Source of the DNA: Candidatus Microgenomates bacterium
GTDB taxonomy: Bacteria; Patescibacteriota; Microgenomatia; UBA8517; JACQJR01
Length of the DNA stretch: 64,000 nucleotides
Reading direction: 5' to 3'
Assembly: GCA_016204995.1 (NCBI GenBank)
Contig: JACQJR010000001.1
Location: forward strand, 241,132-305,131
Shown: in pieces, positions 1 through 64,000 of the stretch
Position numbering within the stretch: position 1 is the first letter of the stretch
Layout of the letters: the number at the start of each line of letters is the position of its first letter
The notes under the pieces: model-generated
Databases searched by the model: none
What the model saw: only the letters and a program-made list of their open reading frames with translations
What the model was told of the DNA's origin: nothing
Program-made: the position numbers and the translations under genes

Positions 1-23
1 GTATTTTTTAAAAAATCTACTCA

Positions 24-1733
24 TTAAATTTTTTCTAAAATATCAAACGCTGGTTTACCATCCAGAAAATTTATTGTTTTAATTAAATGAAAGTCAGGAG
101 GATAATTAGACGGACTAGTTATTAAAATAGTTCTGCCACTTGTTGGTACTTCCCCTCCACTTTCCATCTTCCACTTTCCATCTTCTCCGCTAGGTATTTG
201 CCAATCATTTACAAAATAAAACTTATCAAAGCGATCTATCCAAAACCAATTAGACTGACCAAAACGAATTAAGTTGGGATCATTTATATAGTTGGCTGGA
301 TCCCAAGGCCAGTAAAATAAAATAAATTCATGTGGCTCGCCATATTTTTTAGTCATAATAATTTGATCATAACTATTATAATTATCTTTGATAAATCTAA
401 CGGCTTCCTTATATCCATATTGCCAAGACCAAGAATATTCTACCCGATATTTACCAGCATAGGTAGTAATGTAATTCTCAAAAAAAGCGGCTAATAAAAC
501 AATATAAAACACTATAGCAATTAATTGAAAATTCTTCTTGGTGATCCACTTCCACATGATTACCAAACCAATAGCTGCAAGAAGTTGCGGCATCGGCTGC
601 ATCACAATACTACGCAAAGCGTGCGGAGCTTCACGAGTAACGCTAGCGGCAATCGGACTGAAGAAAAGCCAAGATAAAATTAGCAAACTTTCTTTATTTT
701 TATTTTTAACTAACCAGATTAAGCCAATAATTATAAAAGCCAACTCTGTAGGATAAATTAAACCCTTACCTGGTATATTAAATTGATATTGGCTGCCACC
801 GTTAAAAAATAAAAATGAAGGTGAGAAATAGGAGAAATAATTTTGTATAAATTTTTCTCCCACAAAAGTAACCTTATTATGCAATAGCAAAGGCAAGGGT
901 GATGGTAATTTAGAGGTATTTCTTTCTTTATTAATTTGAGAGATCGCCCCCTCATCTAAAATTCCCACCCAGCCATAGCGGGCCAAGCCCACCGGATTTA
1001 GAAGCTGCCAAAACATAGGAAGGAAGAGGAGGGCAATAGGCAATAGGCAATAGGCAATAGTTTTCCTTTGCTTTTCCCACATCTCTTGAAAATAGTTTCT
1101 ATAAATAATTAATAAACTAATCATTAAAAGGGGTACGAAAATTCTGACAGAATTATAAGTCCAAACTGATAAACCAAAAAAGGTTATACCTATGAATAGA
1201 CGCCACCTATTACTCAATCCACTAACAAAAAAATAACTACCAGCTATAGTCAGAAATAGAGCTAAATTTGCTTCCACCGCAACACGGGATAAAAATAAAT
1301 CCCAAGGCTCAATCGCGACAAAAAAGGCAGATAAAATACTAATTTCTTGTTTCTTTAATAAGGTTTGTACAAGTAAATAAGTAAAGATTATTGTACCCAA
1401 ACCAGCCAAAACCGAAACTACTCTGACTGAAAATTCATTTAAACCAAAGATGGCAATAAAAGGAACAAGGCTATAAATATAAACCGGCAATTTATAGTCT
1501 CCATAGGCGCGAAAAATAGTAGGTAAAGTTACTCCCCACTCATCTTGACCTGTTTTTAAAATGGAATAAGCATTAACCCCGTGAGAAATTTCATCCCAAT
1601 TAAGAGCAGGAGGCAACTGTGTGACATTATAAAAACGCAGCAAAGCGGCTAAAATAATAATTAAAACTAAAAATTTATTTTTAATGAAGAAATCAATAAT
1701 CCTCTGCATATTTTTCCTTGCTGGGATCAACAA
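24..1733 (-). CDS. GT-C fold membrane glycosyltransferase, GT39/PMT_2 (ArnT/PMT-like) family
   Basis: 569-aa polytopic ORF; N-terminal loop 'NWDEISHGVNAYSILKTGQDEWGV' (DE-loop typical of COG1807/PMT_2); paralogous to 1693..3369, 6188..7996, 58817..60472; carries in-frame (GGCAATA)x4 at 1032-1060; internal Met at 1709 may be true start. Confidence 0.65.
   Translation of the reverse strand: MLIPARKNMQRIIDFFIKNKFLVLIIILAALLRFYNVTQLPPALNWDEISHGVNAYSILKTGQDEWGVTLPTIFRAYGDYKLPVYIYSLVPFIAIFGLNEFSVRVVSVLAGLGTIIFTYLLVQTLLKKQEISILSAFFVAIEPWDLFLSRVAVEANLALFLTIAGSYFFVSGLSNRWRLFIGITFFGLSVWTYNSVRIFVPLLMISLLIIYRNYFQEMWEKQRKTIAYCLLPIALLFLPMFWQLLNPVGLARYGWVGILDEGAISQINKERNTSKLPSPLPLLLHNKVTFVGEKFIQNYFSYFSPSFLFFNGGSQYQFNIPGKGLIYPTELAFIIIGLIWLVKNKNKESLLILSWLFFSPIAASVTREAPHALRSIVMQPMPQLLAAIGLVIMWKWITKKNFQLIAIVFYIVLLAAFFENYITTYAGKYRVEYSWSWQYGYKEAVRFIKDNYNSYDQIIMTKKYGEPHEFILFYWPWDPANYINDPNLIRFGQSNWFWIDRFDKFYFVNDWQIPSGEDGKWKMESGGEVPTSGRTILITSPSNYPPDFHLIKTINFLDGKPAFDILEKI
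1032..1060. repeat. (GGCAATA)x4 heptanucleotide tandem repeat, in-frame in CDS
   Basis: four perfect 7-bp units within 24..1733. Confidence 0.7.
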
Positions 1734-3369
1734 TTAAAACAGCAGGCTTACCATCAGGATAAATAACAGTATGCAGGGTAGCTATTTTTTCAGGAAATTC
1801 GCCTTTTTGCCCCACTAATAAAACTCCTGATAAATTCTGATCTTCTTGGTAATTAATACTACGAAATATATATTTACCAAGATGATATTCGCCTAATTGG
1901 TCTAAAAATGAACGGCCTTCTTTCTCATAACGCAGCCAGTCTGGGGATTGCTTTTGATAATCTCCCGCGTCCCACTGGTTGTAAAACGCCACATAAATAT
2001 GTGGTTCTGATAAAGACCTACTGATAATTACTTGCTTATAATCTCCCTCTATTTTTTTTACTAAATCCATCGCTTCTTTTCTGCCATACAGCATTGAGGA
2101 CGCTCCATGGATTGGCGCGTGATAAAAATAAGATTCCAAGAAAAATAAAATCCCTACCAGCCCAATAGCCCAATAGCCCAATAGCCAAAAGCGCCAGAAA
2201 GTCAACTTATTGTTTTGTCTCCACCAATTAAATAACGTAACAGCGCCAAACGCTGAAAAAATTTGTATGGCCGGCATCATAGTAGCTGCTCGGTTGGCAG
2301 CAAATCCCGGACCTTTGGTCAAGGCCGCTGGGATAGGAGCAAGCAAAACCCAAATTACGATTAATAGTATAGTTAAATCACGTTTTTTAATTACAGCCCA
2401 AATAGCAACTAAGATGAAGGGCAATTCAAATAAATAAAGTGCCCCCATTCCCGGAATCATTCCATAAGTCCACTCACCAGCCCCTTGTGTGAATAAAAAG
2501 ATGGGGGATAAGTAGGAAAAATAATTTTTAATAAATTCACTAGTAATGTAAACTAATTTATTAGAAAAAATTCGTGCTGTTATATCTGGTAAGCCTTGTT
2601 GTACTGCTTCATATCTGCGATCTGCCACCGCCCCCCATCCACCCGTAGGATTAAAAATAGCAATATCACCAGCCCGACTAGTACTACCTCCAAAAATAGA
2701 TAAAAATGATATGCTTAAAAAGAGTAAAAAGATCCCTACCGCTATTTTTACTGATAATGTCTTCTTAATTTCTTGCCGTTTCCACCACAATAACATTAAT
2801 ACAATTAATGGCGTTAACAATTTAGCTGAATGGTAGGAAAAAAGATTAAGGCCGAAAATTACCGCCGCCACCATCAGAAATTGTGGCTTTTTGATACCTT
2901 TTAAGGAGAGCCAAATACCCAAAGGTAATAAAAGTGTCGTTAAATTTGCCTCAAAAGCACCTCTGGATAAAGACATATGCCAAGGAGAAACGGCTAGCAA
3001 TAGTGCCGACAGAAGTGCCATTTTTTGCTCTTTAAATAATTCTTTTACTAATAAAAAGACTATTAATACCCCTAAAATACCTAAGATCGCATTAGGCAAC
3101 CTGACGGCAAATTCGTTTAAGCCAAAAATAGCAACAGTCGGTATGGCTAAATAGGTATAAAGCGGAGCTTTAAAATCCCCGAAAGAACGAAAAGTTAGAG
3201 GTAAGGTTTGACCCCACTGATCTTTGCCGGTTTTTAAAATAGAGTAAGCGTCGTAACCAAAAGAGGCTTCGTCAGGCGTAAAACCATTTGGATAGCTGTC
3301 AATTCGCCACAACCTCAAAAGGCTTGCTAGAACTATAATGGCCAACAAAATCCAACGTGTCTTACCCAC
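1693..3369 (-). CDS. GT-C fold membrane glycosyltransferase, GT39/PMT_2 family
   Basis: 558-aa ORF; 'FTPDEASFGYDAYSILKTGKDQWG' loop, many TM helices; carries in-frame (CCCAATAG)x3 at 2161-2186. Confidence 0.7.
   Translation of the reverse strand: MGKTRWILLAIIVLASLLRLWRIDSYPNGFTPDEASFGYDAYSILKTGKDQWGQTLPLTFRSFGDFKAPLYTYLAIPTVAIFGLNEFAVRLPNAILGILGVLIVFLLVKELFKEQKMALLSALLLAVSPWHMSLSRGAFEANLTTLLLPLGIWLSLKGIKKPQFLMVAAVIFGLNLFSYHSAKLLTPLIVLMLLWWKRQEIKKTLSVKIAVGIFLLFLSISFLSIFGGSTSRAGDIAIFNPTGGWGAVADRRYEAVQQGLPDITARIFSNKLVYITSEFIKNYFSYLSPIFLFTQGAGEWTYGMIPGMGALYLFELPFILVAIWAVIKKRDLTILLIVIWVLLAPIPAALTKGPGFAANRAATMMPAIQIFSAFGAVTLFNWWRQNNKLTFWRFWLLGYWAIGLVGILFFLESYFYHAPIHGASSMLYGRKEAMDLVKKIEGDYKQVIISRSLSEPHIYVAFYNQWDAGDYQKQSPDWLRYEKEGRSFLDQLGEYHLGKYIFRSINYQEDQNLSGVLLVGQKGEFPEKIATLHTVIYPDGKPAVLIVDPSKEKYAEDY
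2161..2186. repeat. (CCCAATAG)x3 octanucleotide tandem repeat, in-frame in CDS
   Basis: three perfect 8-bp units within 1693..3369 encoding 'WLLGYWAIGL'. Confidence 0.7.
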
Positions 3370-3386
3370 TATTAAATTGTAGCATG

Positions 3387-4934
3387 TTAATTGCGGTATA
3401 AGTAGAATCTAGAGGTGCCGTCAGGCTCAATAATATCAGCTACTTTTGTAAAAGGGCCAATTTGAGTTTTTTGGCCATCCACATCGTTAAAATGGTAAAG
3501 AATTAAGGTATTTGCTGGCAAACTTTCTAAATTAATATCGGCCGGTTCAAAATAGTAAGTTTGAACCATTAATTGAGTTTGATTATTTTTGATTGTATAG
3601 AAACGCCAATACCGATCAATAAATTCTATCCTGTTATCTAGATAAATAGCTGTAGCTCGTTTTTTTTGATTTTCGACTATCACCCGCTCCAAAGCACCCG
3701 GGATATTATATTTAAACCATTCATAGGATCTAATCCTATAATCCTTCATATAGTCATACCAAAAATAAGCAAATTGTATGAGTATGAGTATAAGTAATAG
3801 ATGGCAGCCAGCACGCAATAAGTAAGATTTATGGGAAATAAGAAATTTAATACCATAGGTGGCTAGAATTATGGCAAAAGGCAGCATTACTAAGGCCCGC
3901 GAAATACGGTAATGGTCTCCTACTAAAGCCGCCGCAATCGGAGAAGTAAAAACCCCTACAATTAATAATAAATTTATCCTTGTTCTCTCTTTAAATGCCT
4001 GATAAATACCTAAGGGTAAAAATATAACCACTGGCCAAAGAAAAACTCCACTTTTAGCAGTTGAATGAATTAAACTGACATCGCCCCTGGTAAAAAGAAA
4101 ATAGGGATCAAAATAAGCTATGAAAATAGCTATTTTATGGATAATATTTTCAGGGGACAGCAGTGAAATTACACCACTAAGGGGATTTAAGTTAGTATCA
4201 TAAAGGCGAGTATAGCGAACTTGATCTATTAAAGTATCGGGGTATTGAACAAGCCAGGGGATGATGGGTAATATAGGCAAAATAAATCCTACTATTAAAA
4301 TAAGAACTAGTTTTTTCTGTTTTTTAATTTGGGGTAAAAGAAAAATAAATGTCATTAATAAATATATAGGCATCATCACTTTTGCAGCATGGTAACTATG
4401 AATACCAATTCCTAAAACCAGACCAGCTAAAAATAACAACCATATTTTTTTCTTATCTAAATAATAAGCCATTAAAAATAGCCAGCCCAACACAAAAGGC
4501 ACAATATATAAATTATCTAGCAAAAGCCGACTTTGGATAAAATGAACCGGCGTTAAGGCCAGTAAAATAGCCGCTATCATCCCCCATTTCTCGCTGCTAA
4601 ATAGCTTTTTGGTTAAAAAATAAATCAATATCACATCTATTATTCCTACCATTACACTGGGTAAACGAATAGTTATTTCTGAAATCGGCATAAACAGCAA
4701 AAATAAAGATGCTAGATAAACTATTATTGGAGTGGCCCACATTACTCCCAAATGCCAAAAATAAAAAGGTAAAAGTCTGCCGTTTTCATCAAAGCCAGTT
4801 TTGGCAACAGAATAAGCGTTTAAGGAGAATCCTAACTCATCTTGGTTTAAATGGACTGGAGTTCTGGCAAGCAAACTACCATACAACAAAGATGACGCTA
4901 GAACCAGAAAAACCAGTATGATGATTTTCTTCAT
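3387..4934 (-). CDS. GT-C fold membrane glycosyltransferase (PMT_2/ArnT-like)
   Basis: 515-aa polytopic ORF; 'NQDELGFSLNAYSVAKTGFDENG' loop analogous to neighbours. Confidence 0.6.
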   Translation of the reverse strand: MKKIIILVFLVLASSLLYGSLLARTPVHLNQDELGFSLNAYSVAKTGFDENGRLLPFYFWHLGVMWATPIIVYLASLFLLFMPISEITIRLPSVMVGIIDVILIYFLTKKLFSSEKWGMIAAILLALTPVHFIQSRLLLDNLYIVPFVLGWLFLMAYYLDKKKIWLLFLAGLVLGIGIHSYHAAKVMMPIYLLMTFIFLLPQIKKQKKLVLILIVGFILPILPIIPWLVQYPDTLIDQVRYTRLYDTNLNPLSGVISLLSPENIIHKIAIFIAYFDPYFLFTRGDVSLIHSTAKSGVFLWPVVIFLPLGIYQAFKERTRINLLLIVGVFTSPIAAALVGDHYRISRALVMLPFAIILATYGIKFLISHKSYLLRAGCHLLLILILIQFAYFWYDYMKDYRIRSYEWFKYNIPGALERVIVENQKKRATAIYLDNRIEFIDRYWRFYTIKNNQTQLMVQTYYFEPADINLESLPANTLILYHFNDVDGQKTQIGPFTKVADIIEPDGTSRFYLYRN

Positions 4935-6184
4935 TTCTTAACAGTTTTTGAGGTTTTAAAGAAGTACCAATAAAGCCATAGAAAGATGGCTGTGGTAATT
5001 AAACCCAATATTCTTGGCAGTAAACGATCTCCAGCCGACATTAAATTAACTAACCACTCAACGCGCGGATACCACCAGAAATTATAAAGATTAAGTAAAT
5101 GAATAATAGAAATTCCAACAAGTAACGGTAATAATTTTCTGTTCCAGGCTACTAAAATTGTAAATAGAGGAAATAAGGGATAAAGATAGCGCTCATGCAT
5201 GCCAGTTAGGAAAGTAAAGGCGGCAAAAGCTATTAAAGTTGCTACCCAAAAAATATTTTTACTATCATGGTTTTTATAAACTTTATAAAGTAGAGGAACA
5301 GCTGCCAGGCCGAACAAAATCAAACCCCAATTATGATATGTTAGTGGTCCTAAAAATAATGTATCGGGCCGCTCATGAATTCCCGCAAGCGTCGCCCATA
5401 AATTAAAAGCGTTAGCGGTAATAATATGTAATTGCCATTCAAAAACCTTTGTTTGATAAAGATTAACTAACCAGGAAAATGGTTCTCCCTTGGAGAAAGG
5501 TAGAGTTAGACCGCCAACAATTAATGCTGCCAGCAGAATTGATTTTAACCAATCCTTTATTTGATATTTCTGCTTAATTGCCACCATGGCCAGAATTGGT
5601 ACCATAATAACTAGTGAAACTTTGATAAATAAAGAAGTAAAGATGGCAATCATGCTCCATTTTAACTTTCTCTCAAGTAGTAGCATTATTGATAATAAAG
5701 AAAAAAAGTTGACGGTAGCATCTGTCTGTCCCCAAATCGCCGAGTTATACCAAGTCACTGGATTAAACAGAAATAATGAGGCTCCCCATAAACCTAACTT
5801 TCCTTTTAAGAATTTAAATATTAAATAAGCCATGCCTAAATCAGCCAAAATAGCCGGCAATTTAAGAAGGGCTTGGTAAAGCCGCTCTTCAAAAAACAAC
5901 ATAATGGCAGAGGGAAAAACAGGCAGATTAACATTAACCCACCAGAAGAAATTAAAAATTAGCTCAAACAACTTTCTAACAAGAGCAAAAATAATAATTG
6001 TCCCGGGGGGTTGATTAGGCCAGGAAAAACTCCAGACATTTTGGGAGTAAAACTTCTCCGGCCCGTATTGCCAAAATCTAATCCCCCAATCTACATGGTT
6101 ATTTAAATCCGGATGCCAGACAATAAAAGCAAAAACTACTCTTAATAGAAAAGCTATTAATAATACCTTCCAAAGATGTTGCAT
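4931..6184 (-). CDS. polytopic membrane protein, DUF2029/GT87-like putative mannosyltransferase
   Basis: 417-aa ORF, N-terminal 'HPDLNNHVDWGIRFW', hydrophobic throughout; paralogue of 31048..32298 ('HPDLLGHSF'). Confidence 0.45.
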   Translation of the reverse strand: MQHLWKVLLIAFLLRVVFAFIVWHPDLNNHVDWGIRFWQYGPEKFYSQNVWSFSWPNQPPGTIIIFALVRKLFELIFNFFWWVNVNLPVFPSAIMLFFEERLYQALLKLPAILADLGMAYLIFKFLKGKLGLWGASLFLFNPVTWYNSAIWGQTDATVNFFSLLSIMLLLERKLKWSMIAIFTSLFIKVSLVIMVPILAMVAIKQKYQIKDWLKSILLAALIVGGLTLPFSKGEPFSWLVNLYQTKVFEWQLHIITANAFNLWATLAGIHERPDTLFLGPLTYHNWGLILFGLAAVPLLYKVYKNHDSKNIFWVATLIAFAAFTFLTGMHERYLYPLFPLFTILVAWNRKLLPLLVGISIIHLLNLYNFWWYPRVEWLVNLMSAGDRLLPRILGLITTAIFLWLYWYFFKTSKTVKK

Positions 6185-6187
6185 AAT

Positions 6188-7996
6188 TTATTTTTGAGAA
6201 TTAAGGGTCAACAGGTAAAATGCTGGCTCGCCGGAAGGATAAGCAATGGCCCGGATAAGTTTAAGATTTTTCGGCAGTGTCCCCGGCTCTTGAATAATAT
6301 TGACATTAAATTCCTTAGCATTGGCTAGATAAAGGGTTTTCTCATCTAAAAATTCGGATAAGGAGTAAATTCCGCTTTTAAGAGGGGGGGAGGCAAAATA
6401 GAATTTATCCAGATGAGAAACTAATCCATAACCCGGTAAATCGGTTTTGGGGAAAGGAAAATTTTCCTGCCATTTTTGTGGAGGGTACTGGTAGGCACCA
6501 GCAAAGAAAATCCACGGAGGCTCACCTGCAGTTGAAATAATAATTTTGTCAAAATTATTTTCCTCCGCTTTAATTGTTTTAACAGCCTCTTGCCAGCCAA
6601 AATGCCACCATCTCTCACTTTCCCACGGATAGTGCACCCAAAAACTGTGTTGGTAAAGTATAAATGTTAAAACATATACTCCACCTATAGCCAAGGCTAC
6701 AGTTTTTTTCCACCTAGCAGATACATTAAGCCAAATCCCATAAACACCAAAGGCAATTAAAAATATTAAAGTAGGTAGCAGGAAAAATAGGCGGGTGGCA
6801 TGCATTCCACCATCACGAGTTAGAACAGCTGGAATAGGGGCTGCTAATATCCAAAATACAATTAAGGTTTTCATCTTGCCATTAACAGGAGAAACTATAA
6901 AGAAGGCGAGACCTGCCAGCAGGAAAATTAAATCAATCCTATAAAGCTGACCCATTTCGTTTAAGGAATGCCTTAAATTTAAATCTCCCTGAATAAAAAG
7001 AAATTGAGTGGAAAAAACTTGCAAATAGTTACGGACAAACATATTCCACCAGTAAAGCAATTTATTATGAAATACCCTATCAACTAAACTAGGTTGAGCG
7101 CCAAACTTAACATCGGGGTCAGCCACTTTAGCATCACGTAACCTATCCCAGCCAATTTGAGGCACTACAGTCGGATCAGTAAAAATAGACAAATAAGAGA
7201 AGCGGGCAGTACCACCGCCAAAGACCGTGCTATAAGCAATAGGACTACCCACTAAGAATAAAGCAACCACTGACCACAGTAGCCATTTTTTCCCTGCTTT
7301 AAATATTTCCTTCCGGTAAATCAATACCAACGCCGTCAGAAACAAAGGCATAAAGAGCTTAGCCGTACTATAAACCCACGGAGTTAGAGCAAAACATGCA
7401 GCAGACCACGGCAGCCATTTTCCATTTTTCAGTCCACGTAAGAAAAACCAAAGGCCGGCTAGAAAAAATGTCAACATTTGTGTCACTTCAAACCCCGCCC
7501 GGGAGTATTGAATATGCCAAGGAGAAATGGCTAGGAAAAGGGCGGCAAGGATTGGCAAAGACGGGTGGCGGGGGCGGAGGGAGTCCCGACGAGTGCCCGC
7601 AGCGTTCAGCGAGGACATCGGGCGGGACGAGCCCCCGGCAGGACCCGTCGTCCCCTTTAATAATTCCGATATTAATGAATAAAAAATCCAAACTCCTAAA
7701 ATTCCAAAAATGGCGGCTGGAAGTCTTACCCCCAAAGGAGAAATGCCAAAAAGAGCCACCGTTGGTACGGCACTATATAAATAAAGGGGAGTTCTCCATT
7801 CGGCAAGGGACTGAAAATGGAGTGGCATAAAGTTACCAGAATAATCACGACCTGTTTTCAAAATTGAATATGCTTGATAGCCGAGATCCAACTCATCTCC
7901 AAACAAGGAAACCGGTACCTGATCCAGCCGCCATAATCTTAAAAATGAAGCAATTAACAAAATTCCAACGAGCAATAATGGTATCTTCTTTAGCAT
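6188..7996 (-). CDS. GT-C fold membrane glycosyltransferase, GT39/PMT_2 family, carrying in-frame GC-rich element
   Basis: 602-aa ORF; 'FGDELDLGYQAYSILKTGRDYSG' loop; cytoplasmic loop interrupted by ~34-aa 'GTTGPAGGSSRPMSSLNAAGTRRDSLRPRHPSLP' absent from paralogue 1693..3369. Confidence 0.7.
   Translation of the reverse strand: MLKKIPLLLVGILLIASFLRLWRLDQVPVSLFGDELDLGYQAYSILKTGRDYSGNFMPLHFQSLAEWRTPLYLYSAVPTVALFGISPLGVRLPAAIFGILGVWIFYSLISELLKGTTGPAGGSSRPMSSLNAAGTRRDSLRPRHPSLPILAALFLAISPWHIQYSRAGFEVTQMLTFFLAGLWFFLRGLKNGKWLPWSAACFALTPWVYSTAKLFMPLFLTALVLIYRKEIFKAGKKWLLWSVVALFLVGSPIAYSTVFGGGTARFSYLSIFTDPTVVPQIGWDRLRDAKVADPDVKFGAQPSLVDRVFHNKLLYWWNMFVRNYLQVFSTQFLFIQGDLNLRHSLNEMGQLYRIDLIFLLAGLAFFIVSPVNGKMKTLIVFWILAAPIPAVLTRDGGMHATRLFFLLPTLIFLIAFGVYGIWLNVSARWKKTVALAIGGVYVLTFILYQHSFWVHYPWESERWWHFGWQEAVKTIKAEENNFDKIIISTAGEPPWIFFAGAYQYPPQKWQENFPFPKTDLPGYGLVSHLDKFYFASPPLKSGIYSLSEFLDEKTLYLANAKEFNVNIIQEPGTLPKNLKLIRAIAYPSGEPAFYLLTLNSQK
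7558..7652. repeat. GC-rich palindromic element, copy A (in-frame within GT39 gene)
   Basis: GACGGGT at 7560-7566 and ACCCGTC at 7643-7649 (reverse complements); internal hairpins (GGGACGA..TCGTCCC); GC-rich in AT-rich CDS; shares GACGGGTG...GCGG.GGGAG.CCC.ACG...GGCAGGACCCGTCG with copy B. Confidence 0.6.
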
Positions 7997-8026
7997 TCTT
8001 TTAATTCTAGCATTATTATTATTTAT

Positions 8027-9430
8027 TTAATCCGGCAAAATTAAACCAATATTACCAGAACTGACATCAATACTATCTGGAGACAAATATTTTGGTATCA
8101 CAATGGTATAAACAGGCGGCTTAACCTCTCTGGTCTGTGGCATTTTCTCATAATACTTAAAAAGATAATTAAATCCGAAAGTCCAACCAGGTAAGGGAAT
8201 ATAAGAAACGTAAAATTCCTGTTCGTTGTCTTGCCTTTTGATTATTTCTTTGACGATATCATCTTTGTGGACCAACGTTACTAGCGAAGGATTAAGCCAT
8301 CTTTCTCTTAATTGGCCGAAGTTAAAAATAGTTATATTAACTAAAATTAAGATTAATACGAGTTTTGATAATTTTGTCTTCTTAGCTAATAAACTTAAGG
8401 TTCCAGCCAAATAAAGAAGAGTCAAAGTAGTTAAACCCAAGAAATAATATTCCGACACGTGGGTTGGTAGTATAGTGTAATAAACTATAAAAATTACCCA
8501 AGTAGCCGCCAGCATAATTTTATGAAAACTATCTTTCCAAAATCCAACCTTATTACGAATTAATAAAAAGATTATTATCAAGAATAAAATAATAAATATT
8601 TGTGATGATAGAAATTGAATATTTAAAATCCTATTAGCTTCTAATAAATTAAATTCTGCATAATGCATCAAACGATTTACATCCAGCGATCCTCCACTAG
8701 ATCCAGAAAAGAAGGAAAACAATTTTTTAACCTCCCAGAAACTATGTAAATATTCAAAAATTATTAGTGGCAAAACAGGGATAAGGAAACAAGCTAAACT
8801 CAATATTATAGTTTTAAGCTTGGGCACAAGTTTCTTAAAAATTAATAAAAATATAAATACCAGATAGAAGGGAAATAAAATGGGATGGATGCTTGTATAC
8901 AAGCCAAAAGATAATCCCAGAAGAGGTAAAAATTTTGTCTGGCCTTGCCAATATTTATAAAAGCAATACCAAGTAATTAATACTAAAAGTTCACTGCTGT
9001 AAGAAGGTACCATGGTCCAATCATGATCTATTTCTATAAATAAAATCGCTCTTAAAAAAGCTGCTATCAAACCAGCAGTTTTGCCAAAAAGGCTGCTTGC
9101 CACCCAGAAAAAAGCGACAATTATGATTAGACCTAAAATAACTGAAGCGACAAATCCACCAATGGGATGAAGATTTGTGATGGCAAAAAATGGAACTAAA
9201 TAATAGAAATATAAGGGACCCATAAATAAACCTTCCACCGATAATCCTTGACCAATAAGTTGGATGGGGAATTCGCGCAACACGGCATAGGCGAAATTAG
9301 AGGTATACTCTTGATCAAAATCAAAATTTGCCATTTCGGGAAGTCTATAAAATCTGAAGAAGGCGGCCAGGAGTAAAATACCTATTAAGGTTAAAGTTGT
9401 AGTGTTTTTCAGCTGAAAGATTTTTGCCAT
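8027..9430 (-). CDS. GT-C fold membrane glycosyltransferase ('FDQ...GP.YYY' family)
   Basis: 467-aa polytopic ORF; 'FDFDQEYTS...LIGQGLSVEGLFMGPLYFYYLVPF' matches the motif shared with 11713..13242, 35991..37511, 39783..41978 C-term, 62821.. Confidence 0.5.
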   Translation of the reverse strand: MAKIFQLKNTTTLTLIGILLLAAFFRFYRLPEMANFDFDQEYTSNFAYAVLREFPIQLIGQGLSVEGLFMGPLYFYYLVPFFAITNLHPIGGFVASVILGLIIIVAFFWVASSLFGKTAGLIAAFLRAILFIEIDHDWTMVPSYSSELLVLITWYCFYKYWQGQTKFLPLLGLSFGLYTSIHPILFPFYLVFIFLLIFKKLVPKLKTIILSLACFLIPVLPLIIFEYLHSFWEVKKLFSFFSGSSGGSLDVNRLMHYAEFNLLEANRILNIQFLSSQIFIILFLIIIFLLIRNKVGFWKDSFHKIMLAATWVIFIVYYTILPTHVSEYYFLGLTTLTLLYLAGTLSLLAKKTKLSKLVLILILVNITIFNFGQLRERWLNPSLVTLVHKDDIVKEIIKRQDNEQEFYVSYIPLPGWTFGFNYLFKYYEKMPQTREVKPPVYTIVIPKYLSPDSIDVSSGNIGLILPD

Positions 9431-10194
9431 TTTTGTCCTAACTTCAAAATTAAACTAAGCAAGGTATAACTTATTAATCCATGATACAACTTAGAAGACT
9501 CAATCAGCCATCTATTTGCCATCTCCTTTACCGTACTAGTAACACCCCCATGAACGTGATAAATTTGTGCTTCCGGTAAATAATAAATTGCCAATTTTTC
9601 CTTTCTTACTCTACGGCAATAATCTAGATCTTCAAAATACATAAAAAATTTCTCACCTAATAATCCTACTCTTTCAACCGTTCCGCGGGAAATTAACATG
9701 GCAGCGCCAACCACTGCGTCAACTTTAACTGGTTTATTCCCACTAGGCGCATATTTGTTAAAGGCTTCCATAATATTAAAAAAATATTCTTTAATGGCGG
9801 CCCATATTGTTGGTTCGTGATAACAAGAAGGCTGAATAGATCCATCTAGATTTAACAATCTTGGCGCCGCTATCCCTACGTTATTTCCATCTTTTATAAA
9901 TTCCACCATCTTTTGTATGGCATCTTTAGTAACCTTAGTATCAGGATTTAAAATAAATAAATACTCACCCCTTGCTTCTCTAATACCAATATTAACTGCT
10001 TTCGCAAATCCCAAATTTTCTTTGTTTTCAATTAATTGAATATCTTGTTTTTGCAACTTTTCAACACTACCGTCTGTAGAATTATTATCAATTACTATGA
10101 CTTCCTTATCTTTCGGAGCAAATTTTTTAATTGAAGCAAGACAGGGAAGAAGAAATTTTTTAGTATTGTAACTGACAATAATAATGGAAATCAT
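9409..10194 (-). CDS. GT2 family glycosyltransferase
   Basis: 261 aa; 'IIIVSYNTKKFLLPCLASI...VIVIDNNSTDGS...ENKENLGFAKAVNIGI' classic GT2 (DxD, NLGF) motifs. Confidence 0.8.
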   Translation of the reverse strand: MISIIIVSYNTKKFLLPCLASIKKFAPKDKEVIVIDNNSTDGSVEKLQKQDIQLIENKENLGFAKAVNIGIREARGEYLFILNPDTKVTKDAIQKMVEFIKDGNNVGIAAPRLLNLDGSIQPSCYHEPTIWAAIKEYFFNIMEAFNKYAPSGNKPVKVDAVVGAAMLISRGTVERVGLLGEKFFMYFEDLDYCRRVRKEKLAIYYLPEAQIYHVHGGVTSTVKEMANRWLIESSKLYHGLISYTLLSLILKLGQKWQKSFS

Positions 10195-11066
10195 AGCTGT
10201 TTAAATTGCGCAAAAACTTCTTCATCTGTAACTTTTGCTTCTCTTATTTCCTGTAGTCTTGACTTTTTAATTTGAGATAGTTTAGTAAGAGCCGCTAAAA
10301 CCACCTTGATATAACCAGGGGAACGGAGAAGACGACCCATTAGACCATTGATGTGTTCGCGAAACATTTTTTTACTGGTAATGTTTTTCCAAATCAGCAG
10401 TAGCTGATTTCTCTCTTGGATAAAATTAACATAGCTTTTGCTAAAATACTTACCAATTGTTCCCTCGTGTTTATGTAAAACTTTGGCCCTTGGTTCCCAT
10501 AAAAGTTTATATCCTCTTTTTAATGCTCTATAACATAAATCCACATCTTCCCAATAAAATGGCGCATATATCTCATCTAATCCACCTAACTCATCCCAAA
10601 TAGATTTTCTAAAAGCTCCGCTGCCTCCAGATATCCAGAAGGTTTCATGAAGATTATTTATCCTTTCGCCTGGTTCATGCTGGATGAAACCATCTTTCCA
10701 CAATCCACGACTCCAGGAAAATTTCTCTTCTGCAAAAGAGACACCAAAAACTTTCTCATCATTAAAATGGGGTAGAATTGCCTTAATTAAATTTTTATCA
10801 GGTTTTACATCAGTGTTAAGAAGAATAATAATATCGCCTTGAGCCGCCTTTACCCCTTTATTCACACTCCTGGCAAATCCTAAATTCTTATTGTTTTCAA
10901 TAACTTTGCACTTTTCACTTTGTACTTTTAACTTTTCTATTGATTTATCAGTAGAATAATCATCCACTACTATGATTTCATCCGCCCCCAAATCAACCCA
11001 ACTAGAAAAATTTTTCTCAATTAGATCTTCTCCATTCCAATTAGGAATAATTACTGATGTCATCAT
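10191..11066 (-). CDS. GT2 family glycosyltransferase
   Basis: 291 aa; 'VIIPNWNGEDLIEKNFSS...IIVVDDYSTDKS...ENNKNLGFARSVNKG'; 4-bp overlap with upstream and downstream genes. Confidence 0.8.
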   Translation of the reverse strand: MMTSVIIPNWNGEDLIEKNFSSWVDLGADEIIVVDDYSTDKSIEKLKVQSEKCKVIENNKNLGFARSVNKGVKAAQGDIIILLNTDVKPDKNLIKAILPHFNDEKVFGVSFAEEKFSWSRGLWKDGFIQHEPGERINNLHETFWISGGSGAFRKSIWDELGGLDEIYAPFYWEDVDLCYRALKRGYKLLWEPRAKVLHKHEGTIGKYFSKSYVNFIQERNQLLLIWKNITSKKMFREHINGLMGRLLRSPGYIKVVLAALTKLSQIKKSRLQEIREAKVTDEEVFAQFKQL

Positions 11067-11716
11067 ATTTTTTTTACTTTCACTAAAAATAGCATGCCCA
11101 GCAAAAATTTTTTTACCACCTTTAGATGAAAACCTGATTCTGCAACTAATTCTTCTAAAAAACCATTAGAAAAATTATGCAAATGTGTATGTTGCCAAAT
11201 ATTTTTTCCAGGCCATTTTTGCCACAGAGGCCATACTACACTATGGAAAAGCCAATTTTCGCTAGGTACCAGTACGATAGCATAACCACCGTTTTTTAAA
11301 ACCCGGTGAATTTCTTGCAAAACTCTTAAAGGATCTATTACATGTTCAAGCGCCTCAAGGCAAAATACGGCATCAAACTCACCAGTTTTAAAAGGTAAGT
11401 TGTGTGCATCTGCCACATGAAATTCCATTCCATTATTATTTTTAAACCTCTTCTTTGCATACTCAATTGAACTTTTCAGCACATCTATACCAATTAGTTT
11501 TTTGGCTTTTGTTTTTTCCCACACCACTTTAGTAAAAGTGCCATCAGCGCAACCAATATCTAAAATTACCTCTGCTGGTTCAATTAATTTACTAACTTGC
11601 CTAAAACGCCTGGTGTGCCAAAACCTTTGTAAAAGATTATGCTTAATTGACCGTTCATACCAATCAGGCGGCACATTTTCGTGAAGATGAACCGCGATAT
11701 CGTGTGTGTCTCTCAT
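11063..11716 (-). CDS. class I SAM-dependent methyltransferase
   Basis: 217 aa; motif I 'ILDIGCADGTF', 'FDAVFCLEALEHVIDP' (Methyltransf_11-like). Confidence 0.75.
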   Translation of the reverse strand: MRDTHDIAVHLHENVPPDWYERSIKHNLLQRFWHTRRFRQVSKLIEPAEVILDIGCADGTFTKVVWEKTKAKKLIGIDVLKSSIEYAKKRFKNNNGMEFHVADAHNLPFKTGEFDAVFCLEALEHVIDPLRVLQEIHRVLKNGGYAIVLVPSENWLFHSVVWPLWQKWPGKNIWQHTHLHNFSNGFLEELVAESGFHLKVVKKFLLGMLFLVKVKKI

Positions 11717-13242
11717 TTACGTAATTGTACTATTAATTGCGATGTCCATTTATCTCCTAAAATTTTTTCTTCAAATACTTTGCCGTATTGTTCCTGCTCT
11801 TTCAAATATTGTTCTATAAAAGCATAACGCACTCCCCTCGTGGGTTCAATAATGCTAAACATTATATAATCCTTTTCCTGCGACTTCCAAGTAGGCAAAA
11901 AACCAGGATAGCCCAAAGCTGCTTCGCCAGCCCAAAAAGGTAGATAGTGATATTTATTTCCCCCATACCAGTTAAAAAGATAAGCCCAAGTAGTATTAAT
12001 TTTTAAAGGCATTGTTAACGCTGAGACTACAATTGGCTTATGTTCTGCTTTAGTATAGATAAAATCTAAAGCTTGTTTTTCTCTACCTAAAAGCATTCCT
12101 TCTTGAACATAAATATCGTTAATAATTCCTTCTTTATTTCTTTCCAAAACTTGAGTTAGATTGCTTGTTAATATCACTATCAATAAAACTATTGCTAGTA
12201 TTTTTTTCCTAGTATAAACTTTAGAGATCAAAAAGGCTGATATAAGTAGTAATGCAGGAGAAATACCAATATTAGAATAATAAAGTCTAGGCGTACCGAA
12301 CGCGAACAAAAAGATACCTGACAAAAACCAGATAGTTAAAAATGAAAATTCTCGGCGATAATCTTTTTTCTTAAAAATTAAATAAAACACATAAATAATT
12401 AAACCTATTAACAATAGTTGTAGAATTGTATAGTTATTATGGATTAAGTTAGCGCTTAAAATATTATCGTTTATATGCCTTATTAACTTATCAAAATAAT
12501 CTGTTAAGGAAAAATTACTTACCCTTGAATTACCAGTCATATTTAATAAGGTTTTTATTGTTCTAAAATTAAATTTTAAATCTGCTATTACAAAGGTGGA
12601 AATTGCTACTAAAAAAGCTCCTAGAGAAATAATTATTTGAGGAAAGGTTAGCTGCCTAATCACTCTTCTGCCAAATATTATTATTAATATTCCCATCACC
12701 CCTAATAAATAGATAATAAAAAACTCAAATTGTATTGATAGACCTAAGAAAAAAAGGGCCGTCGGCAAACCCACCCACTTTTTTTCAAAAAAAAGTAGCA
12801 TTAATCCTGCATAAAAGAGCATCATTGTCAAAACTGCTGGTGCGGGGTTACCGAAATAAAGAGCGTATTGAGTTTGTTCAAAAGAGATTGCGTATAAAAA
12901 AGCAGCCATTATTCCCACCATAGGATTAAATATCCTTCTCCCTATCCAGAAAATAATAAAAACACCTAAGGCATTAAGAATTGATAAAAAGGCTGCCGGA
13001 ATTTGGGGATTACCTCCACCTAATAAATAAAATGAGCCAATTAAATACCAGTAAAGTGGGCCATGGAAAAGATTTTCCGCTGCCGTAGAAGGACCAATAA
13101 TTTTTAAATTAAAATTTTTATAAATATCTAACGACTCAAAGGCATCTCTAGCTTGATCAAATCCAAAATAAATATTATCTGGAAAATATAAAAAACGCAC
13201 TGCTAGAGCAATAACAAAAATGAATATTAACAGTTTGCCCAT
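11713..13242 (-). CDS. GT-C fold membrane glycosyltransferase ('FDQARDA' family)
   Basis: 509 aa polytopic; 'FGFDQARDAFESL...IIGPSTAAENLFHGPLYWYLIGSFYLL'. Confidence 0.5.
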   Translation of the reverse strand: MGKLLIFIFVIALAVRFLYFPDNIYFGFDQARDAFESLDIYKNFNLKIIGPSTAAENLFHGPLYWYLIGSFYLLGGGNPQIPAAFLSILNALGVFIIFWIGRRIFNPMVGIMAAFLYAISFEQTQYALYFGNPAPAVLTMMLFYAGLMLLFFEKKWVGLPTALFFLGLSIQFEFFIIYLLGVMGILIIIFGRRVIRQLTFPQIIISLGAFLVAISTFVIADLKFNFRTIKTLLNMTGNSRVSNFSLTDYFDKLIRHINDNILSANLIHNNYTILQLLLIGLIIYVFYLIFKKKDYRREFSFLTIWFLSGIFLFAFGTPRLYYSNIGISPALLLISAFLISKVYTRKKILAIVLLIVILTSNLTQVLERNKEGIINDIYVQEGMLLGREKQALDFIYTKAEHKPIVVSALTMPLKINTTWAYLFNWYGGNKYHYLPFWAGEAALGYPGFLPTWKSQEKDYIMFSIIEPTRGVRYAFIEQYLKEQEQYGKVFEEKILGDKWTSQLIVQLRK

Positions 13243-13249
13243 CTTTAAT

Positions 13250-15583
13250 TTATCTTAATCTTATTCTACTTATTATAATAATTAAAACCAATATTAATAA
13301 GGAAAATTCGCTAATTTTTAAACCATTAAAAAAGGAGTTTGGTTCATAGACTAATTTCACCTCATGATTACCCGCAATTATTGGCACAGCTTGGAAATTA
13401 AAATCAGCTTTTTGTACTTCTTCTTTCTTACCATCGACATACTTTTTCCAGTCTGGATACCAGCTATCAGACAAAAACAAATAACCATCTTTAGTTGTTT
13501 TAACGCTTAATATTCTTTCTGTTTCAGAATATTTTTGCCAATTAACTTCTGACTTACCTTTCCCCGAAACCACCGGTGAATTTTCTTCTAAAACAATTTT
13601 TTCTGAATAAGGGAAATTTTTATCCAGCATTTTTGCCAAAGTCTTGTTTTGGTCTTTTTCCATTTCCCAGTTATAGACCATAAAAGCCCGTGGTAAAACG
13701 TTTTTATTTTCCAATACCCCTACACTTTTATCTTGAAAAACCAAACTAAACCTATTTTTATCAAAAACAAAGGGGTCATCCAACTTTGTCCGTTTGATTA
13801 AGAAATATTTAACATTTATTAAATTCAATAGCGGTGAATCTAATTTAGAAAAAATGCCATAGCGGTCTTGAGGAGTAGCAGTACTGTCATTCGTGTTAAC
13901 AGCGGCTATAAATTGAGCCATAGTAAGAGGATAAACAGCATCATAACCGCCAGCTGTCTCCAGTTTATAAGGTATCAATAAATTTGCCGGTACGACATTC
14001 CCCCCTTCCACTCTAAAAGGTTTATCTTGTTGGTTTAGGAAATCTAATACCGGAGTCGGCGGATAGATAATATTCCGGGAGGAGAATGGAGTAAATTTCC
14101 ATCCAAAATAAAAAAGCTCAAAAATTAAAATACCAGATAGAATTATTGCGCCCAATAATTTAATTTTTCCTCGTGCCACCAAAATAATAATGGCGCTGAA
14201 CAATAACGCCATACTAGGAATAAACAAATTTCTTAGAGCCACTTTACTAAATTCATTATTCAAACCAAAGACTGCGTATAGACCAAATCCTCCTAATAAA
14301 ATAATAGGAATCAGAAAAACAAATTTTATATTAGATTTACCTTTTTTCGACCACCAGTAATCAAAACCAAAACCAGCCAAGCAGGAAATTGATGAATTAA
14401 ATATCACTAAAGATTTAAAGGAGATACCCGCTTGCAAACCAAATACCCCACTTTTCCAAAAAGCCACTGATAAAAAGGTGGGGAAAGCCAGTATTGATGA
14501 AAAAGCTAATATGAGTAATAAAAATTTAATTTCTTTGGATTTATGCCACATCAACAAACCAATTTGAGCTAAAATAAAACCAGTCACACTGACAAAACCT
14601 AAATTGGAAGTATAATTTTTTGGCCCCCAATAATTAGCAGTGGCGTGATTACCAAAATAATCCGGAGCTAAAAATGTAATTATTTGTCTCCAGGACAGAA
14701 ATGCCCATTCTTGTGGAATTTGCTCACCTTTTCTTTGCGATAAATTTAAAAGTTCTTGTGCTGGTAAAAGCTGTAAAGCTGCAAGTCCAACACCTAACAC
14801 TAGAAAAATAACTAAAAATACCAAATTATTAAACCGATTTTTGATATCCTTTATTCTAAATAAAACTAATAATCCCACTGCTTCCAGACTGTAGATGAGA
14901 AGCTGGGGATAGCCAGATAGTATTTGTAAGGTAAGTGATAAAGAAATACCTATTCCATTAACCCATTTACCAAGCATTAGCCATCTGTCAGTGAATAAAA
15001 ATAGAAGTGGGATAAAAGCAGCGGCCAGTGTATGAGCATTCCATTCTGACCAAATTAAATTAAAACCGGAGAAGGCAAAAATTACTCCACCAATTATTGA
15101 TCCAAATTTACCAACTCGCCAATGACGCAATAATAGATAGGTAAAAACAGCGGCTAAAATATGTTGCAAGATAATCTGCCAACTCCAGGCAGTTAATTTA
15201 TCAAACAAAAAGTAAAAAATATTAGTGGGTGAAAAGGGAGCTGATTGAAAATTAGCCAGTAGGGGAGTCCCAAATAAAATATAGGGGTTCCAAAGAGGCC
15301 ATTGACCGCTTTTCATTAAATCAATAGCCAACATTCGCATCGGGTAGCTGAAAGAAATGGCGTCGGAAGTAATGGGATTTTTGACTGGCACTCCAGCAGG
15401 ATAACCCCACTTATAATCCAACCACGGCAGATAAGTTCCTACTACTAAGTCGCCACTGACTGGTACTTGTTTAAATAAAAAAACTTTCCAGAAGAATGTA
15501 CAAACAATTAACACCAGCAGGAAAAATGGCCAGCAGTTTTTAAATAATTTGTAAGAAATCCTCTTTAAAACGCTCATAACCAT
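13250..15583 (-). CDS. YfhO-family polytopic membrane protein (GT-C-like glycosyltransferase)
   Basis: 777 aa; N-terminal 'VSGDLVVGTYLPWLDYKWGYP...QWPLWNPYILFGTPLLANFQSAPFSPTN' resembles bacterial YfhO; many TM helices then large C-terminal extracytoplasmic domain and terminal TM. Confidence 0.55.
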   Translation of the reverse strand: MVMSVLKRISYKLFKNCWPFFLLVLIVCTFFWKVFLFKQVPVSGDLVVGTYLPWLDYKWGYPAGVPVKNPITSDAISFSYPMRMLAIDLMKSGQWPLWNPYILFGTPLLANFQSAPFSPTNIFYFLFDKLTAWSWQIILQHILAAVFTYLLLRHWRVGKFGSIIGGVIFAFSGFNLIWSEWNAHTLAAAFIPLLFLFTDRWLMLGKWVNGIGISLSLTLQILSGYPQLLIYSLEAVGLLVLFRIKDIKNRFNNLVFLVIFLVLGVGLAALQLLPAQELLNLSQRKGEQIPQEWAFLSWRQIITFLAPDYFGNHATANYWGPKNYTSNLGFVSVTGFILAQIGLLMWHKSKEIKFLLLILAFSSILAFPTFLSVAFWKSGVFGLQAGISFKSLVIFNSSISCLAGFGFDYWWSKKGKSNIKFVFLIPIILLGGFGLYAVFGLNNEFSKVALRNLFIPSMALLFSAIIILVARGKIKLLGAIILSGILIFELFYFGWKFTPFSSRNIIYPPTPVLDFLNQQDKPFRVEGGNVVPANLLIPYKLETAGGYDAVYPLTMAQFIAAVNTNDSTATPQDRYGIFSKLDSPLLNLINVKYFLIKRTKLDDPFVFDKNRFSLVFQDKSVGVLENKNVLPRAFMVYNWEMEKDQNKTLAKMLDKNFPYSEKIVLEENSPVVSGKGKSEVNWQKYSETERILSVKTTKDGYLFLSDSWYPDWKKYVDGKKEEVQKADFNFQAVPIIAGNHEVKLVYEPNSFFNGLKISEFSLLILVLIIIISRIRLR

Positions 15584-16562
15584 ATTTGTTACTATCTTCT
15601 AAAGCCTTTTCGGATAATATGACTCTATTTTTATCATTCCTAATAACTTTATTAGTATCATCTATAAGTTGATCAATATCTTCCCATAAATAACCATTGG
15701 TGCCATTAACTATTTCTCTGTGGCCACCAGCCGCAAAAACTATTGGTACGCATCCAGCGCTCATTGCTTCTACCACTGTAATACCAAAATGTTCCACCTT
15801 CTGTGGATTTTTTTCTTCATTAATCTCAAAGCCGGATGCTGACCAAAATATTTTTGCCTTGCCATATATATTTTTCAATTGATTAAAATCAGGATTTTCT
15901 TTAATTTCAATATTGTAGCCAGCGCTTTCCTCTCGTAAATTCTCCACAATTTCCTTACCCCCCACATCACTGCCGCCCGCTAAAATTAATTTCCATCCCT
16001 TTAATCCACCATCAATCATTTTTTTAAATGTATCTACCAAAACATCCTGCCTTTTAGCTTGCAGTAATTGGGAAAATCGACCGACTGATAAAATAATATT
16101 TTCTTTTTTAAGAGGTTTAAAACTTGCCACATCAACCGGAGGATAAATCACCACACTATTTACTCCATATTCGCGATCTATAAATTGCTTTGTGAAATTT
16201 GAATTGCAGACTACGCTATTTATTTTTCTAAGTTTTAATCGATTGAAAAGTGATTTGCCGTTAACATAATGGAATGGCACCTGGAAATGAAGAATGTTCT
16301 TTTTGGCAGATAAGTTTGGAACGCTTCCATCTGACAGCCAAAAAACTAAATCATAACCCTGACCTTTATTAATATTTTTAACAATTTTTACTTTTGATAA
16401 ATCTATTCCTAATCTATTTTCTAATTTATTTTTAATTTCGTCTTCTCCCCACTCTACGTCTACATTCCAACCGTTTTCTATAAGTACTTGAGCCACTGTC
16501 ATCACATACCGCTCTCCCCCTCCCAACGTATCTAAATATGGATCGTAAATAGCTGCGCGCAT
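15540..16562 (-). CDS. GT4 family glycosyltransferase (glycosyl transferase group 1)
   Basis: 340 aa; 'YDPYLDTLGGGERYV', 'VGRFSQLLQAKRQDVLVDTF', 'FGITVVEAMSAGCVPIV' (GT-B EX7E-like region). Confidence 0.75.
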   Translation of the reverse strand: MRAAIYDPYLDTLGGGERYVMTVAQVLIENGWNVDVEWGEDEIKNKLENRLGIDLSKVKIVKNINKGQGYDLVFWLSDGSVPNLSAKKNILHFQVPFHYVNGKSLFNRLKLRKINSVVCNSNFTKQFIDREYGVNSVVIYPPVDVASFKPLKKENIILSVGRFSQLLQAKRQDVLVDTFKKMIDGGLKGWKLILAGGSDVGGKEIVENLREESAGYNIEIKENPDFNQLKNIYGKAKIFWSASGFEINEEKNPQKVEHFGITVVEAMSAGCVPIVFAAGGHREIVNGTNGYLWEDIDQLIDDTNKVIRNDKNRVILSEKALEDSNKYGYERFKEDFLQII

Positions 16563-16573
16563 AAATTTAAAAT

Positions 16574-16608
16574 TTCTAATTCTTAATTCTTAATTTCTAA
16601 TTTCTAAA
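16574..16608. repeat. (AATTCTT)2(AATTTCT)2 heptamer tandem repeat, intergenic upstream of GT4 gene
   Basis: followed by direct repeat TTAGGTCAATT (16636-16646 and 16664-16674). Confidence 0.6.
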
Positions 16609-16668
16609 TAAATCCCAATGATTTAATGTCTAAATTTTAGGTCAATTAGATTAATTAGAATAATTAGG

Positions 16669-17493
16669 TCAATTTTTCTGCTGTTGCATTTCCCATAACT
16701 TGGCATATCTGGCAAAAACACTATAACCTTGGTAAAAAGAGAAAATAATACCGGCGGTTCCATCTAAAAATCCTAGTTTTAAAATTAACCGGCCCCATAC
16801 TTCACTTACTACTGGTCTAACAAATCTCCACCATGTCATTTTTGGATGACCGCTATCGTACAATAATTTTGCTTCTATTTCTGACCATTTATTAGTTTTT
16901 TTAATCATATCTTCTAAATTATCCTCTTTTAAATGAATGAAAGCATTTTTTAAATAACCAATTTCTCCCTCAATTTTTGGCTGCTCATGTAATTCTCCTT
17001 CCCAACGGATTAATTTATCTTTTTTAATCAAACGAATGACATAATCAGGGTACCAGCCGCCGTGGCGTAATTCTTTCCCAAAAACAAAATTACGTCTCGG
17101 AATAGCAAAAGCCGCCGGTGACGGGTGACTCGCGGCGGGGAGCCCCACGGAAGGGGCCCCAGAGTTGTTACCTGGTGGAATGGCCGTGGGGCTGCCGCGA
17201 GGCAGGACCCGTCGGCTGATTTCCTCACGTAATTCCAGAGTTACTCTCTCATCTGGATCAATATAAAATAGCCACTCACTTTTTGCCACCTCTTTTCCCT
17301 GATTTCTCCAAGTATCATAACTACCAGCTTTTTGTTTAAAAATTCTGGTGCCATATTTTTTGGCAATCTCTAAAGTTTTATCAGTTGACCCAGCGTCCAA
17401 GATAATAATTTCTCCTAAATCTTTTGCTGATTCCAAACAATCAGTTAATTTTTCAGCCGCATTTTTGGTTAAAATAATTACTGAAATATTCAT
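16669..17493 (-). CDS. GT2 family glycosyltransferase carrying in-frame GC-rich element
   Basis: 274 aa; 'ISVIILTKNAAEKLTDCLESA...IIILDAGSTDKT'; ~32-aa insert 'LPRGSPTAIPPGNNSGAPSVGLPAASHPSPAA' absent from paralogue 18398..19294. Confidence 0.75.
   Translation of the reverse strand: MNISVIILTKNAAEKLTDCLESAKDLGEIIILDAGSTDKTLEIAKKYGTRIFKQKAGSYDTWRNQGKEVAKSEWLFYIDPDERVTLELREEISRRVLPRGSPTAIPPGNNSGAPSVGLPAASHPSPAAFAIPRRNFVFGKELRHGGWYPDYVIRLIKKDKLIRWEGELHEQPKIEGEIGYLKNAFIHLKEDNLEDMIKKTNKWSEIEAKLLYDSGHPKMTWWRFVRPVVSEVWGRLILKLGFLDGTAGIIFSFYQGYSVFARYAKLWEMQQQKN
17118..17215. repeat. GC-rich palindromic element, copy B (in-frame within GT2 gene)
   Basis: GACGGGT 17120-17126, ACCCGTC 17207-17213; internal inverted repeat CCCCACGG..CCGTGGGG; same orientation and reading frame ('HPS' tripeptide) as copies A and C'. 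Confidence 0.6.
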
Positions 17494-18401
17494 GAGTTAA
17501 AACTCCCCTTCCCTAAATTTCCCAAATAATAATCTATCACTCCCCGTTTCTGCCATTTTCTGCCATTAAAAAGTAAGCGGATTGATTCACGCAGCAGGGC
17601 AAATTTAGCTCTCATATTGGCGTATCTAGCAGCAAACAACAGACGATTTCTGGTAATATAATAATCGTTTAAGCTGCTGCCGATGCCTGAACTTTGGGCC
17701 ACTTTATGCCAAAGAATTGCTTTAGGGTTATAAATAATTTTAAAACCGGCTTGTTTTGCCCTTTGGCAAAAATCAGCATCTTCCAAATATAAAAAATAAT
17801 TTTTGTCAAAAAAACCAATTTTGTTAAACACTTCTTTGTTAACAAATAAGCAGGCTCCTGTCGCATAATCTATTTCGCTAGTTTCGTTATATTGCCCTTT
17901 ATCTACCTCATCCACTCCCTGATGTGACAGTAAAACATTCTTCCAATCAATTAAACCACCAGCATACCAAATCACTTTCCCCAGCTCATCTTTTTTATAC
18001 CTACTTTTATGAAATTCAAACCCATTGGCGAAATATATTTTAGGTGATACTATTCCTGCAACAGGATATTTTTCTATTGTTTTAATTAATTGAATGGCTA
18101 AGTTTTTATCTACCACCGTATCATTATTAAGAATCATTACATAATCTGCCTCGTCCTCTAAAGCGGCTCTAATTCCCACATTATTCCCTTCCGCATAGCC
18201 CAAATTCTCCTTGTTTTCTATAATTTTGCACTTTGCACTTTGCACTTTTAACTCTTCCACCAATCCATCTTTACTTCCATTATCCACTACATAAATTGAT
18301 AATTGATAATTGATAATTGATAATTTTTCAATGCTCTCTAAACATTGCATGGTATCTCTTTTGCCATTCCAATTAAGGATTACAATCGCTACTTTTTTCA
18401 T
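17490..18401 (-). CDS. GT2 family glycosyltransferase
   Basis: 303 aa; 'VAIVILNWNGKRDTMQCLESI...VVDNGSKDG...ENKENLGYAEGNNVGI'; contains two perfect heptamer tandem repeats (18225-18248, 18294-18325). Confidence 0.8.
   Translation of the reverse strand: MKKVAIVILNWNGKRDTMQCLESIEKLSIINYQLSIYVVDNGSKDGLVEELKVQSAKCKIIENKENLGYAEGNNVGIRAALEDEADYVMILNNDTVVDKNLAIQLIKTIEKYPVAGIVSPKIYFANGFEFHKSRYKKDELGKVIWYAGGLIDWKNVLLSHQGVDEVDKGQYNETSEIDYATGACLFVNKEVFNKIGFFDKNYFLYLEDADFCQRAKQAGFKIIYNPKAILWHKVAQSSGIGSSLNDYYITRNRLLFAARYANMRAKFALLRESIRLLFNGRKWQKRGVIDYYLGNLGKGSFNS
18225..18248. repeat. (TTTGCAC)x3 heptanucleotide tandem repeat in GT2 CDS
   Basis: perfect; degenerate homologue at ~10900 in paralogue. Confidence 0.7.
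18294..18325. repeat. (AATTGAT)x4.5 heptanucleotide tandem repeat in GT2 CDS
   Basis: perfect; encodes 'LSIINYQLSI'. Confidence 0.7.
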
Positions 18402-19294
18402 TTTGTCAGCCTGCGGAGAACTTTGGTAAGAATAGTGGGTCTTCTCATTCTTTTAGCAACTAACCAATGATCAATTTCTCCTTCGGCAGCGGCTATTTCA
18501 TTATTAACTTCATGCGGATTAAGATTTATGACTTCAAATTTAGCCAGTTCCCAAATTTTTAAATATAATACCAACTCTGAAAACGATTGCAGCAAACAAA
18601 CAGCCAATCCATGCACCCCATCTTTATAGCCTTCTCCCGCTAAAAATCTGCTAACAAATTCTCCGCTGGGTTTGGCAATTAAATCACGCCAGTTAAATTT
18701 ATAACCATCTTCTATTTTAAGTTTCGCTTGAACCGTAGTGTAACGATCAAGTCTCGCTAAATATTGCGATATTGATTGATAGTTGTGATGAACAATGGCT
18801 AAAGGTTCTTCATCTGGCAGATCTTGACCTATACCATGAGTTTCTGGCACTGAATGAATAAGCTCACTCCATAAAACCTGATCTTTTTTAAAAAAACGGA
18901 TATTATAATCCGGCCACCAGCGGGCATGCCTAATCCACTGCCCAAAAATTATATTCTTGCGGGGTAGGCGATAAAAATCAGCCTCACTATCCTGGCTTAT
19001 GCTCTGCAATTTTTTAGCTAATCTATCGGGAATTTCCTCATCAGCATCCAAAATTAAAATCCAGTCGCCCGTGGCTTTACTAAGAGCAAAATTGCGGGCC
19101 GGCTCCACATAACCAATATACTTATGATTAAAGACTTTCGCTCCCAGTTTTTTAGCTATCTCTTTAGTATCGTCGTTAGATTCCATATCTACTACTATAA
19201 TTTCACTAGCTAAATTTTTTATTGAGGCAATGGCCCGAGGTAAGTTTTTCTCTTCATTCCAGGTATTAATGACAACTGATATATTAGACATCAT
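18398..19294 (-). CDS. GT2 family glycosyltransferase
   Basis: 298 aa; 'ISVVINTWNEEKNLPRAIASI...IIVVDMESNDDT...ILILDADEEIP'; paralogue of 16669..17493. Confidence 0.75.
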   Translation of the reverse strand: MMSNISVVINTWNEEKNLPRAIASIKNLASEIIVVDMESNDDTKEIAKKLGAKVFNHKYIGYVEPARNFALSKATGDWILILDADEEIPDRLAKKLQSISQDSEADFYRLPRKNIIFGQWIRHARWWPDYNIRFFKKDQVLWSELIHSVPETHGIGQDLPDEEPLAIVHHNYQSISQYLARLDRYTTVQAKLKIEDGYKFNWRDLIAKPSGEFVSRFLAGEGYKDGVHGLAVCLLQSFSELVLYLKIWELAKFEVINLNPHEVNNEIAAAEGEIDHWLVAKRMRRPTILTKVLRRLTK

Positions 19295-19311
19295 GATAAT
19301 TGTAACAGAAT

Positions 19312-21045
19312 TTAGTTCACGCGATATATAACCACTTCTTGATTTTCAAATATGTTAGTTAGCCCTAATTGGCCCTCGCCTAGACGAAAACGTTGGCCAA
19401 AAACCGGTGTTTGATTTAATACCAGATAGAGATAATGAATTTTGTTATCAGCCAAGAATTTTTGCACCTCTTCCTGATTAAGACTATCAAAAGGCAGCAT
19501 TGATTTCTCCCGTCTGTTTCTCCAATCAAAACCGGTAATATTTAAATTAATTTCATCTTCCAGATAAGTGGGATGTTGGGAGAAGGCTGACACATAGGCA
19601 CTAGAGGCATATAGATAAAGCGGCCTAGGAGGATTATTGACCGCCAGTTCTGCTTTATATTCATCAAAAGGATAAGTTAAAACCACGCCTTGCGGTTGCT
19701 TTTCCAAAAATTTGAGAGCCGCTAGCTCCTGGTGGGAAATTTTAGCCGGCGGCCGCATTGGCAAATAACTAAGGCTCAAAGTACCAATCGTGGTCGACAA
19801 AGTTAATAAAACTACTAAAATAATAAGCCAGGTTTTTTGTTGAGCCAACCAAATTCCGGATAATATGGACATCACAAAAAGTGAATAGTAAAAAAATTGA
19901 ATTGTATTCCAAGGGGTGCCGGATTGCAAAAAAAACATGGGCAAAATTATTCCCAATGAGGCCATCACTAATAAAAATAAATCTATCTGGCTAAATTTTC
20001 TCCATAATTTATTCTTGATGATTCCATATACTCCCACCACCCTAGTTCCCATATTACCCACTAAAAATATTAAAAATGCTATAAAATAAGCCGGAATAAG
20101 CTTAAGAAAAATATGGCCAGTTTTATAATTCATTAATGCCTCATAAAATCTGGGCCAGCCAAATCTATCCGATACCGCCATCATGGTTTCCAAAAACCAG
20201 AAAGGCTGGAAAACGATCATTTTTTGTGAACCGCTATTTAAGGGCAAAAAAAGTAGCATGGATAAAACTGCTGATCCGCCAAATATAGATAAAAATGTAA
20301 ATTTACCACTTTTAATTAATTGATAGATACCAATTACCAGAAGACCTGCTAAAGCCAAAATACCAGCATAAATTTTAATTTCTGCCAGCAAACCAAAAAA
20401 AATAATTGCCAATGCTAAATGCCAAATGCTAAATTTGTTTTTGAGTTTTAAAATTAAAATTGCGCCCGAGAGAAGCAGAACTAACGACATGGCAAACGGT
20501 GGATTAATCAATGTGGAAATAGATTGCTGCGACCAAAAAAGTGATTCTCCGCCAATTTGTTTATTACGAATTAAAGTCACAATCCAACCAAAATCTCCCG
20601 CAAAATAGACAAAAAAAGTGGCCCATAAGGCCTCACGGGAAGAATTTCGCCATAACATTACAAATCTATAAGTCAGCCAACCAACCAAAACCGCCAAAAG
20701 CGTTGGTAAGATTTGAAAATAAAGTGTAATGGCAGGGATTTGTGTTAATTTATGAATCCAAGCTAGTATTAAATCAAAGCCAATGTGATAGTTGCGAATA
20801 TTTTCCCCGGAAAAAATCGGCATTTCCCAAGAACCGCGAGATAAACTATTAATCAAGGCAAGATGCCAGACTCCATCATGACCATTCGGCCCCCAAAAAC
20901 CCATCCCAAAAGGATAAATCAAACCGCTTTTGACCATGGTTAAACTCCAACTTAAAGAGCCCAAGAAAATAACTAACAGAATAGATAAATTATTTTTTCT
21001 TAAAAGTGGCATAAATAGTTGTAAAATCTCGCCAAATTTGGCCAC
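19312..21045 (-). CDS. polytopic membrane protein, function unknown (possibly Wzy-like polymerase/ligase)
   Basis: 577 aa, >10 hydrophobic segments plus C-terminal soluble domain; located immediately downstream of wzx-like gene; no diagnostic motif recognised. Confidence 0.35.
   Translation of the reverse strand: MAKFGEILQLFMPLLRKNNLSILLVIFLGSLSWSLTMVKSGLIYPFGMGFWGPNGHDGVWHLALINSLSRGSWEMPIFSGENIRNYHIGFDLILAWIHKLTQIPAITLYFQILPTLLAVLVGWLTYRFVMLWRNSSREALWATFFVYFAGDFGWIVTLIRNKQIGGESLFWSQQSISTLINPPFAMSLVLLLSGAILILKLKNKFSIWHLALAIIFFGLLAEIKIYAGILALAGLLVIGIYQLIKSGKFTFLSIFGGSAVLSMLLFLPLNSGSQKMIVFQPFWFLETMMAVSDRFGWPRFYEALMNYKTGHIFLKLIPAYFIAFLIFLVGNMGTRVVGVYGIIKNKLWRKFSQIDLFLLVMASLGIILPMFFLQSGTPWNTIQFFYYSLFVMSILSGIWLAQQKTWLIILVVLLTLSTTIGTLSLSYLPMRPPAKISHQELAALKFLEKQPQGVVLTYPFDEYKAELAVNNPPRPLYLYASSAYVSAFSQHPTYLEDEINLNITGFDWRNRREKSMLPFDSLNQEEVQKFLADNKIHYLYLVLNQTPVFGQRFRLGEGQLGLTNIFENQEVVIYRVN
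20409..20434. repeat. 13-bp direct repeat CAATGCTAAATGC/CAAATGCTAAATT in CDS
   Basis: followed by TTTTTGAGTTTTAAAATTAAAATT; within 19312..21045. Confidence 0.5.
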
Positions 21046-22564
21046 CCAATAAAATATGAAGCATGGCTATATAAGATAACAAACCTACTATTACTAAAAT
21101 AATTACTCCCAGCCAATTTAAGGTAATAAGATTACCAGTTATAAACATCACCAAAGCCATGCCAATACTAGCTGTCAAAGGATAGCCTACGCTTTCCAAT
21201 AAAACTACATTGACAAAACGTTTACTCCACACAATTGCCACAATTGAACTTATTCCCACTAACATAAAACCTAATGCCGCCCCATTAATAGAATAGCGGC
21301 TAGCCAGCAAAGGAACAAAAATCCATGTTAAAACAGTCCACATCACCATCAAGCGAAATGTAACGGCAATTTTACCGATACTGTTAAGCATATTAGTTAA
21401 AGGCGTGGAGACCGCTGCAAAAGCCGAGTTAACACTGATGAAAGCCAAAGCCAAAAGAGCCGGCTGCCATTGGGCGTATTTGGGAATTAAATGGGTTAAA
21501 GGTTCAGAAACAAACACCAAACCGACCAAAGCCGGAAAGACCAGCAAACAGATAAAGAAAAGTGAACGCGAGACCGCATTGGCTAGCTCTCTTTTCTCAT
21601 GCTGCATCCGGGAAAAAGCCGGAAAAGTCACTTTAATCACCTGGTCCATAAAAAATCGTAGCGGTGCTTGCGCCCATTTTTGGGCCCAACCCAAAAGACC
21701 GATACCGGCCGGGCCGATAATACCGCCTAAGACTAAGGTCATACCATCATCCTTGACCATCGCCAGCATAGTATTAGCCTGATAAGGCAAACCAAATTTT
21801 AATAATCCCCCTAAATATTGCCTATTCCATAAAAATCCCGGCTGCCAGGGCCGCAAAATATAAATTATCACTACTCCCACTATGCCCCGAGCTACCACCG
21901 CCACTGTAAAACTAGTAATACCAAAGCCCTGCCAGGCTAAAATTACGGCTATACTGTAAAAAACAATCGTCTCGGCAATTTGGGGAATAATTAATTTGTT
22001 AAATAACAATTCCCGTTCCAGTAAGACCGAGGGAATAGTTTTTAAAGAGGATAAAAAGAGAGAAAATGTTAAAGCCCACAGCAAGTATACCGAAGGCTGG
22101 GAAAGTTTATACCAGTTCTGAAAAAGGGGAGTTAAAGAAAAAATTAGAATAATTACTCCTAATACCAATATCTGTTGTACTGTAAAAACAGATTTTAATT
22201 CGCGCTTATCCAGCCGGTCTTTTTTTTGAATTAAAGCTGCGGCCAAGCCGATATCAGAAAAATAGGCAAAAAAGTTAATGACTGCTGAAACCAAAAAGAA
22301 AACTCCAAATTGAGTTGGAGTTAAAAAAATTGTTAGTAAAAATGTAGCCAGTAACGCTATTACCTGAAGAATAAAAGTCCGGCCGGTTAAAGCCACTACT
22401 CCCTTAACTGCCCGTCTCTTAACAGTCTCCAGAGATATTTCCTCGGTAGGACCCGTGCTGAGCCCAGCCGAAGCATCCAGATGTTCGGCAGCAGTAATCC
22501 CCACCCCTAAATTGTAGCAGAAATCCGCATTACACCATACCTTTAATTTGTTAAAATTATTCAT
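20990..22564 (-). CDS. wzx: Wzx-like oligosaccharide flippase (MOP superfamily polysaccharide biosynthesis protein)
   Basis: 524 aa, 12-14 TM; 'TIFLTPTQFGVFFLVSAVINFFAYFSDIGLAAALIQKKD' typical Wzx/RfbX N-terminal region; first ~45 aa (GC-richer) may be 5' UTR rather than coding. Confidence 0.7.
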   Translation of the reverse strand: MNNFNKLKVWCNADFCYNLGVGITAAEHLDASAGLSTGPTEEISLETVKRRAVKGVVALTGRTFILQVIALLATFLLTIFLTPTQFGVFFLVSAVINFFAYFSDIGLAAALIQKKDRLDKRELKSVFTVQQILVLGVIILIFSLTPLFQNWYKLSQPSVYLLWALTFSLFLSSLKTIPSVLLERELLFNKLIIPQIAETIVFYSIAVILAWQGFGITSFTVAVVARGIVGVVIIYILRPWQPGFLWNRQYLGGLLKFGLPYQANTMLAMVKDDGMTLVLGGIIGPAGIGLLGWAQKWAQAPLRFFMDQVIKVTFPAFSRMQHEKRELANAVSRSLFFICLLVFPALVGLVFVSEPLTHLIPKYAQWQPALLALAFISVNSAFAAVSTPLTNMLNSIGKIAVTFRLMVMWTVLTWIFVPLLASRYSINGAALGFMLVGISSIVAIVWSKRFVNVVLLESVGYPLTASIGMALVMFITGNLITLNWLGVIILVIVGLLSYIAMLHILLGGQIWRDFTTIYATFKKK

Positions 22565-22980
22565 TGAGAAGAAAAATAAAGAAACATTCTAGAAAAATAT
22601 TATTTCCAGGAAAACCTATAATCAAGGAATGGTTGCATAGTCACAAAAGGACATTTTACCTTAACACAGAACAGCTTGATAGAATTTCTTTTTCAATTCT
22701 AAAAGATGAAAATGAGAAAATAAAAGAAATTCAAAATGTTTCTTATGAAATCAATATAAATGGAAAATGGGTTAGGATAGTAAGATATGATGATCATAGT
22801 GGAACTGGATCACTTCACAGACATACAAAATTTTCATTTAGTAGCCTTAAAGAAATAATAGAATCACTTCCCTGGATCAAAGGAGACAAAAATCAACAAT
22901 TAACACAGGCTTGTAATGATATTAAGGAAAATTATGAGGAGTTCAAAAATGAATTTACAAAAAATTCCGGGCTTGACTAG
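22564..22980 (+). CDS. hypothetical protein (defence-island ORF, no ATG start)
   Basis: 138-aa ORF begins with TTG and contains no internal Met; possible TTG start at ~22633 after AAGGA; no recognisable domain ('RIVRYDDHSGTGSLHRH'). Confidence 0.3.
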   Translation: MRRKIKKHSRKILFPGKPIIKEWLHSHKRTFYLNTEQLDRISFSILKDENEKIKEIQNVSYEININGKWVRIVRYDDHSGTGSLHRHTKFSFSSLKEIIESLPWIKGDKNQQLTQACNDIKENYEEFKNEFTKNSGLD

Positions 22981-23030
22981 TATTAATCAAAAATTTACAG
23001 TATATTTGTATTAAGGGTGTAAAATAAGAC

Positions 23031-23285
23031 ATGGGTACAAAAACACAAACCGCTAAAAATATTGAATTGACACATAAACTGATCGAGTATCTATTGCGTG
23101 GAAAAAACGTACCAGACCTACCGGAGGATGTATCTTTTGTTCCATTCTCAAAGACAGATAAGAAACTTAATAAAGAAAATGACAAATTACTTAAATCTAT
23201 CTATCAAGAAGGAAAACGCGTTGCAAAAGCAGAGGAATCAAAAACAAGCAAGGGTTCTTGGGAAATAACTCCAGTTAATTTCTAA
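23031..23285 (+). CDS. hypothetical small charged protein
   Basis: 84-aa ORF, Lys/Glu-rich, no motif recognised; co-directional with 22564..22980. Confidence 0.3.
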   Translation: MGTKTQTAKNIELTHKLIEYLLRGKNVPDLPEDVSFVPFSKTDKKLNKENDKLLKSIYQEGKRVAKAEESKTSKGSWEITPVNF

Positions 23286-23543
23286 TAACCGTTAAGCTGG
23301 ATGAAAAAACAGCCAATTTTACATCCATTAATTTACATTACCCCGAATACTACCCGAAGTCAAGAGAACTAAAATGAGGTTCTGCAGACATTTAATTTCT
23401 TCTCAAAATATTCCAACTAAGACAAGTGATATATCAGAAGACCAAATAAAACAAGGACTCTTAAAATCCGCCGCCAACACTCTCTCGGCCGCACAATTTG
23501 TTGTAAGTTTCTAAACATAAAAATAGGTAATATTTAGATATAT

Positions 23544-24638
23544 TTACTTAAAAATCTTTATTAAAGTTTCTGCTAAATTAGTTTTTCTACCATCTCTTGG
23601 AAAAATTTCCCTAATCGTATTTGGGAAGAACCCTTCAACTGCGTTCCAAATTTTAACACCGTTATTATCAATTTCACTCAAAGCTCCTGGTAAATATGGA
23701 TATTTATGTGTGATCCTAGCCTGAAAGAGTTCAGGAGATTCAGGAGAAATAATATACAATTTTAATTTTTTACTATCTATTGCATTAACAAGACATTCAT
23801 TTATATGCTCATCACGAAATCCATAACCAACCAACAATAACCTTACCTCTTCTTGATTTAAAGATTTCTTAAATTCTTGGAAATAAAAATTTAGTAAGGG
23901 CTCTTTTTCAATATCGGACTTTTTATTCTTGCCTATTATCATTCTGCTAGTACCATCACTTGATACCCAACCTAAAGAACCATGTAACTTCATGTACAAA
24001 ATATTGTGCTGCTTCTTAACACTCTCTAATTCTGTGACAAGTTCAACTTCTGAAAATCTATTAAGCTCATCGTGGTTAGGTAATATATGTGGATCTCTGT
24101 TTGAGTATGATATTTTGTACCCGCCACATTGCTTTAATCTCTCTTGAGAAAACCATTTAGTTTTTGAAATAAATGGTTGCCAGCCAAATTTTTGTTCAAA
24201 AAATAAATCTTGGTTGAGAGTGAAACAAACTCCTACCCGCTCTTCATTGAAGAAAAACAAACTCAAAAAATCCTTAAGTTCTTCCTGGTTAACCCCCCAG
24301 GAATCAATGATTTGATTTTCTCCTTGTCCTATTATTAGTTGCATCGAAATGTATGTTTCGATAATTATCTTTTCAAATTTAGTTTTATCATCAGATGAAT
24401 ATCCGTCACCTAATATTATTTCGCTAAATATATTCTCAAAATCAAACTTTTTCTCCGAATTTTTGAATAATTCTTTAGCTTTGGTTAACTGATTAAGATC
24501 AGGATTATTAAAAATTTTTACCCACATCTCCCTAGCAAGGAATCCACCAAAATTAGCTGTAAAACCGGCACCGAAAAGTAGCATATTTTTTCTATAGTTT
24601 AAATCCATGCAAGTTTTATTTACGCTGCAACCTTCCAT
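23544..24638 (-). CDS. SIR2-like (SIR2_2 family) protein, putative NAD+-consuming defence effector
   Basis: 'MLLFGAGFTANFGG' (GAGxS-like N-terminus), 'FTLNQDLFFE' (TTNYD-like, Asn), 'KLHGSLGW' (HGS His), 'LLLVGYGFRDEHI' – the four hallmark blocks of PF13289; likely start at internal Met 24608. Confidence 0.6.
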   Translation of the reverse strand: MEGCSVNKTCMDLNYRKNMLLFGAGFTANFGGFLAREMWVKIFNNPDLNQLTKAKELFKNSEKKFDFENIFSEIILGDGYSSDDKTKFEKIIIETYISMQLIIGQGENQIIDSWGVNQEELKDFLSLFFFNEERVGVCFTLNQDLFFEQKFGWQPFISKTKWFSQERLKQCGGYKISYSNRDPHILPNHDELNRFSEVELVTELESVKKQHNILYMKLHGSLGWVSSDGTSRMIIGKNKKSDIEKEPLLNFYFQEFKKSLNQEEVRLLLVGYGFRDEHINECLVNAIDSKKLKLYIISPESPELFQARITHKYPYLPGALSEIDNNGVKIWNAVEGFFPNTIREIFPRDGRKTNLAETLIKIFK

Positions 24639-24967
24639 GCTACAGAATACTATTAAATAGTATCAGAAATCTATCTCTGAGATATGATAGTTCTAAAGAG
24701 ATTTATGCTGCTTGAAATAACACTTTTGGCTTGGATTACCTTAGTTTTGAAATATTCAACCAAGAAGTTGGAATTAAATTGAAAGAAACTACCAACTCTT
24801 TTTGCTTTCCCTCCAAACATATCTATAACCAGGAGGTGCTGGTGGCTTTGATGGTTTAGGCACACTAGGTGACCGAGGAGGCCTGGGTGGTCTAGGAGCT
24901 GTCGGAGCTTTTGGCGGTCGAGGACCCTATATGGGATTGGAATAATCTTTAGCCAGCTTCCATACCA

Positions 24968-25213
24968 TTAGTAGCTACCTCCTCCATCAAGTTCTTGACT
25001 AGGTGAAACTGAACCAGAAACATTTGAAGCAGTCCCAGCTGAAACAGAGATAATTCCGCCTACAAATCCTTGCTGTTTTTCAGTAGGGAGGTCTGTATGT
25101 TTCTCACAAACATTGTTTAAACACGACCAGATACCTAAAGTTTGAATAATTAGACTACCACACAAGGTACAAACTAAAACCCCAGATTTTGTTCTGTTAG
25201 TCCAATTAAGCAT
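24968..25213 (-). CDS. hypothetical small membrane protein
   Basis: 81 aa, one TM helix 'GVLVCTLCGSLIIQTLGIWSCL', Gly/Ser-rich tail. Confidence 0.25.
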   Translation of the reverse strand: MLNWTNRTKSGVLVCTLCGSLIIQTLGIWSCLNNVCEKHTDLPTEKQQGFVGGIISVSAGTASNVSGSVSPSQELDGGGSY

Positions 25214-25386
25214 AAAATTATTAAAAAGATGCCAAGTAAAAACTTAGGCTAGTATTACATTAGCATTATAATACAATCGGCACTAAAAAACTAGATAGGT
25301 AAATACTAATGACTTCAATTATTTTGATTCTTACCTTCAGCTACGTTCAGAAGAAATCTGACGTAGGCAGTAGAGTTTATAAACTA

Positions 25387-25411
25387 ACTGTTCTCCTCTA
25401 AGAGAAGAACA
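25387..25411 (-). terminator. putative hairpin terminator downstream of R-M operon
   Basis: CTGTTCTCCTC-taa-GAGAAGAACAG (11-bp stem, 1 mismatch) ~20 nt after REase stop; flanking U-tract weak. Confidence 0.3.
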
Positions 25412-25429
25412 GTAAAACAAAAAATATTT

Positions 25430-25948
25430 TTATGGAATCGGGAGTCCTAATTTCTGTAGGGGTAAATAATTAAAATAATATTGACAACCTACATCGATTA
25501 TATAATTAAGGGTATCTTTATATTGTGGTTTTCTGAACCAATCACTAAGAATATAAATATACTCAACCTCTATATTAAGTGAGGCCATTAACTTTTTATA
25601 TTGTTTCTTTTTGAAATCACAAGTTTGTAACTTCTCATCCACCGAGCCACCCACATTTTGAATCTTTAGTTCAATAACAAACAATGTATTATTAACGATC
25701 ACATATATTGCTTCATCGGGTAAAAGTTTTTTAGAAATTATCTTTGTATAATTAACCCCTTTAGCAGCTAAAAAATTATAAAGAGAATGTTTTTTATAAC
25801 TTCTTGCCACCTCCTCATCTTGATAGTAGATAACCTTATCTTTCACTGAATATCCTTCAGTCTTGCTAAGTAAGGAAATGATATCTTTTTCTTTCTCAAA
25901 ATTAAGACCAGTTAAGGTATTTCCTCCTCCTTTTCCACCTTTAATCAT
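25430..25948 (-). CDS. Type II restriction endonuclease (PD-(D/E)xK fold)
   Basis: 172 aa; 'LPDEAIYVIVNNTLFVIELK' = PD...ExK catalytic motif; start ATG overlaps stop of upstream methyltransferase (ATGA). Confidence 0.5.
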   Translation of the reverse strand: MIKGGKGGGNTLTGLNFEKEKDIISLLSKTEGYSVKDKVIYYQDEEVARSYKKHSLYNFLAAKGVNYTKIISKKLLPDEAIYVIVNNTLFVIELKIQNVGGSVDEKLQTCDFKKKQYKKLMASLNIEVEYIYILSDWFRKPQYKDTLNYIIDVGCQYYFNYLPLQKLGLPIP

Positions 25949-26811
25949 ATAGATAATCCCTGATTTATTATAAATTCTTTTCCTTGTTTTACCGGATCAT
26001 ACATTGAAAGCTGTTTATTTTTCAAGTTTTTCTCCAATTCTTCAAATCTTTTTATTGATAAATCTAGATATTTTCTTTCGGTATCAATTCCAATAAAGTT
26101 CCGATCCAAAAGATAAGCTGCAATTCCAGTTGTTGAACTTCCAGTAAATGGATCAACTATTAAATCACTTTTATTTGTACTCGCAAGAATAATTCTTTTA
26201 AGTAAATCTTCTGGCTTTTGCGTTGGATGTTTGCCAAATTTTTTTTCTATGGGTTTAGGAGTTCCTATCGCCCAAACTGAACGCATTTGTAGGCCTGGTT
26301 TTTTTAATTGATCCCCTAACCAATTGCCATTTTTCATTAAATTATAATTAAAGACGTGCTTTGTTTCTTTGTCTTTACGTGCCCATATCAATGTCTCATG
26401 GCTAGCAGTAAAATAACGACAACTTAAATTAGGGGAGGCATTTGGCTTGAACCAAGCAATATCATTGAGTATATGGTATCCTAGCGACTGCAAAGCATGT
26501 CCACACTGATAAATCGAATGATAAGTGCCACTAACCCAAAGAGTACCATGGGGTTTCAAAACTCTCCGGCACGCCTCCATCCATTTATAATGGAAATCAT
26601 AATCATCTTTGAATCCCTTACTCTTATCCCAATCTCCTTTATTAACACTAACCATCCGTCCTGCATGAACAGTTATGCCTCCGTTTGAAAGATTATAAGG
26701 GGGATCGGCAAAAATCATATCCACTGAACTCTCGGGAAACTCAGCCAACAAATCTAGACAATTAGCCTGATAAAGTTTAAATTTAGGCTTTTCGTAGTAT
26801 GATTTTATCAT
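25945..26811 (-). CDS. DNA methyltransferase, beta-class N6-adenine/N4-cytosine (PF01555-like)
   Basis: 288 aa; motif IV 'IFADPPYNL' precedes motif I 'VDPFTGSSTTGIAA' (beta permutation); DPPY suggests m6A. Confidence 0.85.
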   Translation of the reverse strand: MIKSYYEKPKFKLYQANCLDLLAEFPESSVDMIFADPPYNLSNGGITVHAGRMVSVNKGDWDKSKGFKDDYDFHYKWMEACRRVLKPHGTLWVSGTYHSIYQCGHALQSLGYHILNDIAWFKPNASPNLSCRYFTASHETLIWARKDKETKHVFNYNLMKNGNWLGDQLKKPGLQMRSVWAIGTPKPIEKKFGKHPTQKPEDLLKRIILASTNKSDLIVDPFTGSSTTGIAAYLLDRNFIGIDTERKYLDLSIKRFEELEKNLKNKQLSMYDPVKQGKEFIINQGLSI

Positions 26812-26944
26812 ATTTTATGAAAAAGTGTTATGAACTAGCATAAGTATTTTACCACAAATCTTGTAATATTTTTATGCAAATTTTTAAAAAAATTTTAGCC
26901 ACGAATTAAGTATAAATTAGCATCCCTTTGATATACATTTTTAT

Positions 26945-27016
26945 AGTTGACAGTTATTCCAGTCAACCTCAAAATAGCAGACGCGCGATTAAACTGATAA
27001 AAGGAGGTGAGAATAT
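26945..27016 (+). promoter_or_regulatory. putative sigma70-like promoter (TTGACA-N17-CAAAAT) within inverted repeat AGTTGAC/GTCAAC, followed by strong SD AAGGAGGTG
   Basis: TTGACA at 26947-26952, inverted repeat arm GTCAAC at 26962-26967, SD at 27002-27010. Confidence 0.35.
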
Positions 27017-27124
27017 ATGCCATACAGAAGTTCTAAAACGGGTAAATATGTTAAAAAATCATACGCACAAAAGCATCCAACAGTTACTGAAAGAGAGAGA
27101 AATAAAAAGAATAATAGGCATTGA
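27017..27124 (+). CDS. small basic peptide (35 aa) with canonical SD
   Basis: ATG 8 nt after AAGGAGGTG; 'MPYRSSKTGKYVKKSYAQKHPTVTERERNKKNNRH'; below the 60-aa cut-off of the ORF track. Confidence 0.3.
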   Translation: MPYRSSKTGKYVKKSYAQKHPTVTERERNKKNNRH

Positions 27125-27183
27125 ATCGTCTAGTGGACAAGCAGGCAATGGGTGGACTAAAGTGGAATTAGACTGCATCTTAT

Positions 27184-27855
27184 ATGCCTCAATTTAAATT
27201 ATCTCCCTCAGACTTCGCCTACCTTTATGAGGATTGTAAATTTTGCTATGTTTTAAAAGTTAAAAGCGGCGTTGCTTTACCCAGTATGCCGATGCCGAGA
27301 GTTTTCTCCGCCATAAATACCAGACTTCAAGGTAATCTTATCGGGAAAAGCCTTAAAAGCTTATCTAAAAATCTACCGGAGGGAGAAGTTATATCACAGG
27401 AAGGCTTTGTGGAATCAGTTGTTATTCCCGGCACATCAGTTTACATCAAAGGGAAATATGATTTGCTGGTTAAAAATCCTGACGGCACGCATATGGTGGT
27501 GGATTTAAAAATCAGCCAGCCGGGAGAAGATAAAATAGAAAAATATAAAACGCAGTTGGCTGCTTATAAATATGCCTTTGAAAATCCAAAAAACGGCCAG
27601 CCGATTAAAATTACCAAACTTGGGCTTTTGATTTTTTATCCAGATCAAGTCTCATTCCAAAATGATACTGCCATACTTCATTTTCCTCCTGTTTGGCTGG
27701 AAATTCCCATTGATGATGAATACTTTTTAACATTTATTAAAGCTATTGATGAACTTCTGGCTGGTCCTGAACCAGGAGTCAGCGTAACTTGCAGATGGTG
27801 TGTTTATAGAAAATATTTTGAGCCCCAAGCTCTTGTGGAAGATATTCCTTTTTAG
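27184..27855 (+). CDS. Cas4/RecB-like PD-(D/E)XK nuclease domain protein with 2+2 Cys
   Basis: 223 aa; 'GKYDLLV' (motif II), 'VVDLKIS' (motif III), 'TQLAAYKYA' (QhxxY), N-terminal 'CKFC' and C-terminal 'CRWC' possible Fe-S ligands. Confidence 0.5.
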   Translation: MPQFKLSPSDFAYLYEDCKFCYVLKVKSGVALPSMPMPRVFSAINTRLQGNLIGKSLKSLSKNLPEGEVISQEGFVESVVIPGTSVYIKGKYDLLVKNPDGTHMVVDLKISQPGEDKIEKYKTQLAAYKYAFENPKNGQPIKITKLGLLIFYPDQVSFQNDTAILHFPPVWLEIPIDDEYFLTFIKAIDELLAGPEPGVSVTCRWCVYRKYFEPQALVEDIPF

Positions 27856-27859
27856 GAAT

Positions 27860-29317
27860 TTATTGAATCTTCGCCACTATGGATTTGATTTCAGTGGAAA
27901 GAATATCTTTCGGAATACCGCCTAAATCTTCATAGAAAACTTTGAGGTTGAAATCGTGATATAACAATTGCAGGGCGTCGGAATTATTTAAAATATAAGC
28001 AGCTTGGCGGGAACTACCTCCCCAATCGCCAGAAATTTTCGGGTAACTGGGATCATTTACGAAATAAACTATGGCACCCTTGGGTAAAGTTGGATAAGTA
28101 GTTAAAACGTTATTAATTAATTTCTCGGCAATCCTACCACGAACTGCCGCCGGATAAGTTCGATCACCCAATTTAATTGACGTCACTGACAACACCACCA
28201 AAGAAGTAATTAAAATCACTTTCAATAAATTCATTTTATTAGAGAAAATTAGATAACCTATCACTCCCCAAAAAGCCGGCAGGGCTGGTGCTAAATAGTA
28301 AGTTGATTTATGAAGTGGAAGTAAAATTACCGGCGAGATAGCTATGGGAAACCAAAATAGTAGAAAGATAAATTTTTTGTCTAGTAAAGCTGATTTATTT
28401 TTTCGCCACAAGTTAATTATAAAAATAATTATTAATCCGATTGATAAGAAAAATGCCGGGAAAATAATTTTAAAATAATCTCCCCAAAATTTCATTAAGT
28501 TTGGATTAAGCGATAACTTGGGGCCAATAAAATCAATCAGCATTTCCGGCATACCCGCCGCCCACACAGTGTACCAGGCAAAGGAATTAATTATTTTTGG
28601 CAGAGAAAATACTGCCTGGTATTGAGCATCTTTTTGTAAAAGACCAATTTTGACAAAATCCAGATAGATAAAAATTAACAGTATCAGGAAAAAAGGCCAG
28701 ACCATTTTGATATTTTTTCCTTTAATCCAAACCATTCCCAGCATCAAGAAAGGCGTGGTAATTGCCAACTCATGCGAGGCTAGTGATAGTAGAAAAACAA
28801 CTAGCGATAAAATCCACCATTTTATTTTTCCCTCTTGGAGATATTGCCACCAGCAAATTAGAGTTAAGAGCATGAACATGGTGACTCCCAAAGCTTGAAT
28901 TCCACCGGCCAAATAATAAAGCAGTGCTACATTCGCAGCAGTTATCCTAAAGAAAAAAGCTGTGAATAGCGATAAAAACTTTTTGGCAAAAATTTTCTGC
29001 ATTAATGTATAAACCAGTACTGTATTAATTAAATGAATGGATATTGACAGTAGGCGAAATGGTAAATGATTAAGACCGAATAATTGATAATAAATATTAA
29101 ATAATCCTTCCCGGAAAACAGGCCGGTAAAAGGCATAGCCTCGCTCGGAAAAACTGGGAAAGCCAAATAAATTGATAAAACTTTCTAGCTTGCCATCAGT
29201 TAAACTGGCTTTAAAATGAAAAAAATCATCCTGGGAAAAATAAACTCCCAAAACGGGAGAATAAATCCACAAAACAAAAAGGCAGACTAAAATAAGAGGC
29301 CACCACCTACTTAACAT
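27860..29317 (-). CDS. polytopic membrane protein, putative GT-C fold glycosyltransferase
   Basis: 485 aa; 'FSQDDFFHF...GYAFYRPV' acidic first loop; many TM helices. Confidence 0.45.
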   Translation of the reverse strand: MLSRWWPLILVCLFVLWIYSPVLGVYFSQDDFFHFKASLTDGKLESFINLFGFPSFSERGYAFYRPVFREGLFNIYYQLFGLNHLPFRLLSISIHLINTVLVYTLMQKIFAKKFLSLFTAFFFRITAANVALLYYLAGGIQALGVTMFMLLTLICWWQYLQEGKIKWWILSLVVFLLSLASHELAITTPFLMLGMVWIKGKNIKMVWPFFLILLIFIYLDFVKIGLLQKDAQYQAVFSLPKIINSFAWYTVWAAGMPEMLIDFIGPKLSLNPNLMKFWGDYFKIIFPAFFLSIGLIIIFIINLWRKNKSALLDKKFIFLLFWFPIAISPVILLPLHKSTYYLAPALPAFWGVIGYLIFSNKMNLLKVILITSLVVLSVTSIKLGDRTYPAAVRGRIAEKLINNVLTTYPTLPKGAIVYFVNDPSYPKISGDWGGSSRQAAYILNNSDALQLLYHDFNLKVFYEDLGGIPKDILSTEIKSIVAKIQ

Positions 29318-31058
29318 GAGAAAGTTTAAAACTGTGTTTTCTTTTCCACAAGATACGAAGCAAGATAAACCAAGAAATTAAGGAAATCATATTACCCACA
29401 GTGCGAATAGGAGTATTAGTCAGTCTCACTTCCAGTTTATGATCTCCCTGGGGAACCAATAAACTAATTCTAGCTAAATCATCCTTAGGCAGAACTTTAA
29501 TTTCTGTCTTTTTGCCATCTATCCAGGCTTTCCAATTAGGAAAGTTGAAAATATTAACAACCACTGTCGCATTATCAGAATTAACCTTTATGTTAGTTTT
29601 TAACCAGTTCGTACCTTCTTTTGTTTGACTAAATTCAGCCTTACCACTGTCTATCTCCAATGGTTCTTTACGAGCTGACTGTGGGGCAATTCTAGCACCC
29701 TTTGGCAAGTAATCATAAATACCGGCTGTTTGCTGCAGTCTCCAAGCCTCTCCGGAAAATTTTTCCTGATCTGTGACCGGCCCGGTTCTTTCTACTCTAA
29801 AAAAGTTGAAATTAAAAATAATTAAAAATATTAGTAACGCAGAAATAATTGCTTTGCCTATCACACGTAAAGGAGCTAGTAATACGACAAGGGCTCCGGC
29901 TAAAAAGCTTAAGGAAAAAATAGTCAAAGTTAAAAAGCGCCAGGGGAATTGGACTATAGACAAAAATGGAAAGGTTAACCAAATCGGCGTAGATCGACTA
30001 TGAGCCATAAAGGCTGCTCCAATACCCACCACCAGCAGAAAACCAACCAAAGCTACCAAATTAAGGTTAAATTTCTTTTTCTTTTTAAAAATGATGCTCG
30101 CTATAGTGAGCACTACAATTACCAAAGCCAGTATCCAATGAACATGGCCGACGGGAAAAGCCATTCCGTCTCCATCCATCCAGACCGAAGCCCCATAGCC
30201 CCAAAAACGAGAGAAGAATAATTGCTTAAAAGTGGCAAAATGGGCAATATACTCATAATATCCTTGAGTCAAAGTCTCCACATGTACTAAATTTTTCTCA
30301 AAAAAGACCGGCAAGGTAAAAAAGGCTGCCAGTCCTATTCCCCAAATTCCCCCTATAGCCAGCATGGGTACTTTATTAAATTTACCTGTGCGCCATAACC
30401 ACCATAGAGACCAGACCGCCAGGACCGGCGTAAATATCAGAACCATGATGTTATGTGACAACAATAATGCTGCCCAAGCAAGAGCTAAAATCATCACCCA
30501 TTTCAAAATTGAAGACGGGTGATCCCGCTTAGCGGGAGCAGGACTCGTCGAAACAATTAATTTATAAGTGCTCCATAAAAGTAAAGGAAACCAAACTAAA
30601 GCCCAACTCTCATTCATAGCTCCCCTAACAAAAACATCTAGGGCATGATATGGCGCCCAAATATAAAAAGTCGCCGAGACTACCCCACCAAAACGTCCCC
30701 AAAATTCTTTGGCCAGTAAATACATCGTAAAACCAGAAAGCATTATGCTTAGTAAAAAGATAATTTTGGCAACCTCGGTAAAATGAAAACCGACTAGTCT
30801 AAATACTTGTCCAACAAGATATGGCAATGGAGGATAATAGTTAAATAGGGGGAAACCGTAGCCATATCCCATATCCGGCACCCAACGGCAAGGGATTTGT
30901 AAGTCTTTAAAACATTTCTCAAGTTGTAGTTGTCTCATCATCTGCAAATCATCATGCATGGGAAAATATCCCGGCAATAATAAATCGCGTGAGGCCAAAA
31001 GACTAATAAAAATTAGCAGTATAGGTACCCAAAATTTCGTCAACCACTTAACTATCAT
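29307..31058 (-). CDS. PTPS-related (PF10131-like) polytopic membrane protein, putative GT-C
   Basis: 583 aa; 'PMHDDLQMMRQLQLEKC' HDxxxH/R N-terminal loop; paralogue of 60472..62103; carries 12-aa in-frame mini GC element. Confidence 0.5.
   Translation of the reverse strand: MIVKWLTKFWVPILLIFISLLASRDLLLPGYFPMHDDLQMMRQLQLEKCFKDLQIPCRWVPDMGYGYGFPLFNYYPPLPYLVGQVFRLVGFHFTEVAKIIFLLSIMLSGFTMYLLAKEFWGRFGGVVSATFYIWAPYHALDVFVRGAMNESWALVWFPLLLWSTYKLIVSTSPAPAKRDHPSSILKWVMILALAWAALLLSHNIMVLIFTPVLAVWSLWWLWRTGKFNKVPMLAIGGIWGIGLAAFFTLPVFFEKNLVHVETLTQGYYEYIAHFATFKQLFFSRFWGYGASVWMDGDGMAFPVGHVHWILALVIVVLTIASIIFKKKKKFNLNLVALVGFLLVVGIGAAFMAHSRSTPIWLTFPFLSIVQFPWRFLTLTIFSLSFLAGALVVLLAPLRVIGKAIISALLIFLIIFNFNFFRVERTGPVTDQEKFSGEAWRLQQTAGIYDYLPKGARIAPQSARKEPLEIDSGKAEFSQTKEGTNWLKTNIKVNSDNATVVVNIFNFPNWKAWIDGKKTEIKVLPKDDLARISLLVPQGDHKLEVRLTNTPIRTVGNMISLISWFILLRILWKRKHSFKLSHVK
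30514..30549. repeat. GC-rich palindromic element, short form C' (in-frame within PTPS-related gene)
   Basis: GACGGGTG-atCCCGCTtAGCGGGag-caGGACtCGTCG; termini as in A/B around a perfect 6+6 palindrome; encodes 'STSPAPAKRDHPSS' absent from paralogue 60472..62103. Confidence 0.5.
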
Positions 31059-32298
31059 ATGAATTCTTTCTTAAAAGTTTGATAACTAAATATAAAGAGG
31101 CAGCGGCAAATATACTTCTGGCTATACTTTTAAGCAGGAAAATATCTGTATACTTACCCAGAAATTCCGACAGAGATGGCGCTTTGGCTAGATCAGGCCA
31201 AACAGGAGAAAAAAGACCATAAGATAGAGATGATTCAAACATTAAGGTAATAAAAAGCCAGCATAACGATAGTACTACAACCAATTCTATAACTTTGAAT
31301 TTACTTTTTACCATTATGTAAATGAGCAAAGGTGTCACCCAGATAAACCATTGTGGATGATAATGAGTCACAGAAAATATTAAAAGCAGTATGGCTAAAA
31401 AATAGGCAGGAATCAACTCCTTGTTTTGTTGGTAATAGGAGTAGAAGTAGATAACAAAAAGGATCAATATAAAAGGCAGTATTCCCTCTGCGCCGGAGAC
31501 AGGCCAATTCATAAATAGCATTTTTTGACTCTTAGGCGCAAAAAGAACCATCTCTCTGAAAGCAGGAGAACCTATAAAGGGCAAGGCAAATAGCACAAAG
31601 GGCAAAACCCCAATGGCTATTTTTTTTAATTTATCTGCTAGAGTTGTTCCTAGAGAAAAAGCTACTGGTAGAACCAATAGTAGAGGAAAAGTTTTATAAG
31701 CCGCTCCTATGCCCAATGCCAAAAGACTTAGGTTTCCCTTCCCTTTCTTGATCAAATATAAAGCTAAAACCACAAAAAAAGTTGGTAAAATATCCAATTG
31801 ACCAATCATAAAGCTAGTATAAAGCGTAATAGGGTTAAACATCCATAAAGTAAAAGCGATTTTTTTATTTCTCTCTTGGGTAAATAATCCTGCCAGTAAA
31901 AATGCTAAAGCTATGTCAAAAAAGAGGTAAGGAAATTTAAAAATAAAAAGATGCCAGTAAAGACCATTAAAATCATACATTTTGTCCACCCCTTGCCAGA
32001 GCATGGGAATAAAGTTAGAGTCAGTAATTGGGACCACCAGCCATCTAAAAATCCCTAGGGTAAAGTAGGTTAATGGGGGATAAATAAAAATGTCACCAAT
32101 GCCAAAATTTTTTACTAAGGGATGATCCGAAGGTAAATTAGCAAGATGTTCATAAATATTTGACCTGCCCTCATAGGCAAAAAAATAAGCTGTGAAAGAA
32201 TGTCCCAGTAAATCGGGATGGAAAGTAATCGGCATTAAAACTAAACGCAGTACTACGCCAATTACTAGAATGGTTTTTGTAAAACTATTAATCTTCAT
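31048..32298 (-). CDS. polytopic membrane protein, DUF2029/GT87-like
   Basis: 416 aa; 'HPDLLGHSFTAYFFAYEG'; paralogue of 4931..6184. Confidence 0.45.
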   Translation of the reverse strand: MKINSFTKTILVIGVVLRLVLMPITFHPDLLGHSFTAYFFAYEGRSNIYEHLANLPSDHPLVKNFGIGDIFIYPPLTYFTLGIFRWLVVPITDSNFIPMLWQGVDKMYDFNGLYWHLFIFKFPYLFFDIALAFLLAGLFTQERNKKIAFTLWMFNPITLYTSFMIGQLDILPTFFVVLALYLIKKGKGNLSLLALGIGAAYKTFPLLLVLPVAFSLGTTLADKLKKIAIGVLPFVLFALPFIGSPAFREMVLFAPKSQKMLFMNWPVSGAEGILPFILILFVIYFYSYYQQNKELIPAYFLAILLLIFSVTHYHPQWFIWVTPLLIYIMVKSKFKVIELVVVLSLCWLFITLMFESSLSYGLFSPVWPDLAKAPSLSEFLGKYTDIFLLKSIARSIFAAASLYLVIKLLRKNSYDS

Positions 32299-33898
32299 TT
32301 TGGGAATTTAATGCTCTTTCAGTCACTTCAAAAAGATATAAATAATCTCTTTCCCCATAAAATAAGTACTGATGTGTATCTGTTCTGGCCCGTTTAGCCT
32401 TAGGATAAGATGATACAACCGCAAGACCTAGTTTCTCTGCTTTTTTGGCAGCTTGAGTCGCGTCTATTTCAAATTTCTCTAACATCCTTGAGCTATTTGC
32501 TACTAAATAAACCTTATCCCCTGCTTTTTTGGCATTTTTTAGCTGTTCCGGTACTTCGGTAATACTTATTCCCACTCCGATAACGACAATCTGGGGAAAT
32601 TTTTCCAGGTAAATCTGCAAACCATCCGGCAAAGTACCGAAGTAACCCTCTGTGCCAATAATTATTTTTTTACCTGGTTCAATCGGCTTACTTTTAATGA
32701 AATCGGCAATTTCGCGAATTCCTGTCCCCGCCGTCCATTCCTCTAAATATCCAGATCTTTCGCTTTGAGGCAGGGGAGCTGTTTCTGGATTCGTTACCAG
32801 CCTATAATTAATCCACAAAGCTTGACCTATAAATATCAACAGGGCAGCCAGCGATAAAAACTTAGCTATTTTATTTTTAACTAAAAATGGGATTGCGGTC
32901 AAGATAGCCAGAAACGGTAAAGAAAAAAACATATAGCGAGCGGTAAATACCTTGGCAAATTCTGCTTGAACTACAATTGGCACAGCCGCCCATAAAACCA
33001 CCAAGAGAGTTTTCCTTAAATTGTTTTTTAAACCAATCAGAATGCCAAACAAAACCCCGATTAAGAAAATGTTAGGACCTAGTATCCATAACCACTCTTT
33101 AGCTCGATCAATATGGGGCATAAACGGATCAAGGGAATTAGTCCATAAATGGCTTAATGGTAAAACATAATCCTGATTACGAGTCGCTATCAAATTAAAA
33201 TTAGGCCCGAGTCTCAAGATGTTGTAAATACCATAGGCTAGTCCATAAATAACTATAAATAGCAATATTATTTTAATTAATTGATATAATCTTTGGCTAT
33301 TTTTTTTAGGCCACTTGGCTAAAAGTAAACTAACAGGAAGTAATAAACTAAAAAATAAAGCCGGTGATTTGGTAATTAAAGCTCCACCAAGAGCAAAACC
33401 AGCAAGCATTGCAAAATCTAGCCTTAAAGTCCTAACCGTTAAAATACCGAAAAACAGCGTCCAAACACCAAACATAGCCAGCATGGAGTCAACGAGCGCC
33501 ATTCGATCAAAAAGTACCGTAAAGGGGGAAATAGCATAAATTAAAGAGGCAACTAACGCAGTTTTGCGTGAACGGAAAAGATACAAAGTTAGAGCAAAAA
33601 TTCCTATTAAAGTAGCAAATCCTGCGGCGACTGAAACCATTCTTCCTGCTACTAAAGGATCTGAAAACAACTTAAAAAGGGGAATAATTGACCACATAAA
33701 AAGCGGTTGTTTTCCATCCGAGAGTGGCAGGAAACGCAAAGTCGGCTCGTTCCTCATCACTTGCGCCCATCTGATATAAATTGCCTCATCAACAAAAACC
33801 GGTAAAATTGTTAGATTAACAATGCGCAGGAAAAAATAAAGAAGGATGATAGCGCTCCCGGCTAAAATTACAAATTTGTATTTGAAAAATATACTCAC
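32288..33898 (-). CDS. GT-C fold membrane glycosyltransferase (ArnT/GT83-like)
   Basis: 536 aa; 'LPVFVDEAIYIRWAQVM' DE-loop, N-terminal TM bundle plus C-terminal soluble domain. Confidence 0.55.
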   Translation of the reverse strand: MSIFFKYKFVILAGSAIILLYFFLRIVNLTILPVFVDEAIYIRWAQVMRNEPTLRFLPLSDGKQPLFMWSIIPLFKLFSDPLVAGRMVSVAAGFATLIGIFALTLYLFRSRKTALVASLIYAISPFTVLFDRMALVDSMLAMFGVWTLFFGILTVRTLRLDFAMLAGFALGGALITKSPALFFSLLLPVSLLLAKWPKKNSQRLYQLIKIILLFIVIYGLAYGIYNILRLGPNFNLIATRNQDYVLPLSHLWTNSLDPFMPHIDRAKEWLWILGPNIFLIGVLFGILIGLKNNLRKTLLVVLWAAVPIVVQAEFAKVFTARYMFFSLPFLAILTAIPFLVKNKIAKFLSLAALLIFIGQALWINYRLVTNPETAPLPQSERSGYLEEWTAGTGIREIADFIKSKPIEPGKKIIIGTEGYFGTLPDGLQIYLEKFPQIVVIGVGISITEVPEQLKNAKKAGDKVYLVANSSRMLEKFEIDATQAAKKAEKLGLAVVSSYPKAKRARTDTHQYLFYGERDYLYLFEVTERALNSQNED

Positions 33899-35238
33899 TC
33901 TTTTAATATTAATATTTTGTCACGGTCTGCTGCAAGAACCTGATATCTATTTTTGGCGATTTTAGCTCCATCTAACCTTTCCTGTTTAGTAATTAATAAA
34001 GATTGCTCCTTCTGGTTAAAAATTTCTGGTATGGCTGTGCTCCAAATCTGCTGCACATTTTTCTGACTGTAGAAAACCGCCACTGGATAAAAATCTCCAT
34101 CAATATAAAACCTGTATGGATAATTATGCGCCTTACTAGAAAGAATTGCTTCATCGGAAACAAAAGCCGGTATATCTACAAATTGATACCAGGCTTGTCT
34201 AATTTGCATAAAGGAAAAATAAATTCCCACCGATAAAACCATGAGTGACACCAGCCATTTATTTTTAATCACCTTTTCTATTAAAACATAAGCAAGACCG
34301 AAAAATACCAAAGTTAAAATTGGATAAAGGGGTATTAAGTGCCAAATCTGGCCTCTCTCTGAAAAAAGAAAAGGCATAAAAAATATCATGGCAAAAACCG
34401 TTAAGATTAAAAATCTTTTTTGTAAAGTCAGAATTCCTAAAATTAATCCTAAAATTCCCGGCCAGAACCATTTCCCGACCCCGCTATGCAGATATTCCTT
34501 AATTAGCAAAAAATTCTGTAGGATCGGCTCCCCTACTTTCACTCCCGGCAAACCGATTTTAAAGTAGTAATTTAACATATCAGGACTTGCTCCCAGCTGT
34601 AAGACAAACCACAGAATAAACAATGATAAAGGAAGAATAAAAGGCCAAATAAAATCCCATATTTTAAATCTTTTAGCTCGCCAAAAAATAATTAATAAAA
34701 TTGGTGGGATGGTAAATGGCACGACTGTTTTAGTCAGTAATAACAAGGCCAAACTGATAGAAAATGGCCATAGGTATAATTTTTGCTTGGCGGCTTTAAT
34801 GGCTAATAATATGGTTAATAAAAAGAAAAAGGTTAAGAGAATATCTAGATTACCCGATCGGGCCCGATATAAAAACCAAAAGGTTGAGGGTAAAGCTAAG
34901 GCCGAGGCAAAACCTACTGTCCGGTTAAAAAGCTCCTTACTAAGAAAATATAAAACATAAACGCTGGCCAAGCCTAATAAAGCAGAAGGAAACCTAGCCC
35001 AAAACTCGCTAACTCCAAAAATCTTAAAAATAATGGCCATTAGCCAAAAACCAGCCGGTGGATGATCTACGTAAGAGCCACCGTTCCAGGTTAAATGAAA
35101 AATATCACCACTATTTAAAATATTTCGGGCAATATCCGCATACCAAGCCTCGTCCCAACTAACCAAAGAAGACTCTCCTAATTTATAGAAAAAAAGCGGA
35201 GCCAGAAATGTAAGTAAAATTAGGGGAATAAATTTCAC
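33895..35238 (-). CDS. GT-C fold membrane glycosyltransferase, GT39/PMT_2 (ArnT-like)
   Basis: 447 aa; 'SLVSWDEAWYADIARNILNSGD...DHPPAGFW' textbook ArnT/PMT_2 N-terminus. Confidence 0.7.
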   Translation of the reverse strand: MKFIPLILLTFLAPLFFYKLGESSLVSWDEAWYADIARNILNSGDIFHLTWNGGSYVDHPPAGFWLMAIIFKIFGVSEFWARFPSALLGLASVYVLYFLSKELFNRTVGFASALALPSTFWFLYRARSGNLDILLTFFFLLTILLAIKAAKQKLYLWPFSISLALLLLTKTVVPFTIPPILLIIFWRAKRFKIWDFIWPFILPLSLFILWFVLQLGASPDMLNYYFKIGLPGVKVGEPILQNFLLIKEYLHSGVGKWFWPGILGLILGILTLQKRFLILTVFAMIFFMPFLFSERGQIWHLIPLYPILTLVFFGLAYVLIEKVIKNKWLVSLMVLSVGIYFSFMQIRQAWYQFVDIPAFVSDEAILSSKAHNYPYRFYIDGDFYPVAVFYSQKNVQQIWSTAIPEIFNQKEQSLLITKQERLDGAKIAKNRYQVLAADRDKILILKE

Positions 35239-35250
35239 TTTCTAATTGTA

Positions 35251-35994
35251 TCAATATTTGCCCGTTAAATCATTCCATCTAATTCTTACCATATCACGGA
35301 TGGCATCAAGCGAATCTTTGATTAACTGCACCCGCTCTGTTCCCACATAATGCCATATAACCTGCACTTCGGCAATTTTAAAACCCGCCTTTTTGGCCAA
35401 AAAAAGTGTTTCTATGTCAAAACCGGCATGAACCGCCGCTCCTGTTGCTCGCATCTTCTGCCATGACTGCTGCAGTTTAGGAAAAATTGCCTGGCGCGAT
35501 TTAATATTAAAAGCCTTAAAGCCACATTGTGTATCTAAAAATGGTAAGCCTAAAATAATGTTACGAAGTTGGGCAAAACCCCAGGCAGCCAGTCTTCGCA
35601 AGATGGGAGCACCCTGTCGGCCATGCCTTGAACCGATTACAATATCATAACCTTCCTGAAATTTAGCTAACAATTTTTCCAGTTGATGCAAAGGGGTAGC
35701 CTGATCCATATCAGTGAACAATGCTATTTCCCCTTTGGCAGCCAATAATCCAGATATCACTGTAAGAGCTTTACCGCCGTGAGGGTTTTCAATTAATTGA
35801 TAACCCCTTTTCCCGCGCATCCAACCTTTGATTAACTCTTTAGTTTTATCCGTTGAGCCATCATCAACTATTAACACTTCAAATAGGTAATTTACTCCTT
35901 TCAAATAATCATTCACTTCATCTAATACTCCCTTTTTGAGATTTTTTTCTTCGTTGTAAGCGGGAATAATAATAGATAGGTATAAATTTTTCAT
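35251..35994 (-). CDS. GT2 polyprenol-phosphate sugar synthase (DPM1/ArnC-like), soluble
   Basis: 247 aa; 'LSIIIPAYNEEKNL...VLIVDDGSTDKT...FTDMDQATP'. Confidence 0.75.
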   Translation of the reverse strand: MKNLYLSIIIPAYNEEKNLKKGVLDEVNDYLKGVNYLFEVLIVDDGSTDKTKELIKGWMRGKRGYQLIENPHGGKALTVISGLLAAKGEIALFTDMDQATPLHQLEKLLAKFQEGYDIVIGSRHGRQGAPILRRLAAWGFAQLRNIILGLPFLDTQCGFKAFNIKSRQAIFPKLQQSWQKMRATGAAVHAGFDIETLFLAKKAGFKIAEVQVIWHYVGTERVQLIKDSLDAIRDMVRIRWNDLTGKY

Positions 35995-37511
35995 TTTATT
36001 CTTTCTCTTCTCTGAATAGTAATACCACCGAATTTAACTTCGGTGAGCACTTTACCTATCCCTTTTTGTCGAAAGAGCCATGCCGCGAGCCTCTCCGGAT
36101 GCGGCGGATCTTCTTCATATAAAGTATAAAGTAGAGGTATCTTTTCTGCTACTGGAGTTTGGTGATATCTGGTAGTTCCCCGCCATAAAAATAAATAATC
36201 ATAGGCGTGGGGTATAACTGGAGGTACATAAACATCCAGACCAAAATTACGACCGGCGGTATCTTGATAAACCCAATCCACAGCTAATTTTTGATTCCCC
36301 AAAACTATACTGTCTGGATTGTTAATGTTGCTATTTAAGTGTCTCCCTAAAATAGAACCATTATCTTGTAAAAATAGCCATAGAAATAACCCTAAAATTA
36401 GTTTACCGATCTGCGTAGAATTAATTGAAGTAATAATCACCGAAAAAATCAAAACAAATATTAAATAGTAACCTGTAAAATAATAACTGTATATAATACC
36501 ATTATTTCCCCGGAAGAAAAGCAAACCAATAAGAGGCAAAATTAAAAGTGTTAAAAGAAGAACAAATTTATCATTACTTAAAAAACGCTTAATATTGGCA
36601 AGCAAAATTACCAATATTAAAAAACTGAAAATCTGAATTAATTTGGAATTGGTGGGAAAAATAAGTGGACCAAAAGTATCAAAGTAAAGAGGGAAACGTC
36701 TTTCTAGTAACCAAGCGGTCGTTTGATTAAAACTTTTTTGCTCAAATAAAAACTGACTAATATTATGATAAAGTAATCCTCCATGACGGAAATCAAAAAC
36801 AATCTGAGGTAAGAGAGTTATTAAAAAAAGTGAAACTGAAATTAAAAGTATTTTTTTATTGGGTAACTTTCGCCGTTGTCTGCTTCGCAAGGCGAGCCAG
36901 AGGGAAAAAATTAACACTGCCGGCAGGTAAAAGACTTCGGCAGCGCTGCCAAATTGCAAAGCCAAACCCAACATTAAGGCAATCAAAATCCAAACTACCG
37001 TTTGGCCCTTTAATACCAAAAACATTCCTAAAACCAAAAGCATGCTGATTAAAAGCATCGGAGTGGGATTTGACAGCCAACGCGAAGCATATACTAATTG
37101 AAAAGAAAAAGCAGAAATCACCGCCGCTACTATTCCTGTCACGCGGCCCCCCACCATTACTCCTATTACATAAATCAGTAGGGTAGCAGCAACTGTAGTC
37201 AAAGACAAAAATACTGATGGCCAAACCGGATTGCCGTTACCCAAGAGATAAAACGGGGCAATTAACCAGTAATACCAGGGTCCGCGAAAAATACCCTCTA
37301 TTCCAGTAGTTGGACCAATCAAAGAAATTTTACCTTGATGCCAAAGCTCCCAAATAATCTTAGCATCCCTTCCTTGATCATAGTAAAAACCAAGTAATTC
37401 ATCAATTCTCCATACTCTCAGTAAAAAAGCTGCGATTAAAATCACGACCAAAAACAAACTAATTATCTTTTTATTAAACATCTTATTTTCTCCCTTCAAT
37501 CCACTCTTCAA
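35991..37511 (-). CDS. GT-C fold membrane glycosyltransferase ('DQGRDA' family)
   Basis: 506 aa; 'FYYDQGRDAKIIWELWHQGKISLIGPTTGIEGIFRGPWYYWLIAPFYLL'. Confidence 0.5.
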   Translation of the reverse strand: MKSGLKGENKMFNKKIISLFLVVILIAAFLLRVWRIDELLGFYYDQGRDAKIIWELWHQGKISLIGPTTGIEGIFRGPWYYWLIAPFYLLGNGNPVWPSVFLSLTTVAATLLIYVIGVMVGGRVTGIVAAVISAFSFQLVYASRWLSNPTPMLLISMLLVLGMFLVLKGQTVVWILIALMLGLALQFGSAAEVFYLPAVLIFSLWLALRSRQRRKLPNKKILLISVSLFLITLLPQIVFDFRHGGLLYHNISQFLFEQKSFNQTTAWLLERRFPLYFDTFGPLIFPTNSKLIQIFSFLILVILLANIKRFLSNDKFVLLLTLLILPLIGLLFFRGNNGIIYSYYFTGYYLIFVLIFSVIITSINSTQIGKLILGLFLWLFLQDNGSILGRHLNSNINNPDSIVLGNQKLAVDWVYQDTAGRNFGLDVYVPPVIPHAYDYLFLWRGTTRYHQTPVAEKIPLLYTLYEEDPPHPERLAAWLFRQKGIGKVLTEVKFGGITIQRRERIK

Positions 37512-39786
37512 TATCTGCTCTTTCTTGAAAATTTCTTTTTTGCCTGATCAAAAAATATTCGGTTCTAGGCCGATCATCGGTCACGGGCAAGACGTCTTTC
37601 ACCAAATTTTTAACAAACGACTCATCACCCAAAACGCCTTTATCCATCTCTTTAAATGACACCGGACCCCATCGGCTCTTATAAAGAGGATTAATGCGCG
37701 TTTCGTTAATATCATCGTAGAAAGGATACTGATGATACTTTTCCTCCATCATCTTCTTATCCCAAGTGATATCCCTGTCCGAACCAAAAACATAGTATCC
37801 CCAGCCTTGCGGAGAAGTCATAATTAAGATATGGGGGAAGACCTCATAGAAACTCCTAAGAAGTATTTGAAAATCATCCATTCTCGTGCCAGAGTAAAAC
37901 CAGGCCACGAAGATTCCATCATCCTTTAATTTTTTTTTGCTGTCCTCGTAAAATTCCTTTGAATATAATACTGTAGTTCCCGCCGCATTAACAGGTGGAG
38001 GTGGATCAACCACAATAATATCGTATTTTTTATCCGTCATTCTTACATAATTTCTACCATCATTAATGATAATTTTCCCGCGAGGATTACTAAGCGCTAA
38101 ACTTGCATCATCATGAAATAAATTAAACATCTTGGGAACTGAAGGCACTAAATCCACCGCATCAACACGGACATTGTCATGCAAAAGCGCCGAGCGATAG
38201 GTGGAACCCATGCCAAAAGCGATCACCAACATATCTTCTGCCTGCGGGCGCATAAATAAGGGCAGATGTGCCAAAAGCGCCGTTTCAGGACCTAAAGAAG
38301 TCGTTTGCACCCCATCAATAATTAAAGCCCTATCTCCGCCCTCTTTCTGTCTGTAGCCCAAAACAGATGCCACCTCATCCTCTAAGAATAGAACTTCATA
38401 ATCTCCTCTAAGCGAAGTTATTCTCTCCTTAAGTTTTCCTTCTTGAAATAACAATGAGGGTTGGAAAAGGAAACTTCCAGTTACCAAAATTATTATAATG
38501 CTAAATGCTATAATTGACCTTCTAAATAACAAAGCCAATTTCTTCTCCAATAAAACCAGTAGTATACCGAGCGAAAAATTAATTAAAGTCAAAACAAAAA
38601 TACTTCTAACTGTGCCAAAAATAGGAATTAGAATAAAAGCTGCAGCAAGGGAACCCATAATGGTTCCTAAAGTATTAGCCGAATAGACCACTCCCACCCC
38701 TTTACCAACTTCAGTATGTCCTTGTAGGATTCTCATCACCACCGGAAAACTCATTCCCATTAGCAATGTACCGGGAATAATTGTAGTTAAAACTTTAACC
38801 GCTGCAGGGAAAGATGTTAGTGAACTATTGGCTATTACTGACAAAAGGGCACTTAAACCTATACCTATCTCAATAAAACCAAATAAAAAAAATGGTGATC
38901 CTAATTTATGCAGCACAAATCTATACAATAAACTTCCAAGAGCTAAACCTAATAAATAAACTCCTAAGATTCCCGAGAAAGCGTAAATATAAGTCCCCAC
39001 AGAAGGAGTTAAAAGTCGTGTCCATAGAACTTCATAAGCCAATGAGACAAAACCAGAAAGGGCAAAGGCGATTATAACTATAGAAAATGCCGATCGCGAT
39101 AGTTTTATTTTGGGGATTTTCAACAGCTTACTTGCTTTTTTTTCAATAGCAGAAGCGGCGTGATAGCTTCTTTTTGATAAATACACGCTTGCTAAACCTA
39201 TACCGAGATTAAGTAAAGCAGCTAAAATCAAACTAAATCTTAATCCTAAAAGTTCAATAAAAACGAAACCTGTCAAAAGCACTCCCGCTACCGCCCCAAA
39301 GGTATTAACAGCATATAAATAACTGACCGCTTTGGAAACATGCGGAGAAAAATTTATTAAAAAGCGAACAAGTAGCGGCAGGGTTCCTCCCATGGCAATA
39401 GTCGGAGGCAATAAAACTAAACCTATTAATAAAAATTTAGCCAGGAGCAGTAAATAAGCATTAAAACCAAAGAAAGAAAAAAGCCATTGATAAACTATTT
39501 GAATTGCTGGGAAAAGAATAATAGTAGCCAAGGTTGAAACACCCACCATAATTTCTAATAATCCGTACAATTTTAAGTGTTGGCGCGTTTTATCGGAAAT
39601 TTGACCAATTAAAAAACTGCCAATAGCAAGACCCGCCATAAAAGCCGCCAGCACCGCCACCACAGAATGCGTGGTACTGCCAAAAATTAAAAGCAGCTGT
39701 CTGGTCCAAACAACTTCATAGACTAACCCGGCAAATCCAGATAAAAAGAAAAATAGAGGTAGTAATCTCAAAGTGGATTTCTTCAT
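37483..39786 (-). CDS. fused MFS-like membrane domain / spermidine synthase-like (PABS) protein
   Basis: 767 aa; N-terminal ~12 TM, C-terminal 'DMLVIAFGMGSTYRS...VDLVP...IIINDGRNYV...YDIIVVDPPPPVNAAGTTVLYSKEFY' aminopropyltransferase fold. Confidence 0.65.
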   Translation of the reverse strand: MKKSTLRLLPLFFFLSGFAGLVYEVVWTRQLLLIFGSTTHSVVAVLAAFMAGLAIGSFLIGQISDKTRQHLKLYGLLEIMVGVSTLATIILFPAIQIVYQWLFSFFGFNAYLLLLAKFLLIGLVLLPPTIAMGGTLPLLVRFLINFSPHVSKAVSYLYAVNTFGAVAGVLLTGFVFIELLGLRFSLILAALLNLGIGLASVYLSKRSYHAASAIEKKASKLLKIPKIKLSRSAFSIVIIAFALSGFVSLAYEVLWTRLLTPSVGTYIYAFSGILGVYLLGLALGSLLYRFVLHKLGSPFFLFGFIEIGIGLSALLSVIANSSLTSFPAAVKVLTTIIPGTLLMGMSFPVVMRILQGHTEVGKGVGVVYSANTLGTIMGSLAAAFILIPIFGTVRSIFVLTLINFSLGILLVLLEKKLALLFRRSIIAFSIIIILVTGSFLFQPSLLFQEGKLKERITSLRGDYEVLFLEDEVASVLGYRQKEGGDRALIIDGVQTTSLGPETALLAHLPLFMRPQAEDMLVIAFGMGSTYRSALLHDNVRVDAVDLVPSVPKMFNLFHDDASLALSNPRGKIIINDGRNYVRMTDKKYDIIVVDPPPPVNAAGTTVLYSKEFYEDSKKKLKDDGIFVAWFYSGTRMDDFQILLRSFYEVFPHILIMTSPQGWGYYVFGSDRDITWDKKMMEEKYHQYPFYDDINETRINPLYKSRWGPVSFKEMDKGVLGDESFVKNLVKDVLPVTDDRPRTEYFLIRQKRNFQERADIEEWIEGRK

Positions 39787-41978
39787 TGAGGGGTGCCTGC
39801 TGGATTATGAATTAGTTTATAAAGCACAATACCTTTTATTTCCCACTCCTTCTCAATTTTCGACCACCCAAAAACGGTTACTTCAGCTTTAGAGCTATGG
39901 GTAGGATCACACCTCTGGGCCGGCAATTCACAAACCACAAATAGTTGATCTGCTACGGTTTCCTGGTATCGTAAAGGGTCAATCTCGCGAACTGGTTCTT
40001 GCCACCATTCTAAAAAATACTGATAGGCATCTTCATAATTACGCTCTGCCAAAACTGCCAGATTAAAAGGTTGGCCGTGACTCTCCTGGGCAATTTTCCG
40101 GGCAATTTCTGCTGTTCTTTGTAACTGCCTCTGGGGAGGATTTTTAATTGGTGCTTCCCGCAAATTAACTATTAACAAAACTATTATTAAGCTAGTTGCT
40201 AAAATATTTAATTTTCTTTTGCTAACTAAATTTTGGGTGATGGCACCCAAAAGGATAAAAGGAGCTGCAAACATAAAGCCAAAATAATGATCGTAAATAT
40301 TTTGTTTGTATAAAGCCATTCCCACCAACCCTACCACTAACCAAACAGCCAGCAGAATTGTGGACCGGAGATGTGATCTGCTCCAAACCAAAAGCCATAT
40401 CAAGCCTGCCGTCAGTAAAGCGGCCATAAACTTAGTTAAAATAACATCCATCCCCGCCACAAAACGACCGACAAATTTATCCTGCCAGATGGGCCATATA
40501 TCACCCATCGCGTTCCATGGCTTCAGTGAGACAGTCGTTTGCCGGTTGGTAAAGAATTCCTTCATGGCGGAAAAATTATGCCAGCCATGGCGGGCATCAA
40601 AAATTACCAAGGGGGACATCAATACTGCGAATATTACCAAAGAAATTAAGGTATATCGCAGTAAGTTTTTGAGTTCGTGGTTATGAGTTCGGAGTTGATA
40701 AAGAGTAAGCAGCCAAAAAATTCCCAATGTAGGCAGAAGTAAAAGACCTAAATAATGAGATTGTAAAACAAAAGCGTAAGAAATACCCAATACGATCAGC
40801 CACTTAAACTCCTGATTTTTCCAGACCCGCCAGATTGCATAGATAGAAATCAAAGCGAAAAACGGTATGATATTGGGATTCCAGGAAGAGCGGGAGTAAG
40901 TAATCACGATGGGAGAAACGGCGTATAAAAGGGCCGCGACCTGGGCCGCCATATTACCAAACCATTCACGCGTTATCCGCCACACCAACCAAACTGTGAC
41001 TACTCCCAAAAAGGCAATAAGTACTGCCGGTCCTACCGGCGATAAACCCGATAAAAACATCGCCGGAGCCATTAAATAGTAATAAAGTGGGCCTAAGTAC
41101 ATGTTGCCGATGGAGGTGCCAGGCCCGATTAAAATAGGATCAAAATCAACTAATAATCTTCTGACTACAATGGCGTCTCTGCCTTCGTCGCCCAAAAACA
41201 TCATGTATTCTGGCAGTTTCCAAAATCGCAAAAAGATAGCCACCGCTAATATTGCGATCAGTATGAAAAATTCTCTCTTAGAAATAATCTTCCACCAGAA
41301 TTTAACCAAATCCAAGTAGCTTTTAACCACTACTTTTAAATCTGCTCCAGTTTGCGTGCCAAATTTACGCCTGTAATGATGAACTCCCACTTCGGCAAAT
41401 CTAAAACCTACACGCTTCGCTTTAACCAGCATTTCGATTTGAGTTACCTTTTCCCCAGCTTCCAATGGCAAAACTTTTTCAAAGGCCTCCTTCTTAATTA
41501 ACTTAAAACCACAGGAGTAATCTCGGGCAGAAAGACCAACTAAAAATCTGGCCATGATCGTCCAGATCAAATTACCGATCCTACGAACAAGCGGATCAGC
41601 CCTTTTAATTCTATATCCCAGTATAAAGTCAGCCTCGTCCGACCTCTCTAAAAATTTAGCAATTTCGGAAAAGTTAAATTGTCCATCGCTATCTGCAAAA
41701 GCCACCCATTCATATTTGGCATTTTTAAATCCGGTTTTTAAAGCTTCTCCATAACCCTTATTTACCTGATGATTAACCAAGCGGATATGCTTATCAGCAT
41801 TCTCCAACTTCTTGACGATTTTGGCGGTATCATCCTTGGAACCGTCATTAACCACAATCACTTCAAACTCTTCTAAATTCAAACCTTGGAGGACTTTTAA
41901 AGCATCACTGACTGTTTTTTCAATATTTGCTTCCTCGTTGTAAGCTGGGAAAAATACCGACAAGGTTTTAACTTGCAT
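39783..41978 (-). CDS. bifunctional fusion: GT2 polyprenol-phosphate sugar synthase (N-term) + GT-C membrane glycosyltransferase (C-term)
   Basis: 731 aa; N-term 'LSVFFPAYNEEANI...VIVVNDGSKDDT...FADSDGQF', C-term 'FLGDEGRDAIVVRRL...LIGPGTSIGNMYLGPLYYYLMAP' plus ~11 TM. Confidence 0.7.
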   Translation of the reverse strand: MQVKTLSVFFPAYNEEANIEKTVSDALKVLQGLNLEEFEVIVVNDGSKDDTAKIVKKLENADKHIRLVNHQVNKGYGEALKTGFKNAKYEWVAFADSDGQFNFSEIAKFLERSDEADFILGYRIKRADPLVRRIGNLIWTIMARFLVGLSARDYSCGFKLIKKEAFEKVLPLEAGEKVTQIEMLVKAKRVGFRFAEVGVHHYRRKFGTQTGADLKVVVKSYLDLVKFWWKIISKREFFILIAILAVAIFLRFWKLPEYMMFLGDEGRDAIVVRRLLVDFDPILIGPGTSIGNMYLGPLYYYLMAPAMFLSGLSPVGPAVLIAFLGVVTVWLVWRITREWFGNMAAQVAALLYAVSPIVITYSRSSWNPNIIPFFALISIYAIWRVWKNQEFKWLIVLGISYAFVLQSHYLGLLLLPTLGIFWLLTLYQLRTHNHELKNLLRYTLISLVIFAVLMSPLVIFDARHGWHNFSAMKEFFTNRQTTVSLKPWNAMGDIWPIWQDKFVGRFVAGMDVILTKFMAALLTAGLIWLLVWSRSHLRSTILLAVWLVVGLVGMALYKQNIYDHYFGFMFAAPFILLGAITQNLVSKRKLNILATSLIIVLLIVNLREAPIKNPPQRQLQRTAEIARKIAQESHGQPFNLAVLAERNYEDAYQYFLEWWQEPVREIDPLRYQETVADQLFVVCELPAQRCDPTHSSKAEVTVFGWSKIEKEWEIKGIVLYKLIHNPAGTPQ
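40668..40695. repeat. 14-bp imperfect tandem repeat (TTTGAGTTCGTGGT/TATGAGTTCGGAGT) in CDS
   Basis: within 39783..41978. Confidence 0.5.
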
Positions 41979-42003
41979 ATTGATATGCTACCATGAAAGG
42001 TGT

Positions 42004-43161
42004 ATGCGACTCAACGAACAGACTAAACACCTATTATTAATCAGCGGGGCTGTCCTTCTTTCTGTCATCGCAGTTTGGCTACCTTTTATTCTGCGTCTCC
42101 CCTCCTTCTGGGGGATAGAATTACCTCGTAATGGCATGGCTACTATTATAGCTAATTTTGATGGGCCCTATTATATTGTGGCGGCCAAAAGTTTGTATAA
42201 TCCGCAAGTTATTGAGCAGTTTCAATTTCCTCTTCATACCGAATATTATTCGGCCCATTTCCCCGGTTTTCCTTTGTTAATCCGCGCTCTGTCACCTTTT
42301 TTTGGTTATCCTTGGGCTATGATGATCGCGACAGTTTTAACCACTATCTTAGCGGCGTGGTTTTTTTATCTATTACTTAGACAGCTAGGTCTTGCTAAAC
42401 AAGCTTTATGGATTACTATAGTATTTGCCATTTTCCCAGCTCGTTGGTTAATTGTTCATTCAGTTGGCTCTCCCGAACCCCTATTTATCGCCGCGATTTT
42501 AGCCACTTTTTATTTTTTCTTAAAAGGCAATTATTGGCTGGCAGGGATAACCGGCGCAATTAGCATGCTAACTAAATCCCCGGGAATATTACTTTTTGCC
42601 GCTTTGACTCTGGCTATCTGGGGGTCCAAGTTTGATCAATTAATGCTCCATCCCTTATCTACCTTAAAAAAACTAATACCGCCCACCCTGCCTTTGCTTC
42701 TCATGCCACTGACTCTATTAGGAATATTCTTTTGGTATCAATATACTTATGGTGACTTTTTTACTTATTTCCATTCGGGAGATAATATTCATCTTCTTTT
42801 CCCGCCCTTTCAAGTTTTTAATGCCAATCAGACTTGGGTAGGCACTTTTTGGCTGGAGGAAATAATTTGGATTTATCTGTTAGGCTTTTTAGGACTATTT
42901 CAATTAATCAAACGCCGGTCGTGGGAAATGGCTTGGTTTGTAGGAATATTCTTTGCTTCCACCCTTTTTGTTTCACATCGCGATATTGCTCGCTACACTT
43001 TGCCGATTGTGCCCTTTCTGCTAATTGCCTTCAATCATGTCCTGGCTACTAAAGAATTTAAATGGGGTATGGCACTACTATTAATTCCTATTTACCTTTT
43101 TGCTCTGTCCTTTATCTCTCACAATATCACGCCGATTGCAGATTGGGAACCCTTACTTTAG
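42004..43161 (+). CDS. polytopic membrane protein, putative GT-C-like mannosyltransferase
   Basis: ORF track starts at TTG 41980, abutting the divergent gene; ATG 42004 ('MRLNEQ') more plausible; ~10 TM, 'FDGPYYIVAAKSLYNP'. Confidence 0.4.
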   Translation: MRLNEQTKHLLLISGAVLLSVIAVWLPFILRLPSFWGIELPRNGMATIIANFDGPYYIVAAKSLYNPQVIEQFQFPLHTEYYSAHFPGFPLLIRALSPFFGYPWAMMIATVLTTILAAWFFYLLLRQLGLAKQALWITIVFAIFPARWLIVHSVGSPEPLFIAAILATFYFFLKGNYWLAGITGAISMLTKSPGILLFAALTLAIWGSKFDQLMLHPLSTLKKLIPPTLPLLLMPLTLLGIFFWYQYTYGDFFTYFHSGDNIHLLFPPFQVFNANQTWVGTFWLEEIIWIYLLGFLGLFQLIKRRSWEMAWFVGIFFASTLFVSHRDIARYTLPIVPFLLIAFNHVLATKEFKWGMALLLIPIYLFALSFISHNITPIADWEPLL

Positions 43162-44361
43162 GGGTGAAATTTTAGCCAACACATTTCTTAAACTCCACCT
43201 CTTCCAGATGAAAACATTATACATGGTGTAATTATACGGAATGACAAATATCCCTACCGCAATTACTAAAGATAGCTGACGCACGATCAAGGTATCTCCA
43301 AACATAATTACTCCCACTGCGATCACGACGGATTGAATCACAATTGCCCCAAAGGAAGCTAAATTAAATTTAATAAATCTTCTAATATATTTTAAGGGGC
43401 TGGCAATTTGGACGTCTTCAAAAGTCCATAAATTATCTAAATTAAAATTAGAGAAAATAGCAATCTCTGCTGCCACCGCTGCTGCCCAAAAAGAGGGTTG
43501 GGCTAAAATTTTCAGATGCATTGAGTCTGTTTGAGGAAAAAGATGGGCAAGGTTAACCGTTAAGGAGGTATTACGGAATAATTCCAAACCCACTGCATTA
43601 ATAATAAATCCTATTCCTCCTACCAGGGCGAATTTAATAAATCGCGATCGTAATCTTAAAACGATGAGGAAGGTATCTATTGTCTCGCGCAATTTAAATT
43701 TAGATTTTTCCCGCAGCCTGGGTAAAAAAGCAATTGGCACTTCACGAACTTTGGCACCTTCTTTTAACAATAAATTCAAAAGGTGCATTTTATAGGCATA
43801 GCTGGCTTTGCCGTAGAGGATGTCTAAATTAATTTTGGATAAATAGCCTACTTTGGTTAAACGAAAACCGGTAGTCAAATCATGAATTTTAGGAAGAAAT
43901 AAAACTGTTCTGGCAAATACGTTTCCAAACCAGGATAAAAATTTACGATAAAACTGCCATTCTTTTGGTACTGACCCTCCCTTAATATATCTTGCCCCAA
44001 TTACTACATCGGCATTCTTAGCAGCTTTTACCAATCTTTTAACATCGGCCGGGTTATGTTGAAAATCAGCATCCATCTCAATCACAGCATCTGATTTCAT
44101 TTCATTCATGGCGTATTTCATACCGCGAATATAAGCATAGCCCAAGCCCTTTTTCGGACCGGTTAAAAGATGAAGATTTTTATATTTTTTTAAATTCTGT
44201 TTAACAATCTCGCCAGTGCCATCGGGAGAATTATCATCCACTATTAATAAATGCATCTCTGCCTGTGTAATCTTGGGAAATTCCTTTTTTAAAAGTACCT
44301 CCATCATCTGGCCAATATTTTCCTTCTCGTTATAAGTAGGCATGATCACGACAATCTTCAT
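43153..44361 (-). CDS. GT2 polyprenol-phosphate mannose/glucose synthase with C-terminal GtrA-like 4-TM domain
   Basis: 402 aa; 'VVIMPTYNEKENI...LIVDDNSPDGT...EMDADFQHNP', C-terminal 'FIKFALVGGIGFIINAVGLELF...' GtrA-like. Confidence 0.75.
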   Translation of the reverse strand: MKIVVIMPTYNEKENIGQMMEVLLKKEFPKITQAEMHLLIVDDNSPDGTGEIVKQNLKKYKNLHLLTGPKKGLGYAYIRGMKYAMNEMKSDAVIEMDADFQHNPADVKRLVKAAKNADVVIGARYIKGGSVPKEWQFYRKFLSWFGNVFARTVLFLPKIHDLTTGFRLTKVGYLSKINLDILYGKASYAYKMHLLNLLLKEGAKVREVPIAFLPRLREKSKFKLRETIDTFLIVLRLRSRFIKFALVGGIGFIINAVGLELFRNTSLTVNLAHLFPQTDSMHLKILAQPSFWAAAVAAEIAIFSNFNLDNLWTFEDVQIASPLKYIRRFIKFNLASFGAIVIQSVVIAVGVIMFGDTLIVRQLSLVIAVGIFVIPYNYTMYNVFIWKRWSLRNVLAKISPLK

Positions 44362-44376
44362 ATAAATATAATTTGA

Positions 44377-44394
44377 GGGATCCTATTGGATCCC
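44377..44394. promoter_or_regulatory. perfect palindrome GGGATCC-TATT-GGATCCC in divergent promoter region
   Basis: sits between start of 43153..44361 (-) and trmD (+). Confidence 0.3.
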
Positions 44395-44448
44395 TTCTGC
44401 CTTCAATTTACCAGATAAAACTGCTAAAATACAAGAGTGTAAATTATT

Positions 44449-45159
44449 ATGGTCATAAATATTCTAACTTTATTCCCAGAGATGTTCCGCGGCCCTTTTG
44501 ACCAGTCTATCATCAAAAGGGCACAGGATAGGAAATTGGTTCAAATCAAAACACATGATTTGCGCAAATGGACGATTGATAAACATGGTACAGTAGATGA
44601 CAAACCTTATGGCGGCGGAGCGGGAATGCTCATGATGGTAGAACCAATCTATCGCGCCATCACCGATCTGAAATCTAAAGTCCAAAATCTAACCTCTAAA
44701 GTCATCCTCCTAGATCCTGGCGGTCAACCTTTTAATCAATTAAAAGCCCAGGAATTGTCAAAAATGGAACATTTAATTTTAATTGCCGGGCATTACGAAG
44801 GCGTTGATGCCAGAGTTAAAGAACATTTAATTGACGAAGAAATTTCTATTGGGGATTATGTCTTAACGGGCGGAGAGTTACCAGCTATGGTTATAGTAGA
44901 TACAGTAGTTAGATTAATACCAGGAGTTTTAGAAAAATCTACCGCCACACAGATAGAGTCATTCTCCCCACTGGAAATTGGAAATTGGAAATTGGAAAAT
45001 TCTTTGGAGTATCCTCAATATACGAGACCGGAAAATTTTAAAGGTTGGAAGGTGCCGAAAGTATTATTAGGCGGTAACCACAAAGAAATTGAGAAATGGC
45101 GAAAAGAACAATCTTTGGAACACACCCAAAAACATCGCCCTGATCTCTTAAAAAAATAG
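44449..45159 (+). CDS. trmD: tRNA (guanine37-N1)-methyltransferase
   Basis: 236 aa; '[11 protein letters not shown]', '[17 protein letters not shown]', '[14 protein letters not shown]', '[14 protein letters not shown]', '[10 protein letters not shown]' SPOUT/TrmD blocks. Confidence 0.9.
44973..45000. repeat. (GGAAATT)x3 +GGAAAAT heptanucleotide tandem repeat in trmD
   Basis: encodes 'EIGNWKLEN', an insertion relative to canonical TrmD between ESF and LEYP(H/Q)YTRP. Confidence 0.7.
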
Positions 45160-45169
45160 TCATCCTGAA

Positions 45170-45205
45170 GTTTTGACTTTTGAGATTTGAGATTTGAGAT
45201 TTTTA
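45170..45205. repeat. AT-rich element GTTTTGAC-(WTTTGMG)n, intergenic copy
   Basis: GTTTTGAC then TTTTGAG ATTTGAG ATTTGAG ATTTTTA between trmD stop and convergent 45203..45703. Confidence 0.5.
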
Positions 45206-45703
45206 AGTGTATTTGTCTGCCACTACAAACGCTCCATATGATTCTGGTTTGGTCTTGGCGGTAAAACCAGAACCTGTCACCATTCCTACCACTTCCCGAA
45301 TCATGTCGCGAGTAGGGCCAACTGACCCCACATCAATATGAATTTCTAAATCGTATTTACTGGGAGTAATAATTTTTCGCAAAATCGGCACCAGCTCGTG
45401 AGCCAATTCTAAAGAAAGCAATGTTTCCCGATAAATTTTCTCTCTTAAAACAAATTTCTTTTTTTGCTTTTCTTTATGCCAAAAATAACGGCCGCCATGA
45501 CCAATCCGGTGAATGACAATGGCGCTGACAAAGTCGGTTTCTGTATCACCATTACTTCTCCGAGTCTGGGAATCTGTACCAATGACTAATCTATAGAAAC
45601 TAGTAGCATCTTCATCAATAAATTGGGAAACTTCTGCTGCCACTGCTTCTAAATTCAACTCACCCTTGGTGGGACTCACAAAAAGTCCATTTTCGCTACT
45701 CAT
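45203..45703 (-). CDS. DUF458/YkuK-like RNase H-fold protein
   Basis: 166 aa; 'YRLVIGTDSQ' GTDS block; assignment by resemblance only. Confidence 0.45.
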   Translation of the reverse strand: MSSENGLFVSPTKGELNLEAVAAEVSQFIDEDATSFYRLVIGTDSQTRRSNGDTETDFVSAIVIHRIGHGGRYFWHKEKQKKKFVLREKIYRETLLSLELAHELVPILRKIITPSKYDLEIHIDVGSVGPTRDMIREVVGMVTGSGFTAKTKPESYGAFVVADKYT

Positions 45704-45723
45704 AGCCTAAATTATAGCATTTT

Positions 45724-46155
45724 TCACCCTTCAAAGACCACTTGGGCGCGCCATGCTTTATTGACTTTGGCTAAATTAAGCAAGTTAATATTAAATGATT
45801 CAATTTCCATCTTCAGTTTATGGTGAAGCGGATCAAATTTCTCCCCATAAACATATCCTTGAGCTGACCAACTGCTATCTTCGTGAGTCACTCCCACTTT
45901 AACTTCTTTGGCAATAAAATTTCTGCCTTTTCTAAGAAATATTAAGTGGGTAAGTAATCCCAAAAATAATTCTTCAAAGCTAATTTTTCGCAAATTAACT
46001 AATTCTTTGGCCCGATTGCGTACAGCTTTAGGATCAATTATTACGCCTATCAAAACCTGCGCCGCATTTTCCAACAAGACCCTTTCATTTCTACCGAATA
46101 TTTCAAAAGCTACTCCAGTCGCCGAGATGCCTGGTAAAAAGTTAAATTTGCTCAT
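45724..46155 (-). CDS. archease-like protein (atypical N-terminus)
   Basis: 143 aa; 'GRNERVLLENAAQVL' and C-terminal 'VKVGVTHED...AWRAQVVFEG' resemble archease blocks, but canonical N-terminal 'EHTAD' replaced by 'GISATG'. Confidence 0.4.
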   Translation of the reverse strand: MSKFNFLPGISATGVAFEIFGRNERVLLENAAQVLIGVIIDPKAVRNRAKELVNLRKISFEELFLGLLTHLIFLRKGRNFIAKEVKVGVTHEDSSWSAQGYVYGEKFDPLHHKLKMEIESFNINLLNLAKVNKAWRAQVVFEG

Positions 46156-47104
46156 ATAAGGCTATATTGGCTGCCCAATCTGCTAACATCTCCGGCAATG
46201 GTCGCAGAATACCTTGGCCAAAATGCCTCTCAAATTTAGAAACATCAAAAGCTGTATCCTTCGGTCTAGGAGCGCCGGCATGACTCATAAATTCGTCAAA
46301 AGTCGTTGCCTTAATTAAATTCCAGTCAATTATCTGGTGGTGATTCTGCTCTAAATATTTCAACCCTAAGCAAACTGCATCATAGATGGTAGTCACAGTG
46401 GGCGTGGCTACATGCCAAATACCATAATGCTGCGATCCTGCTATAGCCAGTATGGCCTTGGCGTAATCTTTGACATAGCCGGGAGTTAGTTTTTGGTCGG
46501 CAATTGCGAAAAATTTCTTTCCTAGCCGATTGGCCTCATAGACATTGCGCAAAAAGTCACGTCTTTTAATATTAAAATCATCGCCGAATGGTCTTTGAAC
46601 TCTCACTATGTGTGCCTTTACCCGAGAAGATAGAAGAATTTTTTCTGCCTCTGCTTTGCTTTTAGCATACCAACTAGTTATGGGATCTATTTTTTCTGTT
46701 TCCTTGTGAGGACAAAGTTGCTCACTACCGGACAAAACATAGTCGCTGGAAATATGTACCAAAGTGGCATCGCCAGCTAAACAAGCTTTAGCCAGTTTTT
46801 CTACTCCCACCACATTGGTTTTCCAGACCATGCCGCCGAAATCGCCTTTTTCCTTCTCACAGACATCCACTTCTGTTTGGGCCGCTAAATTAATGACTAC
46901 ATCTGTCCCGTTAATTTTCTTAGCTATCTCGCCAATGGACAATTCTGCTATATCAAATTCTTGGTGGGTTGGTGCTAACACCAATTGACCATTTTCGCTA
47001 ATCCGTGATACTAAAGCACCACCTACTAAACCACTCCCTCCGATAACTAATAATTTAGGCGAAGATTCAAACTCTTTATTTTCTTTTATCGTTCGCTCCT
47101 GCAT
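46142..47104 (-). CDS. rmlD: dTDP-4-dehydrorhamnose reductase
   Basis: 320 aa; Rossmann 'LLVIGGSGLVGGAL', 'HISSDYVLSG', 'YAKSKAEAE' (YxxxK). Confidence 0.65.
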   Translation of the reverse strand: MQERTIKENKEFESSPKLLVIGGSGLVGGALVSRISENGQLVLAPTHQEFDIAELSIGEIAKKINGTDVVINLAAQTEVDVCEKEKGDFGGMVWKTNVVGVEKLAKACLAGDATLVHISSDYVLSGSEQLCPHKETEKIDPITSWYAKSKAEAEKILLSSRVKAHIVRVQRPFGDDFNIKRRDFLRNVYEANRLGKKFFAIADQKLTPGYVKDYAKAILAIAGSQHYGIWHVATPTVTTIYDAVCLGLKYLEQNHHQIIDWNLIKATTFDEFMSHAGAPRPKDTAFDVSKFERHFGQGILRPLPEMLADWAANIALYEQI

Positions 47105-47110
47105 AAATTT

Positions 47111-48103
47111 TTATTTCACTCCTGCAATAGCAGGTAAGAAAAAAGCCCTCTTTATTCCTTCTCTCCAACTGGTAGGAGTATAACCACAGCTGATTATTTT
47201 ATCAACTTTTAACCCACCTTTAACCGGTCGTTTGGCAAGTTCTGGATGATTTTTTTGAAACTCCACCATACTTCCTTTTGGTACTAATGCCTCTGGATTT
47301 GCCACATTTCTAGCCACTTTTAATAACTGGCAACAAAAATTATAGGGAGTAGTTGTCATAGGAGAAGCAAGGTGATAAATACCACTTGCTCTTTTATCTA
47401 TTAAAGTAGTTACCGCCGGGGTTAAATCATCAATGAATGTGGGAGTTAAAATTTGATCGTCAAAGATGGGATAAAAACTCTCTCTTTTATTTGCCATAAT
47501 TTCGTCGTACAATTTTAAAAAATTTCTGGCAAAATCAATTTTTGGTAAATATTCTTTTATATATGGATAAGAAATTCTCATCATTAAATAAGGAATCCCA
47601 CCAAAAATCGCCTCGCGTTCTGCTAAAATTTTTGTCCAAGCGTACCAACCAACTGCTGCCGGCGATGAAGCTATTGGATCCTCTTCTGAATAAGGTCCGT
47701 TTTTACCGTCAAAAACAAAATCTGTGGATATTAAAATAGGAAATTTACCAGTTTTCTTACAAGCATCAATTAAATTTCTTGTGCCCAAGACATTAACTTT
47801 ATAGGTTAGGTTTTGGGCTAATTCTTGTTGGTTAGTAGGATCTTTTGGTTTGTTTTTTTCTATCTCATCTACCGCAGTCAACCCTGCAAAATTTATGATA
47901 TATTTCCCAGGAAAAGAATTAGTGATAGATTCAACTTGTTCTTTACTTGTAATATCAAGTTCATTAAAAGCATTTAAACCGGTAAGTCCTGCATCAAACG
48001 GACTGCCTGCCTCTTGAATTTCTATTCCTTGTTTATTCATTAACTCCACCAATCTGGAGCCAACCAAAGAGCCAGAACCGATTACTAAAATGTTGTCCGT
48101 CAT
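47111..48103 (-). CDS. RmlD-like NAD(P)-dependent sugar nucleotide reductase (second paralogue)
   Basis: 330 aa; 'ILVIGSGSLVGSRL', 'LISTDFVFDG', 'YAWTKILAE'. Confidence 0.55.
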   Translation of the reverse strand: MTDNILVIGSGSLVGSRLVELMNKQGIEIQEAGSPFDAGLTGLNAFNELDITSKEQVESITNSFPGKYIINFAGLTAVDEIEKNKPKDPTNQQELAQNLTYKVNVLGTRNLIDACKKTGKFPILISTDFVFDGKNGPYSEEDPIASSPAAVGWYAWTKILAEREAIFGGIPYLMMRISYPYIKEYLPKIDFARNFLKLYDEIMANKRESFYPIFDDQILTPTFIDDLTPAVTTLIDKRASGIYHLASPMTTTPYNFCCQLLKVARNVANPEALVPKGSMVEFQKNHPELAKRPVKGGLKVDKIISCGYTPTSWREGIKRAFFLPAIAGVK

Positions 48104-48696
48104 GTAAATTTTTCGGGGAAAAGTTCTCTTAAAGAAGGATTATTCTGATCTGCTTCTGACAGAACCGGATTTTTAATTGGCCAATTAATCTTTAAATCCG
48201 GATCATTCCATCTGATAGATCTTTTAGTAATATTACTTTTGTAGGTATCAGAAACTGCGTAGTGATAAAAGACGCCTTCCTTCCCAAGAGCCAGTATTGA
48301 GTTAGCCAGTCCTGGCGAAATGACTAAAGTCCTTCTGGGAGAATTAATATCCGTGTAGTCAAAAGTAAAAGTCTGCACCTTGCCAAAAGTAGCAGAATTA
48401 ATTCTGATATCAACTATGGCTATAAAGGTTTTTCCCGTTAAGGGAGTAACAATTTTATATTGAGGCTCGGCATGCAAACCCCTTAAGGTACCGGGCAGAT
48501 TATAGGTAAAACTACCTTGTCTGATAACCAAATCATTTACATCTAAGGCTTTGGCAATATCTTCTACGCGGTAGGCTTCTTGAAACCAACCTCGCCCGTC
48601 AAGATAGATCTTTTTTTCAAATATCAACAAGCCGGCAATTTCTGTAGCTAAAATTCTAATATCGGGACTTGTAGGAATAAAATTGGCTAGGTTCAT
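48100..48696 (-). CDS. rmlC: dTDP-4-dehydrorhamnose 3,5-epimerase
   Basis: 198 aa cupin; 'LDGRGWFQEAY', 'RGLHAEPQYKIVT'. Confidence 0.75.
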   Translation of the reverse strand: MNLANFIPTSPDIRILATEIAGLLIFEKKIYLDGRGWFQEAYRVEDIAKALDVNDLVIRQGSFTYNLPGTLRGLHAEPQYKIVTPLTGKTFIAIVDIRINSATFGKVQTFTFDYTDINSPRRTLVISPGLANSILALGKEGVFYHYAVSDTYKSNITKRSIRWNDPDLKINWPIKNPVLSEADQNNPSLRELFPEKFT

Positions 48697-48711
48697 TAAA
48701 AAGAATATAAA

Positions 48712-48957
48712 TTACAAAAGCAGACTTAGGATCAGGGCTGATCCTAAAAGGGCAATGGCAGTATACTCTATCACAACTTCCCAGTAAAGATCGCTATGTA
48801 TCCAATGATGAACTATGCCCCAACTGATGTAAGCCAAAGAACTAGCTACGACCAGGGCAATTTGAAAGGGGCGATCAAAAGAAAATAATTTGAATCCCGC
48901 TATCACAATAATCAAAATTCCTAATAAAACTAGGTAATGAGAAAAATGCCGTCTCAT
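48712..48957 (-). CDS. hypothetical small membrane protein (2 TM)
   Basis: 81 aa, two hydrophobic helices. Confidence 0.3.
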   Translation of the reverse strand: MRRHFSHYLVLLGILIIVIAGFKLFSFDRPFQIALVVASSLAYISWGIVHHWIHSDLYWEVVIEYTAIALLGSALILSLLL

Positions 48958-49784
48958 AATATTGCTCCCTGTTTAAGATTCAAAATTAATAAACCCAAAG
49001 CTGATAGAAAACTTAAATGGGCCAAAGTCCGACCGGAAATACGTACCAGACGCAAATGGGCCAGTACCACCAGATCTACCAGTAACACTAATATTAACAA
49101 CCCCATTATTCCCAAAGATAAATTCCGTCTTAAATCAAAAGAGGTGCTTGCGAGGGTTGCAGGATGGCTTTGGCCACTGGCCAGTTGAGACGTCACCATG
49201 GGTTCGCCTCCATTAAGAACCGCAAACTCGGGAGTGGATCCTAAAAACTGAACCACGATCGTTGTTTGTTTACCGCCTAAATCACCTTGAACAATAGCTA
49301 CCCCAATATCATGATAACGAGACGATAGCAGGTTTTCCCGATGACTGGGAGATGCCATCCAGGCGGCTACCGCATCATGCGCTGAATTAAAATCCCGAGC
49401 CAGGTTTTCTCCGGCATAGCGATATTGATAACCGTTACTTAAAAAAAATGACCAAGGCGTGGTGCCGGTAGGCGAAAAATGAGCCCAATAATCATAGCTT
49501 AACATGTCTTCACCCTTCTTCCGCGCTCCCGCCATTAATTTCTCATTTATTTCCAGTGTAGGTAGACCATTTTGCAGACGCTCGCGGTTAGTTTCTTCAA
49601 TTACTTTTCCCGGCGATAAATCAGAACTGACACCCAGTACTAAACTGGTTTTGGCCAAAGAATTAATAACCAGTTGAGCTAAGATGAAGAGCAGCAAGAT
49701 AACTAAACAGCCGCTGGGAGTAATTATTTTTGCTTTATAATTATTGGCGCGATGAGGAATAAACAAATGGGCAAGCAGTTTCAT
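48954..49784 (-). CDS. CAP/SCP (PR-1-like, YkwD-type) domain protein, membrane-anchored
   Basis: 276 aa; 'YDYWAHFSPTGTTPWSFF...YRYAGENLARDFNSAHDAVAAWMASPSHRENLL' CAP signature; N- and C-terminal hydrophobic segments. Confidence 0.6.
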   Translation of the reverse strand: MKLLAHLFIPHRANNYKAKIITPSGCLVILLLFILAQLVINSLAKTSLVLGVSSDLSPGKVIEETNRERLQNGLPTLEINEKLMAGARKKGEDMLSYDYWAHFSPTGTTPWSFFLSNGYQYRYAGENLARDFNSAHDAVAAWMASPSHRENLLSSRYHDIGVAIVQGDLGGKQTTIVVQFLGSTPEFAVLNGGEPMVTSQLASGQSHPATLASTSFDLRRNLSLGIMGLLILVLLVDLVVLAHLRLVRISGRTLAHLSFLSALGLLILNLKQGAIL

Positions 49785-49796
49785 CTTAAACTAATA

Positions 49797-50714
49797 CTAA
49801 ACCTTTTGGCGGAAAAATTCGATGGTTCTTTTTAGGCCTTCTTCTAAACTTACCTTTGGTTCCCAGCTAACTTCTTTTTTAATTTTGGCAAACGAAGCAT
49901 AATTGGCCATTACATCTCCTGCTCTTTCGCCTAAATCATTAACTTCCACCTTATATCCTAAAATATCAGAAATTTTATTGATGATATCCATCACTTTAAT
50001 ACCTTTTTCTGTGCCGACATTAAAAATATGAAGCCCAGTTAGATTAATCACTGCTACATGTGCCAGGGCTAAATCTTCAATGTAAATAAAATCGCGGATG
50101 CCTTCGCCTTTCCAATACAGAGGAATTGGTTCTTTTGCCAAAGCCGACTTAATAAAATTAGGAATGGCATGAGTTTCCGGTTGATGCAGTTCGCCCGGGC
50201 CATAAGGATTAAAGTAGCGCAAAATTGTACAATCAAAGCTGTATAAATTATGATAAAGCGTACAAAACTGCTCCATAGTCAATTTAGTAATGCCGTAGGG
50301 ATTACTTTGGGCGCCTAAAGGATCATCTTCCATTATTGGTAACTTACTTGGCACGCCATAAACACAAGCGCTGGAAGAAAAGATAATCTTGCGAACTTCG
50401 GTTTTACGCATCGCCTCCAAAAGTTTGACTGAATTGACAATATTATTTTCGGCAAAACTGACTGGATCTTTGACTGATTCCCCCACCTCAATTAAGGCCG
50501 CCATATGAATGACGGTATCATGGCCGGCTAATATTCCTTCCATTCTATATTGATCAGATAAATCTATTTGATAGAAGATGGCTCGACTATCAATTGACTC
50601 TTGATGACCGCGTGATAAATTATCAACCACAGTCACTTCATGTCCGGCATCCAGTAATAATTTAGTAGTCCAGGAACCAATAAAACCAGCGCCGCCAGTA
50701 ACTAGAATTTTCAT
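49797..50714 (-). CDS. galE: UDP-glucose 4-epimerase
   Basis: start taken at internal Met ('MKILVTGGAGFIGS') whose ATG overlaps tsaB stop (ATGA); 'YGITKLTMEQF' YxxxK; C-terminal GalE-like region. Confidence 0.8.
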   Translation of the reverse strand: MKILVTGGAGFIGSWTTKLLLDAGHEVTVVDNLSRGHQESIDSRAIFYQIDLSDQYRMEGILAGHDTVIHMAALIEVGESVKDPVSFAENNIVNSVKLLEAMRKTEVRKIIFSSSACVYGVPSKLPIMEDDPLGAQSNPYGITKLTMEQFCTLYHNLYSFDCTILRYFNPYGPGELHQPETHAIPNFIKSALAKEPIPLYWKGEGIRDFIYIEDLALAHVAVINLTGLHIFNVGTEKGIKVMDIINKISDILGYKVEVNDLGERAGDVMANYASFAKIKKEVSWEPKVSLEEGLKRTIEFFRQKV

Positions 50715-51013
50715 TGATATTTGGCCGCCACCGGCTGCTCTCGCACATTTTGACCATTGACCGGAATATTTAATGCCCATCCTAAAGCATTAGCCACTGC
50801 TATGCCTACCCTCAAACCGGTAAAAGAACCAGGGCCGCTCACTACTTCTACTTCTTTTAAATCGCCAAAAGTGAAGCCATGACTTTTTAACAAATCTTCA
50901 ATTACTGATAATAATTTTTGAGCCTTTTCTTGTCGGGAGTCAGTCCTAACACGATCATTGTCTAAACCAACTACGATTTCTTCGGTATGACTGGTATCAA
51001 TAAAAAGTTTCAA
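50711..51013 (-). CDS. tsaB: TsaB (YeaZ)-like protein, N-terminal domain only (truncated)
   Basis: 100 aa; 'KLFIDTSHTEEIVVGL...VVSGPGSFTGLRVGIAVANALGWALNIPVNG' = TsaB N-domain; C-terminal half absent. Confidence 0.55.
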   Translation of the reverse strand: MKLFIDTSHTEEIVVGLDNDRVRTDSRQEKAQKLLSVIEDLLKSHGFTFGDLKEVEVVSGPGSFTGLRVGIAVANALGWALNIPVNGQNVREQPVAAKYQ

Positions 51014-51489
51014 GTAAGCTCCTCCGGTAATTCAATAAGATGTTTCTCATCATCTGTAACATTAAATTTAATCCACTGCGTATTGTCTGGCAAAAACCGG
51101 CTAATTTTATCCGCCCACTCAATAGCCATAATATTTTCTCTTTTTCCCCAAATCTCATCTAATCCTAAATTTTTAATCTCTTGCTCTAAGTTTTGTTCCA
51201 ACCTGTATAGATCCACGTGATAAAAGTTCATAAGTTTTAAGTTTTTAGTTGTGGTTTTGACATTTGAGTTTTGCGATTTGAGTTTAATTTTATACTTTCT
51301 CATAATGATAAATGTCGGACTGGTAATTCTATTTTTAATTCCCAAACCCTCGGCTAACCCTTGCACAAAAGTTGTCTTACCAGCACCTAAAGGGCCCACT
51401 AAGGCTAAAATCTCCCTGCCAGTTAGTTTTTCCCCAACACGCTTACCTAAATTTTTGGTTTGCTCATCATTATTTGTAGTAATCTGCAT
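51010..51489 (-). CDS. tsaE: tRNA threonylcarbamoyladenosine biosynthesis ATPase TsaE
   Basis: 159 aa; 'LALVGPLGAGKTTFVQGL', 'SPTF', 'YHVDLYRL'; contains in-frame AT-rich repeat insertion between SPTF and HVDLYRL. Confidence 0.75.
   Translation of the reverse strand: MQITTNNDEQTKNLGKRVGEKLTGREILALVGPLGAGKTTFVQGLAEGLGIKNRITSPTFIIMRKYKIKLKSQNSNVKTTTKNLKLMNFYHVDLYRLEQNLEQEIKNLGLDEIWGKRENIMAIEWADKISRFLPDNTQWIKFNVTDDEKHLIELPEELT
51254..51289. repeat. AT-rich element GTTTTGAC-(WTTTGMG)n, in-frame copy inside tsaE
   Basis: GTTTTGAC ATTTGAG TTTTGCG ATTTGAG TTTAATT; encodes extra 'KIKLKSQNSNVKTTT' loop relative to canonical TsaE. Confidence 0.5.
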
Positions 51490-52408
51490 TCAAATTTCTT
51501 CTCCTTCATGCATTTTTTCATTATACCCAACTTCTCTTTTTTTCACAAAGGTAAAAGCAGCTGCCGCCAGTAAACATACACCTCCACCAATTAAAAGAAT
51601 AGGTACCAGAGGAATTCGTCCGCCGAAGACAAACCAGCCGGCTACCTGGGCGGATTCAGGAGTGGCGGAGGGCGAAGAGGTTTGGGCTGCTAAAATTTCC
51701 GGCGAGTTAGTAGGAGTGGCAGATGCTTTGGAACTTAGGCCGGGCGACGGCGTGGGAGATGATGTCTTAGTTGGACTTGGAGTTGGTGATTTGGTGGGAG
51801 TAGGACTGGGAGTTTTGGTGGAGGAAGGAGAAGGGGTAGGTGTGGAAGTTGGAGTAGCAGTGGGTGTCGGAGTTGGAGTGGGTGTAGGAGAATCGGTGGG
51901 GGGTCGGGGTGGGGGTTGCAGAAACGGTAATATTAAGAGTAGTAGAATTATCAGCCCAGGTGGGGCCACTGCCGGCTTGAGTGTATCTGCCTACTTTTAA
52001 GGTGTAGCTTGCTTCTCCTTTGTAATATGAACTTTCCGCATCCGGCTTCACCTCTATGGTGCCGCTCCAGGAATTATCGGAATTCATGGTAATTTGATAA
52101 AACTGGGTGTAATCAAGGGGAGAAGGTTTACCGTTATACCAGGAGCCGGCATTATTTTTGGTATAGCCAAAGTAAGAAGATGGCGCATCTGGGTGGGCTA
52201 AAGCCGCTCTTAAATAATAATTATTGCCAGCAGAATTACTAATAGTTAAACTGATAGTAACCGAGAATGATTCATTATCCGCCACACTGGCCGGAACATT
52301 GCTAATGCTAAAGGCGGCTTGCGCTTTATGATGAAAAGTAAATAAAAACAGTAACGAAGAAATCATTAAGACGAAAATGAAATTAATCGTCTTTAGAAAA
52401 TAACTCAT
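51490..52408 (-). CDS. secreted cell-surface protein (signal peptide, beta-rich domain, Pro/Thr linker, C-terminal TM anchor); apparent frameshift in linker
   Basis: ORFs 51767..52408 and 51490..51969 overlap in different frames within GC-rich (PT)n-coding DNA; N-terminal signal '[22 protein letters not shown]'; C-terminal '[19 protein letters not shown]'. Confidence 0.4.
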
Positions 52409-52412
52409 TACA

Positions 52413-53588
52413 TTAATAAACTCTTACAATATCCACTGTTTTAATATCCGACAAATTATATTTATCCGTCAGCTTTATATTTCCTCCATTCTCCACGAAA
52501 GGATCATTCATAATATAATTATCCCCCTCTTTACCTTTGATAACAATAAAATGATCCGGGCCGGAATAGAGCCCTACTACCACCGGATTACCATTATTCA
52601 GTTCATTATCAATCTTTTGTTTGACGGCATCAAGACCGCAACTTGCACAAACTCTGGTTCTGGTGGCAGTAACGCCTTGTGCAGTCCAACTACCTTGATT
52701 CATATAGCCGGTATTACCAAAAAAAACATTGGGGGAAGCGGCAATATCGGCAGGTTTTAAGCTTTTACCATAGTGAGAAGCAATCATGGCCATAGAGGTT
52801 ACCAGGCAGCCATACTCCGCCAAAGTATCGCTGGAATTTCCCATAGCCATAGTACCCCACTGGCTATCTCGTTGGTTATAATAACAACCCCAACCATCGC
52901 ATTTAGTCTGATTAGACAGAAGACTAGCTCCGCCTTGTCTGGCCACGAAGCGCTTAAAGGCAGCCAGTTGGGCTTTGGCTTGAACCAGCAGTTGTTGATA
53001 CTTACTCTCATCATTTTTGGTCACTTCCAAGAGTTTATTTTTGGCTTCTATCTGCCGGCTCAAATAAATTTTCTGGCTTTCCAGTTTTTTCTGTAAATTC
53101 TCCAGGGCGATTTTTTCTGTCTCCAGGGCGGTTTGCGAAGTTTGCAAGTTAAATAATAAATCCCGATCCCTCTCCTGTAAGAGCTTAAGATAATAAGCGC
53201 GGGAAATCAGACTGGGCAGATCTTTGGCAGTTAAAAGTGATAAAAAGGGGTCACCCAAACGATTAAGCTGATAGGAAGAAATTACCCGCTTTTGATAGAT
53301 AACTGAAAGATTAGTGATGGAATTTTCAATTTTTACGATGGTGGCCGAAAGAGAAGCTACTTCTATTTCTGTCTGATCAATTTTTAGTTGGGCCAGCTTT
53401 ATTTGGGTATCAAAATTGGCAATTTGAGAAGCAAGGGTTTTCTTCTGCTGGCCGATTTCCACCAGTTTTTGTTCCAGCTCCTTAATTTGATTTCTAACAT
53501 CCTGCTCACTTTGAGCGTGAGTCTGGCGGACCACCAAGAGAAAAATTACTATTAATAAACAGCCAAATATTGATAAAATTTTCCACAT
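52413..53588 (-). CDS. PcsB-like protein: signal peptide, coiled-coil, C-terminal peptidase C39-like (PF13529-like) domain
   Basis: 391 aa; long heptad-rich region; C-terminal 'CDGWGCYYNQRDSQWG...EYGCLVTSMAMIASHYG'; immediately downstream of ftsEX. Confidence 0.5.
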   Translation of the reverse strand: MWKILSIFGCLLIVIFLLVVRQTHAQSEQDVRNQIKELEQKLVEIGQQKKTLASQIANFDTQIKLAQLKIDQTEIEVASLSATIVKIENSITNLSVIYQKRVISSYQLNRLGDPFLSLLTAKDLPSLISRAYYLKLLQERDRDLLFNLQTSQTALETEKIALENLQKKLESQKIYLSRQIEAKNKLLEVTKNDESKYQQLLVQAKAQLAAFKRFVARQGGASLLSNQTKCDGWGCYYNQRDSQWGTMAMGNSSDTLAEYGCLVTSMAMIASHYGKSLKPADIAASPNVFFGNTGYMNQGSWTAQGVTATRTRVCASCGLDAVKQKIDNELNNGNPVVVGLYSGPDHFIVIKGKEGDNYIMNDPFVENGGNIKLTDKYNLSDIKTVDIVRVY

Positions 53589-53601
53589 CTGTCTTGGAAC
53601 A

Positions 53602-54519
53602 TCAAAGTTTCAAATAGCGAGCAATGGCAAACCACGCCCCCATGATGCCGATTAACATGGCCGCCGCGAGTTCTGCACCAATCAAAACAGCCGATTTTGT
53701 AATCAGGGTGGCCGTATCTTGAGGCAGAACCGGTATCTCACCAAAATAAATTGATAAATTAGGCGCCAAATATAACAGAAGCACCAAAGCCAGTAAAAAT
53801 CCAATTAAAGCGCCGATTACGGCGTATAATATTCCTTCCAGTAAAAAGGGAGTGCGAATAAAGCCGGGCGTGGCCCCAATGAGGGTCAATACTTCTATTT
53901 CCTCCCGCCGGCTGGCCACCCGCATACCAATAATTAACAGTAAAATAAAAATTGAAACTAGACCCAAAAAGGTCAGTAAAGTAATTCCAGCCACACGAAT
54001 ATACTTGGTAACTTGCTGCAACTTTTCAATAATTTGTGATAGTTGCTCCTTGCCGCCCACGCTGGCCGTAAATTCCACGCTTTTAACGATATTATCTTTT
54101 TTAACTTCGTCAATCACTTCTTGGGCGAAAGATAAATCGGTAACGGAAAATTCCAGGGACGTTGGCAGGACATCCGGACTAACCAGTTCTGTAGCCAAAG
54201 GATTATCCTCCATTATTCCCTTAAAAATTTTAAAGGCTTCCTCGTGAGAAACAAATTTAATATTCGATCTAATACGACTATCGCTGGCTAATTTCCTGGA
54301 CAGCGCGGAAATTTGTTCGGGCTTGGCCGTATCTTTCAAAAAAGCAATTATTTGAGGTTTGGTTTCAAAATAATGAAGGGTAATGGTAGAAACATAAGTT
54401 AAAGCCGCAAAAATGGTGGCCACAAAAAAGGTTAATACTAAAATTAAAATAGCGGCCACAGCCTGATAAGGGGAACGACGAATATGCACTAGAGCAGTGG
54501 TCAGATGTTGGTTTAGCAT
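53602..54519 (-). CDS. ftsX: cell-division ABC transporter permease FtsX
   Basis: 305 aa; N-terminal TM, large periplasmic loop, three C-terminal TM ('IYFGEIPVL...'); adjacent to ftsE. Confidence 0.8.
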   Translation of the reverse strand: MLNQHLTTALVHIRRSPYQAVAAILILVLTFFVATIFAALTYVSTITLHYFETKPQIIAFLKDTAKPEQISALSRKLASDSRIRSNIKFVSHEEAFKIFKGIMEDNPLATELVSPDVLPTSLEFSVTDLSFAQEVIDEVKKDNIVKSVEFTASVGGKEQLSQIIEKLQQVTKYIRVAGITLLTFLGLVSIFILLLIIGMRVASRREEIEVLTLIGATPGFIRTPFLLEGILYAVIGALIGFLLALVLLLYLAPNLSIYFGEIPVLPQDTATLITKSAVLIGAELAAAMLIGIMGAWFAIARYLKL

Positions 54520-55200
54520 TTAATCTTCTTTGTATTTTCCGGCAGGTTGATCTCTAACAATTTTACCGCTTTTGAGAGAAATAACCCGCTTCTTCATTTT
54601 ATCTACAATATCATGATTATGAGTAGCCATCATAATGGTGGTACCATCCTGATTAATTTTCTCAAAAATCTGCATAATATTCCAGGCAGTTTCCGGATCA
54701 AGATTACCGGTGGGTTCATCAGCCAGTAATAATTTCGGCCTGGTGGCTATGGCCCGGGCAATGACAGCCCTTTGTAATTCACCGCCGGCCAGTTGAGCTG
54801 GAAAAAAATTCGCCCGATCACCCAAACCGACATAAGATAAGACTTCAGTTGCAGTGTGTTCTTGTTTCGCGAGCGGTAAACCTAGAACAGCCAGAGCCAG
54901 CATGACATTTTCTCCCACGGTCCGGTCGGGCAGTAATTTAAAGTCCTGGAAAACCACTCCCAAATGACGGCGATAAAGAGGTATTAAATCACTTTTTAAA
55001 TCGCTTAATTTTTTATTGTCAAATAAAATTTCTCCTTGATCCGGTTGAAGATCACGCAGAATCAGTCTTAAAACTGTGGTTTTACCTGAACCTGATGGTC
55101 CGGTAATAAAAACAAACTCGCCGCCGGCGACTTCAAAAGAAACATTGTCTAAGGCGAGAATCTTGCCAAACTTCTTGGTAGCCCCTGCGAATTTCACCAT
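54520..55200 (-). CDS. ftsE: cell-division ABC transporter ATPase FtsE
   Basis: 226 aa; Walker A 'GPSGSGKTT', signature 'LAGGELQRAVIARA', Walker B 'LLLADEPTGNLD', H-loop. Confidence 0.9.
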   Translation of the reverse strand: MVKFAGATKKFGKILALDNVSFEVAGGEFVFITGPSGSGKTTVLRLILRDLQPDQGEILFDNKKLSDLKSDLIPLYRRHLGVVFQDFKLLPDRTVGENVMLALAVLGLPLAKQEHTATEVLSYVGLGDRANFFPAQLAGGELQRAVIARAIATRPKLLLADEPTGNLDPETAWNIMQIFEKINQDGTTIMMATHNHDIVDKMKKRVISLKSGKIVRDQPAGKYKED

Positions 55201-55226
55201 TATTCATTTTGAAGAAATATACTTCT

Positions 55227-55688
55227 TTAATCAAGCACTTTAATTTTACCTACATCCATGAACCAGCCGGCTTTTTGAGCTGTATAAGTTTCGCCCCAAA
55301 CTTGCACTTTTTGATCTATAAATTCGTCCAAGTCAATCACGGAAGAAGTTAAATAAACAGTCTGCGAGGGCCCGCCCTCTCTTTCTAAATGATGTGTCCC
55401 TTCCCCATCTAAGCCGCCTTCGCGCAATATGCCTGTGGCGTTATCGCGAAAAGTTTTTTCGTCAGACAAACCGGCTTCCTTGGCCAAGTTATTAACCTTT
55501 GCTCCGGGAGCAACTGCCACAGTTTTTCCGGATAAGACGCTACCTTGAGTTTGCGAAAATAGATAGCCGGCACCGACTCCACCCACTACTACCACCACGA
55601 TAGCTATGACTAAACCAAGAGGTAATTTCTTGACAGCAGGCACAGGTAGAGGCGAACTTTGATTGGGTGGTGTTGGATTATCATTCAT
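55227..55688 (-). CDS. hypothetical membrane-anchored protein
   Basis: 153 aa; Pro-rich N-terminus, single TM, soluble domain. Confidence 0.35.
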   Translation of the reverse strand: MNDNPTPPNQSSPLPVPAVKKLPLGLVIAIVVVVVGGVGAGYLFSQTQGSVLSGKTVAVAPGAKVNNLAKEAGLSDEKTFRDNATGILREGGLDGEGTHHLEREGGPSQTVYLTSSVIDLDEFIDQKVQVWGETYTAQKAGWFMDVGKIKVLD

Positions 55689-55689
55689 A

Positions 55690-56706
55690 CTATAGTTTTA
55701 CCTCTTCTGATATGAATTCGTCAAGTCCCCCGTCTAAAACAACCTCGGTGTTGCCTGTTTCTACTACGGTTCTTAGGTCTTTAACCATTTTATAAGGATG
55801 CAAAACATAAGAACGAATCTGATTTCCCCAGGAAGCCGGCCGATATTCGCCTCTTAATTCCCTTTGTTCATTGGCTCGTTCTTCTTGAGCTCTAGCCCAT
55901 AACTTAGCCGATAAAAGAGACAGGGCAATTTTTCTATTTTGCTCTTGAAAACGCTCTGTTTGGGCCGAAACTACTAATCCGGTAGGTTTATGGGTTAGTC
56001 GCACTGCTGTCGCCACCTTTTGCACATTTTGCCCGCCATGACCAGAAGCATGGAAAAATTGCCATTCAATATCCTCTTCCCGCAGTTCTACTGCTTCGGT
56101 ATCAGGTAGTTGAGGCAAAACTTCAACTAGGGCAAAAGAGGTTTGGCGTAGTTTTTGGGCATTAAAGGGAGATTGGCGGACCAACCGATGGGCTCCGGCT
56201 TCATTTTTCAAATAGCCATAAGCATATTGACCATTAACTAAAAAAGTGACAGATTTAATACCGGCTTCTTCCCCGGAAGCCATTTCCACTATTTCCACTT
56301 TCCAGCCGCGTTTTTCGGCGTACCTCATATACATCCTTTGAAGCATCTGGGCCCAATCCATCGCTTCTGTCCCGCCTTGACCGGCATGAATTGAGATAAT
56401 GGCTGATTCTTTGTCATATTTACCGGCTAAAAAGGTGATTAATTCCAGTTTTTTTAGTTCCCGTTCAACTTCATCGGTTTTACTTTCATCGCTCAAAGAG
56501 GTTTTTAACTGTTCAATTTTATCTACAGTTTCTTGTAACTCTGACAACTGGCTCATTTTTTTAGCCGCCGTTTCATGATCCTGCCAAAAAGCCGGATTTT
56601 CCGATTCTTTCTGCAGGTTTAAAATTTCCGCCTTTTTACCTGCCAAATCAATCGCCGCGCTTAACTTATCAATTTTTTCCGATAGTTCTTCAATCTTCGT
56701 CGCCAT
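55690..56706 (-). CDS. prfB: peptide chain release factor 2 (no programmed frameshift)
   Basis: 338 aa; 'RLVRQSPF' (SPF tripeptide = RF2), 'SGHGGQNVQK' (GGQ), strong identity blocks with bacterial RF2 throughout; single uninterrupted frame from Met. Confidence 0.85.
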   Translation of the reverse strand: MATKIEELSEKIDKLSAAIDLAGKKAEILNLQKESENPAFWQDHETAAKKMSQLSELQETVDKIEQLKTSLSDESKTDEVERELKKLELITFLAGKYDKESAIISIHAGQGGTEAMDWAQMLQRMYMRYAEKRGWKVEIVEMASGEEAGIKSVTFLVNGQYAYGYLKNEAGAHRLVRQSPFNAQKLRQTSFALVEVLPQLPDTEAVELREEDIEWQFFHASGHGGQNVQKVATAVRLTHKPTGLVVSAQTERFQEQNRKIALSLLSAKLWARAQEERANEQRELRGEYRPASWGNQIRSYVLHPYKMVKDLRTVVETGNTEVVLDGGLDEFISEEVKL

Positions 56707-56727
56707 ATGGGCTAATTTTAGCGGAAA

Positions 56728-57006
56728 TTAGTGGAGGTTACAAATTTGGGAACGGATGGCATCTAACTCGCTATTAGGTAAATTCTTAATTTGCGAAATA
56801 GTATCGGAAATTGTGGAAGATGCTTGTTCTACAGGATTAAATACTGCCGGTAAATTTACCAAAGGCACTGACTTAACAAAATTCTCCGTTGTTACACCTA
56901 AAACTTTTTGCATATTAGCTGCTACCAGCTCTCTGCCTGGCCCTAATAGTAAAAAGGCCATTACTCCTAAAACTATACCAATTAATAAAAATCTACCTAA
57001 AATCAT
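56728..57006 (-). CDS. hypothetical small membrane protein
   Basis: 92 aa, one TM. Confidence 0.25.
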   Translation of the reverse strand: MILGRFLLIGIVLGVMAFLLLGPGRELVAANMQKVLGVTTENFVKSVPLVNLPAVFNPVEQASSTISDTISQIKNLPNSELDAIRSQICNLH

Positions 57007-57007
57007 A

Positions 57008-57469
57008 TTAAGGCGCGCAAATTTGCGTTCTGGCTTTACTTTGCTCTTTAACTGATAAATTATTAAAGTTTTCTACCACTTCACCGCTAGTTGCCGAAGT
57101 AGCGGCATTCAGAACTTGCGGCGGACTGCCAATGGCTTGCGCGAGTTGCATCATATTATCCTGAATGAAAGAGCGAATCGCCACAGGAGTATTTTTATTT
57201 CTTAGAACTTCTGCCACCGCTGTCCGACCGCCCACTAATAAAAATCCCTCCACCACTAAAGTTAAAACAACCCCCAACAATATCCCAAACCCGGCTCCTT
57301 TGATACTCCATTCCAGCATGTGGTGACGGGTAACACCCAAAAGCAAAGCCACTAAAAAGATCCCGCCAATAATTAACACTGCCTGTTTGAGTTGAGGCGC
57401 AATAAAAGGATCCAGAAAAGAAGTCAGCTGATTAATAGAGCTAACAGCGATGAGCAGAATTTGTTCCAT
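57008..57469 (-). CDS. hypothetical membrane protein
   Basis: 153 aa, 3 hydrophobic segments. Confidence 0.35.
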   Translation of the reverse strand: MEQILLIAVSSINQLTSFLDPFIAPQLKQAVLIIGGIFLVALLLGVTRHHMLEWSIKGAGFGILLGVVLTLVVEGFLLVGGRTAVAEVLRNKNTPVAIRSFIQDNMMQLAQAIGSPPQVLNAATSATSGEVVENFNNLSVKEQSKARTQICAP

Positions 57470-57499
57470 CTCTACACTTTTATCATATCACACCGCAAG

Positions 57500-58117
57500 T
57501 TATGGTGTGGCGGTAGGAGTGGGCGTGGGGGAAGGAGTGGGCGAAGCAGTCGGACTAACGCTTGGCTTAGGTGTGGAGCTGGCTGTCGGCTTGGACGTAG
57601 CGCCCTTCCTTAAACCAGTAACAATGACTACCTCAAAACTGCCGGTGGCAGTAGTCACTCTATTCACAGTCGCGTAATTATCTTCTAAAATAGTAATGAT
57701 CTCATCCTGAAAATCCGCCGGCACAGTTTCGCTAAAAGAAACTGTAGTTTCTTTGTTATCTTTGGTATCCGCATTACCTGTTTCCACATTGGTATAACCC
57801 GCTGCAGTTAATTTATCTTTAGCTTTGCCTGCTTCGCCGGCGACACCAGTTCCATTTAATACCTGGATTTTAACATCTTCTTTGGCCATAGCCGGAGTGG
57901 GACTCGGAGTTACTTCGGAGATCGGCGTGGGGCTGGGAGTAGCTTCTATGGTACCACCAGTCTTACCCAGTAAAAAATAACCTCCAGCGACTAAACCTAT
58001 TAATATTAAAATCACTATAATAGGTAAAATGGGGAATTTCTTTTTTGATTCCCAGCTAGAAAAGGTTTGGGCTTGGACAGGAGTTTGACTAGAAGATTCT
58101 TTTGTCTCTTCTTCCAT
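57500..58117 (-). CDS. LytR_C (LytR cell-envelope-associated C-terminal) domain protein with PT-rich tails
   Basis: 205 aa; TM anchor, 'DVKIQVLNGTGVAGEAGKAKDKLTAAGYTNVETGNA...TTVSF' LytR_C signature; flanking Pro/Thr/Ser linkers. Confidence 0.55.
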   Translation of the reverse strand: MEEETKESSSQTPVQAQTFSSWESKKKFPILPIIVILILIGLVAGGYFLLGKTGGTIEATPSPTPISEVTPSPTPAMAKEDVKIQVLNGTGVAGEAGKAKDKLTAAGYTNVETGNADTKDNKETTVSFSETVPADFQDEIITILEDNYATVNRVTTATGSFEVVIVTGLRKGATSKPTASSTPKPSVSPTASPTPSPTPTPTATP

Positions 58118-58137
58118 CTTATTATAGGTTTAGGCGG

Positions 58138-58167
58138 AGTATAAACCCCGCCCCAACTTTTTGTCAA
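58138..58167 (-). promoter_or_regulatory. putative sigma70-like promoter TTGACA-N18-TATACT for 57500..58117
   Basis: minus-strand TTGACA (58162-58167) and TATACT (58138-58143); ~20 nt upstream of ATG. Confidence 0.4.
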
Positions 58168-58191
58168 GGGGGCAAAATTGTGGCTAAGTAG

Positions 58192-58752
58192 TTACTTTAA
58201 TGGAGCTTTTAAAATATCTTTAGCCCCTTTAATAGCTCCGACTAAGGCATTTTTCACCGCCTCGGCTGTTTCAGTGCTAACTTCTTCAGCTGCTTCTACT
58301 GCCGCCACGACCGCTTTTTCAGTTACTCGGGAAACATCACCGCCGATTTCGCCTGCTGCCTCAATCGTACCTTCTACAGTATTGACTGCTACTCCCACTA
58401 CATCTCCTCCTACCTCGGACGTCGCTTTCACCGTACTCTTAACTGCATGCTCTGCAGCCACTCCGGCATCTCCTCCTACCTCGCTGACGCCGGCAACAAC
58501 TTCTTTGCCTACATCGCGAGCGGCAGATACTAATGATGCTCCTGTTTGGCTAACACCTAAAATTGCACCTTGGGCTACATCAGTTGCCACCTGAATAGTG
58601 GTACCGGCAATATCTTCACTGGCGCGAAGTGTATTGACTACTGTGTCGCGCACCAATTTAGTAGCTTCACTGGTAATTTCATTAGTACCACTGATCGCCG
58701 CCACAATTCCATCTTTAACTTCGTTCACAATTCCTGCTAAAATTCCTGCCAT
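58192..58752 (-). CDS. protein composed of fourteen 11-residue amphipathic repeats (apolipoprotein/alpha-synuclein/LEA-like 3-11 helix)
   Basis: strong SD GGAGGTGA 6 nt before ATG 58752 (ORF track starts at TTG 58755); Ala/Val/Gly/Glu-rich; regular 11-mer periodicity ending in acidic/polar residue. Confidence 0.5.
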   Translation of the reverse strand: MAGILAGIVNEVKDGIVAAISGTNEITSEATKLVRDTVVNTLRASEDIAGTTIQVATDVAQGAILGVSQTGASLVSAARDVGKEVVAGVSEVGGDAGVAAEHAVKSTVKATSEVGGDVVGVAVNTVEGTIEAAGEIGGDVSRVTEKAVVAAVEAAEEVSTETAEAVKNALVGAIKGAKDILKAPLK

Positions 58753-58816
58753 CAATCTTCACCTCCCCACCTTCCTTAAACTTACTCATTTGTCCCCACC
58801 TTTGTCAAGTAGACGC

Positions 58817-60472
58817 CTAAATCGTTGACCACAAGGTGTAAACTATCCCGCTGTCTGGTCGCTTGATTTGATTAAGAATTTTTACCATCCTCCTCAAATT
58901 CAGTTCGTAATCACAACCTTCTCCATCCACTACCAACATCTTAGGTGACTCCGGAGCAGCCAAAACATCCTTGCTGGGACAACGTTGACCGGTAAATTCA
59001 AAATTCTCTGTTGTCCAAACCCCTTTTTCCCGCTTAATGGCATCTCTGTTAAAAGTTGCCGGATCGCGACCGGTGAAGAAAGCAATCCAGGGGTAGGGAT
59101 CATCAGGAATATCAGTCAGAACAATCTTGTCGTAATTATTTTGCACTTTATTTAATTCTTGAGCCAGTTCCTTGGCGCCGATATTTCTATATAATGACAC
59201 ATTGAATTTAGCATGCGTGTAATATTGATGAAGATAGAAGATAAAATTGGCCACCAGTAAAAAAGAGGTTAGATAGAGAGTCGGTTTTTTAAACCTTTTT
59301 AAATTAAAAATAAATTCCAACCCATAAGCCCCAATAATCGCGATGAAGGGAATCATAAATAAGGCCCGATGTAAATTTGGAGCATCCTCTGTAGTTAAAG
59401 CCGCCGGAATGGGGGCAACCAATAATAAAAGTAGCGGCAGAAAATTTTGTTTGCCGCGCACAATAGCCGCCAGACCTATAAGTAACAGCAATGCCTCAAT
59501 ATAAGTTAATTGGCCTACGCCCACTGTCAAGTAGCGCAGAGGTTTACCTGTTGATCCAATTAAGAAATCAGCACTGAAATATCTGGTATACTCGTTAATA
59601 AATCTTCTGGCATAAACTGACAATTTATTATGAAAAAGACGAGCGATAAAAACTTTATTTGGCCCTTCCTCAAAAGGCATCTTTGATAACTCATAATGCA
59701 CATCAAGATCATTAAAAATTGACACTTGGGAAAATCTGCTTCGGGCTTGGGAATCTAAAGAAAAAAACAGAGTAGTCAAAGACACTGCTATCAATACTCC
59801 TACTGCCACCTTTTTTATCTTAATCCCCAAACTTCTCCAATAGTAAAAAACGACCATGCCGATAAATAGCGGCGCTAATAATCTAATTGAGTGATAGAAG
59901 AAATAACTTAATATAAGAAAGAACACTCCCCAGATTAAAAATTTTCGCGTGATCGTATTTAAAAACCTAATCAATAAATAAATTCCCAAAAGGGCCAAAA
60001 ACATGGATATCACCACTTCACTGGTAGCGCGACTAACGCTGATATGCCAGGGATTAATAGCTAGTAGCAACGACGCTATGATGGCCACCCTTTTTTTATT
60101 CGTTAACTCGCGTGTTAAAAAATATAAAACTAAGATCGTCAATGCTCCAAACAAGGCGCTTGGCAATCTGACAGCAAATTCACTCTTTCCGAAAAGGGCC
60201 AGCGAGGGAATAATGGTGTAGAAAATTCCGGTGGGGCGATAATCACCAAAACTGTTGTAATAAAGGGCCAACTTATTACCCCTATCGTCTAGCCCTGTCT
60301 TTAAGATGGAATAAGCATTCCAGCCGGCTTTTACCTCATCGTTATGGAAACCAACCGGAAAATTATTCAATTGAAAAAGACGTAAAAATAATGCTAGAAG
60401 GAAAATTAAAACTAGGGGCCTAGTAAAAAATGACAATTTAATCACCACTGTTCCATTGTACAATATGAACAA
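58817..60472 (-). CDS. GT-C fold membrane glycosyltransferase, GT39/PMT_2 family
   Basis: 551 aa; 'FHNDEVKAGWNAYSILKTGLDDRGN'; ORF-track start is TTG sharing a base with the divergent gene; internal TTG ~60436 preceded by GGTGA is an alternative. Confidence 0.7.
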   Translation of the reverse strand: MFILYNGTVVIKLSFFTRPLVLIFLLALFLRLFQLNNFPVGFHNDEVKAGWNAYSILKTGLDDRGNKLALYYNSFGDYRPTGIFYTIIPSLALFGKSEFAVRLPSALFGALTILVLYFLTRELTNKKRVAIIASLLLAINPWHISVSRATSEVVISMFLALLGIYLLIRFLNTITRKFLIWGVFFLILSYFFYHSIRLLAPLFIGMVVFYYWRSLGIKIKKVAVGVLIAVSLTTLFFSLDSQARSRFSQVSIFNDLDVHYELSKMPFEEGPNKVFIARLFHNKLSVYARRFINEYTRYFSADFLIGSTGKPLRYLTVGVGQLTYIEALLLLIGLAAIVRGKQNFLPLLLLLVAPIPAALTTEDAPNLHRALFMIPFIAIIGAYGLEFIFNLKRFKKPTLYLTSFLLVANFIFYLHQYYTHAKFNVSLYRNIGAKELAQELNKVQNNYDKIVLTDIPDDPYPWIAFFTGRDPATFNRDAIKREKGVWTTENFEFTGQRCPSKDVLAAPESPKMLVVDGEGCDYELNLRRMVKILNQIKRPDSGIVYTLWSTI

Positions 60473-62103
60473 TGAAAAAACATATCCCTGCCTTAATTAT
60501 TATTCTGCTATTTGCCTTGGTCGGCATGAAAGCTCTTTTTCATCCCGGTCTTTTTACCGCCCATGATATCTGGCATCAAGTAGCCAGACTCTATCATTAT
60601 CACCAAGCTGTCCAAGACGGGCAATTTCCACCATATTGGATTGCTAACCTTGCTAATGGTTTTGGTTATCCGCTATTTTTCTTCTCCTATCATTTACCTT
60701 GGATCCTAGCTCTACCTTTGCTGGGTATAGGACTGTCTATACCCCTAACCATTAAAACTCTTTTTATAATTTCTTATTTCTTTTCAGGAATTGTGATGTA
60801 CTTTTTTTCTTTTGACCTATTTAAAAACAAATGGGCTGCTTTAACCTCTACCATTCTTTATCTGTGGGCCCCTTTCCACTTTGTCACTATTCTGGTAAGT
60901 GCTGCCATGGGCACTGCTTTTGTTTTTACTCTCTTCCCTCTACTTTTATGGGGATTATACAAAATTACCCACTATAAATCTCCCTTAGGCACTATTTTTA
61001 CCAGTCTAGGTTTAGCAGGCATTATCTTATCGCATCTTATGACAACTATTTTCCTTATACCACTACTTAGCTTATGGATCTTCTGGTTATTAAAAGATCA
61101 AAAGAATAAGAAAAATTTTCTGAAAAAAATTATTTACGCTGGCTTACTGGGCATAGGCCTTGCTGCATTCTATTTCTTACCAGCTATTTTTTATAGCCGT
61201 TTAACTCAAGTATCAAGTGGAGCTTTTGCCTCACTTTACGAAAAACAATTCGTTAATCTAACTCAATTGATTTACTCAAAATGGGGCTATGGCATCGCCG
61301 ACACAGCCAAAGAAATGAACATTTCTTTTCAAATTGGTATTGCTCAATGGATTGGCGTAATTTTGACCTTTGTATTAATTATTATGAAGAAACAGCGGAA
61401 AAATAATTTTTTGGGTATCACACTTATGACAACTTTTCTTATTAGCATCTTTGCTATGACTGATATTTCTAGATCAGTTTGGGTAATAATCTCTAAGATC
61501 ATCACCCTTGATTACCCCACCACTTTTTTGTTACCAGCTACTATTACTGGTTCTCTTTTGGCTGGATTTGTTGTCAGTCAGGTAAAAACTATTTCTCCTT
61601 TCGCATCAGTTCTTTTTATAATCATAGCCATTTATACTAATAGAAATCATCTGCGAGTTAATATGTATACCAATATTCCTGTTTCACTTTATGTGGCATC
61701 TGAAACTACTACCAATTCCTATCATGAATATCTACCGAAAACTGCAGATTTAGGACTTTTCAGCGAGAAAATAATTAGAGTATTGCCTCAGAATTCAGCG
61801 ATAGAGAATTTTAAACAAAACAGTAAAGAACTTTCCCTAAAAATTAGTCTTACAAGAGAAGACAATATCACCTTGGGGCATTTTTCTTTTCCAGGTCTAA
61901 ATCTCTATGTAGATGAAATTAAAACTATTTATGATAGTGAAGAACGTGGTCGGATAAAATTTCCTTTAACAGCAGGTAACTATTTCATTCAATTAAAATT
62001 TGAAGATACACCTTTGATAAAAATCTCCAAATTAGTTACTATTGGATCACTATTATATTTATTATTCCTGGCTTTTAAAAATATTTATGGCAAAAAAAGT
62101 TAA
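60472..62103 (+). CDS. PTPS-related (PF10131-like) polytopic membrane protein, putative GT-C
   Basis: 543 aa; 'FTAHDIWHQVARLYHYHQAVQDGQFPPYW' HDxxxHxxR loop; paralogue of 29307..31058. Confidence 0.5.
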   Translation: MKKHIPALIIILLFALVGMKALFHPGLFTAHDIWHQVARLYHYHQAVQDGQFPPYWIANLANGFGYPLFFFSYHLPWILALPLLGIGLSIPLTIKTLFIISYFFSGIVMYFFSFDLFKNKWAALTSTILYLWAPFHFVTILVSAAMGTAFVFTLFPLLLWGLYKITHYKSPLGTIFTSLGLAGIILSHLMTTIFLIPLLSLWIFWLLKDQKNKKNFLKKIIYAGLLGIGLAAFYFLPAIFYSRLTQVSSGAFASLYEKQFVNLTQLIYSKWGYGIADTAKEMNISFQIGIAQWIGVILTFVLIIMKKQRKNNFLGITLMTTFLISIFAMTDISRSVWVIISKIITLDYPTTFLLPATITGSLLAGFVVSQVKTISPFASVLFIIIAIYTNRNHLRVNMYTNIPVSLYVASETTTNSYHEYLPKTADLGLFSEKIIRVLPQNSAIENFKQNSKELSLKISLTREDNITLGHFSFPGLNLYVDEIKTIYDSEERGRIKFPLTAGNYFIQLKFEDTPLIKISKLVTIGSLLYLLFLAFKNIYGKKS

Positions 62104-62821
62104 AGCAAGAGTGATCGCTGTGATGCCTGCCTATAATGCTGCTAAAACCATCAAAAAAACTTTAGATGATATACCCAAAGGCGTAGTTGATAAAGTTGTA
62201 GTGGTAGATGATGGATCTGCCGATAAAACTGTTCTGGTTGCTAAAAAGTTAGGGTTAGAAGTATTCACCCATCCACAAAATAGAGGATATGGTGGCAACC
62301 AAAAAACTTGCTATACCATAGCACTTTCAGAAGGGGCTGATATTGTAGTGATGATTCACCCCGATTATCAATATGATAGCAGTTTAACCGGAGAATTAAT
62401 CAGGCCGATTTTACAAAATAGATTTGATGTTATGTTGGGATCAAGAATTCGCACCCGAGAAGAAGTATTAAAAGGCGGCATGCCTTTCTATAAATATCTC
62501 AGTAACAGATTTTTGACATTTTTGGAAAATTTATTTTTAGGACAAAATTTATCAGAGTATCATACTGGATTTCGCGCCTATACCAAAGAAATTTTAAAAA
62601 AGGTGCCCTTTCATAAATATTCTGATGATTTTGTTTTTGATCAGCAAATTTTGTTTGGGGCCATTGCTGCGGACGCTAGAATCGGCGAAATACCGGTGCC
62701 GGTTCGCTACTTTCCTGAAGCTTCTTCTATCAATCTGCAAAGATCTGCTATTTACGGTTTATCTATCTTAAAAGACTTATTACTTTACAGTATTATAGGT
62801 AAGGAAAAATTCTTAAAATAA
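62087..62821 (+). CDS. GT2 family glycosyltransferase (DPM1/ArnC-like), soluble
   Basis: start at ATG 62087 ('MAKKVKARVIAVMPAYNAAKTI'); 'VVVVDDGSADKT', 'IHPDYQYD'; upstream TTG extension overlaps previous gene. Confidence 0.75.
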   Translation: MAKKVKARVIAVMPAYNAAKTIKKTLDDIPKGVVDKVVVVDDGSADKTVLVAKKLGLEVFTHPQNRGYGGNQKTCYTIALSEGADIVVMIHPDYQYDSSLTGELIRPILQNRFDVMLGSRIRTREEVLKGGMPFYKYLSNRFLTFLENLFLGQNLSEYHTGFRAYTKEILKKVPFHKYSDDFVFDQQILFGAIAADARIGEIPVPVRYFPEASSINLQRSAIYGLSILKDLLLYSIIGKEKFLK

Positions 62822-64000
62822 TGTTTCTTTGGAAAAAATTTCCCTTAATCGTATGGCTGATTTTTATTATAGGTTTACTGGTACGCCTACTCTATTTTCC
62901 CCAAAATGTTTATTTTAGTTTTGATCAAGCCCGTGATGCTTTTACCGCGCAACAAATTTTAAAAGGCGATTTTAAAATCATCGGCCCGCCTTCAGCGGCC
63001 AGTGATAAATTATTTCCCGGACCATTAATTTATTATATTTACGCGCCCATCTATGGAATATTTGGTAAAAGTCCGGAAAACATTTCTCTGTTCTTACGTT
63101 TATTTAACGCCTTAGGCATTCTCTTAGTTTTTAAAATCGGTCAAATAATTTTCAATCGTAAGGTAGGAATCTTATCAGCCCTGCTTTTTGCTTTTTCTTA
63201 CGAACAAAGCCAATATGCTTTGTTTATTAGCCATCAACCCTTAGCAGTTATACCAGTCTTGCTTTTTTATTTAGGGTTAAGTCTATTAATTTTTGCTAAA
63301 AAATCTCAGGGTCTAATACTTACTATGTTAGGATGGGGAGTCGCTATTCAATTTCATTATGTCTATATTCTACTGCTACCAATTCTATTAATGATTTTAT
63401 TAATTTTTCGCCGGTCAATTTTTCCCATCCTTAAATTGAAAACTATCTTAATTTGCTTAGGCATCTTCTTGTTAACTACTTCTACCTATTTTATAACTGA
63501 ATTTAAATTCCATTTTAGACTTTTATCAGGAATTTGGGAAAAATTAGCTGCTACTTCAAGTTTGTCTGATAAAACTCATCTTTTTTACTCCCAAGAAACA
63601 CTATTCATAATTAACCGGTTTTTACATGATACTTTTTTAGCAAATTATAATTACACTCCAATTCTATGGTTTATCCTTGCAGGAATTTTAATTATCCTGC
63701 TAAAAAATCAAAAAATAAGACTAACAATAGTTTTTTTATTACTGTGGTTTATGGGTGGTTTAATACCATACTTTCTTTCTGGAACTCCCAGTTATTATTA
63801 TGCCGCCGCTGGCTCCGTTAGTTTATTAATTTTTGCGACTTTTATACTGGAAAAATTTTTAGCAAAACGAATTATTTTTCAAATTTTGCTTATCTTATTA
63901 ATAATTTTTAATAACATTTCTTTAATTAGACAATTCAACCCCCATGGTCTTAATCCGGATATGGTTATTCAACCAGAAATGACCACAAATTATGAAAAAG
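62821..64000 (+). CDS. GT-C fold membrane glycosyltransferase ('FDQARDA' family), 3'-partial at window end
   Basis: ATG overlaps upstream stop (TAATG); 'FSFDQARDAFTAQQILKGDFKIIGPPSAASDKLFPGPLIYYIYAP'; open to end of window. Confidence 0.5.
   Translation, partial: MFLWKKFPLIVWLIFIIGLLVRLLYFPQNVYFSFDQARDAFTAQQILKGDFKIIGPPSAASDKLFPGPLIYYIYAPIYGIFGKSPENISLFLRLFNALGILLVFKIGQIIFNRKVGILSALLFAFSYEQSQYALFISHQPLAVIPVLLFYLGLSLLIFAKKSQGLILTMLGWGVAIQFHYVYILLLPILLMILLIFRRSIFPILKLKTILICLGIFLLTTSTYFITEFKFHFRLLSGIWEKLAATSSLSDKTHLFYSQETLFIINRFLHDTFLANYNYTPILWFILAGILIILLKNQKIRLTIVFLLLWFMGGLIPYFLSGTPSYYYAAAGSVSLLIFATFILEKFLAKRIIFQILLILLIIFNNISLIRQFNPHGLNPDMVIQPEMTTNYEK

Follow-up and report, generated by a model that had tools for sequence, protein, structure and literature searches.

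Enzymes of the ArnC/GtrB/DPMS type produce polyprenyl-phosphate-sugar donors, and among the described multi-component systems GtrA/GtrB/GtrX modifies the O-antigen while CsbB/GtcA/YfhO glycosylates teichoic acids. The PMT_2, YfhO and GT87 families of GT-C-fold transferases also modify lipids, teichoic acids and polysaccharides, as in ArnT, YfhO, GtrX and PimE. The only known pathways with many GT-Cs are those of mycobacterial and corynebacterial envelopes, and the mycobacterial GT-C genes are dispersed in a genome larger than 4 Mb. We know of no lipid A synthesis in CPR bacteria.

Here, we analysed a stretch of 64,000 nt (the window) on a 609,565-bp contig of a Candidatus Microgenomates MAG, which represents an uncultured ultra-small CPR bacterium. 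The window probably contains most of a cell-envelope glycan assembly supercluster that is conserved in the Microgenomatia (CPR).

GT-C genes in the window

We counted 20 GT-C-fold genes from 7-8 sub-families, which agrees with the original prediction of about 20 paralogues from at least five sub-families. The assignments were supported by the Pfam gathering score for 14 genes, by the predicted fold for two genes without Pfam matches and by profile comparison for four. The gathering score of PMT_2 and/or PMT was reached by 24, 1693, 3387, 6188, 8027, 11713, 27860, 32288, 33895, 35991 and 58817 (genes are named by their start coordinates), and the other Pfam passes were YfhO in 13250, GT2 plus PMT_2 in the fusion gene 39783 and PMT_2 in 62821. 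Genes 19312, 41980, 29307, 60472, 4931 and 31048 were below the Pfam threshold and were established by other means. Sub-families were grouped with BLAST and hhalign, the members being as follows:

24-1733 (-): sub-family A (PMT-like, DE motif), motif NWDE; PMT 34.8 and PMT_2 33.2 bits, both above cut-off; 32% identical to 1693, reciprocal best matches in the window (BLAST)
1693-3369 (-): sub-family A; PMT_2 61.9 bits; 14,449 representative homologues, the top ones at 45-52% identity; best paralogue 32%
3387-4934 (-): sub-family A, divergent; PMT_2 51.6 bits; hhalign 98-100% to other A members
4931-6184 (-): sub-family E (GT87/PIG-M-like); no Pfam match alone; hhalign 96% to 31048
6188-7996 (-): sub-family A with GC-rich palindromic insert; PMT_2 28.9 bits
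8027-9430 (-): sub-family B (FDQARDA-like); PMT_2 27.4 bits; hhalign 99-100% to B members
11713-13242 (-): sub-family B, FDQARDA at residue 29; PMT_2 33.9 bits; orthologues at 66% and 55% identity
13250-15583 (-): sole YfhO family member; YfhO 63.9 bits against a cut-off of 28.5; L083 orthologue at 54% identity
19312-21045 (-): orphan Pfam-less family, N-terminal HDGVWH (HDxxxH) motif; AF2 pLDDT 82.7; STT3/AglB-like predicted fold
27860-29317 (-): sub-family C (divergent PMT_2); PMT_2 32.5 bits; orthologues at 46-56% identity
29307-31058 (-): sub-family D (PTPS-related/YfhO-like); YfhO and PTPS_related both sub-threshold; hhalign 100% to 60472 and 90-96% to PMT_2 members; orthologues in 31 loci, 55-56% identity
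31048-32298 (-): sub-family E; GT87 E=0.003, PIG-M E=0.009
32288-33898 (-): sub-family C; PMT_2 43.8 bits; orthologues in 63 loci
33895-35238 (-): sub-family C; PMT_2 73.5 bits
35991-37511 (-): sub-family B, YDQGRDA; PMT_2 29.3 bits; orthologues in 43 loci
39783-41978 (-): fusion of an ArnC-like GT2 (residues 1-250) with a PMT_2 GT-C domain, GDEGRD motif; C-terminal half in sub-family B
41980-43161 (+): orphan Pfam-less family; PMT_2 just 17.4 bits; AF2 pLDDT 87.4; orthologues in 64 loci
58817-60472 (-): sub-family A; PMT_2 50.0, PMT 41.1 bits
60472-62103 (+): sub-family D; PTPS_related 23.6 against a cut-off of 26.4; hhalign 100% to 29307
62821-64000 (+): sub-family B, FDQARDA, ORF running past the window end; PMT_2 43.1 bits; 37% identical to 11713

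The GT-C genes occupy 31,700 of the 64,000 bases (49.5%) and 61% of the segment 24-44361, while all glycan-related genes combined cover 71%. Each of the 20 proteins is polytopic, with some 7-17 hydrophobic segments, and carries an acidic motif directly behind TM1; this first-loop motif is invariant in three family alignments (A1, D264/D268; A4, H20-D21; A5, N51-D53-G54). All 19 complete GT-C ORFs are uninterrupted and as long as their orthologues, so the paralogues are not the pseudogenes that would have undermined the prediction. In sub-family E, a joint profile of 4931 and 31048 matched the PDB entry "GPI mannosyltransferase 1" (E=1.3e-6), and GT87 was matched by 4 of 7 family members.

For the two Pfam-less families, the top 18 PDB fold matches of the 19312 model are all GT-C proteins (STT3, DPY19, AglB, PglB, ArnT, AftA), with Foldseek E values of 1e-7 to 5e-5 for STT3, DPY19, AglB and PglB, and the top 35 Foldseek matches of the 41980 model are likewise all GT-C-fold proteins. 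Gene 19312 has at least 1,477 homologues and no Pfam or NCBIfam match, and the WWDYG motif is absent from all 29 of 29 members of its family. It adjoins the flippase gene in the window and in loci L083 and L084. We propose an OST-like role for 19312 from its predicted fold and gene adjacency.

Donor synthases, flippase and neighbouring genes

The remaining glycan genes include eight free GT2s (9409, 10191, 16669, 17490, 18398, 35251, 43153 and 62042) in addition to the fused one, a GT4, a Wzx-like flippase and nucleotide-sugar genes:

9409-10194 and 10191-11066 (-): two GT2 genes; Glycos_transf_2 105.5 and 84.9 bits
11063-11716 (-): SAM-dependent methyltransferase; Methyltransf_11 90.2 bits; kept in Blackburnbacteria locus L084
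15540-16562 (-): GT4 (GT-B fold) glycosyltransferase; Glycos_transf_1 65.9 bits
16669-17493 (with GC-rich insert), 17490-18401 and 18398-19294 (-): three GT2 genes; order identical in L083 and L084
20990-22564 (-): MOP-family (Wzx-like) flippase; Polysacc_synt_3 175.7 bits; NCBIfam MOP flippase 138 bits, below the equivalog cut-off
35251-35994 (-): GT2 of polyprenyl-phosphate-sugar synthase type (GtrB/DPMS/ArnC-like); top PDB matches GtrB sll0501, DPMS and ArnC
43153-44361 (-): DPMS-like polyprenyl-phosphate hexose synthase with GtrA-type C-terminal TM domain; GT2 99.7, GtrA_DPMS_TM 44.7 bits
46142-47104 and 47111-48103 (-): two rmlD-like genes; Pfam passed, below NCBIfam equivalog cut-offs
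48100-48696 (-): rmlC-like gene; Pfam passed, below the NCBIfam equivalog cut-off
48954-49784: CAP-domain protein between the nucleotide-sugar genes
49797-50780 (-): GalE; TIGR01179 263.5 against a cut-off of 262.3
62042-62821 (+): GT2 of polyprenyl-phosphate-sugar synthase type, with AglJ and PpgS matches

This inventory agrees with the prediction of about ten GT2s, a GT4, wzx, galE and rml genes, the last being one rmlC-like and two rmlD-like genes at the Pfam level. The window lacks rmlA and rmlB as well as an initiating phosphoglycosyl transferase of the WecA/WbaP type, and neither a Wzy nor a ligase could be recognised in it. Four GT2s resemble the ArnC/GtrB/DPMS type, namely 35251, 43153, 62042 and the N-terminal half of 39783. 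Residues 3-249 of the fusion match ArnC in the PDB (E=1e-18) and are 30% identical to 35251 in the GT2 domain; 43153 matches Pyrococcus DPMS (5mlz) over its full length (E=1.5e-35). The GT2s 9409 and 10191 cluster with 17490, outside the lipid-phosphate-sugar synthase type.

Gene 37483-39786 (-) encodes an MFS-like membrane domain fused to a spermidine-synthase-like domain (Spermine_synth 66.8 bits; NF037959 109 against 40). It was ruled out as a GT-C (hhalign 0% to all GT-C families) and is specific to its own lineage at this position, its counterpart being absent from the other loci. The ORFs 51490-51969 and 57500-58117 contain long Thr/Pro/Ser-rich tracts beside TM anchors and, judged by sequence, are possible nearby glycan acceptors. 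A defence/R-M islet lies outside the glycan system, and the interval is missing between the orthologous genes of L083:

22564-27860 (no strand assigned): inserted defence/R-M islet
23544-24638: SIR2-like gene
25430-25948: small PD-(D/E)XK-like gene
25945-26811: type II N6/N4 MTase
27184-27855: Cas4-like PDDEXK_1 gene

Selfish in-frame repeats had been predicted to be concentrated in the GT-C genes. Inside ORFs, we indeed found a palindromic, GC-rich element of roughly 90 nt. The window has three copies, of which GT-C genes host two and a GT2 gene the third:

7554-7656 (-): copy 1, within GT-C gene 6188; 75% GC; CM R1 54.5 bits
17114-17220 (-): copy 2, within GT2 gene 16669; 72% GC; CM R1 61.4 bits
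30508-30556: remnant, within GT-C gene 29307; CM match

The insert gives 6188 an extra 29 residues relative to four paralogues. The element is real but not specific to GT-C genes, and the predicted concentration was not supported: in other metagenomes its hosts are gatB, topA, tyrS, ychF, P-type ATPase and similar genes, with only 1 of 22 host ORFs matching a GT-C profile, and short tandem repeat arrays are not enriched in GT-C genes, which contain 8 of 21 where 49.5% would be expected (p=0.38). The palindromic element resembles the Rickettsia palindromic elements (RPE), reportedly described by Ogata and colleagues in 2000, in being a short palindrome within intact ORFs, including housekeeping genes, that can lie in both orientations and contributes a stretch of peptide to the host protein. 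It differs in belonging to an unrelated sequence family, with termini CGACGGGTCCTGCC...CACCCGTCG, and in being very GC-rich in AT-rich genomes, its hosts being low-GC metagenomic contigs that are apparently CPR-like.

Conservation across the Microgenomatia

The GT-C block forms a synteny unit that is conserved in the class Microgenomatia. It is anchored by the fusion gene 39783, which has 2,651 homologues and orthologues at 43-65% identity. A core consisting of 41980 and the divergently transcribed 39783, followed by 35991, (8027), 32288, 29307(n) and 19312, recurs in 52 species. Gene order in a close relative and in a Blackburnbacteria genome is collinear with the window from about 37,000 to 9,500, and the succession of flippase, 19312, three GT2s, GT4 and YfhO is kept in L083 and L084. 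The synteny comparison covered the part of the window between its left (24-7996) and right (58817-64000) arms.

Twelve GT-C genes have positional orthologues in other genera with 54-67% identity and conserved order, whereas the best paralogue pairs within the window are only 23-37% identical, with a maximum of 37% (BLAST). The duplications are therefore ancient, and the low paralogue identity combined with orthologues in conserved order identifies the array as an ancient, class-wide conserved locus. The cluster is old and common to the whole class and so did not arise by recent local expansion, contrary to the "extreme local expansion" of the original prediction. The suggested comparison with relatives gave a class-typical density: counted up to 10 kb from the fusion gene (per 22 kb), there are 7 GT-C genes in the window and a median of 6 in 52 other species.

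A recent lineage-specific tandem expansion under diversifying selection, such as phage/host pressure, that produced many new specificities is thus very improbable and already largely refuted. The sub-family A genes 24, 1693, 3387 and 6188 are indeed adjacent, with 24 and 1693 as mutual best matches, but 1693 has homologues elsewhere that are more similar to it than its paralogues. Relatives have between 1 and 4 PTPS-related copies, some Daviesbacteria 3-4 in tandem, yet even these tandem copies are only 28-43% identical among themselves. The fetched loci matched sub-family A, 4931 and 8027/60472/62821 at only 23-36% identity, so these parts could be more variable. Tandem duplication did occur, as seen in the adjacent A genes and the Daviesbacteria rows, but it is ancient, and the prediction that it generated many of the specificities is not supported.

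Proposed pathway and known systems

The supercluster reading builds on what was shown directly, namely the family and fold of the proteins, the intactness of the genes, their conservation and their order; we infer the donor chemistry, topology, order of action and acceptor. The soluble GT2 and GT4 enzymes (9409, 10191, 15540, 16669, 17490 and 18398) would assemble a lipid-linked oligosaccharide at the cytoplasmic membrane face, which would be exported by the flippase 20990 and transferred or polymerised by the adjacent OST-like 19312. In parallel, 43153, 35251, 62042 and the N-terminal half of 39783 may make polyprenyl-phosphate monosaccharide donors, to be spent outside the membrane by about 18 further GT-Cs (PMT_2 sub-families A-C, PTPS-related, YfhO, GT87-like and the 41980 family) that would elongate or decorate a glycopolymer of the wall, Ser/Thr/Pro-rich surface proteins, or both. 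The array would have originated by ancient duplication and divergence before the class radiation, with single genes later gained or lost per lineage. The four ArnC/GtrB/DPMS-like GT2s, including the one joined to a PMT_2 domain, fit an extracytoplasmic, GT-C-driven glycan assembly, which makes the prediction of an elaborate system of this kind reasonable.

We consider it unlikely that the locus is dedicated to general Pmt/Pgf-like protein O-glycosylation, with most of the GT-Cs acting on secreted and surface proteins rich in Ser/Thr (pilins, S-layer, lipoproteins) rather than on a wall polymer. Seven genes with the DE motif reach the PMT (PF02366) gathering score and Thr/Pro/Ser-rich membrane-anchored proteins are encoded close by, but the PMT_2, YfhO and GT87 families are not confined to protein substrates, and the Wzx-like flippase, five GT2s and GT4 suggest a polymer or oligosaccharide repeat unit. 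The donor-synthase GT2s score highest on PgfS, AglJ and dolichyl-phosphate hexose transferase models and the C-terminus of the YfhO protein 13250 weakly matches PgfM1 and PgfM2, although all these NCBIfam matches are far below equivalog cut-offs. Even less probable is lipoglycan or glycolipid assembly as for mycobacterial LM/LAM, with GT-Cs extending a membrane-anchored glycolipid via polyprenyl-phosphate sugars. It would accord with the many GT-Cs per pathway of those envelopes, the GT87/PIG-M-like members and the fold matches to PimE (41980 model, TM 0.51) and AftA (both models). However, matches to STT3, AglB and PglB outscore those to PimE or Emb, and neither a PimA/PimB-type GT4 set nor inositol-related genes were seen in the window.

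The supercluster shares features with several known systems. As in the ArnC/ArnT pathway for lipid A aminoarabinose, an ArnC-like domain is paired with a PMT_2/ArnT-like domain, and the models of both 19312 and 41980 have fold matches to ArnT; there, the two are separate proteins rather than one fusion, and no ArnA, ArnB or ArnD genes are present in the window. The combination of GT2 synthase, GtrA-type module and GT-C, along with a YfhO member, recalls the three-component systems (GtrA/GtrB/GtrX, CsbB/GtcA/YfhO, GacI/GacL). Instead of one component each, however, the window holds about 20 GT-Cs and four synthases, with one synthase fused to a GT-C and another to a GtrA-type domain. The oligosaccharyltransferases STT3, AglB and PglB are the best fold matches of 19312, including the C-terminal globular domain (3vu0, TM 0.56), and 19312 resembles them in the acidic motif after TM1 and the neighbouring flippase, but it lacks a PF02516 match and WWDYG, and the TM-scores are modest, at about 0.5. 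DE-motif PMT-domain proteins, a PgfS-like GT2 and a YfhO-type GT-C are shared with actinobacterial Pmt and Streptococcus mutans Pgf, from which the window differs by scores far below all equivalog cut-offs, a much larger number of paralogues and the added flippase and GT2/GT4 set. The mycobacterial and corynebacterial set (EmbA-C, AftA-D, MptA-C, PimE and Pmt, with Ppm1) is similar in its many GT-Cs from several families, its GT87-like members and its dependence on polyprenyl-phosphate sugars and extracytoplasmic action, both predicted here. Emb- or Aft-type C-terminal carbohydrate-binding domains were not detected in the window, and unlike the scattered mycobacterial genes, the GT-C genes are packed into some 45-64 kb of a contig that is itself just 610 kb long.

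GT-C transferases in the window

The window has a G+C content of about 37%, with nearly all genes on the minus strand. Pfam was scanned against the 54 ORFs of at least 150 aa and the ORF truncated at the 3' end. Among 20 proteins that we assign to the GT-C transferases, 14 reached the Pfam gathering score: 11 as PMT_2/PMT, one as YfhO, one as a fusion of a GT2 domain to PMT_2 (39783-41978, hereafter the fusion) and one as a truncated PMT_2 (62821). The other six are polytopic proteins below threshold in Pfam, which were assigned by predicted fold or by profile-profile comparison. The PMT_2 family includes lipid- and glycan-modifying enzymes such as ArnT. The PF02366 PMT domain, together with a DE motif in the first loop, was found in 24, 1693, 3387, 32288, 33895, 58817 (genes are named by their start coordinates) and the fusion; the other PMT_2 genes matched PF13231 only. 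The YfhO-like protein (13250-15583) scored 63.9 bits against PF09586 in two matched stretches, with a gathering score of 28.5.

All 20 proteins contain about 7-17 hydrophobic segments by hydropathy, in keeping with polytopic membrane proteins of 8-13 transmembrane helices. Acidic motifs (DE, D[QE]xRD, HD, HPD, NxDG) follow the first transmembrane segment within the first ~70 residues, or at residue 264 in the fusion; these first-loop motifs are invariant in three family alignments and would lie on the extracytoplasmic side. In profile-profile comparisons with hhalign, the two PTPS-related proteins (29307-31058 and 60472-62103) matched each other at 100%, and 29307 matched PMT_2 members at 90-96% and YfhO at 78%. 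The two GT87/PIG-M-like proteins (4931-6184 and 31048-32298) matched each other at 96%; their joint profile retrieved GPI mannosyltransferase 1 from the PDB (E=1.3e-6), and GT87 was matched by four of seven family members. No hhalign link to the PMT_2 group was seen for this pair, for 41980 or for 19312. Two negative controls, the Wzx-like flippase and the product of 37483, gave 0-1% to every family. With 14 proteins recognised by Pfam, six resolved otherwise and clean controls, the original prediction of about 20 GT-C paralogues holds at a count of 20. Of the window, 49.5% is taken up by GT-C genes and 71% by all glycan-related genes together. That half of 64 kb in a very small genome is spent on such a locus points to a strongly selected surface glycan or glycoprotein coat.

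One further membrane protein was considered as a GT-C enzyme and rejected. The gene 37483-39786, between the fusion and 35991, encodes a 767-aa protein in which an MFS-like membrane part is fused to a spermidine-synthase-like part; a counterpart at this position was absent from all other fetched loci (80 related loci).

Two of the families have no Pfam or NCBIfam model. For 19312-21045, which matched nothing in either database, at least 1,477 homologues were found. An AlphaFold model built with 29 homologues (pLDDT 82.7) is a helical bundle whose top 18 fold matches are all STT3, DPY19, AglB, PglB, ArnT or AftA. Foldseek matches to STT3-type folds had E=1e-7 to 5e-5 and TM scores of about 0.45-0.53, and the C-terminal domain matched 3vu0, so that the predicted structure combines an STT3-type fold with a C-terminal periplasmic domain. 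The WWD[YWF]G motif is absent from 19312 and from 29 of 29 family members, and 19312 does not match PF02516. Since this motif and any Pfam or NCBIfam match are missing, we do not file 19312 as an oligosaccharyltransferase (OST), and a true OST is ruled out by the missing WWDYG. The model of 41980-43161 (pLDDT 87.4) is likewise a helical bundle, with only GT-C folds in its top 35 ranks (STT3, AglB, PglB, ArnT, PIGU, ALG9/ALG12, AftA, Pmt4, DPY19, PimE); a sequence search of the PDB with the profile of this family gave nothing meaningful.

Decay of the paralogues into pseudogenes, which would have undone the count, is ruled out by ORFs that are all intact, by lengths like those of the orthologues and by the invariant motifs. 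An assembly artefact is ruled out by two independent Logan assemblies, which show no difference from the window over 20.4 kb and 4.2 kb, and the presence of the same proteins on the NCBI MAG contig of 609,565 bp also counts against it.

Conservation and age of the locus

A scan of GTDB with the alignment of the fusion protein yielded 491 relatives, of which the best 80 loci were taken with 10-kb flanks; profiles of the window families were used to score them. The homologues carried the names Daviesbacteria, Woesebacteria, Amesbacteria, Blackburnbacteria and Microgenomates group. The 52 full-length loci, each from a different species, contained a median of 6 GT-C genes (range 2-9) that made up 43% of the DNA, in the recurrent order 41980(-) / 39783 - 35991 - (8027) - 32288 - 29307 (1-4 copies) - 19312. 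As the window's own interval of ±10 kb around the fusion contains 7 GT-C genes, this genome is typical for its class, and the extreme local expansion proposed originally was not borne out by the comparison of locus size across relatives.

Many of the GTDB records are titled 'uncultured Gammaproteobacteria/Pseudomonadales bacterium ... binchicken', and one 'Clostridia bacterium'; their gene order and G+C content are of the Microgenomatia type, and because of this gene order we treated the titles as unreliable, apparent mislabels. In several Daviesbacteria-type loci (L003, L005, L010, L012 and others), the 2.2-kb fusion gene is matched by tblastn over a stretch of about 2.8 kb, which suggests an insertion or an extra domain.

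The comparison was extended by two loci anchored on orthologues of 19312, one from a close relative (L083, GCA_964442455.1, 67% identity) and one from Blackburnbacteria (L084, GCA_016183565.1). Both are collinear with the window from ~37,000 to ~9,500, and the order flippase, 19312, three GT2s, GT4, YfhO is common to all three; in L084 it goes on with a methyltransferase, a GT2, a PMT_2, another GT2 and a further PMT_2. The genes 31048 and 33895 are absent from L083, as is the following islet:

22564-27860: defence/restriction-modification islet, inserted into the glycan cluster

The islet encodes a SIR2-like protein, a small PD-(D/E)XK-like ORF that overlaps a type II N6/N4 DNA methyltransferase, and a Cas4-like PDDEXK_1 nuclease. 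In L084, a 61% identical methyltransferase, a PDDEXK_1 protein and HicA are found one gene away. A tRNA scan of the window found none.

For 12 of the window GT-C proteins, the positional orthologues are 54-67% identical, compared with 23-37% for the best paralogue, and no pair of paralogues in the window exceeds 37% identity by BLAST. The positions of sub-family A (24, 1693, 3387, 6188 and 58817) lie beyond the fetched loci, and for this sub-family an exhaustive search was made with 1693 instead; among 14,449 representative homologues the best were 45-52% identical over the full length, versus 32% for the best paralogue.

These values bear on the proposal that many specificities arose by tandem duplication. 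Tandem duplication has clearly taken place: members of sub-family A lie adjacent to one another, and in some Daviesbacteria three or four PTPS-related genes stand side by side. A recent local expansion was not supported, however, since the paralogues are at most 37% identical whereas the orthologues are 54-67% identical, and even the tandem PTPS-related copies in Daviesbacteria are only 28-43% identical. Because orthologues are closer than paralogues and the tandem copies are this divergent, we consider the array to be ancient and conserved, with genes gained and lost in particular lineages. Being ancient and orthologous across the class, it is better read as core envelope biosynthesis than as a fast-evolving contingency locus.

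Palindromic elements and tandem repeats

Two GC-rich islands interrupt genes of the window, and further copies were located with a covariance model.

7554-7656: GC-rich island (72-75% GC in both islands) inside the intact GT-C gene 6188
17114-17220: GC-rich island inside the intact GT2 gene 16669
30508-30556: remnant of a third copy, in the GT-C gene 29307 (covariance model)
5440-5563 and 14020-14187 of L083: copies at sites orthologous to those of the window (covariance model)

The two islands have common termini, CGACGGGTCCTGCC...CACCCGTC, and form long hairpins (z = -3.6 and -4.0). Protein alignments with paralogues and orthologues identify them as insertions that keep the ORF open. They belong to a family of GC-rich palindromes of ~77-105 nt with termini CGACGGGTCCTGCC...CACCCGTCG, which, as repeated palindromes that interrupt an alignment and leave the reading frame open, are comparable to the Rickettsia palindromic elements. 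The covariance model found copies in the window and L083 only, with none in 72 other Microgenomatia loci, and an exact search for the terminus in 82 fetched loci found none. The occurrence of copies at orthologous sites in two genomes, in hosts that are 59% (29307) and 71% (16669) identical, suggests that the element is long persistent.

The exact terminal pattern was also found in 95 metagenome contigs, about 40 of which have low-GC flanks. In an alignment of 33 low-GC copies, 93.9% of cells were paired, and covariation was 0.391 compared with 0.106 in shuffled alignments and at most 0.12 when slid. Of the 95 metagenomic copies, 60 lie within open frames of at least 150 aa, in both orientations. 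Among the host proteins are GatB, topoisomerase I, an M1 peptidase, a GT4, a P-type ATPase, a methyltransferase, YchF and TyrRS, and a GT-C profile was matched by only one of 22 host ORFs. With hosts that are diverse and partly housekeeping, the element is a general in-ORF repeat that is not tied to GT-C genes. No Rfam match was obtained in the window or on the element, and a literature search for palindromic in-frame elements in CPR returned nothing relevant. A plain repeat search for a dispersed repeat recovered only conserved coding motifs of sub-family A.

Perfect tandem repeats of at least three copies are nearly all heptamers (five arrays, plus one octamer); no such arrays with units of 5, 6 or 9-12 nt occur in the window.

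1032-1060, 18225-18248, 18294-18325, 44972-44998, 45179-45202, and also 2159-2186: perfect arrays
10901-10937, 16571-16607, 51233-51285: imperfect arrays

The arrays are located in a GT-C gene, in GT2 genes, in trmD and in intergenic stretches, and GT-C genes are not enriched in short tandem repeats (8 of 21 arrays, p=0.38). Of the claim that selfish in-frame repeats are concentrated in the GT-C genes, the repeats are borne out and the concentration is not: an in-ORF palindromic element exists, but neither this element (1 of 22 hosts) nor the tandem repeats are linked to GT-C genes in particular. A role of the heptamers as phase-variation switches is unsupported: one array is in trmD, a housekeeping gene, and no length variants were seen in two other assemblies. 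Both arrays of the GT2 gene 17490-18401 are absent from the orthologues in L083 and L084. The paralogous GT2 genes 10191 and 17490 carry near-identical arrays of the GTGCAAA type at the same protein position.

Predicted donor synthases, proposed pathway and known systems

The N-terminal 250 residues of the fusion matched ArnC (E=1e-18), 35251 matched GtrB, DPMS and ArnC, and 62042 matched AglJ and PpgS. The match of 43153 to the Pyrococcus DPMS was full-length (E=1.5e-35), and its C-terminal end is a GtrA_DPMS_TM domain (44.7 bits), the only occurrence of this domain; a free GtrA gene was not found. In BLAST comparisons these four GT2s group together, separate from the other five. Judged by sequence, the four are of the polyprenyl-phosphate-sugar synthase class, and the ones whose top PDB matches are GtrB, DPMS and ArnC would supply the GtrB-like GT2 of a three-component (Gtr-type) system. 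That the cluster encodes these four synthases is indirect evidence for lipid-phosphate-linked sugars as donors of the GT-C enzymes. The accessory genes named in the original prediction are present, with reservations: gene 49797 is GalE, while the one rmlC-like and two rmlD-like genes all fall below the NCBIfam equivalog cut-offs. RmlA and RmlB were not found in the window, which accordingly lacks the complete four-enzyme dTDP-L-rhamnose pathway (RmlABCD).

We propose that, as in known three-component and Wzx-dependent pathways, lipid-linked sugars are made inside, flipped, and then used outside by the GT-C enzymes. Beside the four donor synthases, the pathway would be rounded out by the Wzx-like flippase, the GT4 and the other GT2s. 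The product of 19312 may act on the flipped oligosaccharide, as suggested by its OST-like predicted fold and by its position next to the flippase gene in the window, L083 and L084. Thr/Pro/Ser-rich anchored proteins (51490-51969 and 57500-58117) are candidate substrates for O-glycosylation, and a wall polymer or lipoglycan is an equally possible acceptor.

On the minus strand, the ORFs 51767-52408 and 51490-51969 share ~200 nt, read in different frames, within a GC-rich tandem repeat that codes for Thr/Pro (51827-51890). They resemble two parts of a single secreted protein, a candidate O-glycosylation substrate with a TP-rich linker and a C-terminal transmembrane anchor, that has been split by a frameshift, either genuine or introduced by the assembly.

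The ultra-small CPR/Patescibacteria, most of them uncultured, are believed to live attached to other cells, and to our knowledge the chemistry of their envelope is essentially unknown. A possible, if somewhat doubtful, reading of the locus as a whole is that in Microgenomatia about 5% of a ~0.6-1 Mb genome goes into a conserved machinery for building a complex surface glycan almost wholly outside the membrane, by a logic like that of the mycobacterial envelope, with ~20 GT-C enzymes and with 19312 as a new OST-like en-bloc transferase or polymerase that cooperates with the Wzx-like flippase. If so, the glycan would be an envelope component that defines Microgenomatia and has yet to be described, and could be central to host attachment. 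The locus offers concrete targets in the ArnC-like/PMT_2 fusion, the two unannotated GT-C families and the pairing of the flippase with 19312. A search for GT-C, PMT_2 or glycosyltransferase expansions in CPR or Microgenomates found nothing relevant in the searchable literature, which is no proof of novelty.

The enzymology is of known kinds, namely those of the Gtr-type three-component systems, ArnC/ArnT, Pmt/Pgf and the mycobacterial GT-C battery. Unlike in those systems, 20 GT-C genes, which amount to 31.7 kb or ~5% of a 610-kb contig, are here compacted in a locus that is conserved class-wide, has an ArnC-like/PMT_2 fusion as its anchor gene and includes two large families without a Pfam or NCBIfam model.

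What the first reader, a model, noticed from the sequence alone, without database searches (positions are those of the whole stretch)
7558..7652. GC-rich palindromic element inserted in-frame into a GT39 glycosyltransferase (copy A of a 3-member family)
**Observation.**
- About 95 bp of strongly GC-rich DNA sits inside an AT-rich GT39 gene.
- Its termini GACGGGT and ACCCGTC are exact reverse complements, and it carries internal hairpins (GGGACGA/TCGTCCC).
- Against the paralogue 1693..3369 it adds about 34 residues (GTTGPAGGSSRPMSSLNAAGTRRDSLRPRHPSLP) in a cytoplasmic loop while preserving the reading frame.
- Related copies lie at 17118-17215 and 30514-30549, in two unrelated genes, in the same orientation and the same frame (each contributes an 'HPS' tripeptide).

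**Interpretation.**
- This is the behaviour described for Rickettsia palindromic elements (RPE): selfish palindromic repeats that colonise ORFs in-frame.
- It has not, to my knowledge, been described in this form for AT-rich ultrasmall genomes.
Basis: partly seen in the sequence, partly recalled or inferred. Interest (0 to 1): 0.78.

Follow-up and report, generated by a model that had tools for sequence, protein, structure and literature searches.

The report
GC-rich hairpin repeat inside genes
Three genes of this ultrasmall (Microgenomates/CPR) bacterium carry in-frame copies of a GC-rich hairpin repeat that belongs to a large, apparently undescribed family, found between and inside genes (including essential ones) in many CPR genomes and a few other phyla, and that behaves like the palindromic elements of Rickettsia.

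Summary
The window (Candidatus Microgenomates, 37% GC) has three copies, all on the + strand: 7560-7649, 17120-17213 and 30514-30549.

- **Anatomy.** Each copy is 5'-GACGGGT-G(A/G)-[variable hairpin]-GCAGG-AC(C/T)CGTC-3'.
- **Position.** Each lies antisense and in frame in a different membrane or glycosyltransferase gene. Most orthologues lack the insert.
- **Protein effect.** AlphaFold models the copy A peptide as a disordered loop between helices.
- **Family size.** It is not a three-member family. Scans returned more than 150 relatives of 30-103 nt in Saccharibacteria, Microgenomates, Omnitrophota, a Rickettsiella and others.
- **Family behaviour.**
  - The core GGGT-GA-C…G-GCAGG-ACCC is invariant and the helices covary strongly.
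  - There is no target duplication, no Rfam match and no adjacent transposase.
  - About 30-40% of copies sit in frame in genes such as topA, aaRS genes, gatB and tsaD. The rest lie just after stop codons.
  - Orientation follows GC skew (37:11 locus clusters), not gene direction.

**Best reading:** a REP/RPE-like non-autonomous hairpin element that is translated through. Mobilisation as single-stranded DNA at the replication fork is inferred, not shown.

**Classification:** it is not a sequence member of the RPE, GTAG/CGTC-REP or classical MITE families, so I rate it a new variant of a known kind.

The parts
7560..7649 (+). Copy A, long form (90 nt). P1 5' arm 7560-7566 GACGGGT; internal-loop 5' side GG 7567-7568; variable multi-helix interior 7569-7637; internal-loop 3' side GCAGG 7638-7642; P1 3' arm 7643-7649 ACCCGTC.
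   Evidence: The interior belongs to the subtype with the inner module GCCCGCAG-[hairpin]-CGAGGAC, shared with L177 and L122 585-683.
7559..7651 (-). Peptide encoded by copy A within the host frame: T116-S146, TTGPAGGSSRPMSSLNAAGTRRDSLRPRHPS.
   Evidence: The insert is absent from most orthologues. AlphaFold gives pLDDT below 50 for residues 117-143, between helices 87-114 and 146-156.
6188..7996 (-). Host gene A: a 602-aa PMT_2 / GT39-like membrane glycosyltransferase, identical to HY404_01185 of Candidatus Microgenomates bacterium.
17120..17213 (+). Copy B, long form (94 nt). GACGGGT 17120-17126; GA 17127-17128; interior hairpin; GCAGG 17202-17206; ACCCGTC 17207-17213.
   Evidence: fold -64.7 kcal/mol, z -4.95. 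The interior resembles the metagenome copies L166, L222 and L196.
16669..17493 (-). Host gene B: a 274-aa family-2 glycosyltransferase. The insert reads RRVLPRGSPTAIPPGNNSGAPSVGLPAASHPS.
   Evidence: Most orthologues have a short loop here, and close relatives carry other variants of the element at the same site.
30514..30549 (+). Copy C, short form (36 nt). GACGGGT-GA-TCCCGC-TTA-GCGGGA-GCAGG-ACTCGTC, with one G·T wobble in P1 on the + strand.
   Evidence: Relatives carry long forms at the same loop (P0248, P0249). Short forms arise from long forms by internal deletion (L072).
29307..31058 (-). Host gene C: a 583-aa polytopic membrane protein (HY404_01285; homologues hit PF10131 and YfhO). The insert reads about PAPAKRDHPS.

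Best explanation
**What it is.** The three sequences are copies of a non-autonomous, GC-rich, hairpin-forming repeat of the REP/RPE kind. The family is widespread in CPR bacteria (Saccharibacteria, Microgenomates) and occurs sporadically in other phyla.

**Anatomy.** The unit is a rod-like hairpin built from:
- a 9-bp basal helix, whose inner 4 bp GGGT/ACCC never vary and whose outer 5 bp covary;
- an invariant asymmetric internal loop, GA (rarely GG) opposite GCAGG;
- a second helix of free sequence that starts with a C-G pair;
- a variable interior of 8-80 nt, often G5A-C5…G5A.

Short forms such as copy C are internal deletions of long forms.

**Where copies persist (shown).** Copies survive where they do least harm:
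- directly after stop codons;
- inside genes, only when the reading frame stays open.

**Translation (inferred from open frames and frame bias).** In-gene copies are then translated as Gly/Pro/Ser/Ala/Arg-rich loops. In the preferred frame these start with T-G-(P/D) and end with HPS, SPV or DPS.

**Mobilisation (inferred).** A trans-acting enzyme probably recognises the conserved helix and internal loop on single-stranded DNA at the replication fork, as for IS200/IS605 and REP/RAYT systems. The grounds are:
- there is no target-site duplication;
- the ends are a hairpin rather than fixed inverted repeats;
- orientation follows GC skew rather than gene direction.

The enzyme has not been identified.
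For: **Repeat family and structure**
- The three window copies share termini far beyond chance.
- More than 150 relatives share one architecture in contigs of 33-75% GC.
- 22 of the held loci carry two or three copies.
- Copies at loci with unrelated flanks are 95-97% identical: L166/L222 and L136/L203.
- The covariation score is 0.445, against 0.122 in shuffles (0 of 500 reach it) and at most 0.081 when partners are slid.
- Copies found through the core alone still pair at all five outer positions, with different sequences.

**Insertions rather than ancestral loops**
- Most orthologues of all three host proteins lack the insert.
- Close relatives carry short, long or inverted variants at the same loops.

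**Translated through**
- 35 of 120 copies lie in continuous ORFs with at least 60 codons on each side. By a looser criterion 50 of 120 do.
- The 11 candidate frame-breaking cases were not shown to be split genes. The three with long flanking ORFs (L136, L202, L229) are junctions between adjacent genes. The other two inspected (L160, L139) give only short, low-complexity open stretches.
- 16 of 21 in-gene copies start at codon position 3.
- In-gene lengths avoid 2 mod 3: 3 of 35 in genes, against 25 of 74 between genes.
- The copy A peptide is modelled as a disordered loop.

**Short forms are deletions**
- L072 holds an 81-nt and a 44-nt copy. They differ by the hairpin that lies between direct GGGGGA repeats.

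**Single-strand / replication link**
- There is no target-site duplication.
- No gene recurs next to the copies.
- The element's top strand lies on the C-rich strand in 45 of 56 loci, and in 37 of 48 clusters of related loci (p = 2e-4).
- Orientation is not tied to gene strand (25 sense: 25 antisense).
- IS200/IS605 elements show a replication-linked orientation bias of this kind (PMC5027513).
- REPs likewise sit within 20 bp after ORF ends, can supply stop codons and occur in frame inside genes (PMC3733652).
Against: - No transposase was found. The 64-kb window holds no Y1/HUH or other transposase domain and the loci share no neighbouring gene. Whole genomes could not be scanned.
- The 22-nt core is identical across phyla. 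In two orthologous in-gene pairs the element is better conserved than the flanking coding DNA (97% against 75-79%, and 90% against 61-70%), with compensatory changes. That is more than decaying selfish DNA predicts. RPEs are reported to deteriorate (own knowledge: Amiri et al. 2002).
- The copies were found with exact-match patterns, so conservation of the core within the sample is partly built in.
- The two outermost base pairs take all four Watson-Crick types. That could equally reflect insertion at the centre of palindromic tetranucleotides.
- Both 0 and 1 mod 3 length classes occur inside genes, so the exact inserted unit is not defined.
Confidence: 0.62

Rival explanations
1. A host-beneficial DNA site. 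The hairpin or cruciform with its invariant internal loop would be a genome-wide binding or processing site, for example for a replication, repair, topology or chromosome-organisation protein. Gene-dense CPR genomes would then have to place it partly inside genes.
For: - The core is identical across phyla.
- The structure is maintained by compensatory changes even inside essential genes.
- Orientation is polarised with GC skew, as for KOPS- or Chi-like polar sites.
- The same loops are occupied in three genomes whose host proteins are only 65-72% identical.
Against: - Most orthologues do without the element.
- Density is low and uneven: 3 copies in 64 kb here.
- The interior turns over completely between orthologous sites.
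- Short deletion derivatives persist.
- No partner protein is known.
Confidence: 0.15
2. A functional structured RNA module. It would act as a terminator or mRNA-stabilising hairpin, or as a protein-binding motif using the kink-turn-like internal loop, and would have been spread secondarily.
For: - Intergenic copies lie 7-19 nt after stop codons, and some are followed by T-runs (L023, L038, L072).
- Covariation is strong.
- G·T mismatches outnumber A·C 29:13 on the top strand.
- The internal loop matches the Kt-7 pattern except at one position (own knowledge, by inspection).
Against: - Orientation relative to transcription is random: 25:25 inside genes, and 19:14 between co-directional genes. 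Half the copies would therefore present the complementary loop in RNA.
- All three window copies are antisense to their genes.
- No Rfam family matches, even at E-values up to 10.
- The 2b·2n position would be G·G rather than the A·G that defines a kink-turn.
Confidence: 0.13
3. An intervening sequence that is removed from the RNA, or bypassed by the ribosome. Comparable cases are introns, archaeal bulge-helix-bulge introns and the GC-rich 'byp' elements of yeast mitochondria. On this reading the apparent in-frame reading would be irrelevant.
For: - The hairpin is very stable, has conserved ends and sits inside essential genes.
- GC-rich inserts in AT-rich genomes are bypassed in Magnusiomyces mitochondria (own knowledge).
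Against: - Every in-gene copy found keeps the frame open (35-50 copies).
- None of the five frame-breaking candidates inspected was a split gene: three are junctions between adjacent genes and two give only short, low-complexity open stretches.
- There is frame bias and depletion of one length class inside genes.
- Both orientations occur inside genes, which an RNA-level signal would not tolerate.
Confidence: 0.04
4. Not an insertion at all: an ancestral low-complexity loop, or an assembly artefact.
For: The same loops vary in length among relatives.
Against: - Most orthologues lack the segment.
- The same nucleotide motif occurs in three unrelated genes and in more than 150 independent assemblies.
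- Exact protein matches exist in NCBI for all three host genes.
Confidence: 0.01

Closest known systems
Rickettsia palindromic elements (RPE-1 to RPE-8)
   Same: - Hairpin-forming repeats.
- Found both between genes and in frame inside many unrelated, often essential, genes.
- The host protein keeps its frame and gains a 10-50-residue surface segment.
- Present or absent among orthologues.
   Different: - This element is GC-rich in an AT-rich genome.
- It has a 22-nt core identical across phyla and a freely variable interior.
- It shows strong helix covariation instead of decay.
- It shows an orientation bias with GC skew.
- It lacks the features given for RPE-4/-6 (the CGTC-REPs) in PMC3733652.
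- No sequence comparison with RPE consensus sequences was possible here.
REP/BIME elements and REPINs with RAYT transposases, including the GTAG- and CGTC-tagged REP superfamilies (PMC3733652; PMC3333891)
   Same: - GC-rich hairpins.
- Located within 20 bp after the upstream ORF.
- Can supply the stop codon (L136: T + GA of the element).
- Occasional inverted dimers (L215).
- In-frame copies inside genes, including tRNA synthetase genes.
- No target duplication.
   Different: - There is no unpaired GTAG or CGTC tag and no CCA tail. In the GAC/GTC variant the CGTC is paired, and it varies between copies.
- Units are 70-100 nt multi-helix rods rather than 20-40-nt single hairpins.
- The conserved part is an internal loop.
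- No RAYT gene has been found so far.
IS200/IS605-family elements and their ORF-less derivatives (PATEs): single-strand 'peel and paste' transposition (PMC5027513)
   Same: - No terminal inverted repeats in the classical sense and no target duplication.
- Recognition of imperfect hairpins is plausible.
- Orientation is biased with respect to the replication strand.
   Different: - Those elements have two different subterminal hairpins and insert 3' of a fixed tetra- or pentanucleotide. Here a single hairpin makes up the whole element.
- Only a weak CAT(C/G) preference is seen 5' of the element.
- No TnpA gene has been identified.
GC clusters and 'byp' elements of yeast mitochondria, and double-hairpin elements of chytrid mitochondria (own knowledge)
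   Same: - Short GC-rich palindromic mobile elements in AT-rich compact genomes.
- They also land inside coding regions.
   Different: - These are organellar elements with unrelated sequences.
- Byps are skipped by the ribosome, whereas the present copies keep an open frame.
Classical bacterial MITEs (Correia/NEMIS, ERIC, Coxiella QMITE; PMC5896051, PMC10969869)
   Same: - Non-autonomous and multi-copy.
- Fold into hairpins.
- Sometimes lie in frame in ORFs.
   Different: - This element has no target-site duplication.
- Its termini covary instead of being fixed inverted repeats.
- The QMITE paper contains none of the core motifs.

Membership tests
Rickettsia palindromic elements (RPE) | A palindromic repeat inserted in frame in unrelated ORFs and absent from orthologues. 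| tested here: met
Rickettsia palindromic elements (RPE) | Sequence similarity to the RPE-1…8 consensus sequences, and occurrence in Rickettsiales. | not tested
   No RPE consensus sequence was available in the tools. The host here is a Microgenomates bacterium.
CGTC-tagged REPs (including RPE-4 and RPE-6), as defined in PMC3733652 | An unpaired terminal CGTC tag, an 8-9-bp stem with A/T pairs at positions 1-2, a 4-5-nt loop and a CCA tail. | tested here: not met
   CGTC is part of the paired basal helix, and it is replaced by GCC, GCT, GTT, GCA… in secondary copies. Stems are G/C-rich, the fold has several helices, and there is no CCA tail.
GTAG REPs / REPINs with RAYT | A conserved GTAG tetranucleotide at the foot of the hairpin, and a RAYT gene flanked by REPs. 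| tested here: not met
   No GTAG is present at either end. No Y1/HUH domain was found in the window, and no neighbouring gene recurs. Whole genomes were not searchable, so the RAYT part remains inconclusive.
REP-like genomic behaviour | Location just downstream of ORFs, in either orientation, sometimes supplying the stop codon. | tested here: met
   The median distance to the upstream ORF end is 7-19 nt in both orientations. The L136 stop codon TGA is made of a flanking T plus GA of the element.
Classical MITE | Fixed terminal inverted repeats flanked by a direct target-site duplication. | tested here: not met
   Apparent 2-nt 'duplications' (32 observed against 6 expected) are all self-complementary dinucleotides, that is, stem extension. 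For n of 3 or more there is no excess. The outer five stem positions covary.
IS200/IS605-type single-strand elements | Orientation bias relative to the replication strand. | tested here: met
   45 of 56 loci, and 37 of 48 clusters of related loci, have the element's top strand on the C-rich strand. The replication strand is inferred from GC and AT skew only.
IS200/IS605-type single-strand elements | Insertion 3' of a fixed tetra- or pentanucleotide, and a TnpA (Y1) transposase in the genome. | tested here: inconclusive
   The 5' flank shows only a partial preference: C 38%, A 51%, T 38%, C 39% at positions -4 to -1. No TnpA was found in the sequence held.
Kink-turn RNA motif | A 3-nt bulge followed by tandem sheared G·A and A·G pairs. 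| tested here: not met
   By inspection the bulged strand reads G-GCA-GG-A-CCC and the other strand GGG-U-GA-C. Position 2b is G, not A, so the second pair would be G·G. Nothing else about the motif was tested.
Any curated RNA family (Rfam 15) | A covariance-model match. | tested here: not met
   No match at gathering score in the window or in 30 loci. None was credible at E up to 10 on copy A or on a type-1 copy; the best was CyVA-1 at 17.7 bits against a 41.4-bit threshold.
Intron / intervening sequence / translational bypass element | Removed or skipped, so the frame and stop codons inside it are irrelevant. | tested here: not met
   All in-gene copies are open and frame-preserving. None of the five candidates inspected was a split gene. 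Frame and length-class biases are present.

The most novel reading that the evidence does not exclude
The element may not be mere selfish DNA. It could be a previously unrecognised class of conserved, strand-polarised structured nucleic-acid module. Its features on this reading are:
- an invariant GGGU-GA / GCAGG-ACCC helix-loop-helix with a kink-turn-like geometry;
- maintenance by selection across CPR and other phyla, even inside essential genes;
- a role as the recognition site of a still unknown, widely conserved single-strand DNA (or RNA) processing enzyme linked to replication.
Probability: 0.2. Interest if true: 0.85.

Novelty: new variant of a known kind. Interest (0 to 1): 0.68.

Why it matters
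**Proteins.** CPR/Patescibacteria have tiny, gene-dense genomes that are thought to carry few repeats. A widespread hairpin repeat that sits in frame in topoisomerase I, tRNA synthetases, GatB, TsaD, BipA and cell-envelope glycosyltransferases would be a recurrent source of protein loop insertions in these organisms. It would also confound annotation and protein alignment.

**Mechanism.** Three features make a concrete question testable: which enzyme recognises this helix-loop on single-stranded DNA at the fork, and whether the host has put the element to use.
- The core is identical across phyla.
- The helices covary strongly.
- Orientation follows GC skew.

**Practical uses.**
- The core sequence is a marker for finding further copies.
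- It offers natural permissive insertion sites in CPR proteins.
- It is a candidate for a new Rfam or repeat-database family.

Tried and rejected
- **Known RNAs.** Rfam at gathering score and at E up to 10 on the window, on copy A, on a type-1 copy and on 30 loci gave nothing. ARAGORN found no tRNA or tmRNA.
- **Literature by sequence.** The core sequence appears only in unrelated primer lists.
- **Literature by topic.** Searches on CPR/Patescibacteria palindromic elements, MITEs, REPs and RAYT found no report in CPR. The QMITE and RepRanger papers contain neither the motif nor CPR taxa.
- **Phage vector.** Viral contigs gave only 2 short-form hits and no long form.
- **Actinomycetota hits.** About 45 hits of 47 nt in Mycobacterium and other Actinomycetota vary at every third position. 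They are one conserved protein-coding gene, that is, chance matches.
- **Autonomous partner.** All-against-all clustering of 1,841 ORFs from 105 loci found no family in more than 9 loci. The recurrent families checked are housekeeping genes such as L20, L21, IF3, EF-P and L6/L18. No transposase domain occurs in any of the 54 window ORFs.
- **Target-site duplication.** None was found.
- **Split genes rescued by deleting the element.** There were 11 candidates and five were inspected. L136 (ThrRS|MiaA), L202 (Tdk|Tmk) and L229 are junctions between adjacent genes. L160 and L139 give only short, low-complexity open stretches.
- **Extra copies in the window.** The matches at 22446 and 39626 are chance.
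- **Other GC-rich patches.** Those at 21.6, 24.9, 35.6, 51.6-51.9, 53.9, 54.7 and 57.5-57.9 kb do not fold better than shuffles and are not hairpins.
- **DNA mini-hairpin loop C-GAA-G.** It is the commonest apical loop and is enriched (33 copies against 17.5 expected), but it occurs in a minority of copies. It is a weak pointer only.
- **Whole-genome census.** This was not possible.
Full report
**1. What is in the window**

The window is 37% G+C. Exact protein matches place it in a Candidatus Microgenomates bacterium, on a contig of 609,565 bp.

*The three copies.* The octamer GACGGGTG occurs three times, all on the + strand, against 0.35 expected. Each occurrence is followed 36-94 nt later by GCAGGAC(C/T)CGTC. 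The copies are:
- A, 7560-7649, 90 nt;
- B, 17120-17213, 94 nt;
- C, 30514-30549, 36 nt.

*Composition and folding.*
- A and B are the most GC-rich 60-nt stretches of the window, at 0.75-0.77.
- All three fold as hairpins on a 7-bp basal helix GACGGGT/ACCCGTC. In C one pair is a G·T wobble.
- Next comes an asymmetric internal loop, G(A/G) opposite GCAGG, and then a hairpin whose sequence and length differ completely between copies.
- Other GC-rich patches in the window are not hairpins.
- Two partial matches, at 22446 and 39626, are chance.

**2. They are in-frame insertions**

*Position.*
- Each copy lies antisense inside a long minus-strand ORF:
  - a PMT_2/GT39-like transferase (6188-7996);
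  - a GT2 transferase (16669-17493);
  - a polytopic membrane protein (29307-31058).
- All three sit within a very large cell-envelope glycosylation cluster.

*Comparison with orthologues.* Most orthologues of each host protein have a short loop at the site. The window proteins carry about 30, 25 and 10 extra residues.

*Structure.* AlphaFold2 models residues 117-143 of host A with pLDDT below 50, between helices 87-114 and 146-156.

*Frames.* At the gene-sense 3' end all three read HPS. At the 5' end A and C share a frame (T-G/S-P), while B, which is 1 mod 3 in length, reads RRVLP.

**3. The same loops in relatives**

I fetched syntenic DNA from three related genomes, whose host A proteins are 65-73% identical.

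- *GT39 loop.*
  - L121 has a 30-nt short form in the same orientation. A near-identical 30-nt copy sits in another PMT_2 gene of that contig.
  - L122 has a 94-nt long form in the opposite orientation, with a compensated basal helix GGCGGGT/ACCCGCC.
  - L124 has an AT-richer sequence with no recognisable element.
- *GT2 loop.* It is occupied in the window, in L122 (99 nt, with an interior like window copy A) and in L121 (a degenerate short form).
- *Host C loop.* Relatives carry A-type long forms there (P0248, P0249).

These loops are either hot spots or old insertions whose interior turns over while the ends persist.

**4. The family is large and widespread**

*False positives.* I set aside chance hits in high-GC genomes. 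Among them is a conserved Actinomycetota protein-coding gene with third-position variation.

*True members.* The remaining hits share one architecture in contigs of 33-75% GC. It reads NN-NNN-GGGT-GA-C[helix 2]-(G-rich loop, often GGAGGGGGA)-CCCCC[helix 3…]GGGGG-A(n)-[helix 2']G-GCAGG-ACCC-NNN-NN.

*Named sources*:
- about ten Saccharibacteria;
- a Gottesmanbacteria MAG;
- two Omnitrophota;
- an Aminicenantes MAG;
- a 'Deltaproteobacteria' MAG;
- a rumen Bacillota MAG;
- the closed chromosome of a Rickettsiella endosymbiont.

*Other points.*
- Viral contigs hardly contain the element.
- No Rfam family matches.
- Seven full-text searches and three further papers checked turned up no description in CPR bacteria.

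**5. Structure is maintained**

*Formal counts.* I used an ends-only alignment of 96 distinct copies.
- 87.7% of cells are paired, against 68.6% in shuffles.
- The covariation score is 0.445, against 0.122 in shuffles (0 of 500 reach it) and at most 0.081 with slid partners.
- All eight pairs of helix 2 show double changes.
- The two outermost pairs were not part of any search pattern. They are paired in 75-87% of copies and take all four Watson-Crick types.

*Independent check.* Copies found through the core alone pair perfectly at the five outer positions with different sequences: GGC/GCC, AGC/GCT, AAC/GTT, TGC/GCA.

*Long and short forms.* In L072 the two forms differ exactly by the helix-3 hairpin lying between direct GGGGGA repeats. 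Short forms such as window copy C are therefore deletion derivatives.

**6. Genomic behaviour**

I analysed 120 copies in contigs of at most 56% GC.

*Copies inside genes.*
- 35 lie in continuous ORFs with at least 60 codons on each side. With a looser criterion 50 do, 25 sense and 25 antisense.
- Hosts include a P-type ATPase, TsaD, topoisomerase I, BipA, a GT4 transferase, a class-V aminotransferase, GatB, a class-I tRNA synthetase, CysRS (twice), MnmA, a class-II tRNA synthetase and an M1 peptidase.
- I found no gene broken out of frame.
  - There were 11 cases where deleting the element joins two open frames. I inspected five.
  - L136 (ThrRS|MiaA), L202 (Tdk|Tmk) and L229 are junctions between adjacent genes.
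  - L160 and L139 give only short, low-complexity open stretches.
- In-gene copies prefer one frame. Sixteen of 21 start at codon position 3, giving x-T-G-P/D… and …HPS, SPV or DPS.
- In-gene copies avoid lengths of 2 mod 3: 3 of 35, against 25 of 74 between genes.
- Together this argues that they are translated and that selection filters them.

*Copies between genes.* Intergenic copies sit 7-19 nt after the stop codon of the transcriptionally upstream gene, in either orientation. REPs do the same (PMC3733652).

**7. Clues to mechanism**

- There is no target-site duplication. The stem simply extends by two covarying pairs.
- No gene recurs beside the copies, and the window encodes no transposase.
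- Copies at non-homologous loci can be 95-97% identical, differing by compensatory pairs. This shows copying between sites.
- Orientation is locally concordant.
- Orientation tracks base skew.
  - The element's top strand lies on the C-rich, A-rich strand in 45 of 56 loci.
  - The same holds in 37 of 48 clusters of related loci (p = 2e-4).
  - Orientation is unrelated to gene direction.
  - The window fits: GC skew is negative throughout, and all three copies have their top strand on the + strand.
- Replication-strand polarity combined with hairpin ends and no duplication is the signature of single-strand transposition in the IS200/IS605 and REP/RAYT world (PMC5027513). I take that as the most likely route. 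This step is inferred and the enzyme is unknown.

**8. What does not fit plain selfish DNA**

- The 22-nt core is identical in distant phyla.
- In two orthologous in-gene pairs the element is better conserved than the flanking coding DNA:
  - topA, 97% against 75-79%;
  - the aminotransferase, 90% against 61-70%.
- In both pairs the differences are compensatory.
- Ascertainment by exact core match inflates conservation of the core, but not of the interior.
- I therefore keep two rivals open, a selected DNA site and a structured RNA module.
- The RNA reading is weakened by the random orientation relative to transcription. The internal loop also misses the defining A·G pair of a kink-turn.

**9. 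Classification**

- *Functionally* the element behaves like RPEs and REPs.
- *By membership* it fails several tests:
  - the features given for the CGTC-REPs (including RPE-4/-6) and for GTAG-REPs;
  - the classical MITE test, because there is no target duplication and the termini are not fixed;
  - any Rfam family.
- Comparison with RPE consensus sequences was not possible.
- I file it as a new variant of a known kind: a CPR-centred family of GC-rich hairpin repeats with an invariant internal-loop core.

Noticed in passing
window 24-22564, 27860-44361 and 58817-62821: A very large cell-envelope glycosylation cluster. It holds at least 14 PMT_2/GT-C-type paralogues, many GT2 and GT4 transferases, a YfhO-like protein, a flippase, a GT2-PMT_2 fusion (39783-41978) and a membrane protein with a spermidine-synthase domain (37483-39786). 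Nearly all genes are on the minus strand.
   Followed up: partly
window 23544-27855: A low-GC islet inside the glycosylation cluster. It encodes a SIR2_2-domain protein (23544-24638), an N6/N4 DNA methylase (25945-26811) and a PD-(D/E)XK nuclease (27184-27855, one of the few plus-strand genes). It could be a restriction-modification or defence insert.
   Followed up: no
L136 5998-6078: The copy lies between ThrRS and MiaA. The ThrRS stop codon TGA is made of a flanking T plus the element's first GA. The MiaA frame stays open back into the element, where an ATG lies 8 nt after GGGGGA, a Shine-Dalgarno-like spacing. Several type-1 copies carry this GGGGGA-CCCCCAAA-ATG arrangement.
   Followed up: partly
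L072 1755-1798 and 2193-2273: Short (44 nt) and long (81 nt) forms with the same second helix lie 400 nt apart. The short form is the long form minus the hairpin between direct GGGGGA repeats.
   Followed up: yes
L215 341-419 (+) and 460-540 (-): Two copies in inverted orientation lie 40 nt apart, reminiscent of REP dimers (BIMEs/REPINs).
   Followed up: no
L032 2184-2331 / 2368-2401, and L027 4551-4600 / 4643-4737: One copy sits between a glmS ribozyme and the start of the downstream gene. Another sits about 40 nt upstream of a SAM-I riboswitch. Copies therefore also land in 5' leaders next to known regulatory RNAs.
   Followed up: no
L217 2126-7066: A 1,647-aa ORF carries both a weak, below-threshold match to an intein splicing domain (32.2 bits against a 35.8-bit cut-off) and an in-frame 51-nt copy of the element.
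   Followed up: no
L005, L008, L009 and about 45 other Actinomycetota loci (47-nt matches): The search pattern also hits a conserved protein-coding gene of Mycobacterium and other Actinomycetota. Variation at every third base marks it as coding. These are chance matches, not members of the family.
   Followed up: yes
Flanks of copies in many loci, e.g. CATG|GAC…GTC|CAGA and CATC|GAC…GTC|GAGA: Beyond the 9-bp helix, a subset of copies shares CAT(G/C) on the 5' side and (C/G)AGA on the 3' side, implying a conserved A·G mismatch at the foot of the hairpin. This is either a subfamily feature or a target preference.
   Followed up: partly
Apical loops of the family (169 copies): C-GAA-G is the commonest apical loop and is enriched on the top strand: 33 copies against 17.5 expected, and only 8 with the complement. 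d(GCGAAGC) is known as an unusually stable DNA mini-hairpin (own knowledge).
   Followed up: partly
L124 3400-3440 (GT39 loop of P0002): At the site where relatives carry the element, this genome has an AT-richer 36-nt sequence with a duplicated CGCGAAACTACGCG motif. It may be a decayed copy or an unrelated small palindrome.
   Followed up: no

Follow-up and report, generated by a model that had tools for sequence, protein, structure and literature searches.

The Rickettsia palindromic elements (RPEs), of which RPE-1 to RPE-8 were reportedly described by Ogata et al. in 2000 and 2002, have to our knowledge no transposase, and we know of no report that their orientation follows the replication strand. 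IS200/IS605 elements have a subterminal hairpin at either end, the two being different and accompanied by guide and cleavage tetranucleotides, and integron attC sites are marked by the R''/R' boxes RYYYAAC / GTTRRRY. In an AT-rich yeast mitochondrial genome, GC-rich hairpin inserts in coding regions are said to be bypassed (a report attributed to Lang et al. in 2014). Such byps break the reading frame, and the ribosome skips them.

Intragenic REPs and RPEs are established precedents of palindromes within genes (PMC3733652, in which the RPEs are mentioned). A REP unit comprises 20–40 bp, with a stem of 8–9 bp, a loop of 4–5 nt and an unpaired GTAG or CGTC tag, and tRNA synthetases and repair genes have been named among the genes that harbour intragenic REPs (PMC3733652). 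HUH/Y1 enzymes are presumed to act on REPs in the form of single-stranded hairpins, and the CGTC-type REPs have no known dedicated transposase (PMC3733652, PMC3333891, PMC6006769). For IS200/IS605 elements, both excision and insertion take place at the template of the lagging strand, and their orientation in genomes tracks replication (PMC5027513).

The analysis presented here concerns a 64,000-nucleotide stretch of DNA from Candidatus Microgenomates bacterium (hereafter the window), in which a GC-rich palindrome, copy B, lies within a gene for a GT2 glycosyltransferase. This palindrome is one copy of a hairpin-shaped mobile element. The reading that we favour, with a probability of about 70%, is that copy B is one of three copies in the window of a non-autonomous hairpin element, mobilised as a single strand and widespread in small-genome bacteria. 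The hosts of the family are Microgenomates, Saccharibacteria and other Patescibacteria, Omnitrophota, and also Planctomycetia and some other phyla. Literature searches, also for the terminus sequences themselves, turned up no account of the element, and the family has apparently not been described before, within what was searchable.

The closest analogues are the RPEs and the intragenic REPs. With the RPEs the element shares the form of palindromic repeats of about 100 bp, which lie in frame in unrelated genes, including essential ones, are read as extra surface peptides, also occur between genes, decay, and reside in small-genome, host-dependent bacteria; no transposase is known to us for either. 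The manner of working, an in-frame palindrome read through as a tolerated peptide, is also the same. The likeness is drawn by description, and the present family differs in its occurrence outside Rickettsia and in several phyla, in one invariant heart, in being GC-rich within AT-rich genomes, in being read in both directions and several frames, and in an orientation tied to the replication strand.

Copies of the Element in the Window

Copy B has a GC content of 72% in a host genome of 37% GC, and the most GC-rich islands of the window are the sites of copies A and B (0.77–0.82 versus 0.373 overall). Its sense reading, on the minus strand, is GACGGGTCCTGCC...AGTCACCCGTC. In the window, the pattern GACGGGTG...GGACCCGTC is found at copies A and B and nowhere else (Table 1), with 0 occurrences expected from 100 shuffles, and the 14-mer GGCAGGACCCGTCG is present exactly at both 7637–7650 and 17201–17214, bearing out the statement of the initial annotation that the two copies have common termini. 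A terminus-like 14-mer at 22445–22458 was considered as a further copy and rejected, being coding sequence for a conserved Wzx N-terminus without a hairpin.

Three inverted repeats are nested in copy B, and the internal repeat noted earlier, CCCCACGG/CCGTGGGG, was recovered within the 13-nt one. Folded as single-stranded DNA, the copy B region reached −34.9 kcal/mol on the minus strand (z = −5.6) and −36.7 kcal/mol on the plus strand (z = −5.3), and none of 200 shuffles matched its fold energy. With the covariance model R1, the minus strand scored 55.9 bits (E = 1e-10) and the plus strand 8.9 bits. A 3-nt bulge lies between stem P1, formed by inverted repeat 1, and stem P2. Rfam gave no matches in the whole window at the gathering threshold and noise only (10–13 bits) on copy B at E up to 10. 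Copy B is the only B-type copy known, and a scan of metagenomes for the B-type inner stem returned no matches.

Copy A is of the A-type and encodes the peptide ...TTGPAGGSSRPMSSLNAAGTRRDSLRPRHPS...; its insert has no counterpart in three homologues of 21–32% identity (alignment with the L003 and L004 homologues). The miniature third copy, with the sense reading GACGAGTCCTGC-TCCCGC-TAA-GCGGGA-TCACCCGTC, keeps both termini and a short hairpin and encodes STSPAPAKRDHPS. Its site is orthologous to that of a full-length A-type copy at L003:1749–1859, in a gene that is 60% identical to the host gene of the miniature copy, and the same site is empty in L126. The L003 gene gives a weak Pfam match to PTPS_related. 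By eye, the A-type copies are clearly similar in alignment, and they sit in six different genes of different genomes, as expected of a mobile element; a metagenome scan for this type returned six contigs, representing three distinct sites, each in two assemblies.

Table 1. Positions of the element copies, their parts and their host genes in the window.
Feature	Positions	Strand	Description	Basis
Copy B core	17120-17213	minus	94 nt, 72% GC, long nested hairpin	exact pattern match
Inverted repeat 1 of copy B	17120-17126/17207-17213		7 nt, 100%	
Inverted repeat 2 of copy B	17126-17136/17194-17204		11 nt, 91%	
Inverted repeat 3 of copy B	17138-17150/17184-17196		13 nt, 92%; includes CCCCACGG/CCGTGGGG	
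3-nt bulge of copy B	17204-17206	minus	CCT (plus strand: AGG)	read from sequence
GT2 glycosyltransferase, host of copy B	16669-17493	minus	274 aa	ORF, Pfam, orthologue alignment, AlphaFold
Copy A (A-type)	7560-7649	minus	90 nt, 77% GC	pattern match; R1 60.8 bits
PMT_2 (GT39-like) membrane glycosyltransferase, host of copy A	6188-7996	minus	602 aa	ORF, Pfam PF13231
Miniature third copy	30514-30549	minus	36 nt	approximate-termini search; R1 31.1 bits, E=3.5e-5, filters off
Membrane protein, host of miniature copy	29307-31058	minus	583 aa	ORF, alignment

Spread and Architecture of the Family

The exact termini were found in at least 119 stretches of species-representative genomes, with Saccharibacteria, Roizmanbacteria, Doudnabacteria, Omnitrophota, Planctomycetia and others among the stretches listed. 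In 809 kb of loci, model R1 recognised 131 copies, some with divergent termini outside its training set. Five exact-terminus matches (L022, L052, L063, L069 and L074), from GC-rich genomes and one archaeon, were set aside as chance matches that R1 does not recover. Rfam searches at E up to 1 on five element-bearing loci gave no match overlapping an element, the exact termini had no match in viral contigs, and blastn in the 'distant' mode found none in plasmids and phages.

Complete elements are between 34 nt and about 155 nt long. The basal stem P1 consists of 7 bp, GACGGGT paired with ACCCGTC, and its outer three pairs can covary, as in GGCGGGT/ACCCGCC, GGTGGGT/ACCCACC, AGCGGGT/ACCCGCT and GATGGGT/ACCCATC. 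The heart of the element is invariant (10+7 nt): GGGT, the 3-nt CCT bulge and GCC on one side, and GTC and ACCC opposite. The bulge and the adjoining C.T mismatch are retained in essentially all members of the family, and the stem beyond the heart is GC-rich, covarying and of any length. In the stems, 95.4% of cells are paired versus 79% in shuffles, 332 changes are double-sided, and the covariation score is 0.401 versus 0.103 in shuffles (0 of 500 reach 0.401) and 0.03–0.08 when the partners are slid. Wobble pairs account for only about 10 of 1948 cells, as expected for DNA or a structure acting on both strands, and not for RNA. In Roizmanbacteria, some subfamilies have multiple near-identical copies in one genome, which look like bursts of proliferation.

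The outer flanks of the copies show copy-specific complementarity of up to 11 bp, which a simple peel-and-paste model does not predict, and a flank consensus exists only within Saccharibacteria and is different elsewhere. The intergenic copies L016, L075, L100 and L024 are flanked by A-runs and T-runs and resemble bidirectional terminators. The geometry of a BHB-type (archaeal) intron was rejected on our own reading of the 34-nt minimal copy L112, which has a single 3-nt bulge and no second bulge 4 bp away on the opposite side.

The 7-bp terminal inverted repeat, the small size, the non-autonomous character and the many copies are what would be expected of a classical MITE, i.e., a double-stranded cut-and-paste element whose repeat serves as the binding site for a DDE transposase with its gene elsewhere in the genome. 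The strand bias described below would then be secondary, e.g., due to clamp-directed targeting or selection, and replication-related orientation biases have been reported for several IS families (PMC5027513). We consider such an element unlikely. The outermost terminal bases covary freely, and conservation peaks at an asymmetric bulge and mismatch that are present only in the folded single strand, whereas a reader of double-stranded terminal repeats would not preserve asymmetry between the arms. A comparison of filled and empty intergenic sites (L061 versus L092) revealed a possible 3-bp CAT repeat at the junctions; however, no consistent target-site duplication or fixed target motif was resolved in the other comparisons. 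The filled and empty pairs are 72–82% identical and too diverged to fix the junctions. No transposase was seen in the loci.

Orientation and Proposed Mobilisation

The strand of the element corresponds to the sign of the local GC skew, calculated with the elements masked, in 80 of 100 loci (Mann-Whitney p = 1.3e-9), and it has no relation to the coding strand (p = 0.6). Where a host gene lies on the strand opposite to the element, the skew on the element's sense strand is still positive. Neighbouring copies share their orientation in 31 cases and differ in 3, and loci on the same contig are co-oriented across up to 120 kb. The window conforms to this rule, with a skew of −0.10 and all three copies on the minus strand, as do L003–L005 and all six metagenome contigs with A-type copies (three distinct sites). 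Outside Saccharibacteria the rule is followed by 17 of 26 loci (p = 0.17), and one gammaproteobacterial locus, L043, contradicts it. The orientation of the element thus follows the replication strand rather than the gene. As with IS200/IS605 and REP elements, the pattern suggests a hairpin of single-stranded DNA that acts on the template of the lagging strand.

We propose that the bulged heart would be recognised by a putative trans-acting enzyme, and that the element may move by single-strand transposition in the peel-and-paste style of IS200/IS605 and REP/RAYT, or with the help of a related recombinase that recognises hairpins. Deletions would then erode the apical part of inserted copies, yielding miniature copies and short remnants. 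The search for the enzyme covered 8-kb windows around the copies and one 64-kb window. Phmmer with IS608 TnpA, a query validated against PDB 2a6m, revealed no IS608-like Y1 transposase among 5,504 ORF segments of the loci, a search that distant RAYTs would escape. Clustering of all ORFs of the loci returned recurrent families that are host genes or ordinary neighbours and no transposase, and a search for a long autonomous version, with element halves 0.14–6 kb apart, gave noise only. More tentatively, and as a possibility that we place somewhat short of probable, the copies would form a structure-defined family of single-stranded DNA elements in several phyla, undescribed in the searched literature, with an invariant bulged helix that is read by a putative enzyme. 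Such a family would be mobilised on the lagging-strand template, and it would have colonised essential genes across Patescibacteria, Omnitrophota and other phyla and repeatedly remodelled the same permissive protein loops.

An orientation that tracks GC skew is also known from Chi and KOPS. The element might therefore be a replication-oriented DNA signal of benefit to the host, such as a lagging-strand priming site, a Chi/KOPS-like sequence or a hairpin terminator, spread by recombination and kept by selection, the intragenic copies being tolerated by-products. The invariance of the heart across phyla, suggesting a conserved reader, and the terminator-like intergenic copies would fit such a role. 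However, no copy is present in 39 kb of the close relatives L125 and L126, copies decay to miniatures and remnants, half of the copies are inside ORFs of essential genes, where the signal is not needed, and the near-identical copies in Roizmanbacteria suggest proliferation. A host signal of this kind seems improbable to us.

Reading Frame and Host Genes

The initial annotation held that the element targets unrelated genes while always maintaining an open frame. Related copies do occur in genes unrelated to one another, whose reading frames run through them; the wording 'targets' is not borne out across the family, and 'always' is contradicted, since only about half of the copies (68 of 136) lie deep inside long ORFs, with the remainder intergenic or at gene ends, and the L053 copy has no open frame whatever. 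The hosts include genes for IleRS (two copies), TyrRS, exonuclease I and MiaA, which are regarded as essential. Of the intragenic copies, 34 are in sense and 34 in antisense to the host gene, and the host frame passes through them without stops. By our own counts from alignments, the net inserts in three comparisons of filled and empty coding sites are 102, 96 and 81 nt, all multiples of three; in a fourth comparison, with codons read by eye, the insert is 84+9 nt. From this conservation of the frame we infer that the insert is translated through as part of the host protein. The open frame is most plausibly a product of selection and not of targeting: surviving intragenic copies would be in frame because copies that break the frame or the fold are removed by selection.

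An element acting at the level of RNA could be a regulatory hairpin in the mRNA, a small intron or, like the mitochondrial byps, a translational bypass ('hop'); the peptide would then never be made, or the hairpin would act in the transcript. The hairpin is strong in the mRNA, and bypassed GC-rich hairpin inserts are said to have a precedent in the AT-rich yeast mitochondrial genome. Still, we regard this explanation as very unlikely. The evenly split gene orientations argue against it, since a signal for excision from RNA would function in only one of them, and R1 separates the strands sharply (56 versus 9 bits). Multiple-of-three inserts and a stop-free frame would be unnecessary if the segment were removed; moreover, wobble pairs are nearly absent, and Rfam gives no match even at E up to 10. 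The insert peptides differ by frame and share no conserved motif across frames, so that with both orientations and a kept frame the element does not conform to an intein, an intron or a bypass.

The GT2 Host Gene

Translation of the GT2 ORF reads ...EEISRRVLPRGSPTAIPPGNNSGAPSVGLPAASHPSPAAFAIPRRN..., and the extra peptide quoted in the initial annotation is correct. Copy B encodes about residues 95–127, between the helix 86–96 and the strand 128–131, and gives rise to an extra loop of roughly 31 residues that is disordered and rich in Pro, Gly, Ser and Ala. The segment interrupts the Pfam GT2 match (PF00535), which covers only residues 4–85 versus 6–140 in the paralogue 18398–19294. In the AlphaFold model (mean pLDDT 92), which keeps the GT2 fold, the insert is a coil at pLDDT 53–62, and in a 37-sequence alignment most orthologues, mostly of about 248–260 aa, lack the segment; these observations uphold the claim that it is foreign to GT2. 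Its placement between blocks that are contiguous in the paralogue holds in part: the pairwise comparison leaves a net excess of one 26-residue gap, but the paralogue has a linker of its own of roughly 20 residues, and the alignment of orthologues is the stronger argument. An identical GT2 protein is encoded on the independent Logan assemblies SRR12113384 and SRR12113430, and for this reason an assembly artefact is ruled out for copy B; the protein database also gives an NCBI source for this protein.

In the GT2 linker, elements of type A, B or C lie at differing nucleotide offsets, as would suit a permissive loop better than a site that is recognised. In five GT2 homologues the insert is in the same loop in all, and this could reflect targeting, or gene conversion of one old insertion, instead of random insertion and selection. 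In the related genomes L125 and L126 the GT2 linker is empty, with no copy in 39 kb. GT2 homologues differ in the length of the loop, and short 'GP...RHP' stretches were noted as eroded traces of the element. As judged from sequence, the element landed in a permissive loop after the DxD helix of the GT2 enzyme, and it would be transcribed and translated through as the disordered loop, with selection removing those copies that break the frame or the fold. That copy B is instead a non-mobile, lineage-specific, low-complexity GT2 loop resembling copy A by chance or compositional bias, as the low-complexity peptide and the variable loop length might suggest, is effectively refuted by the exact 8-nt and 14-nt termini of both sites (0 expected), by the terminus scan and the same architecture in 131 copies that model R1 finds elsewhere, by an element GC about twice that of the genome, and by the orthologues without the segment.

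Comparison with Other Mobile Hairpins

Like the REPs and BIMEs served by RAYTs, the present elements are GC-rich hairpins in many copies, some intragenic, and their termini are GACG...CGTC. They depart from the REP definition in size, stem, loop and tag, with 34 to about 155 nt, multi-segment stems and a conserved internal bulge, and with a GACG/CGTC that is paired within P1 and not an unpaired tag. No REPtron-like arrangement was seen in the windows around the copies.

The resemblance to IS200/IS605 and its derived PATEs lies in a folded single strand as the likely substrate, a bias towards the lagging-strand template (80 of 100 loci) and no clear target-site duplication. The present element is a single end-to-end hairpin and lacks the two subterminal hairpins of a PATE; neither a cognate TnpA among the ORFs of the loci nor a fixed target tetra- or pentanucleotide was found. 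As in integron attC sites, the structure of the folded single strand would define the substrate of recombination, the choice of strand is tied to replication, and conserved short boxes and extrahelical bases are combined with a variable, covarying central stem. In contrast to attC, the element has no R''/R' boxes, cassette arrays or integrase context, and its copies are dispersed inside genes. The mitochondrial GC clusters and byps of yeasts are also GC-rich hairpins that move, and they too invade the coding regions of genomes very rich in AT; the present element differs in keeping the frame, in an insert that appears to be translated and in having bacterial chromosomes as hosts.

Concluding Remarks

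A selfish hairpin persists inside, e.g., the isoleucyl-tRNA synthetase genes of some of the smallest and most streamlined bacterial genomes. The 'coding palindrome' of Rickettsia would therefore be general among reduced genomes instead of a peculiarity of a single genus. A bulged 10+7-nt motif that is invariant across phyla, within stems that covary, implies that a conserved protein recognises folded single-stranded DNA at the replication fork. Such a protein could be a new HUH-type or other single-strand recombinase, of interest as a tool for DNA insertion.

Masking or annotation of the GC-rich islands is advisable in genomes of candidate phyla, where they inflate and distort predicted proteins and alignments. 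The orientation of the element could serve as a replichore marker, orienting the contigs of fragmented metagenome-assembled genomes. Finally, the repeated insertion in the same GT2 loop maps the sites at which GT2 enzymes tolerate insertions.

Copy B within the Glycosyltransferase Gene

The initial annotation had described a GC-rich palindromic element within a GT2 glycosyltransferase gene, sharing its termini with copy A, and both observations were confirmed. The overall GC content of the window is 37.3%, and the copy B segment ranks among the two islands of highest GC content. Exactly two matches to the pattern GACGGGTG...GGACCCGTC exist in the window, copies A and B, while shuffled sequences are expected to contain none, and the 14-mer GGCAGGACCCGTCG is exact in both. 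In copy B, three inverted repeats are nested within one another, one 13-nt arm holding the internal repeat reported earlier (CCCCACGG/CCGTGGGG); as DNA, the copy folds far better than shuffled sequence on either strand (z ~ -5.5). The surrounding ORF (16669-17493, minus strand) encodes the GT2 protein, including the peptide originally quoted for the insert. The protein recurs unchanged on independent Logan assemblies, and an NCBI source for it is also listed in the database, under the name Candidatus Microgenomates bacterium; hence, copy B is not an assembly artefact.

In an alignment of 37 sequences, the orthologues (~248-260 aa) mostly lack the copy B segment. The Pfam GT2 model matches residues 4-85 of the copy B host versus 6-140 of the paralogue encoded by the neighbouring GT2 gene (18398-19294), and a BLASTP comparison of the two proteins opens a 26-residue gap at the insert. 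The conserved blocks were first proposed to be contiguous in the paralogue; strictly they are not, since it has its own short linker at this position. The AlphaFold model of the host protein, derived from the orthologue alignment, is confident overall (mean pLDDT 92, pTM 0.85). Helix 86-96 and strand 128-131 are joined in it by a coil of residues ~97-127 (pLDDT 53-62), and the copy B segment was not found to align to a conserved domain.

Copies in the Window and in Related Microgenomates

A covariance model trained on members of the family and run on the window with filters off detected exactly three copies, every one on the minus strand (Table). The host of copy A is a PMT_2 (GT39-like) gene; three homologues (21-32% identity) lack anything corresponding to the insert. 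The third, miniature copy retains both termini and a 6-bp hairpin, and encodes STSPAPAKRDHPS within a 583-aa membrane protein (ORF 29307-31058). Its site is orthologous to that of a full-length copy in the related genome L003 and is empty in the relative L126; we read the miniature as an apical-deletion derivative.

A 14-mer at 22445-22458 resembles a terminus but belongs to ordinary conserved coding sequence and is not a copy. The GC-rich stretch 22440-22512, at the N-terminus of a Wzx-like ORF (20990-22564), contains GGTAGGACCCGTGC, similar to the terminus of the element; it has no hairpin and encodes ...STGPTEEISLE..., conserved among orthologues, so it is no copy of the element. Further GC-rich islands at 51601-51932 and 57483-57959 (up to 0.67-0.70, G/T-rich, with GGAGT/GGTGT-like runs on the plus strand) were not detected by the covariance model and are probably low-complexity coding sequence of the minus strand.

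Coordinates of element copies in the window and in comparison loci (L-numbers, loci of other genomes)
Feature	Position	Strand	Remark
Copy A	7560-7649	minus	covariance model 60.8 bits
Copy B	17120-17213	minus	covariance model 55.9 bits
Miniature copy, 36 nt	30514-30549	minus	covariance model 31.1 bits, E=3.5e-5
Full-length copy	L003:1749-1859		site orthologous to miniature copy
Composite copy, 155 nt	L003:10329-10483		GT2 linker
Long variant, 140 nt	L010:4060-4199		Omnitrophota contig
IleRS copies	L023:3996-4077; L023:4251-4332	antisense to gene	Saccharibacteria
Outer-flank example	L054:4962-5042
Outer-flank example	L113:3985-4081
Outer-flank example	L016:4042-4116
Outer-flank example	L031:600-693

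Syntenic glycosylation clusters of related Microgenomates were included in the comparison. In sense orientation, the element has the sequence (C)GACGGGTCCTGCC ... (G/C)(T/C)CACCCGTC. A-type copies, closely resembling copy A in alignment, were located in L003 in another gene, in L004 in the GT2 linker, and on metagenome contigs (groundwater and others) in three more genes. Within the GT2 linker, the window copy is of type B, that of L004 of type A, and those of L003 and L005 of type C, at differing nucleotide offsets, and the same loop is also filled in a more distant GT2 homologue (L129). Two relatives with an empty GT2 linker have no element copy within 39 kb, and in several GT2 orthologues short 'GP...RHP' remnants alone are left. 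Together, these data show that the element proliferated into unrelated genes, repeatedly filled a single permissive loop, and decayed. No B-type copy other than copy B is known. The composite copy in the GT2 linker of L003 carries two successive 5' termini, CGGGGTCCTACC then GGCGGGTCCTGCC, yields a 312-aa GT2 protein and resembles a nested or tandem insertion.

Architecture and Breadth of the Family

The scan for exact termini, with one genome per species, returned at least 119 stretches. Among the matches listed, most belong to Saccharibacteria/Nanosyncoccus and others to Roizmanbacteria, Doudnabacteria, Omnitrophota, Planctomycetia, Nitrospirales and Dormibacteraeota, as well as some proteobacterial and actinobacterial metagenome-assembled genomes; five matches in GC-rich genomes were discarded as chance matches. 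In 809 kb of loci the covariance model detected 131 copies, of which the exact pattern misses ~25.

The element, of 34 nt to ~155 nt in total, consists of a basal stem of 7 bp, a CCT bulge of 3 nt and a stem opening with G-C, C.T, C-G, beyond which the stem sequence varies freely; many copies continue into a pyrimidine-rich internal loop and another stem. Pairing cells make up 95.4% of the stems (79% in shuffles), and the covariation is very strong, with 332 double-sided changes and a score of 0.401 versus 0.103 for shuffled sequences (attained by 0/500); slid partners score 0.03-0.08. In copies not chosen by pattern, the three outer basal-stem pairs also show compensated changes and GGGT-CCT-GCC / GTC-ACCC is fixed. 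Wobble pairs occupy ~10 of 1948 stem cells, and this near-absence is more in keeping with DNA than with RNA. The element has no match in Rfam, and a literature search for its termini found no paper with them in a relevant context.

Relation to Host Genes

The element had been claimed to target unrelated genes while always maintaining an open frame. It does recur, in frame, in unrelated genes, including those for IleRS (two sites), TyrRS, exonuclease I, MiaA and a methyltransferase; frame-preserving targeting is unsupported, and 'always' does not hold, as only half of the copies in low-GC loci (68 of 136) are deep inside long ORFs, the remaining 68 being intergenic, at gene ends or ambiguous. 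The sense strand of the deep copies is the coding strand in 34 and antisense in 34, and several reading frames are used, copy B alone being seen in its frame. Net coding inserts between Saccharibacteria species, counted by us from the filled-versus-empty alignments worked through, were 102, 96, 81 and 84+9 nt, all multiples of three, and one intergenic insert was 115 nt. Orthologous genes carry, at the same site, elements with different inner stems or none. From these facts taken together we argue that the insert would be translated through and its frame maintained by selection, not design. They also disfavour an intron, intein or bypass element, since each would need one fixed orientation and 34 versus 34 were found here.

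Saccharibacterial IleRS genes (L023, L056, L055, L060, L073) carry up to two antisense copies, and each of the two sites is independently filled or empty by species. Just upstream in L023, a T-box-like sequence scores 44.6 bits, a weak match that falls short of the 93-bit gathering score.

Relation to the Replication Strand

The most informative result is the link to the replication strand. Neighbouring copies share orientation in 31 cases versus 3, and on the same contig the agreement extends up to 120 kb. The long variant of L010, oriented opposite to a normal copy 236 bp away, belongs to one of only three mixed-orientation loci. In 80 of 100 loci (Mann-Whitney p=1.3e-9), with elements masked, the sense orientation lies on the G-rich strand, while the coding strand shows no relation to the element strand (p=0.6). 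Skew dominates a logistic fit of element strand (+2.7 per sd versus -1.1 for coding bias), and sense-strand skew stays positive inside opposite-strand genes. Agreement is strongest in Saccharibacteria (64/75); in other phyla it is 17/26, alone not significant, and for metagenome A-type contigs 6/6, but from only three distinct sites.

Window skew is -0.10 throughout, in agreement with its three minus-strand copies, and L003-L005 likewise agree. Plus-strand GC skew is negative in every 8-kb block of 1-64000 (-0.05 to -0.15) and the ORFs listed in the examined regions are all on the minus strand, so the whole window appears to lie on one replichore with genes co-directional with replication. An exception to the skew rule is a gammaproteobacterial metagenome-assembled genome (CAVQQD010000003.1), where copies at 120-128 kb (L043) and 552-560 kb (L091) lie on opposite strands, yet local GC skew is positive at both.

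By the established pattern of GC skew, the lagging-strand template is the G-rich strand. IS200/IS605 elements move as folded single strands, with the same kind of strand bias (PMC5027513). By this analogy, and given that the element strand tracks the G-rich strand, the active form would be a bulged hairpin on the lagging-strand template.

Clustering of all ORFs of the loci revealed host genes and ordinary neighbours only, with no mobilising enzyme among them. The validated IS608 TnpA seed had no match in 5,504 ORF segments, a search that distant RAYTs could escape. The filled-versus-empty alignments resolved no target-site duplication or fixed target. Complementary, copy-specific outer flanks, perfect and up to 11 bp, extend the hairpin past the conserved core (examples in the Table), and reach at least 3 bp in 32 of 126 copies versus ~3 expected; insertion into pre-existing short hairpin loops, or template switching, is a possible origin. 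Some of these flanks are A-run/T-run pairs, and several intergenic copies bracketed by such runs look like bidirectional terminators.

Conclusions

The element is not an integron attC site. Nearest in behaviour are the Rickettsia palindromic elements and intragenic REPs (PMC3733652), and nearest in inferred mechanism the single-strand elements IS200/IS605 and REP/RAYT. The structural definitions of REPs and of IS200/IS605 ends do not fit it. We class it as an in-frame 'coding palindrome' family, present in several phyla, with one invariant bulged heart and oriented by the replication strand.
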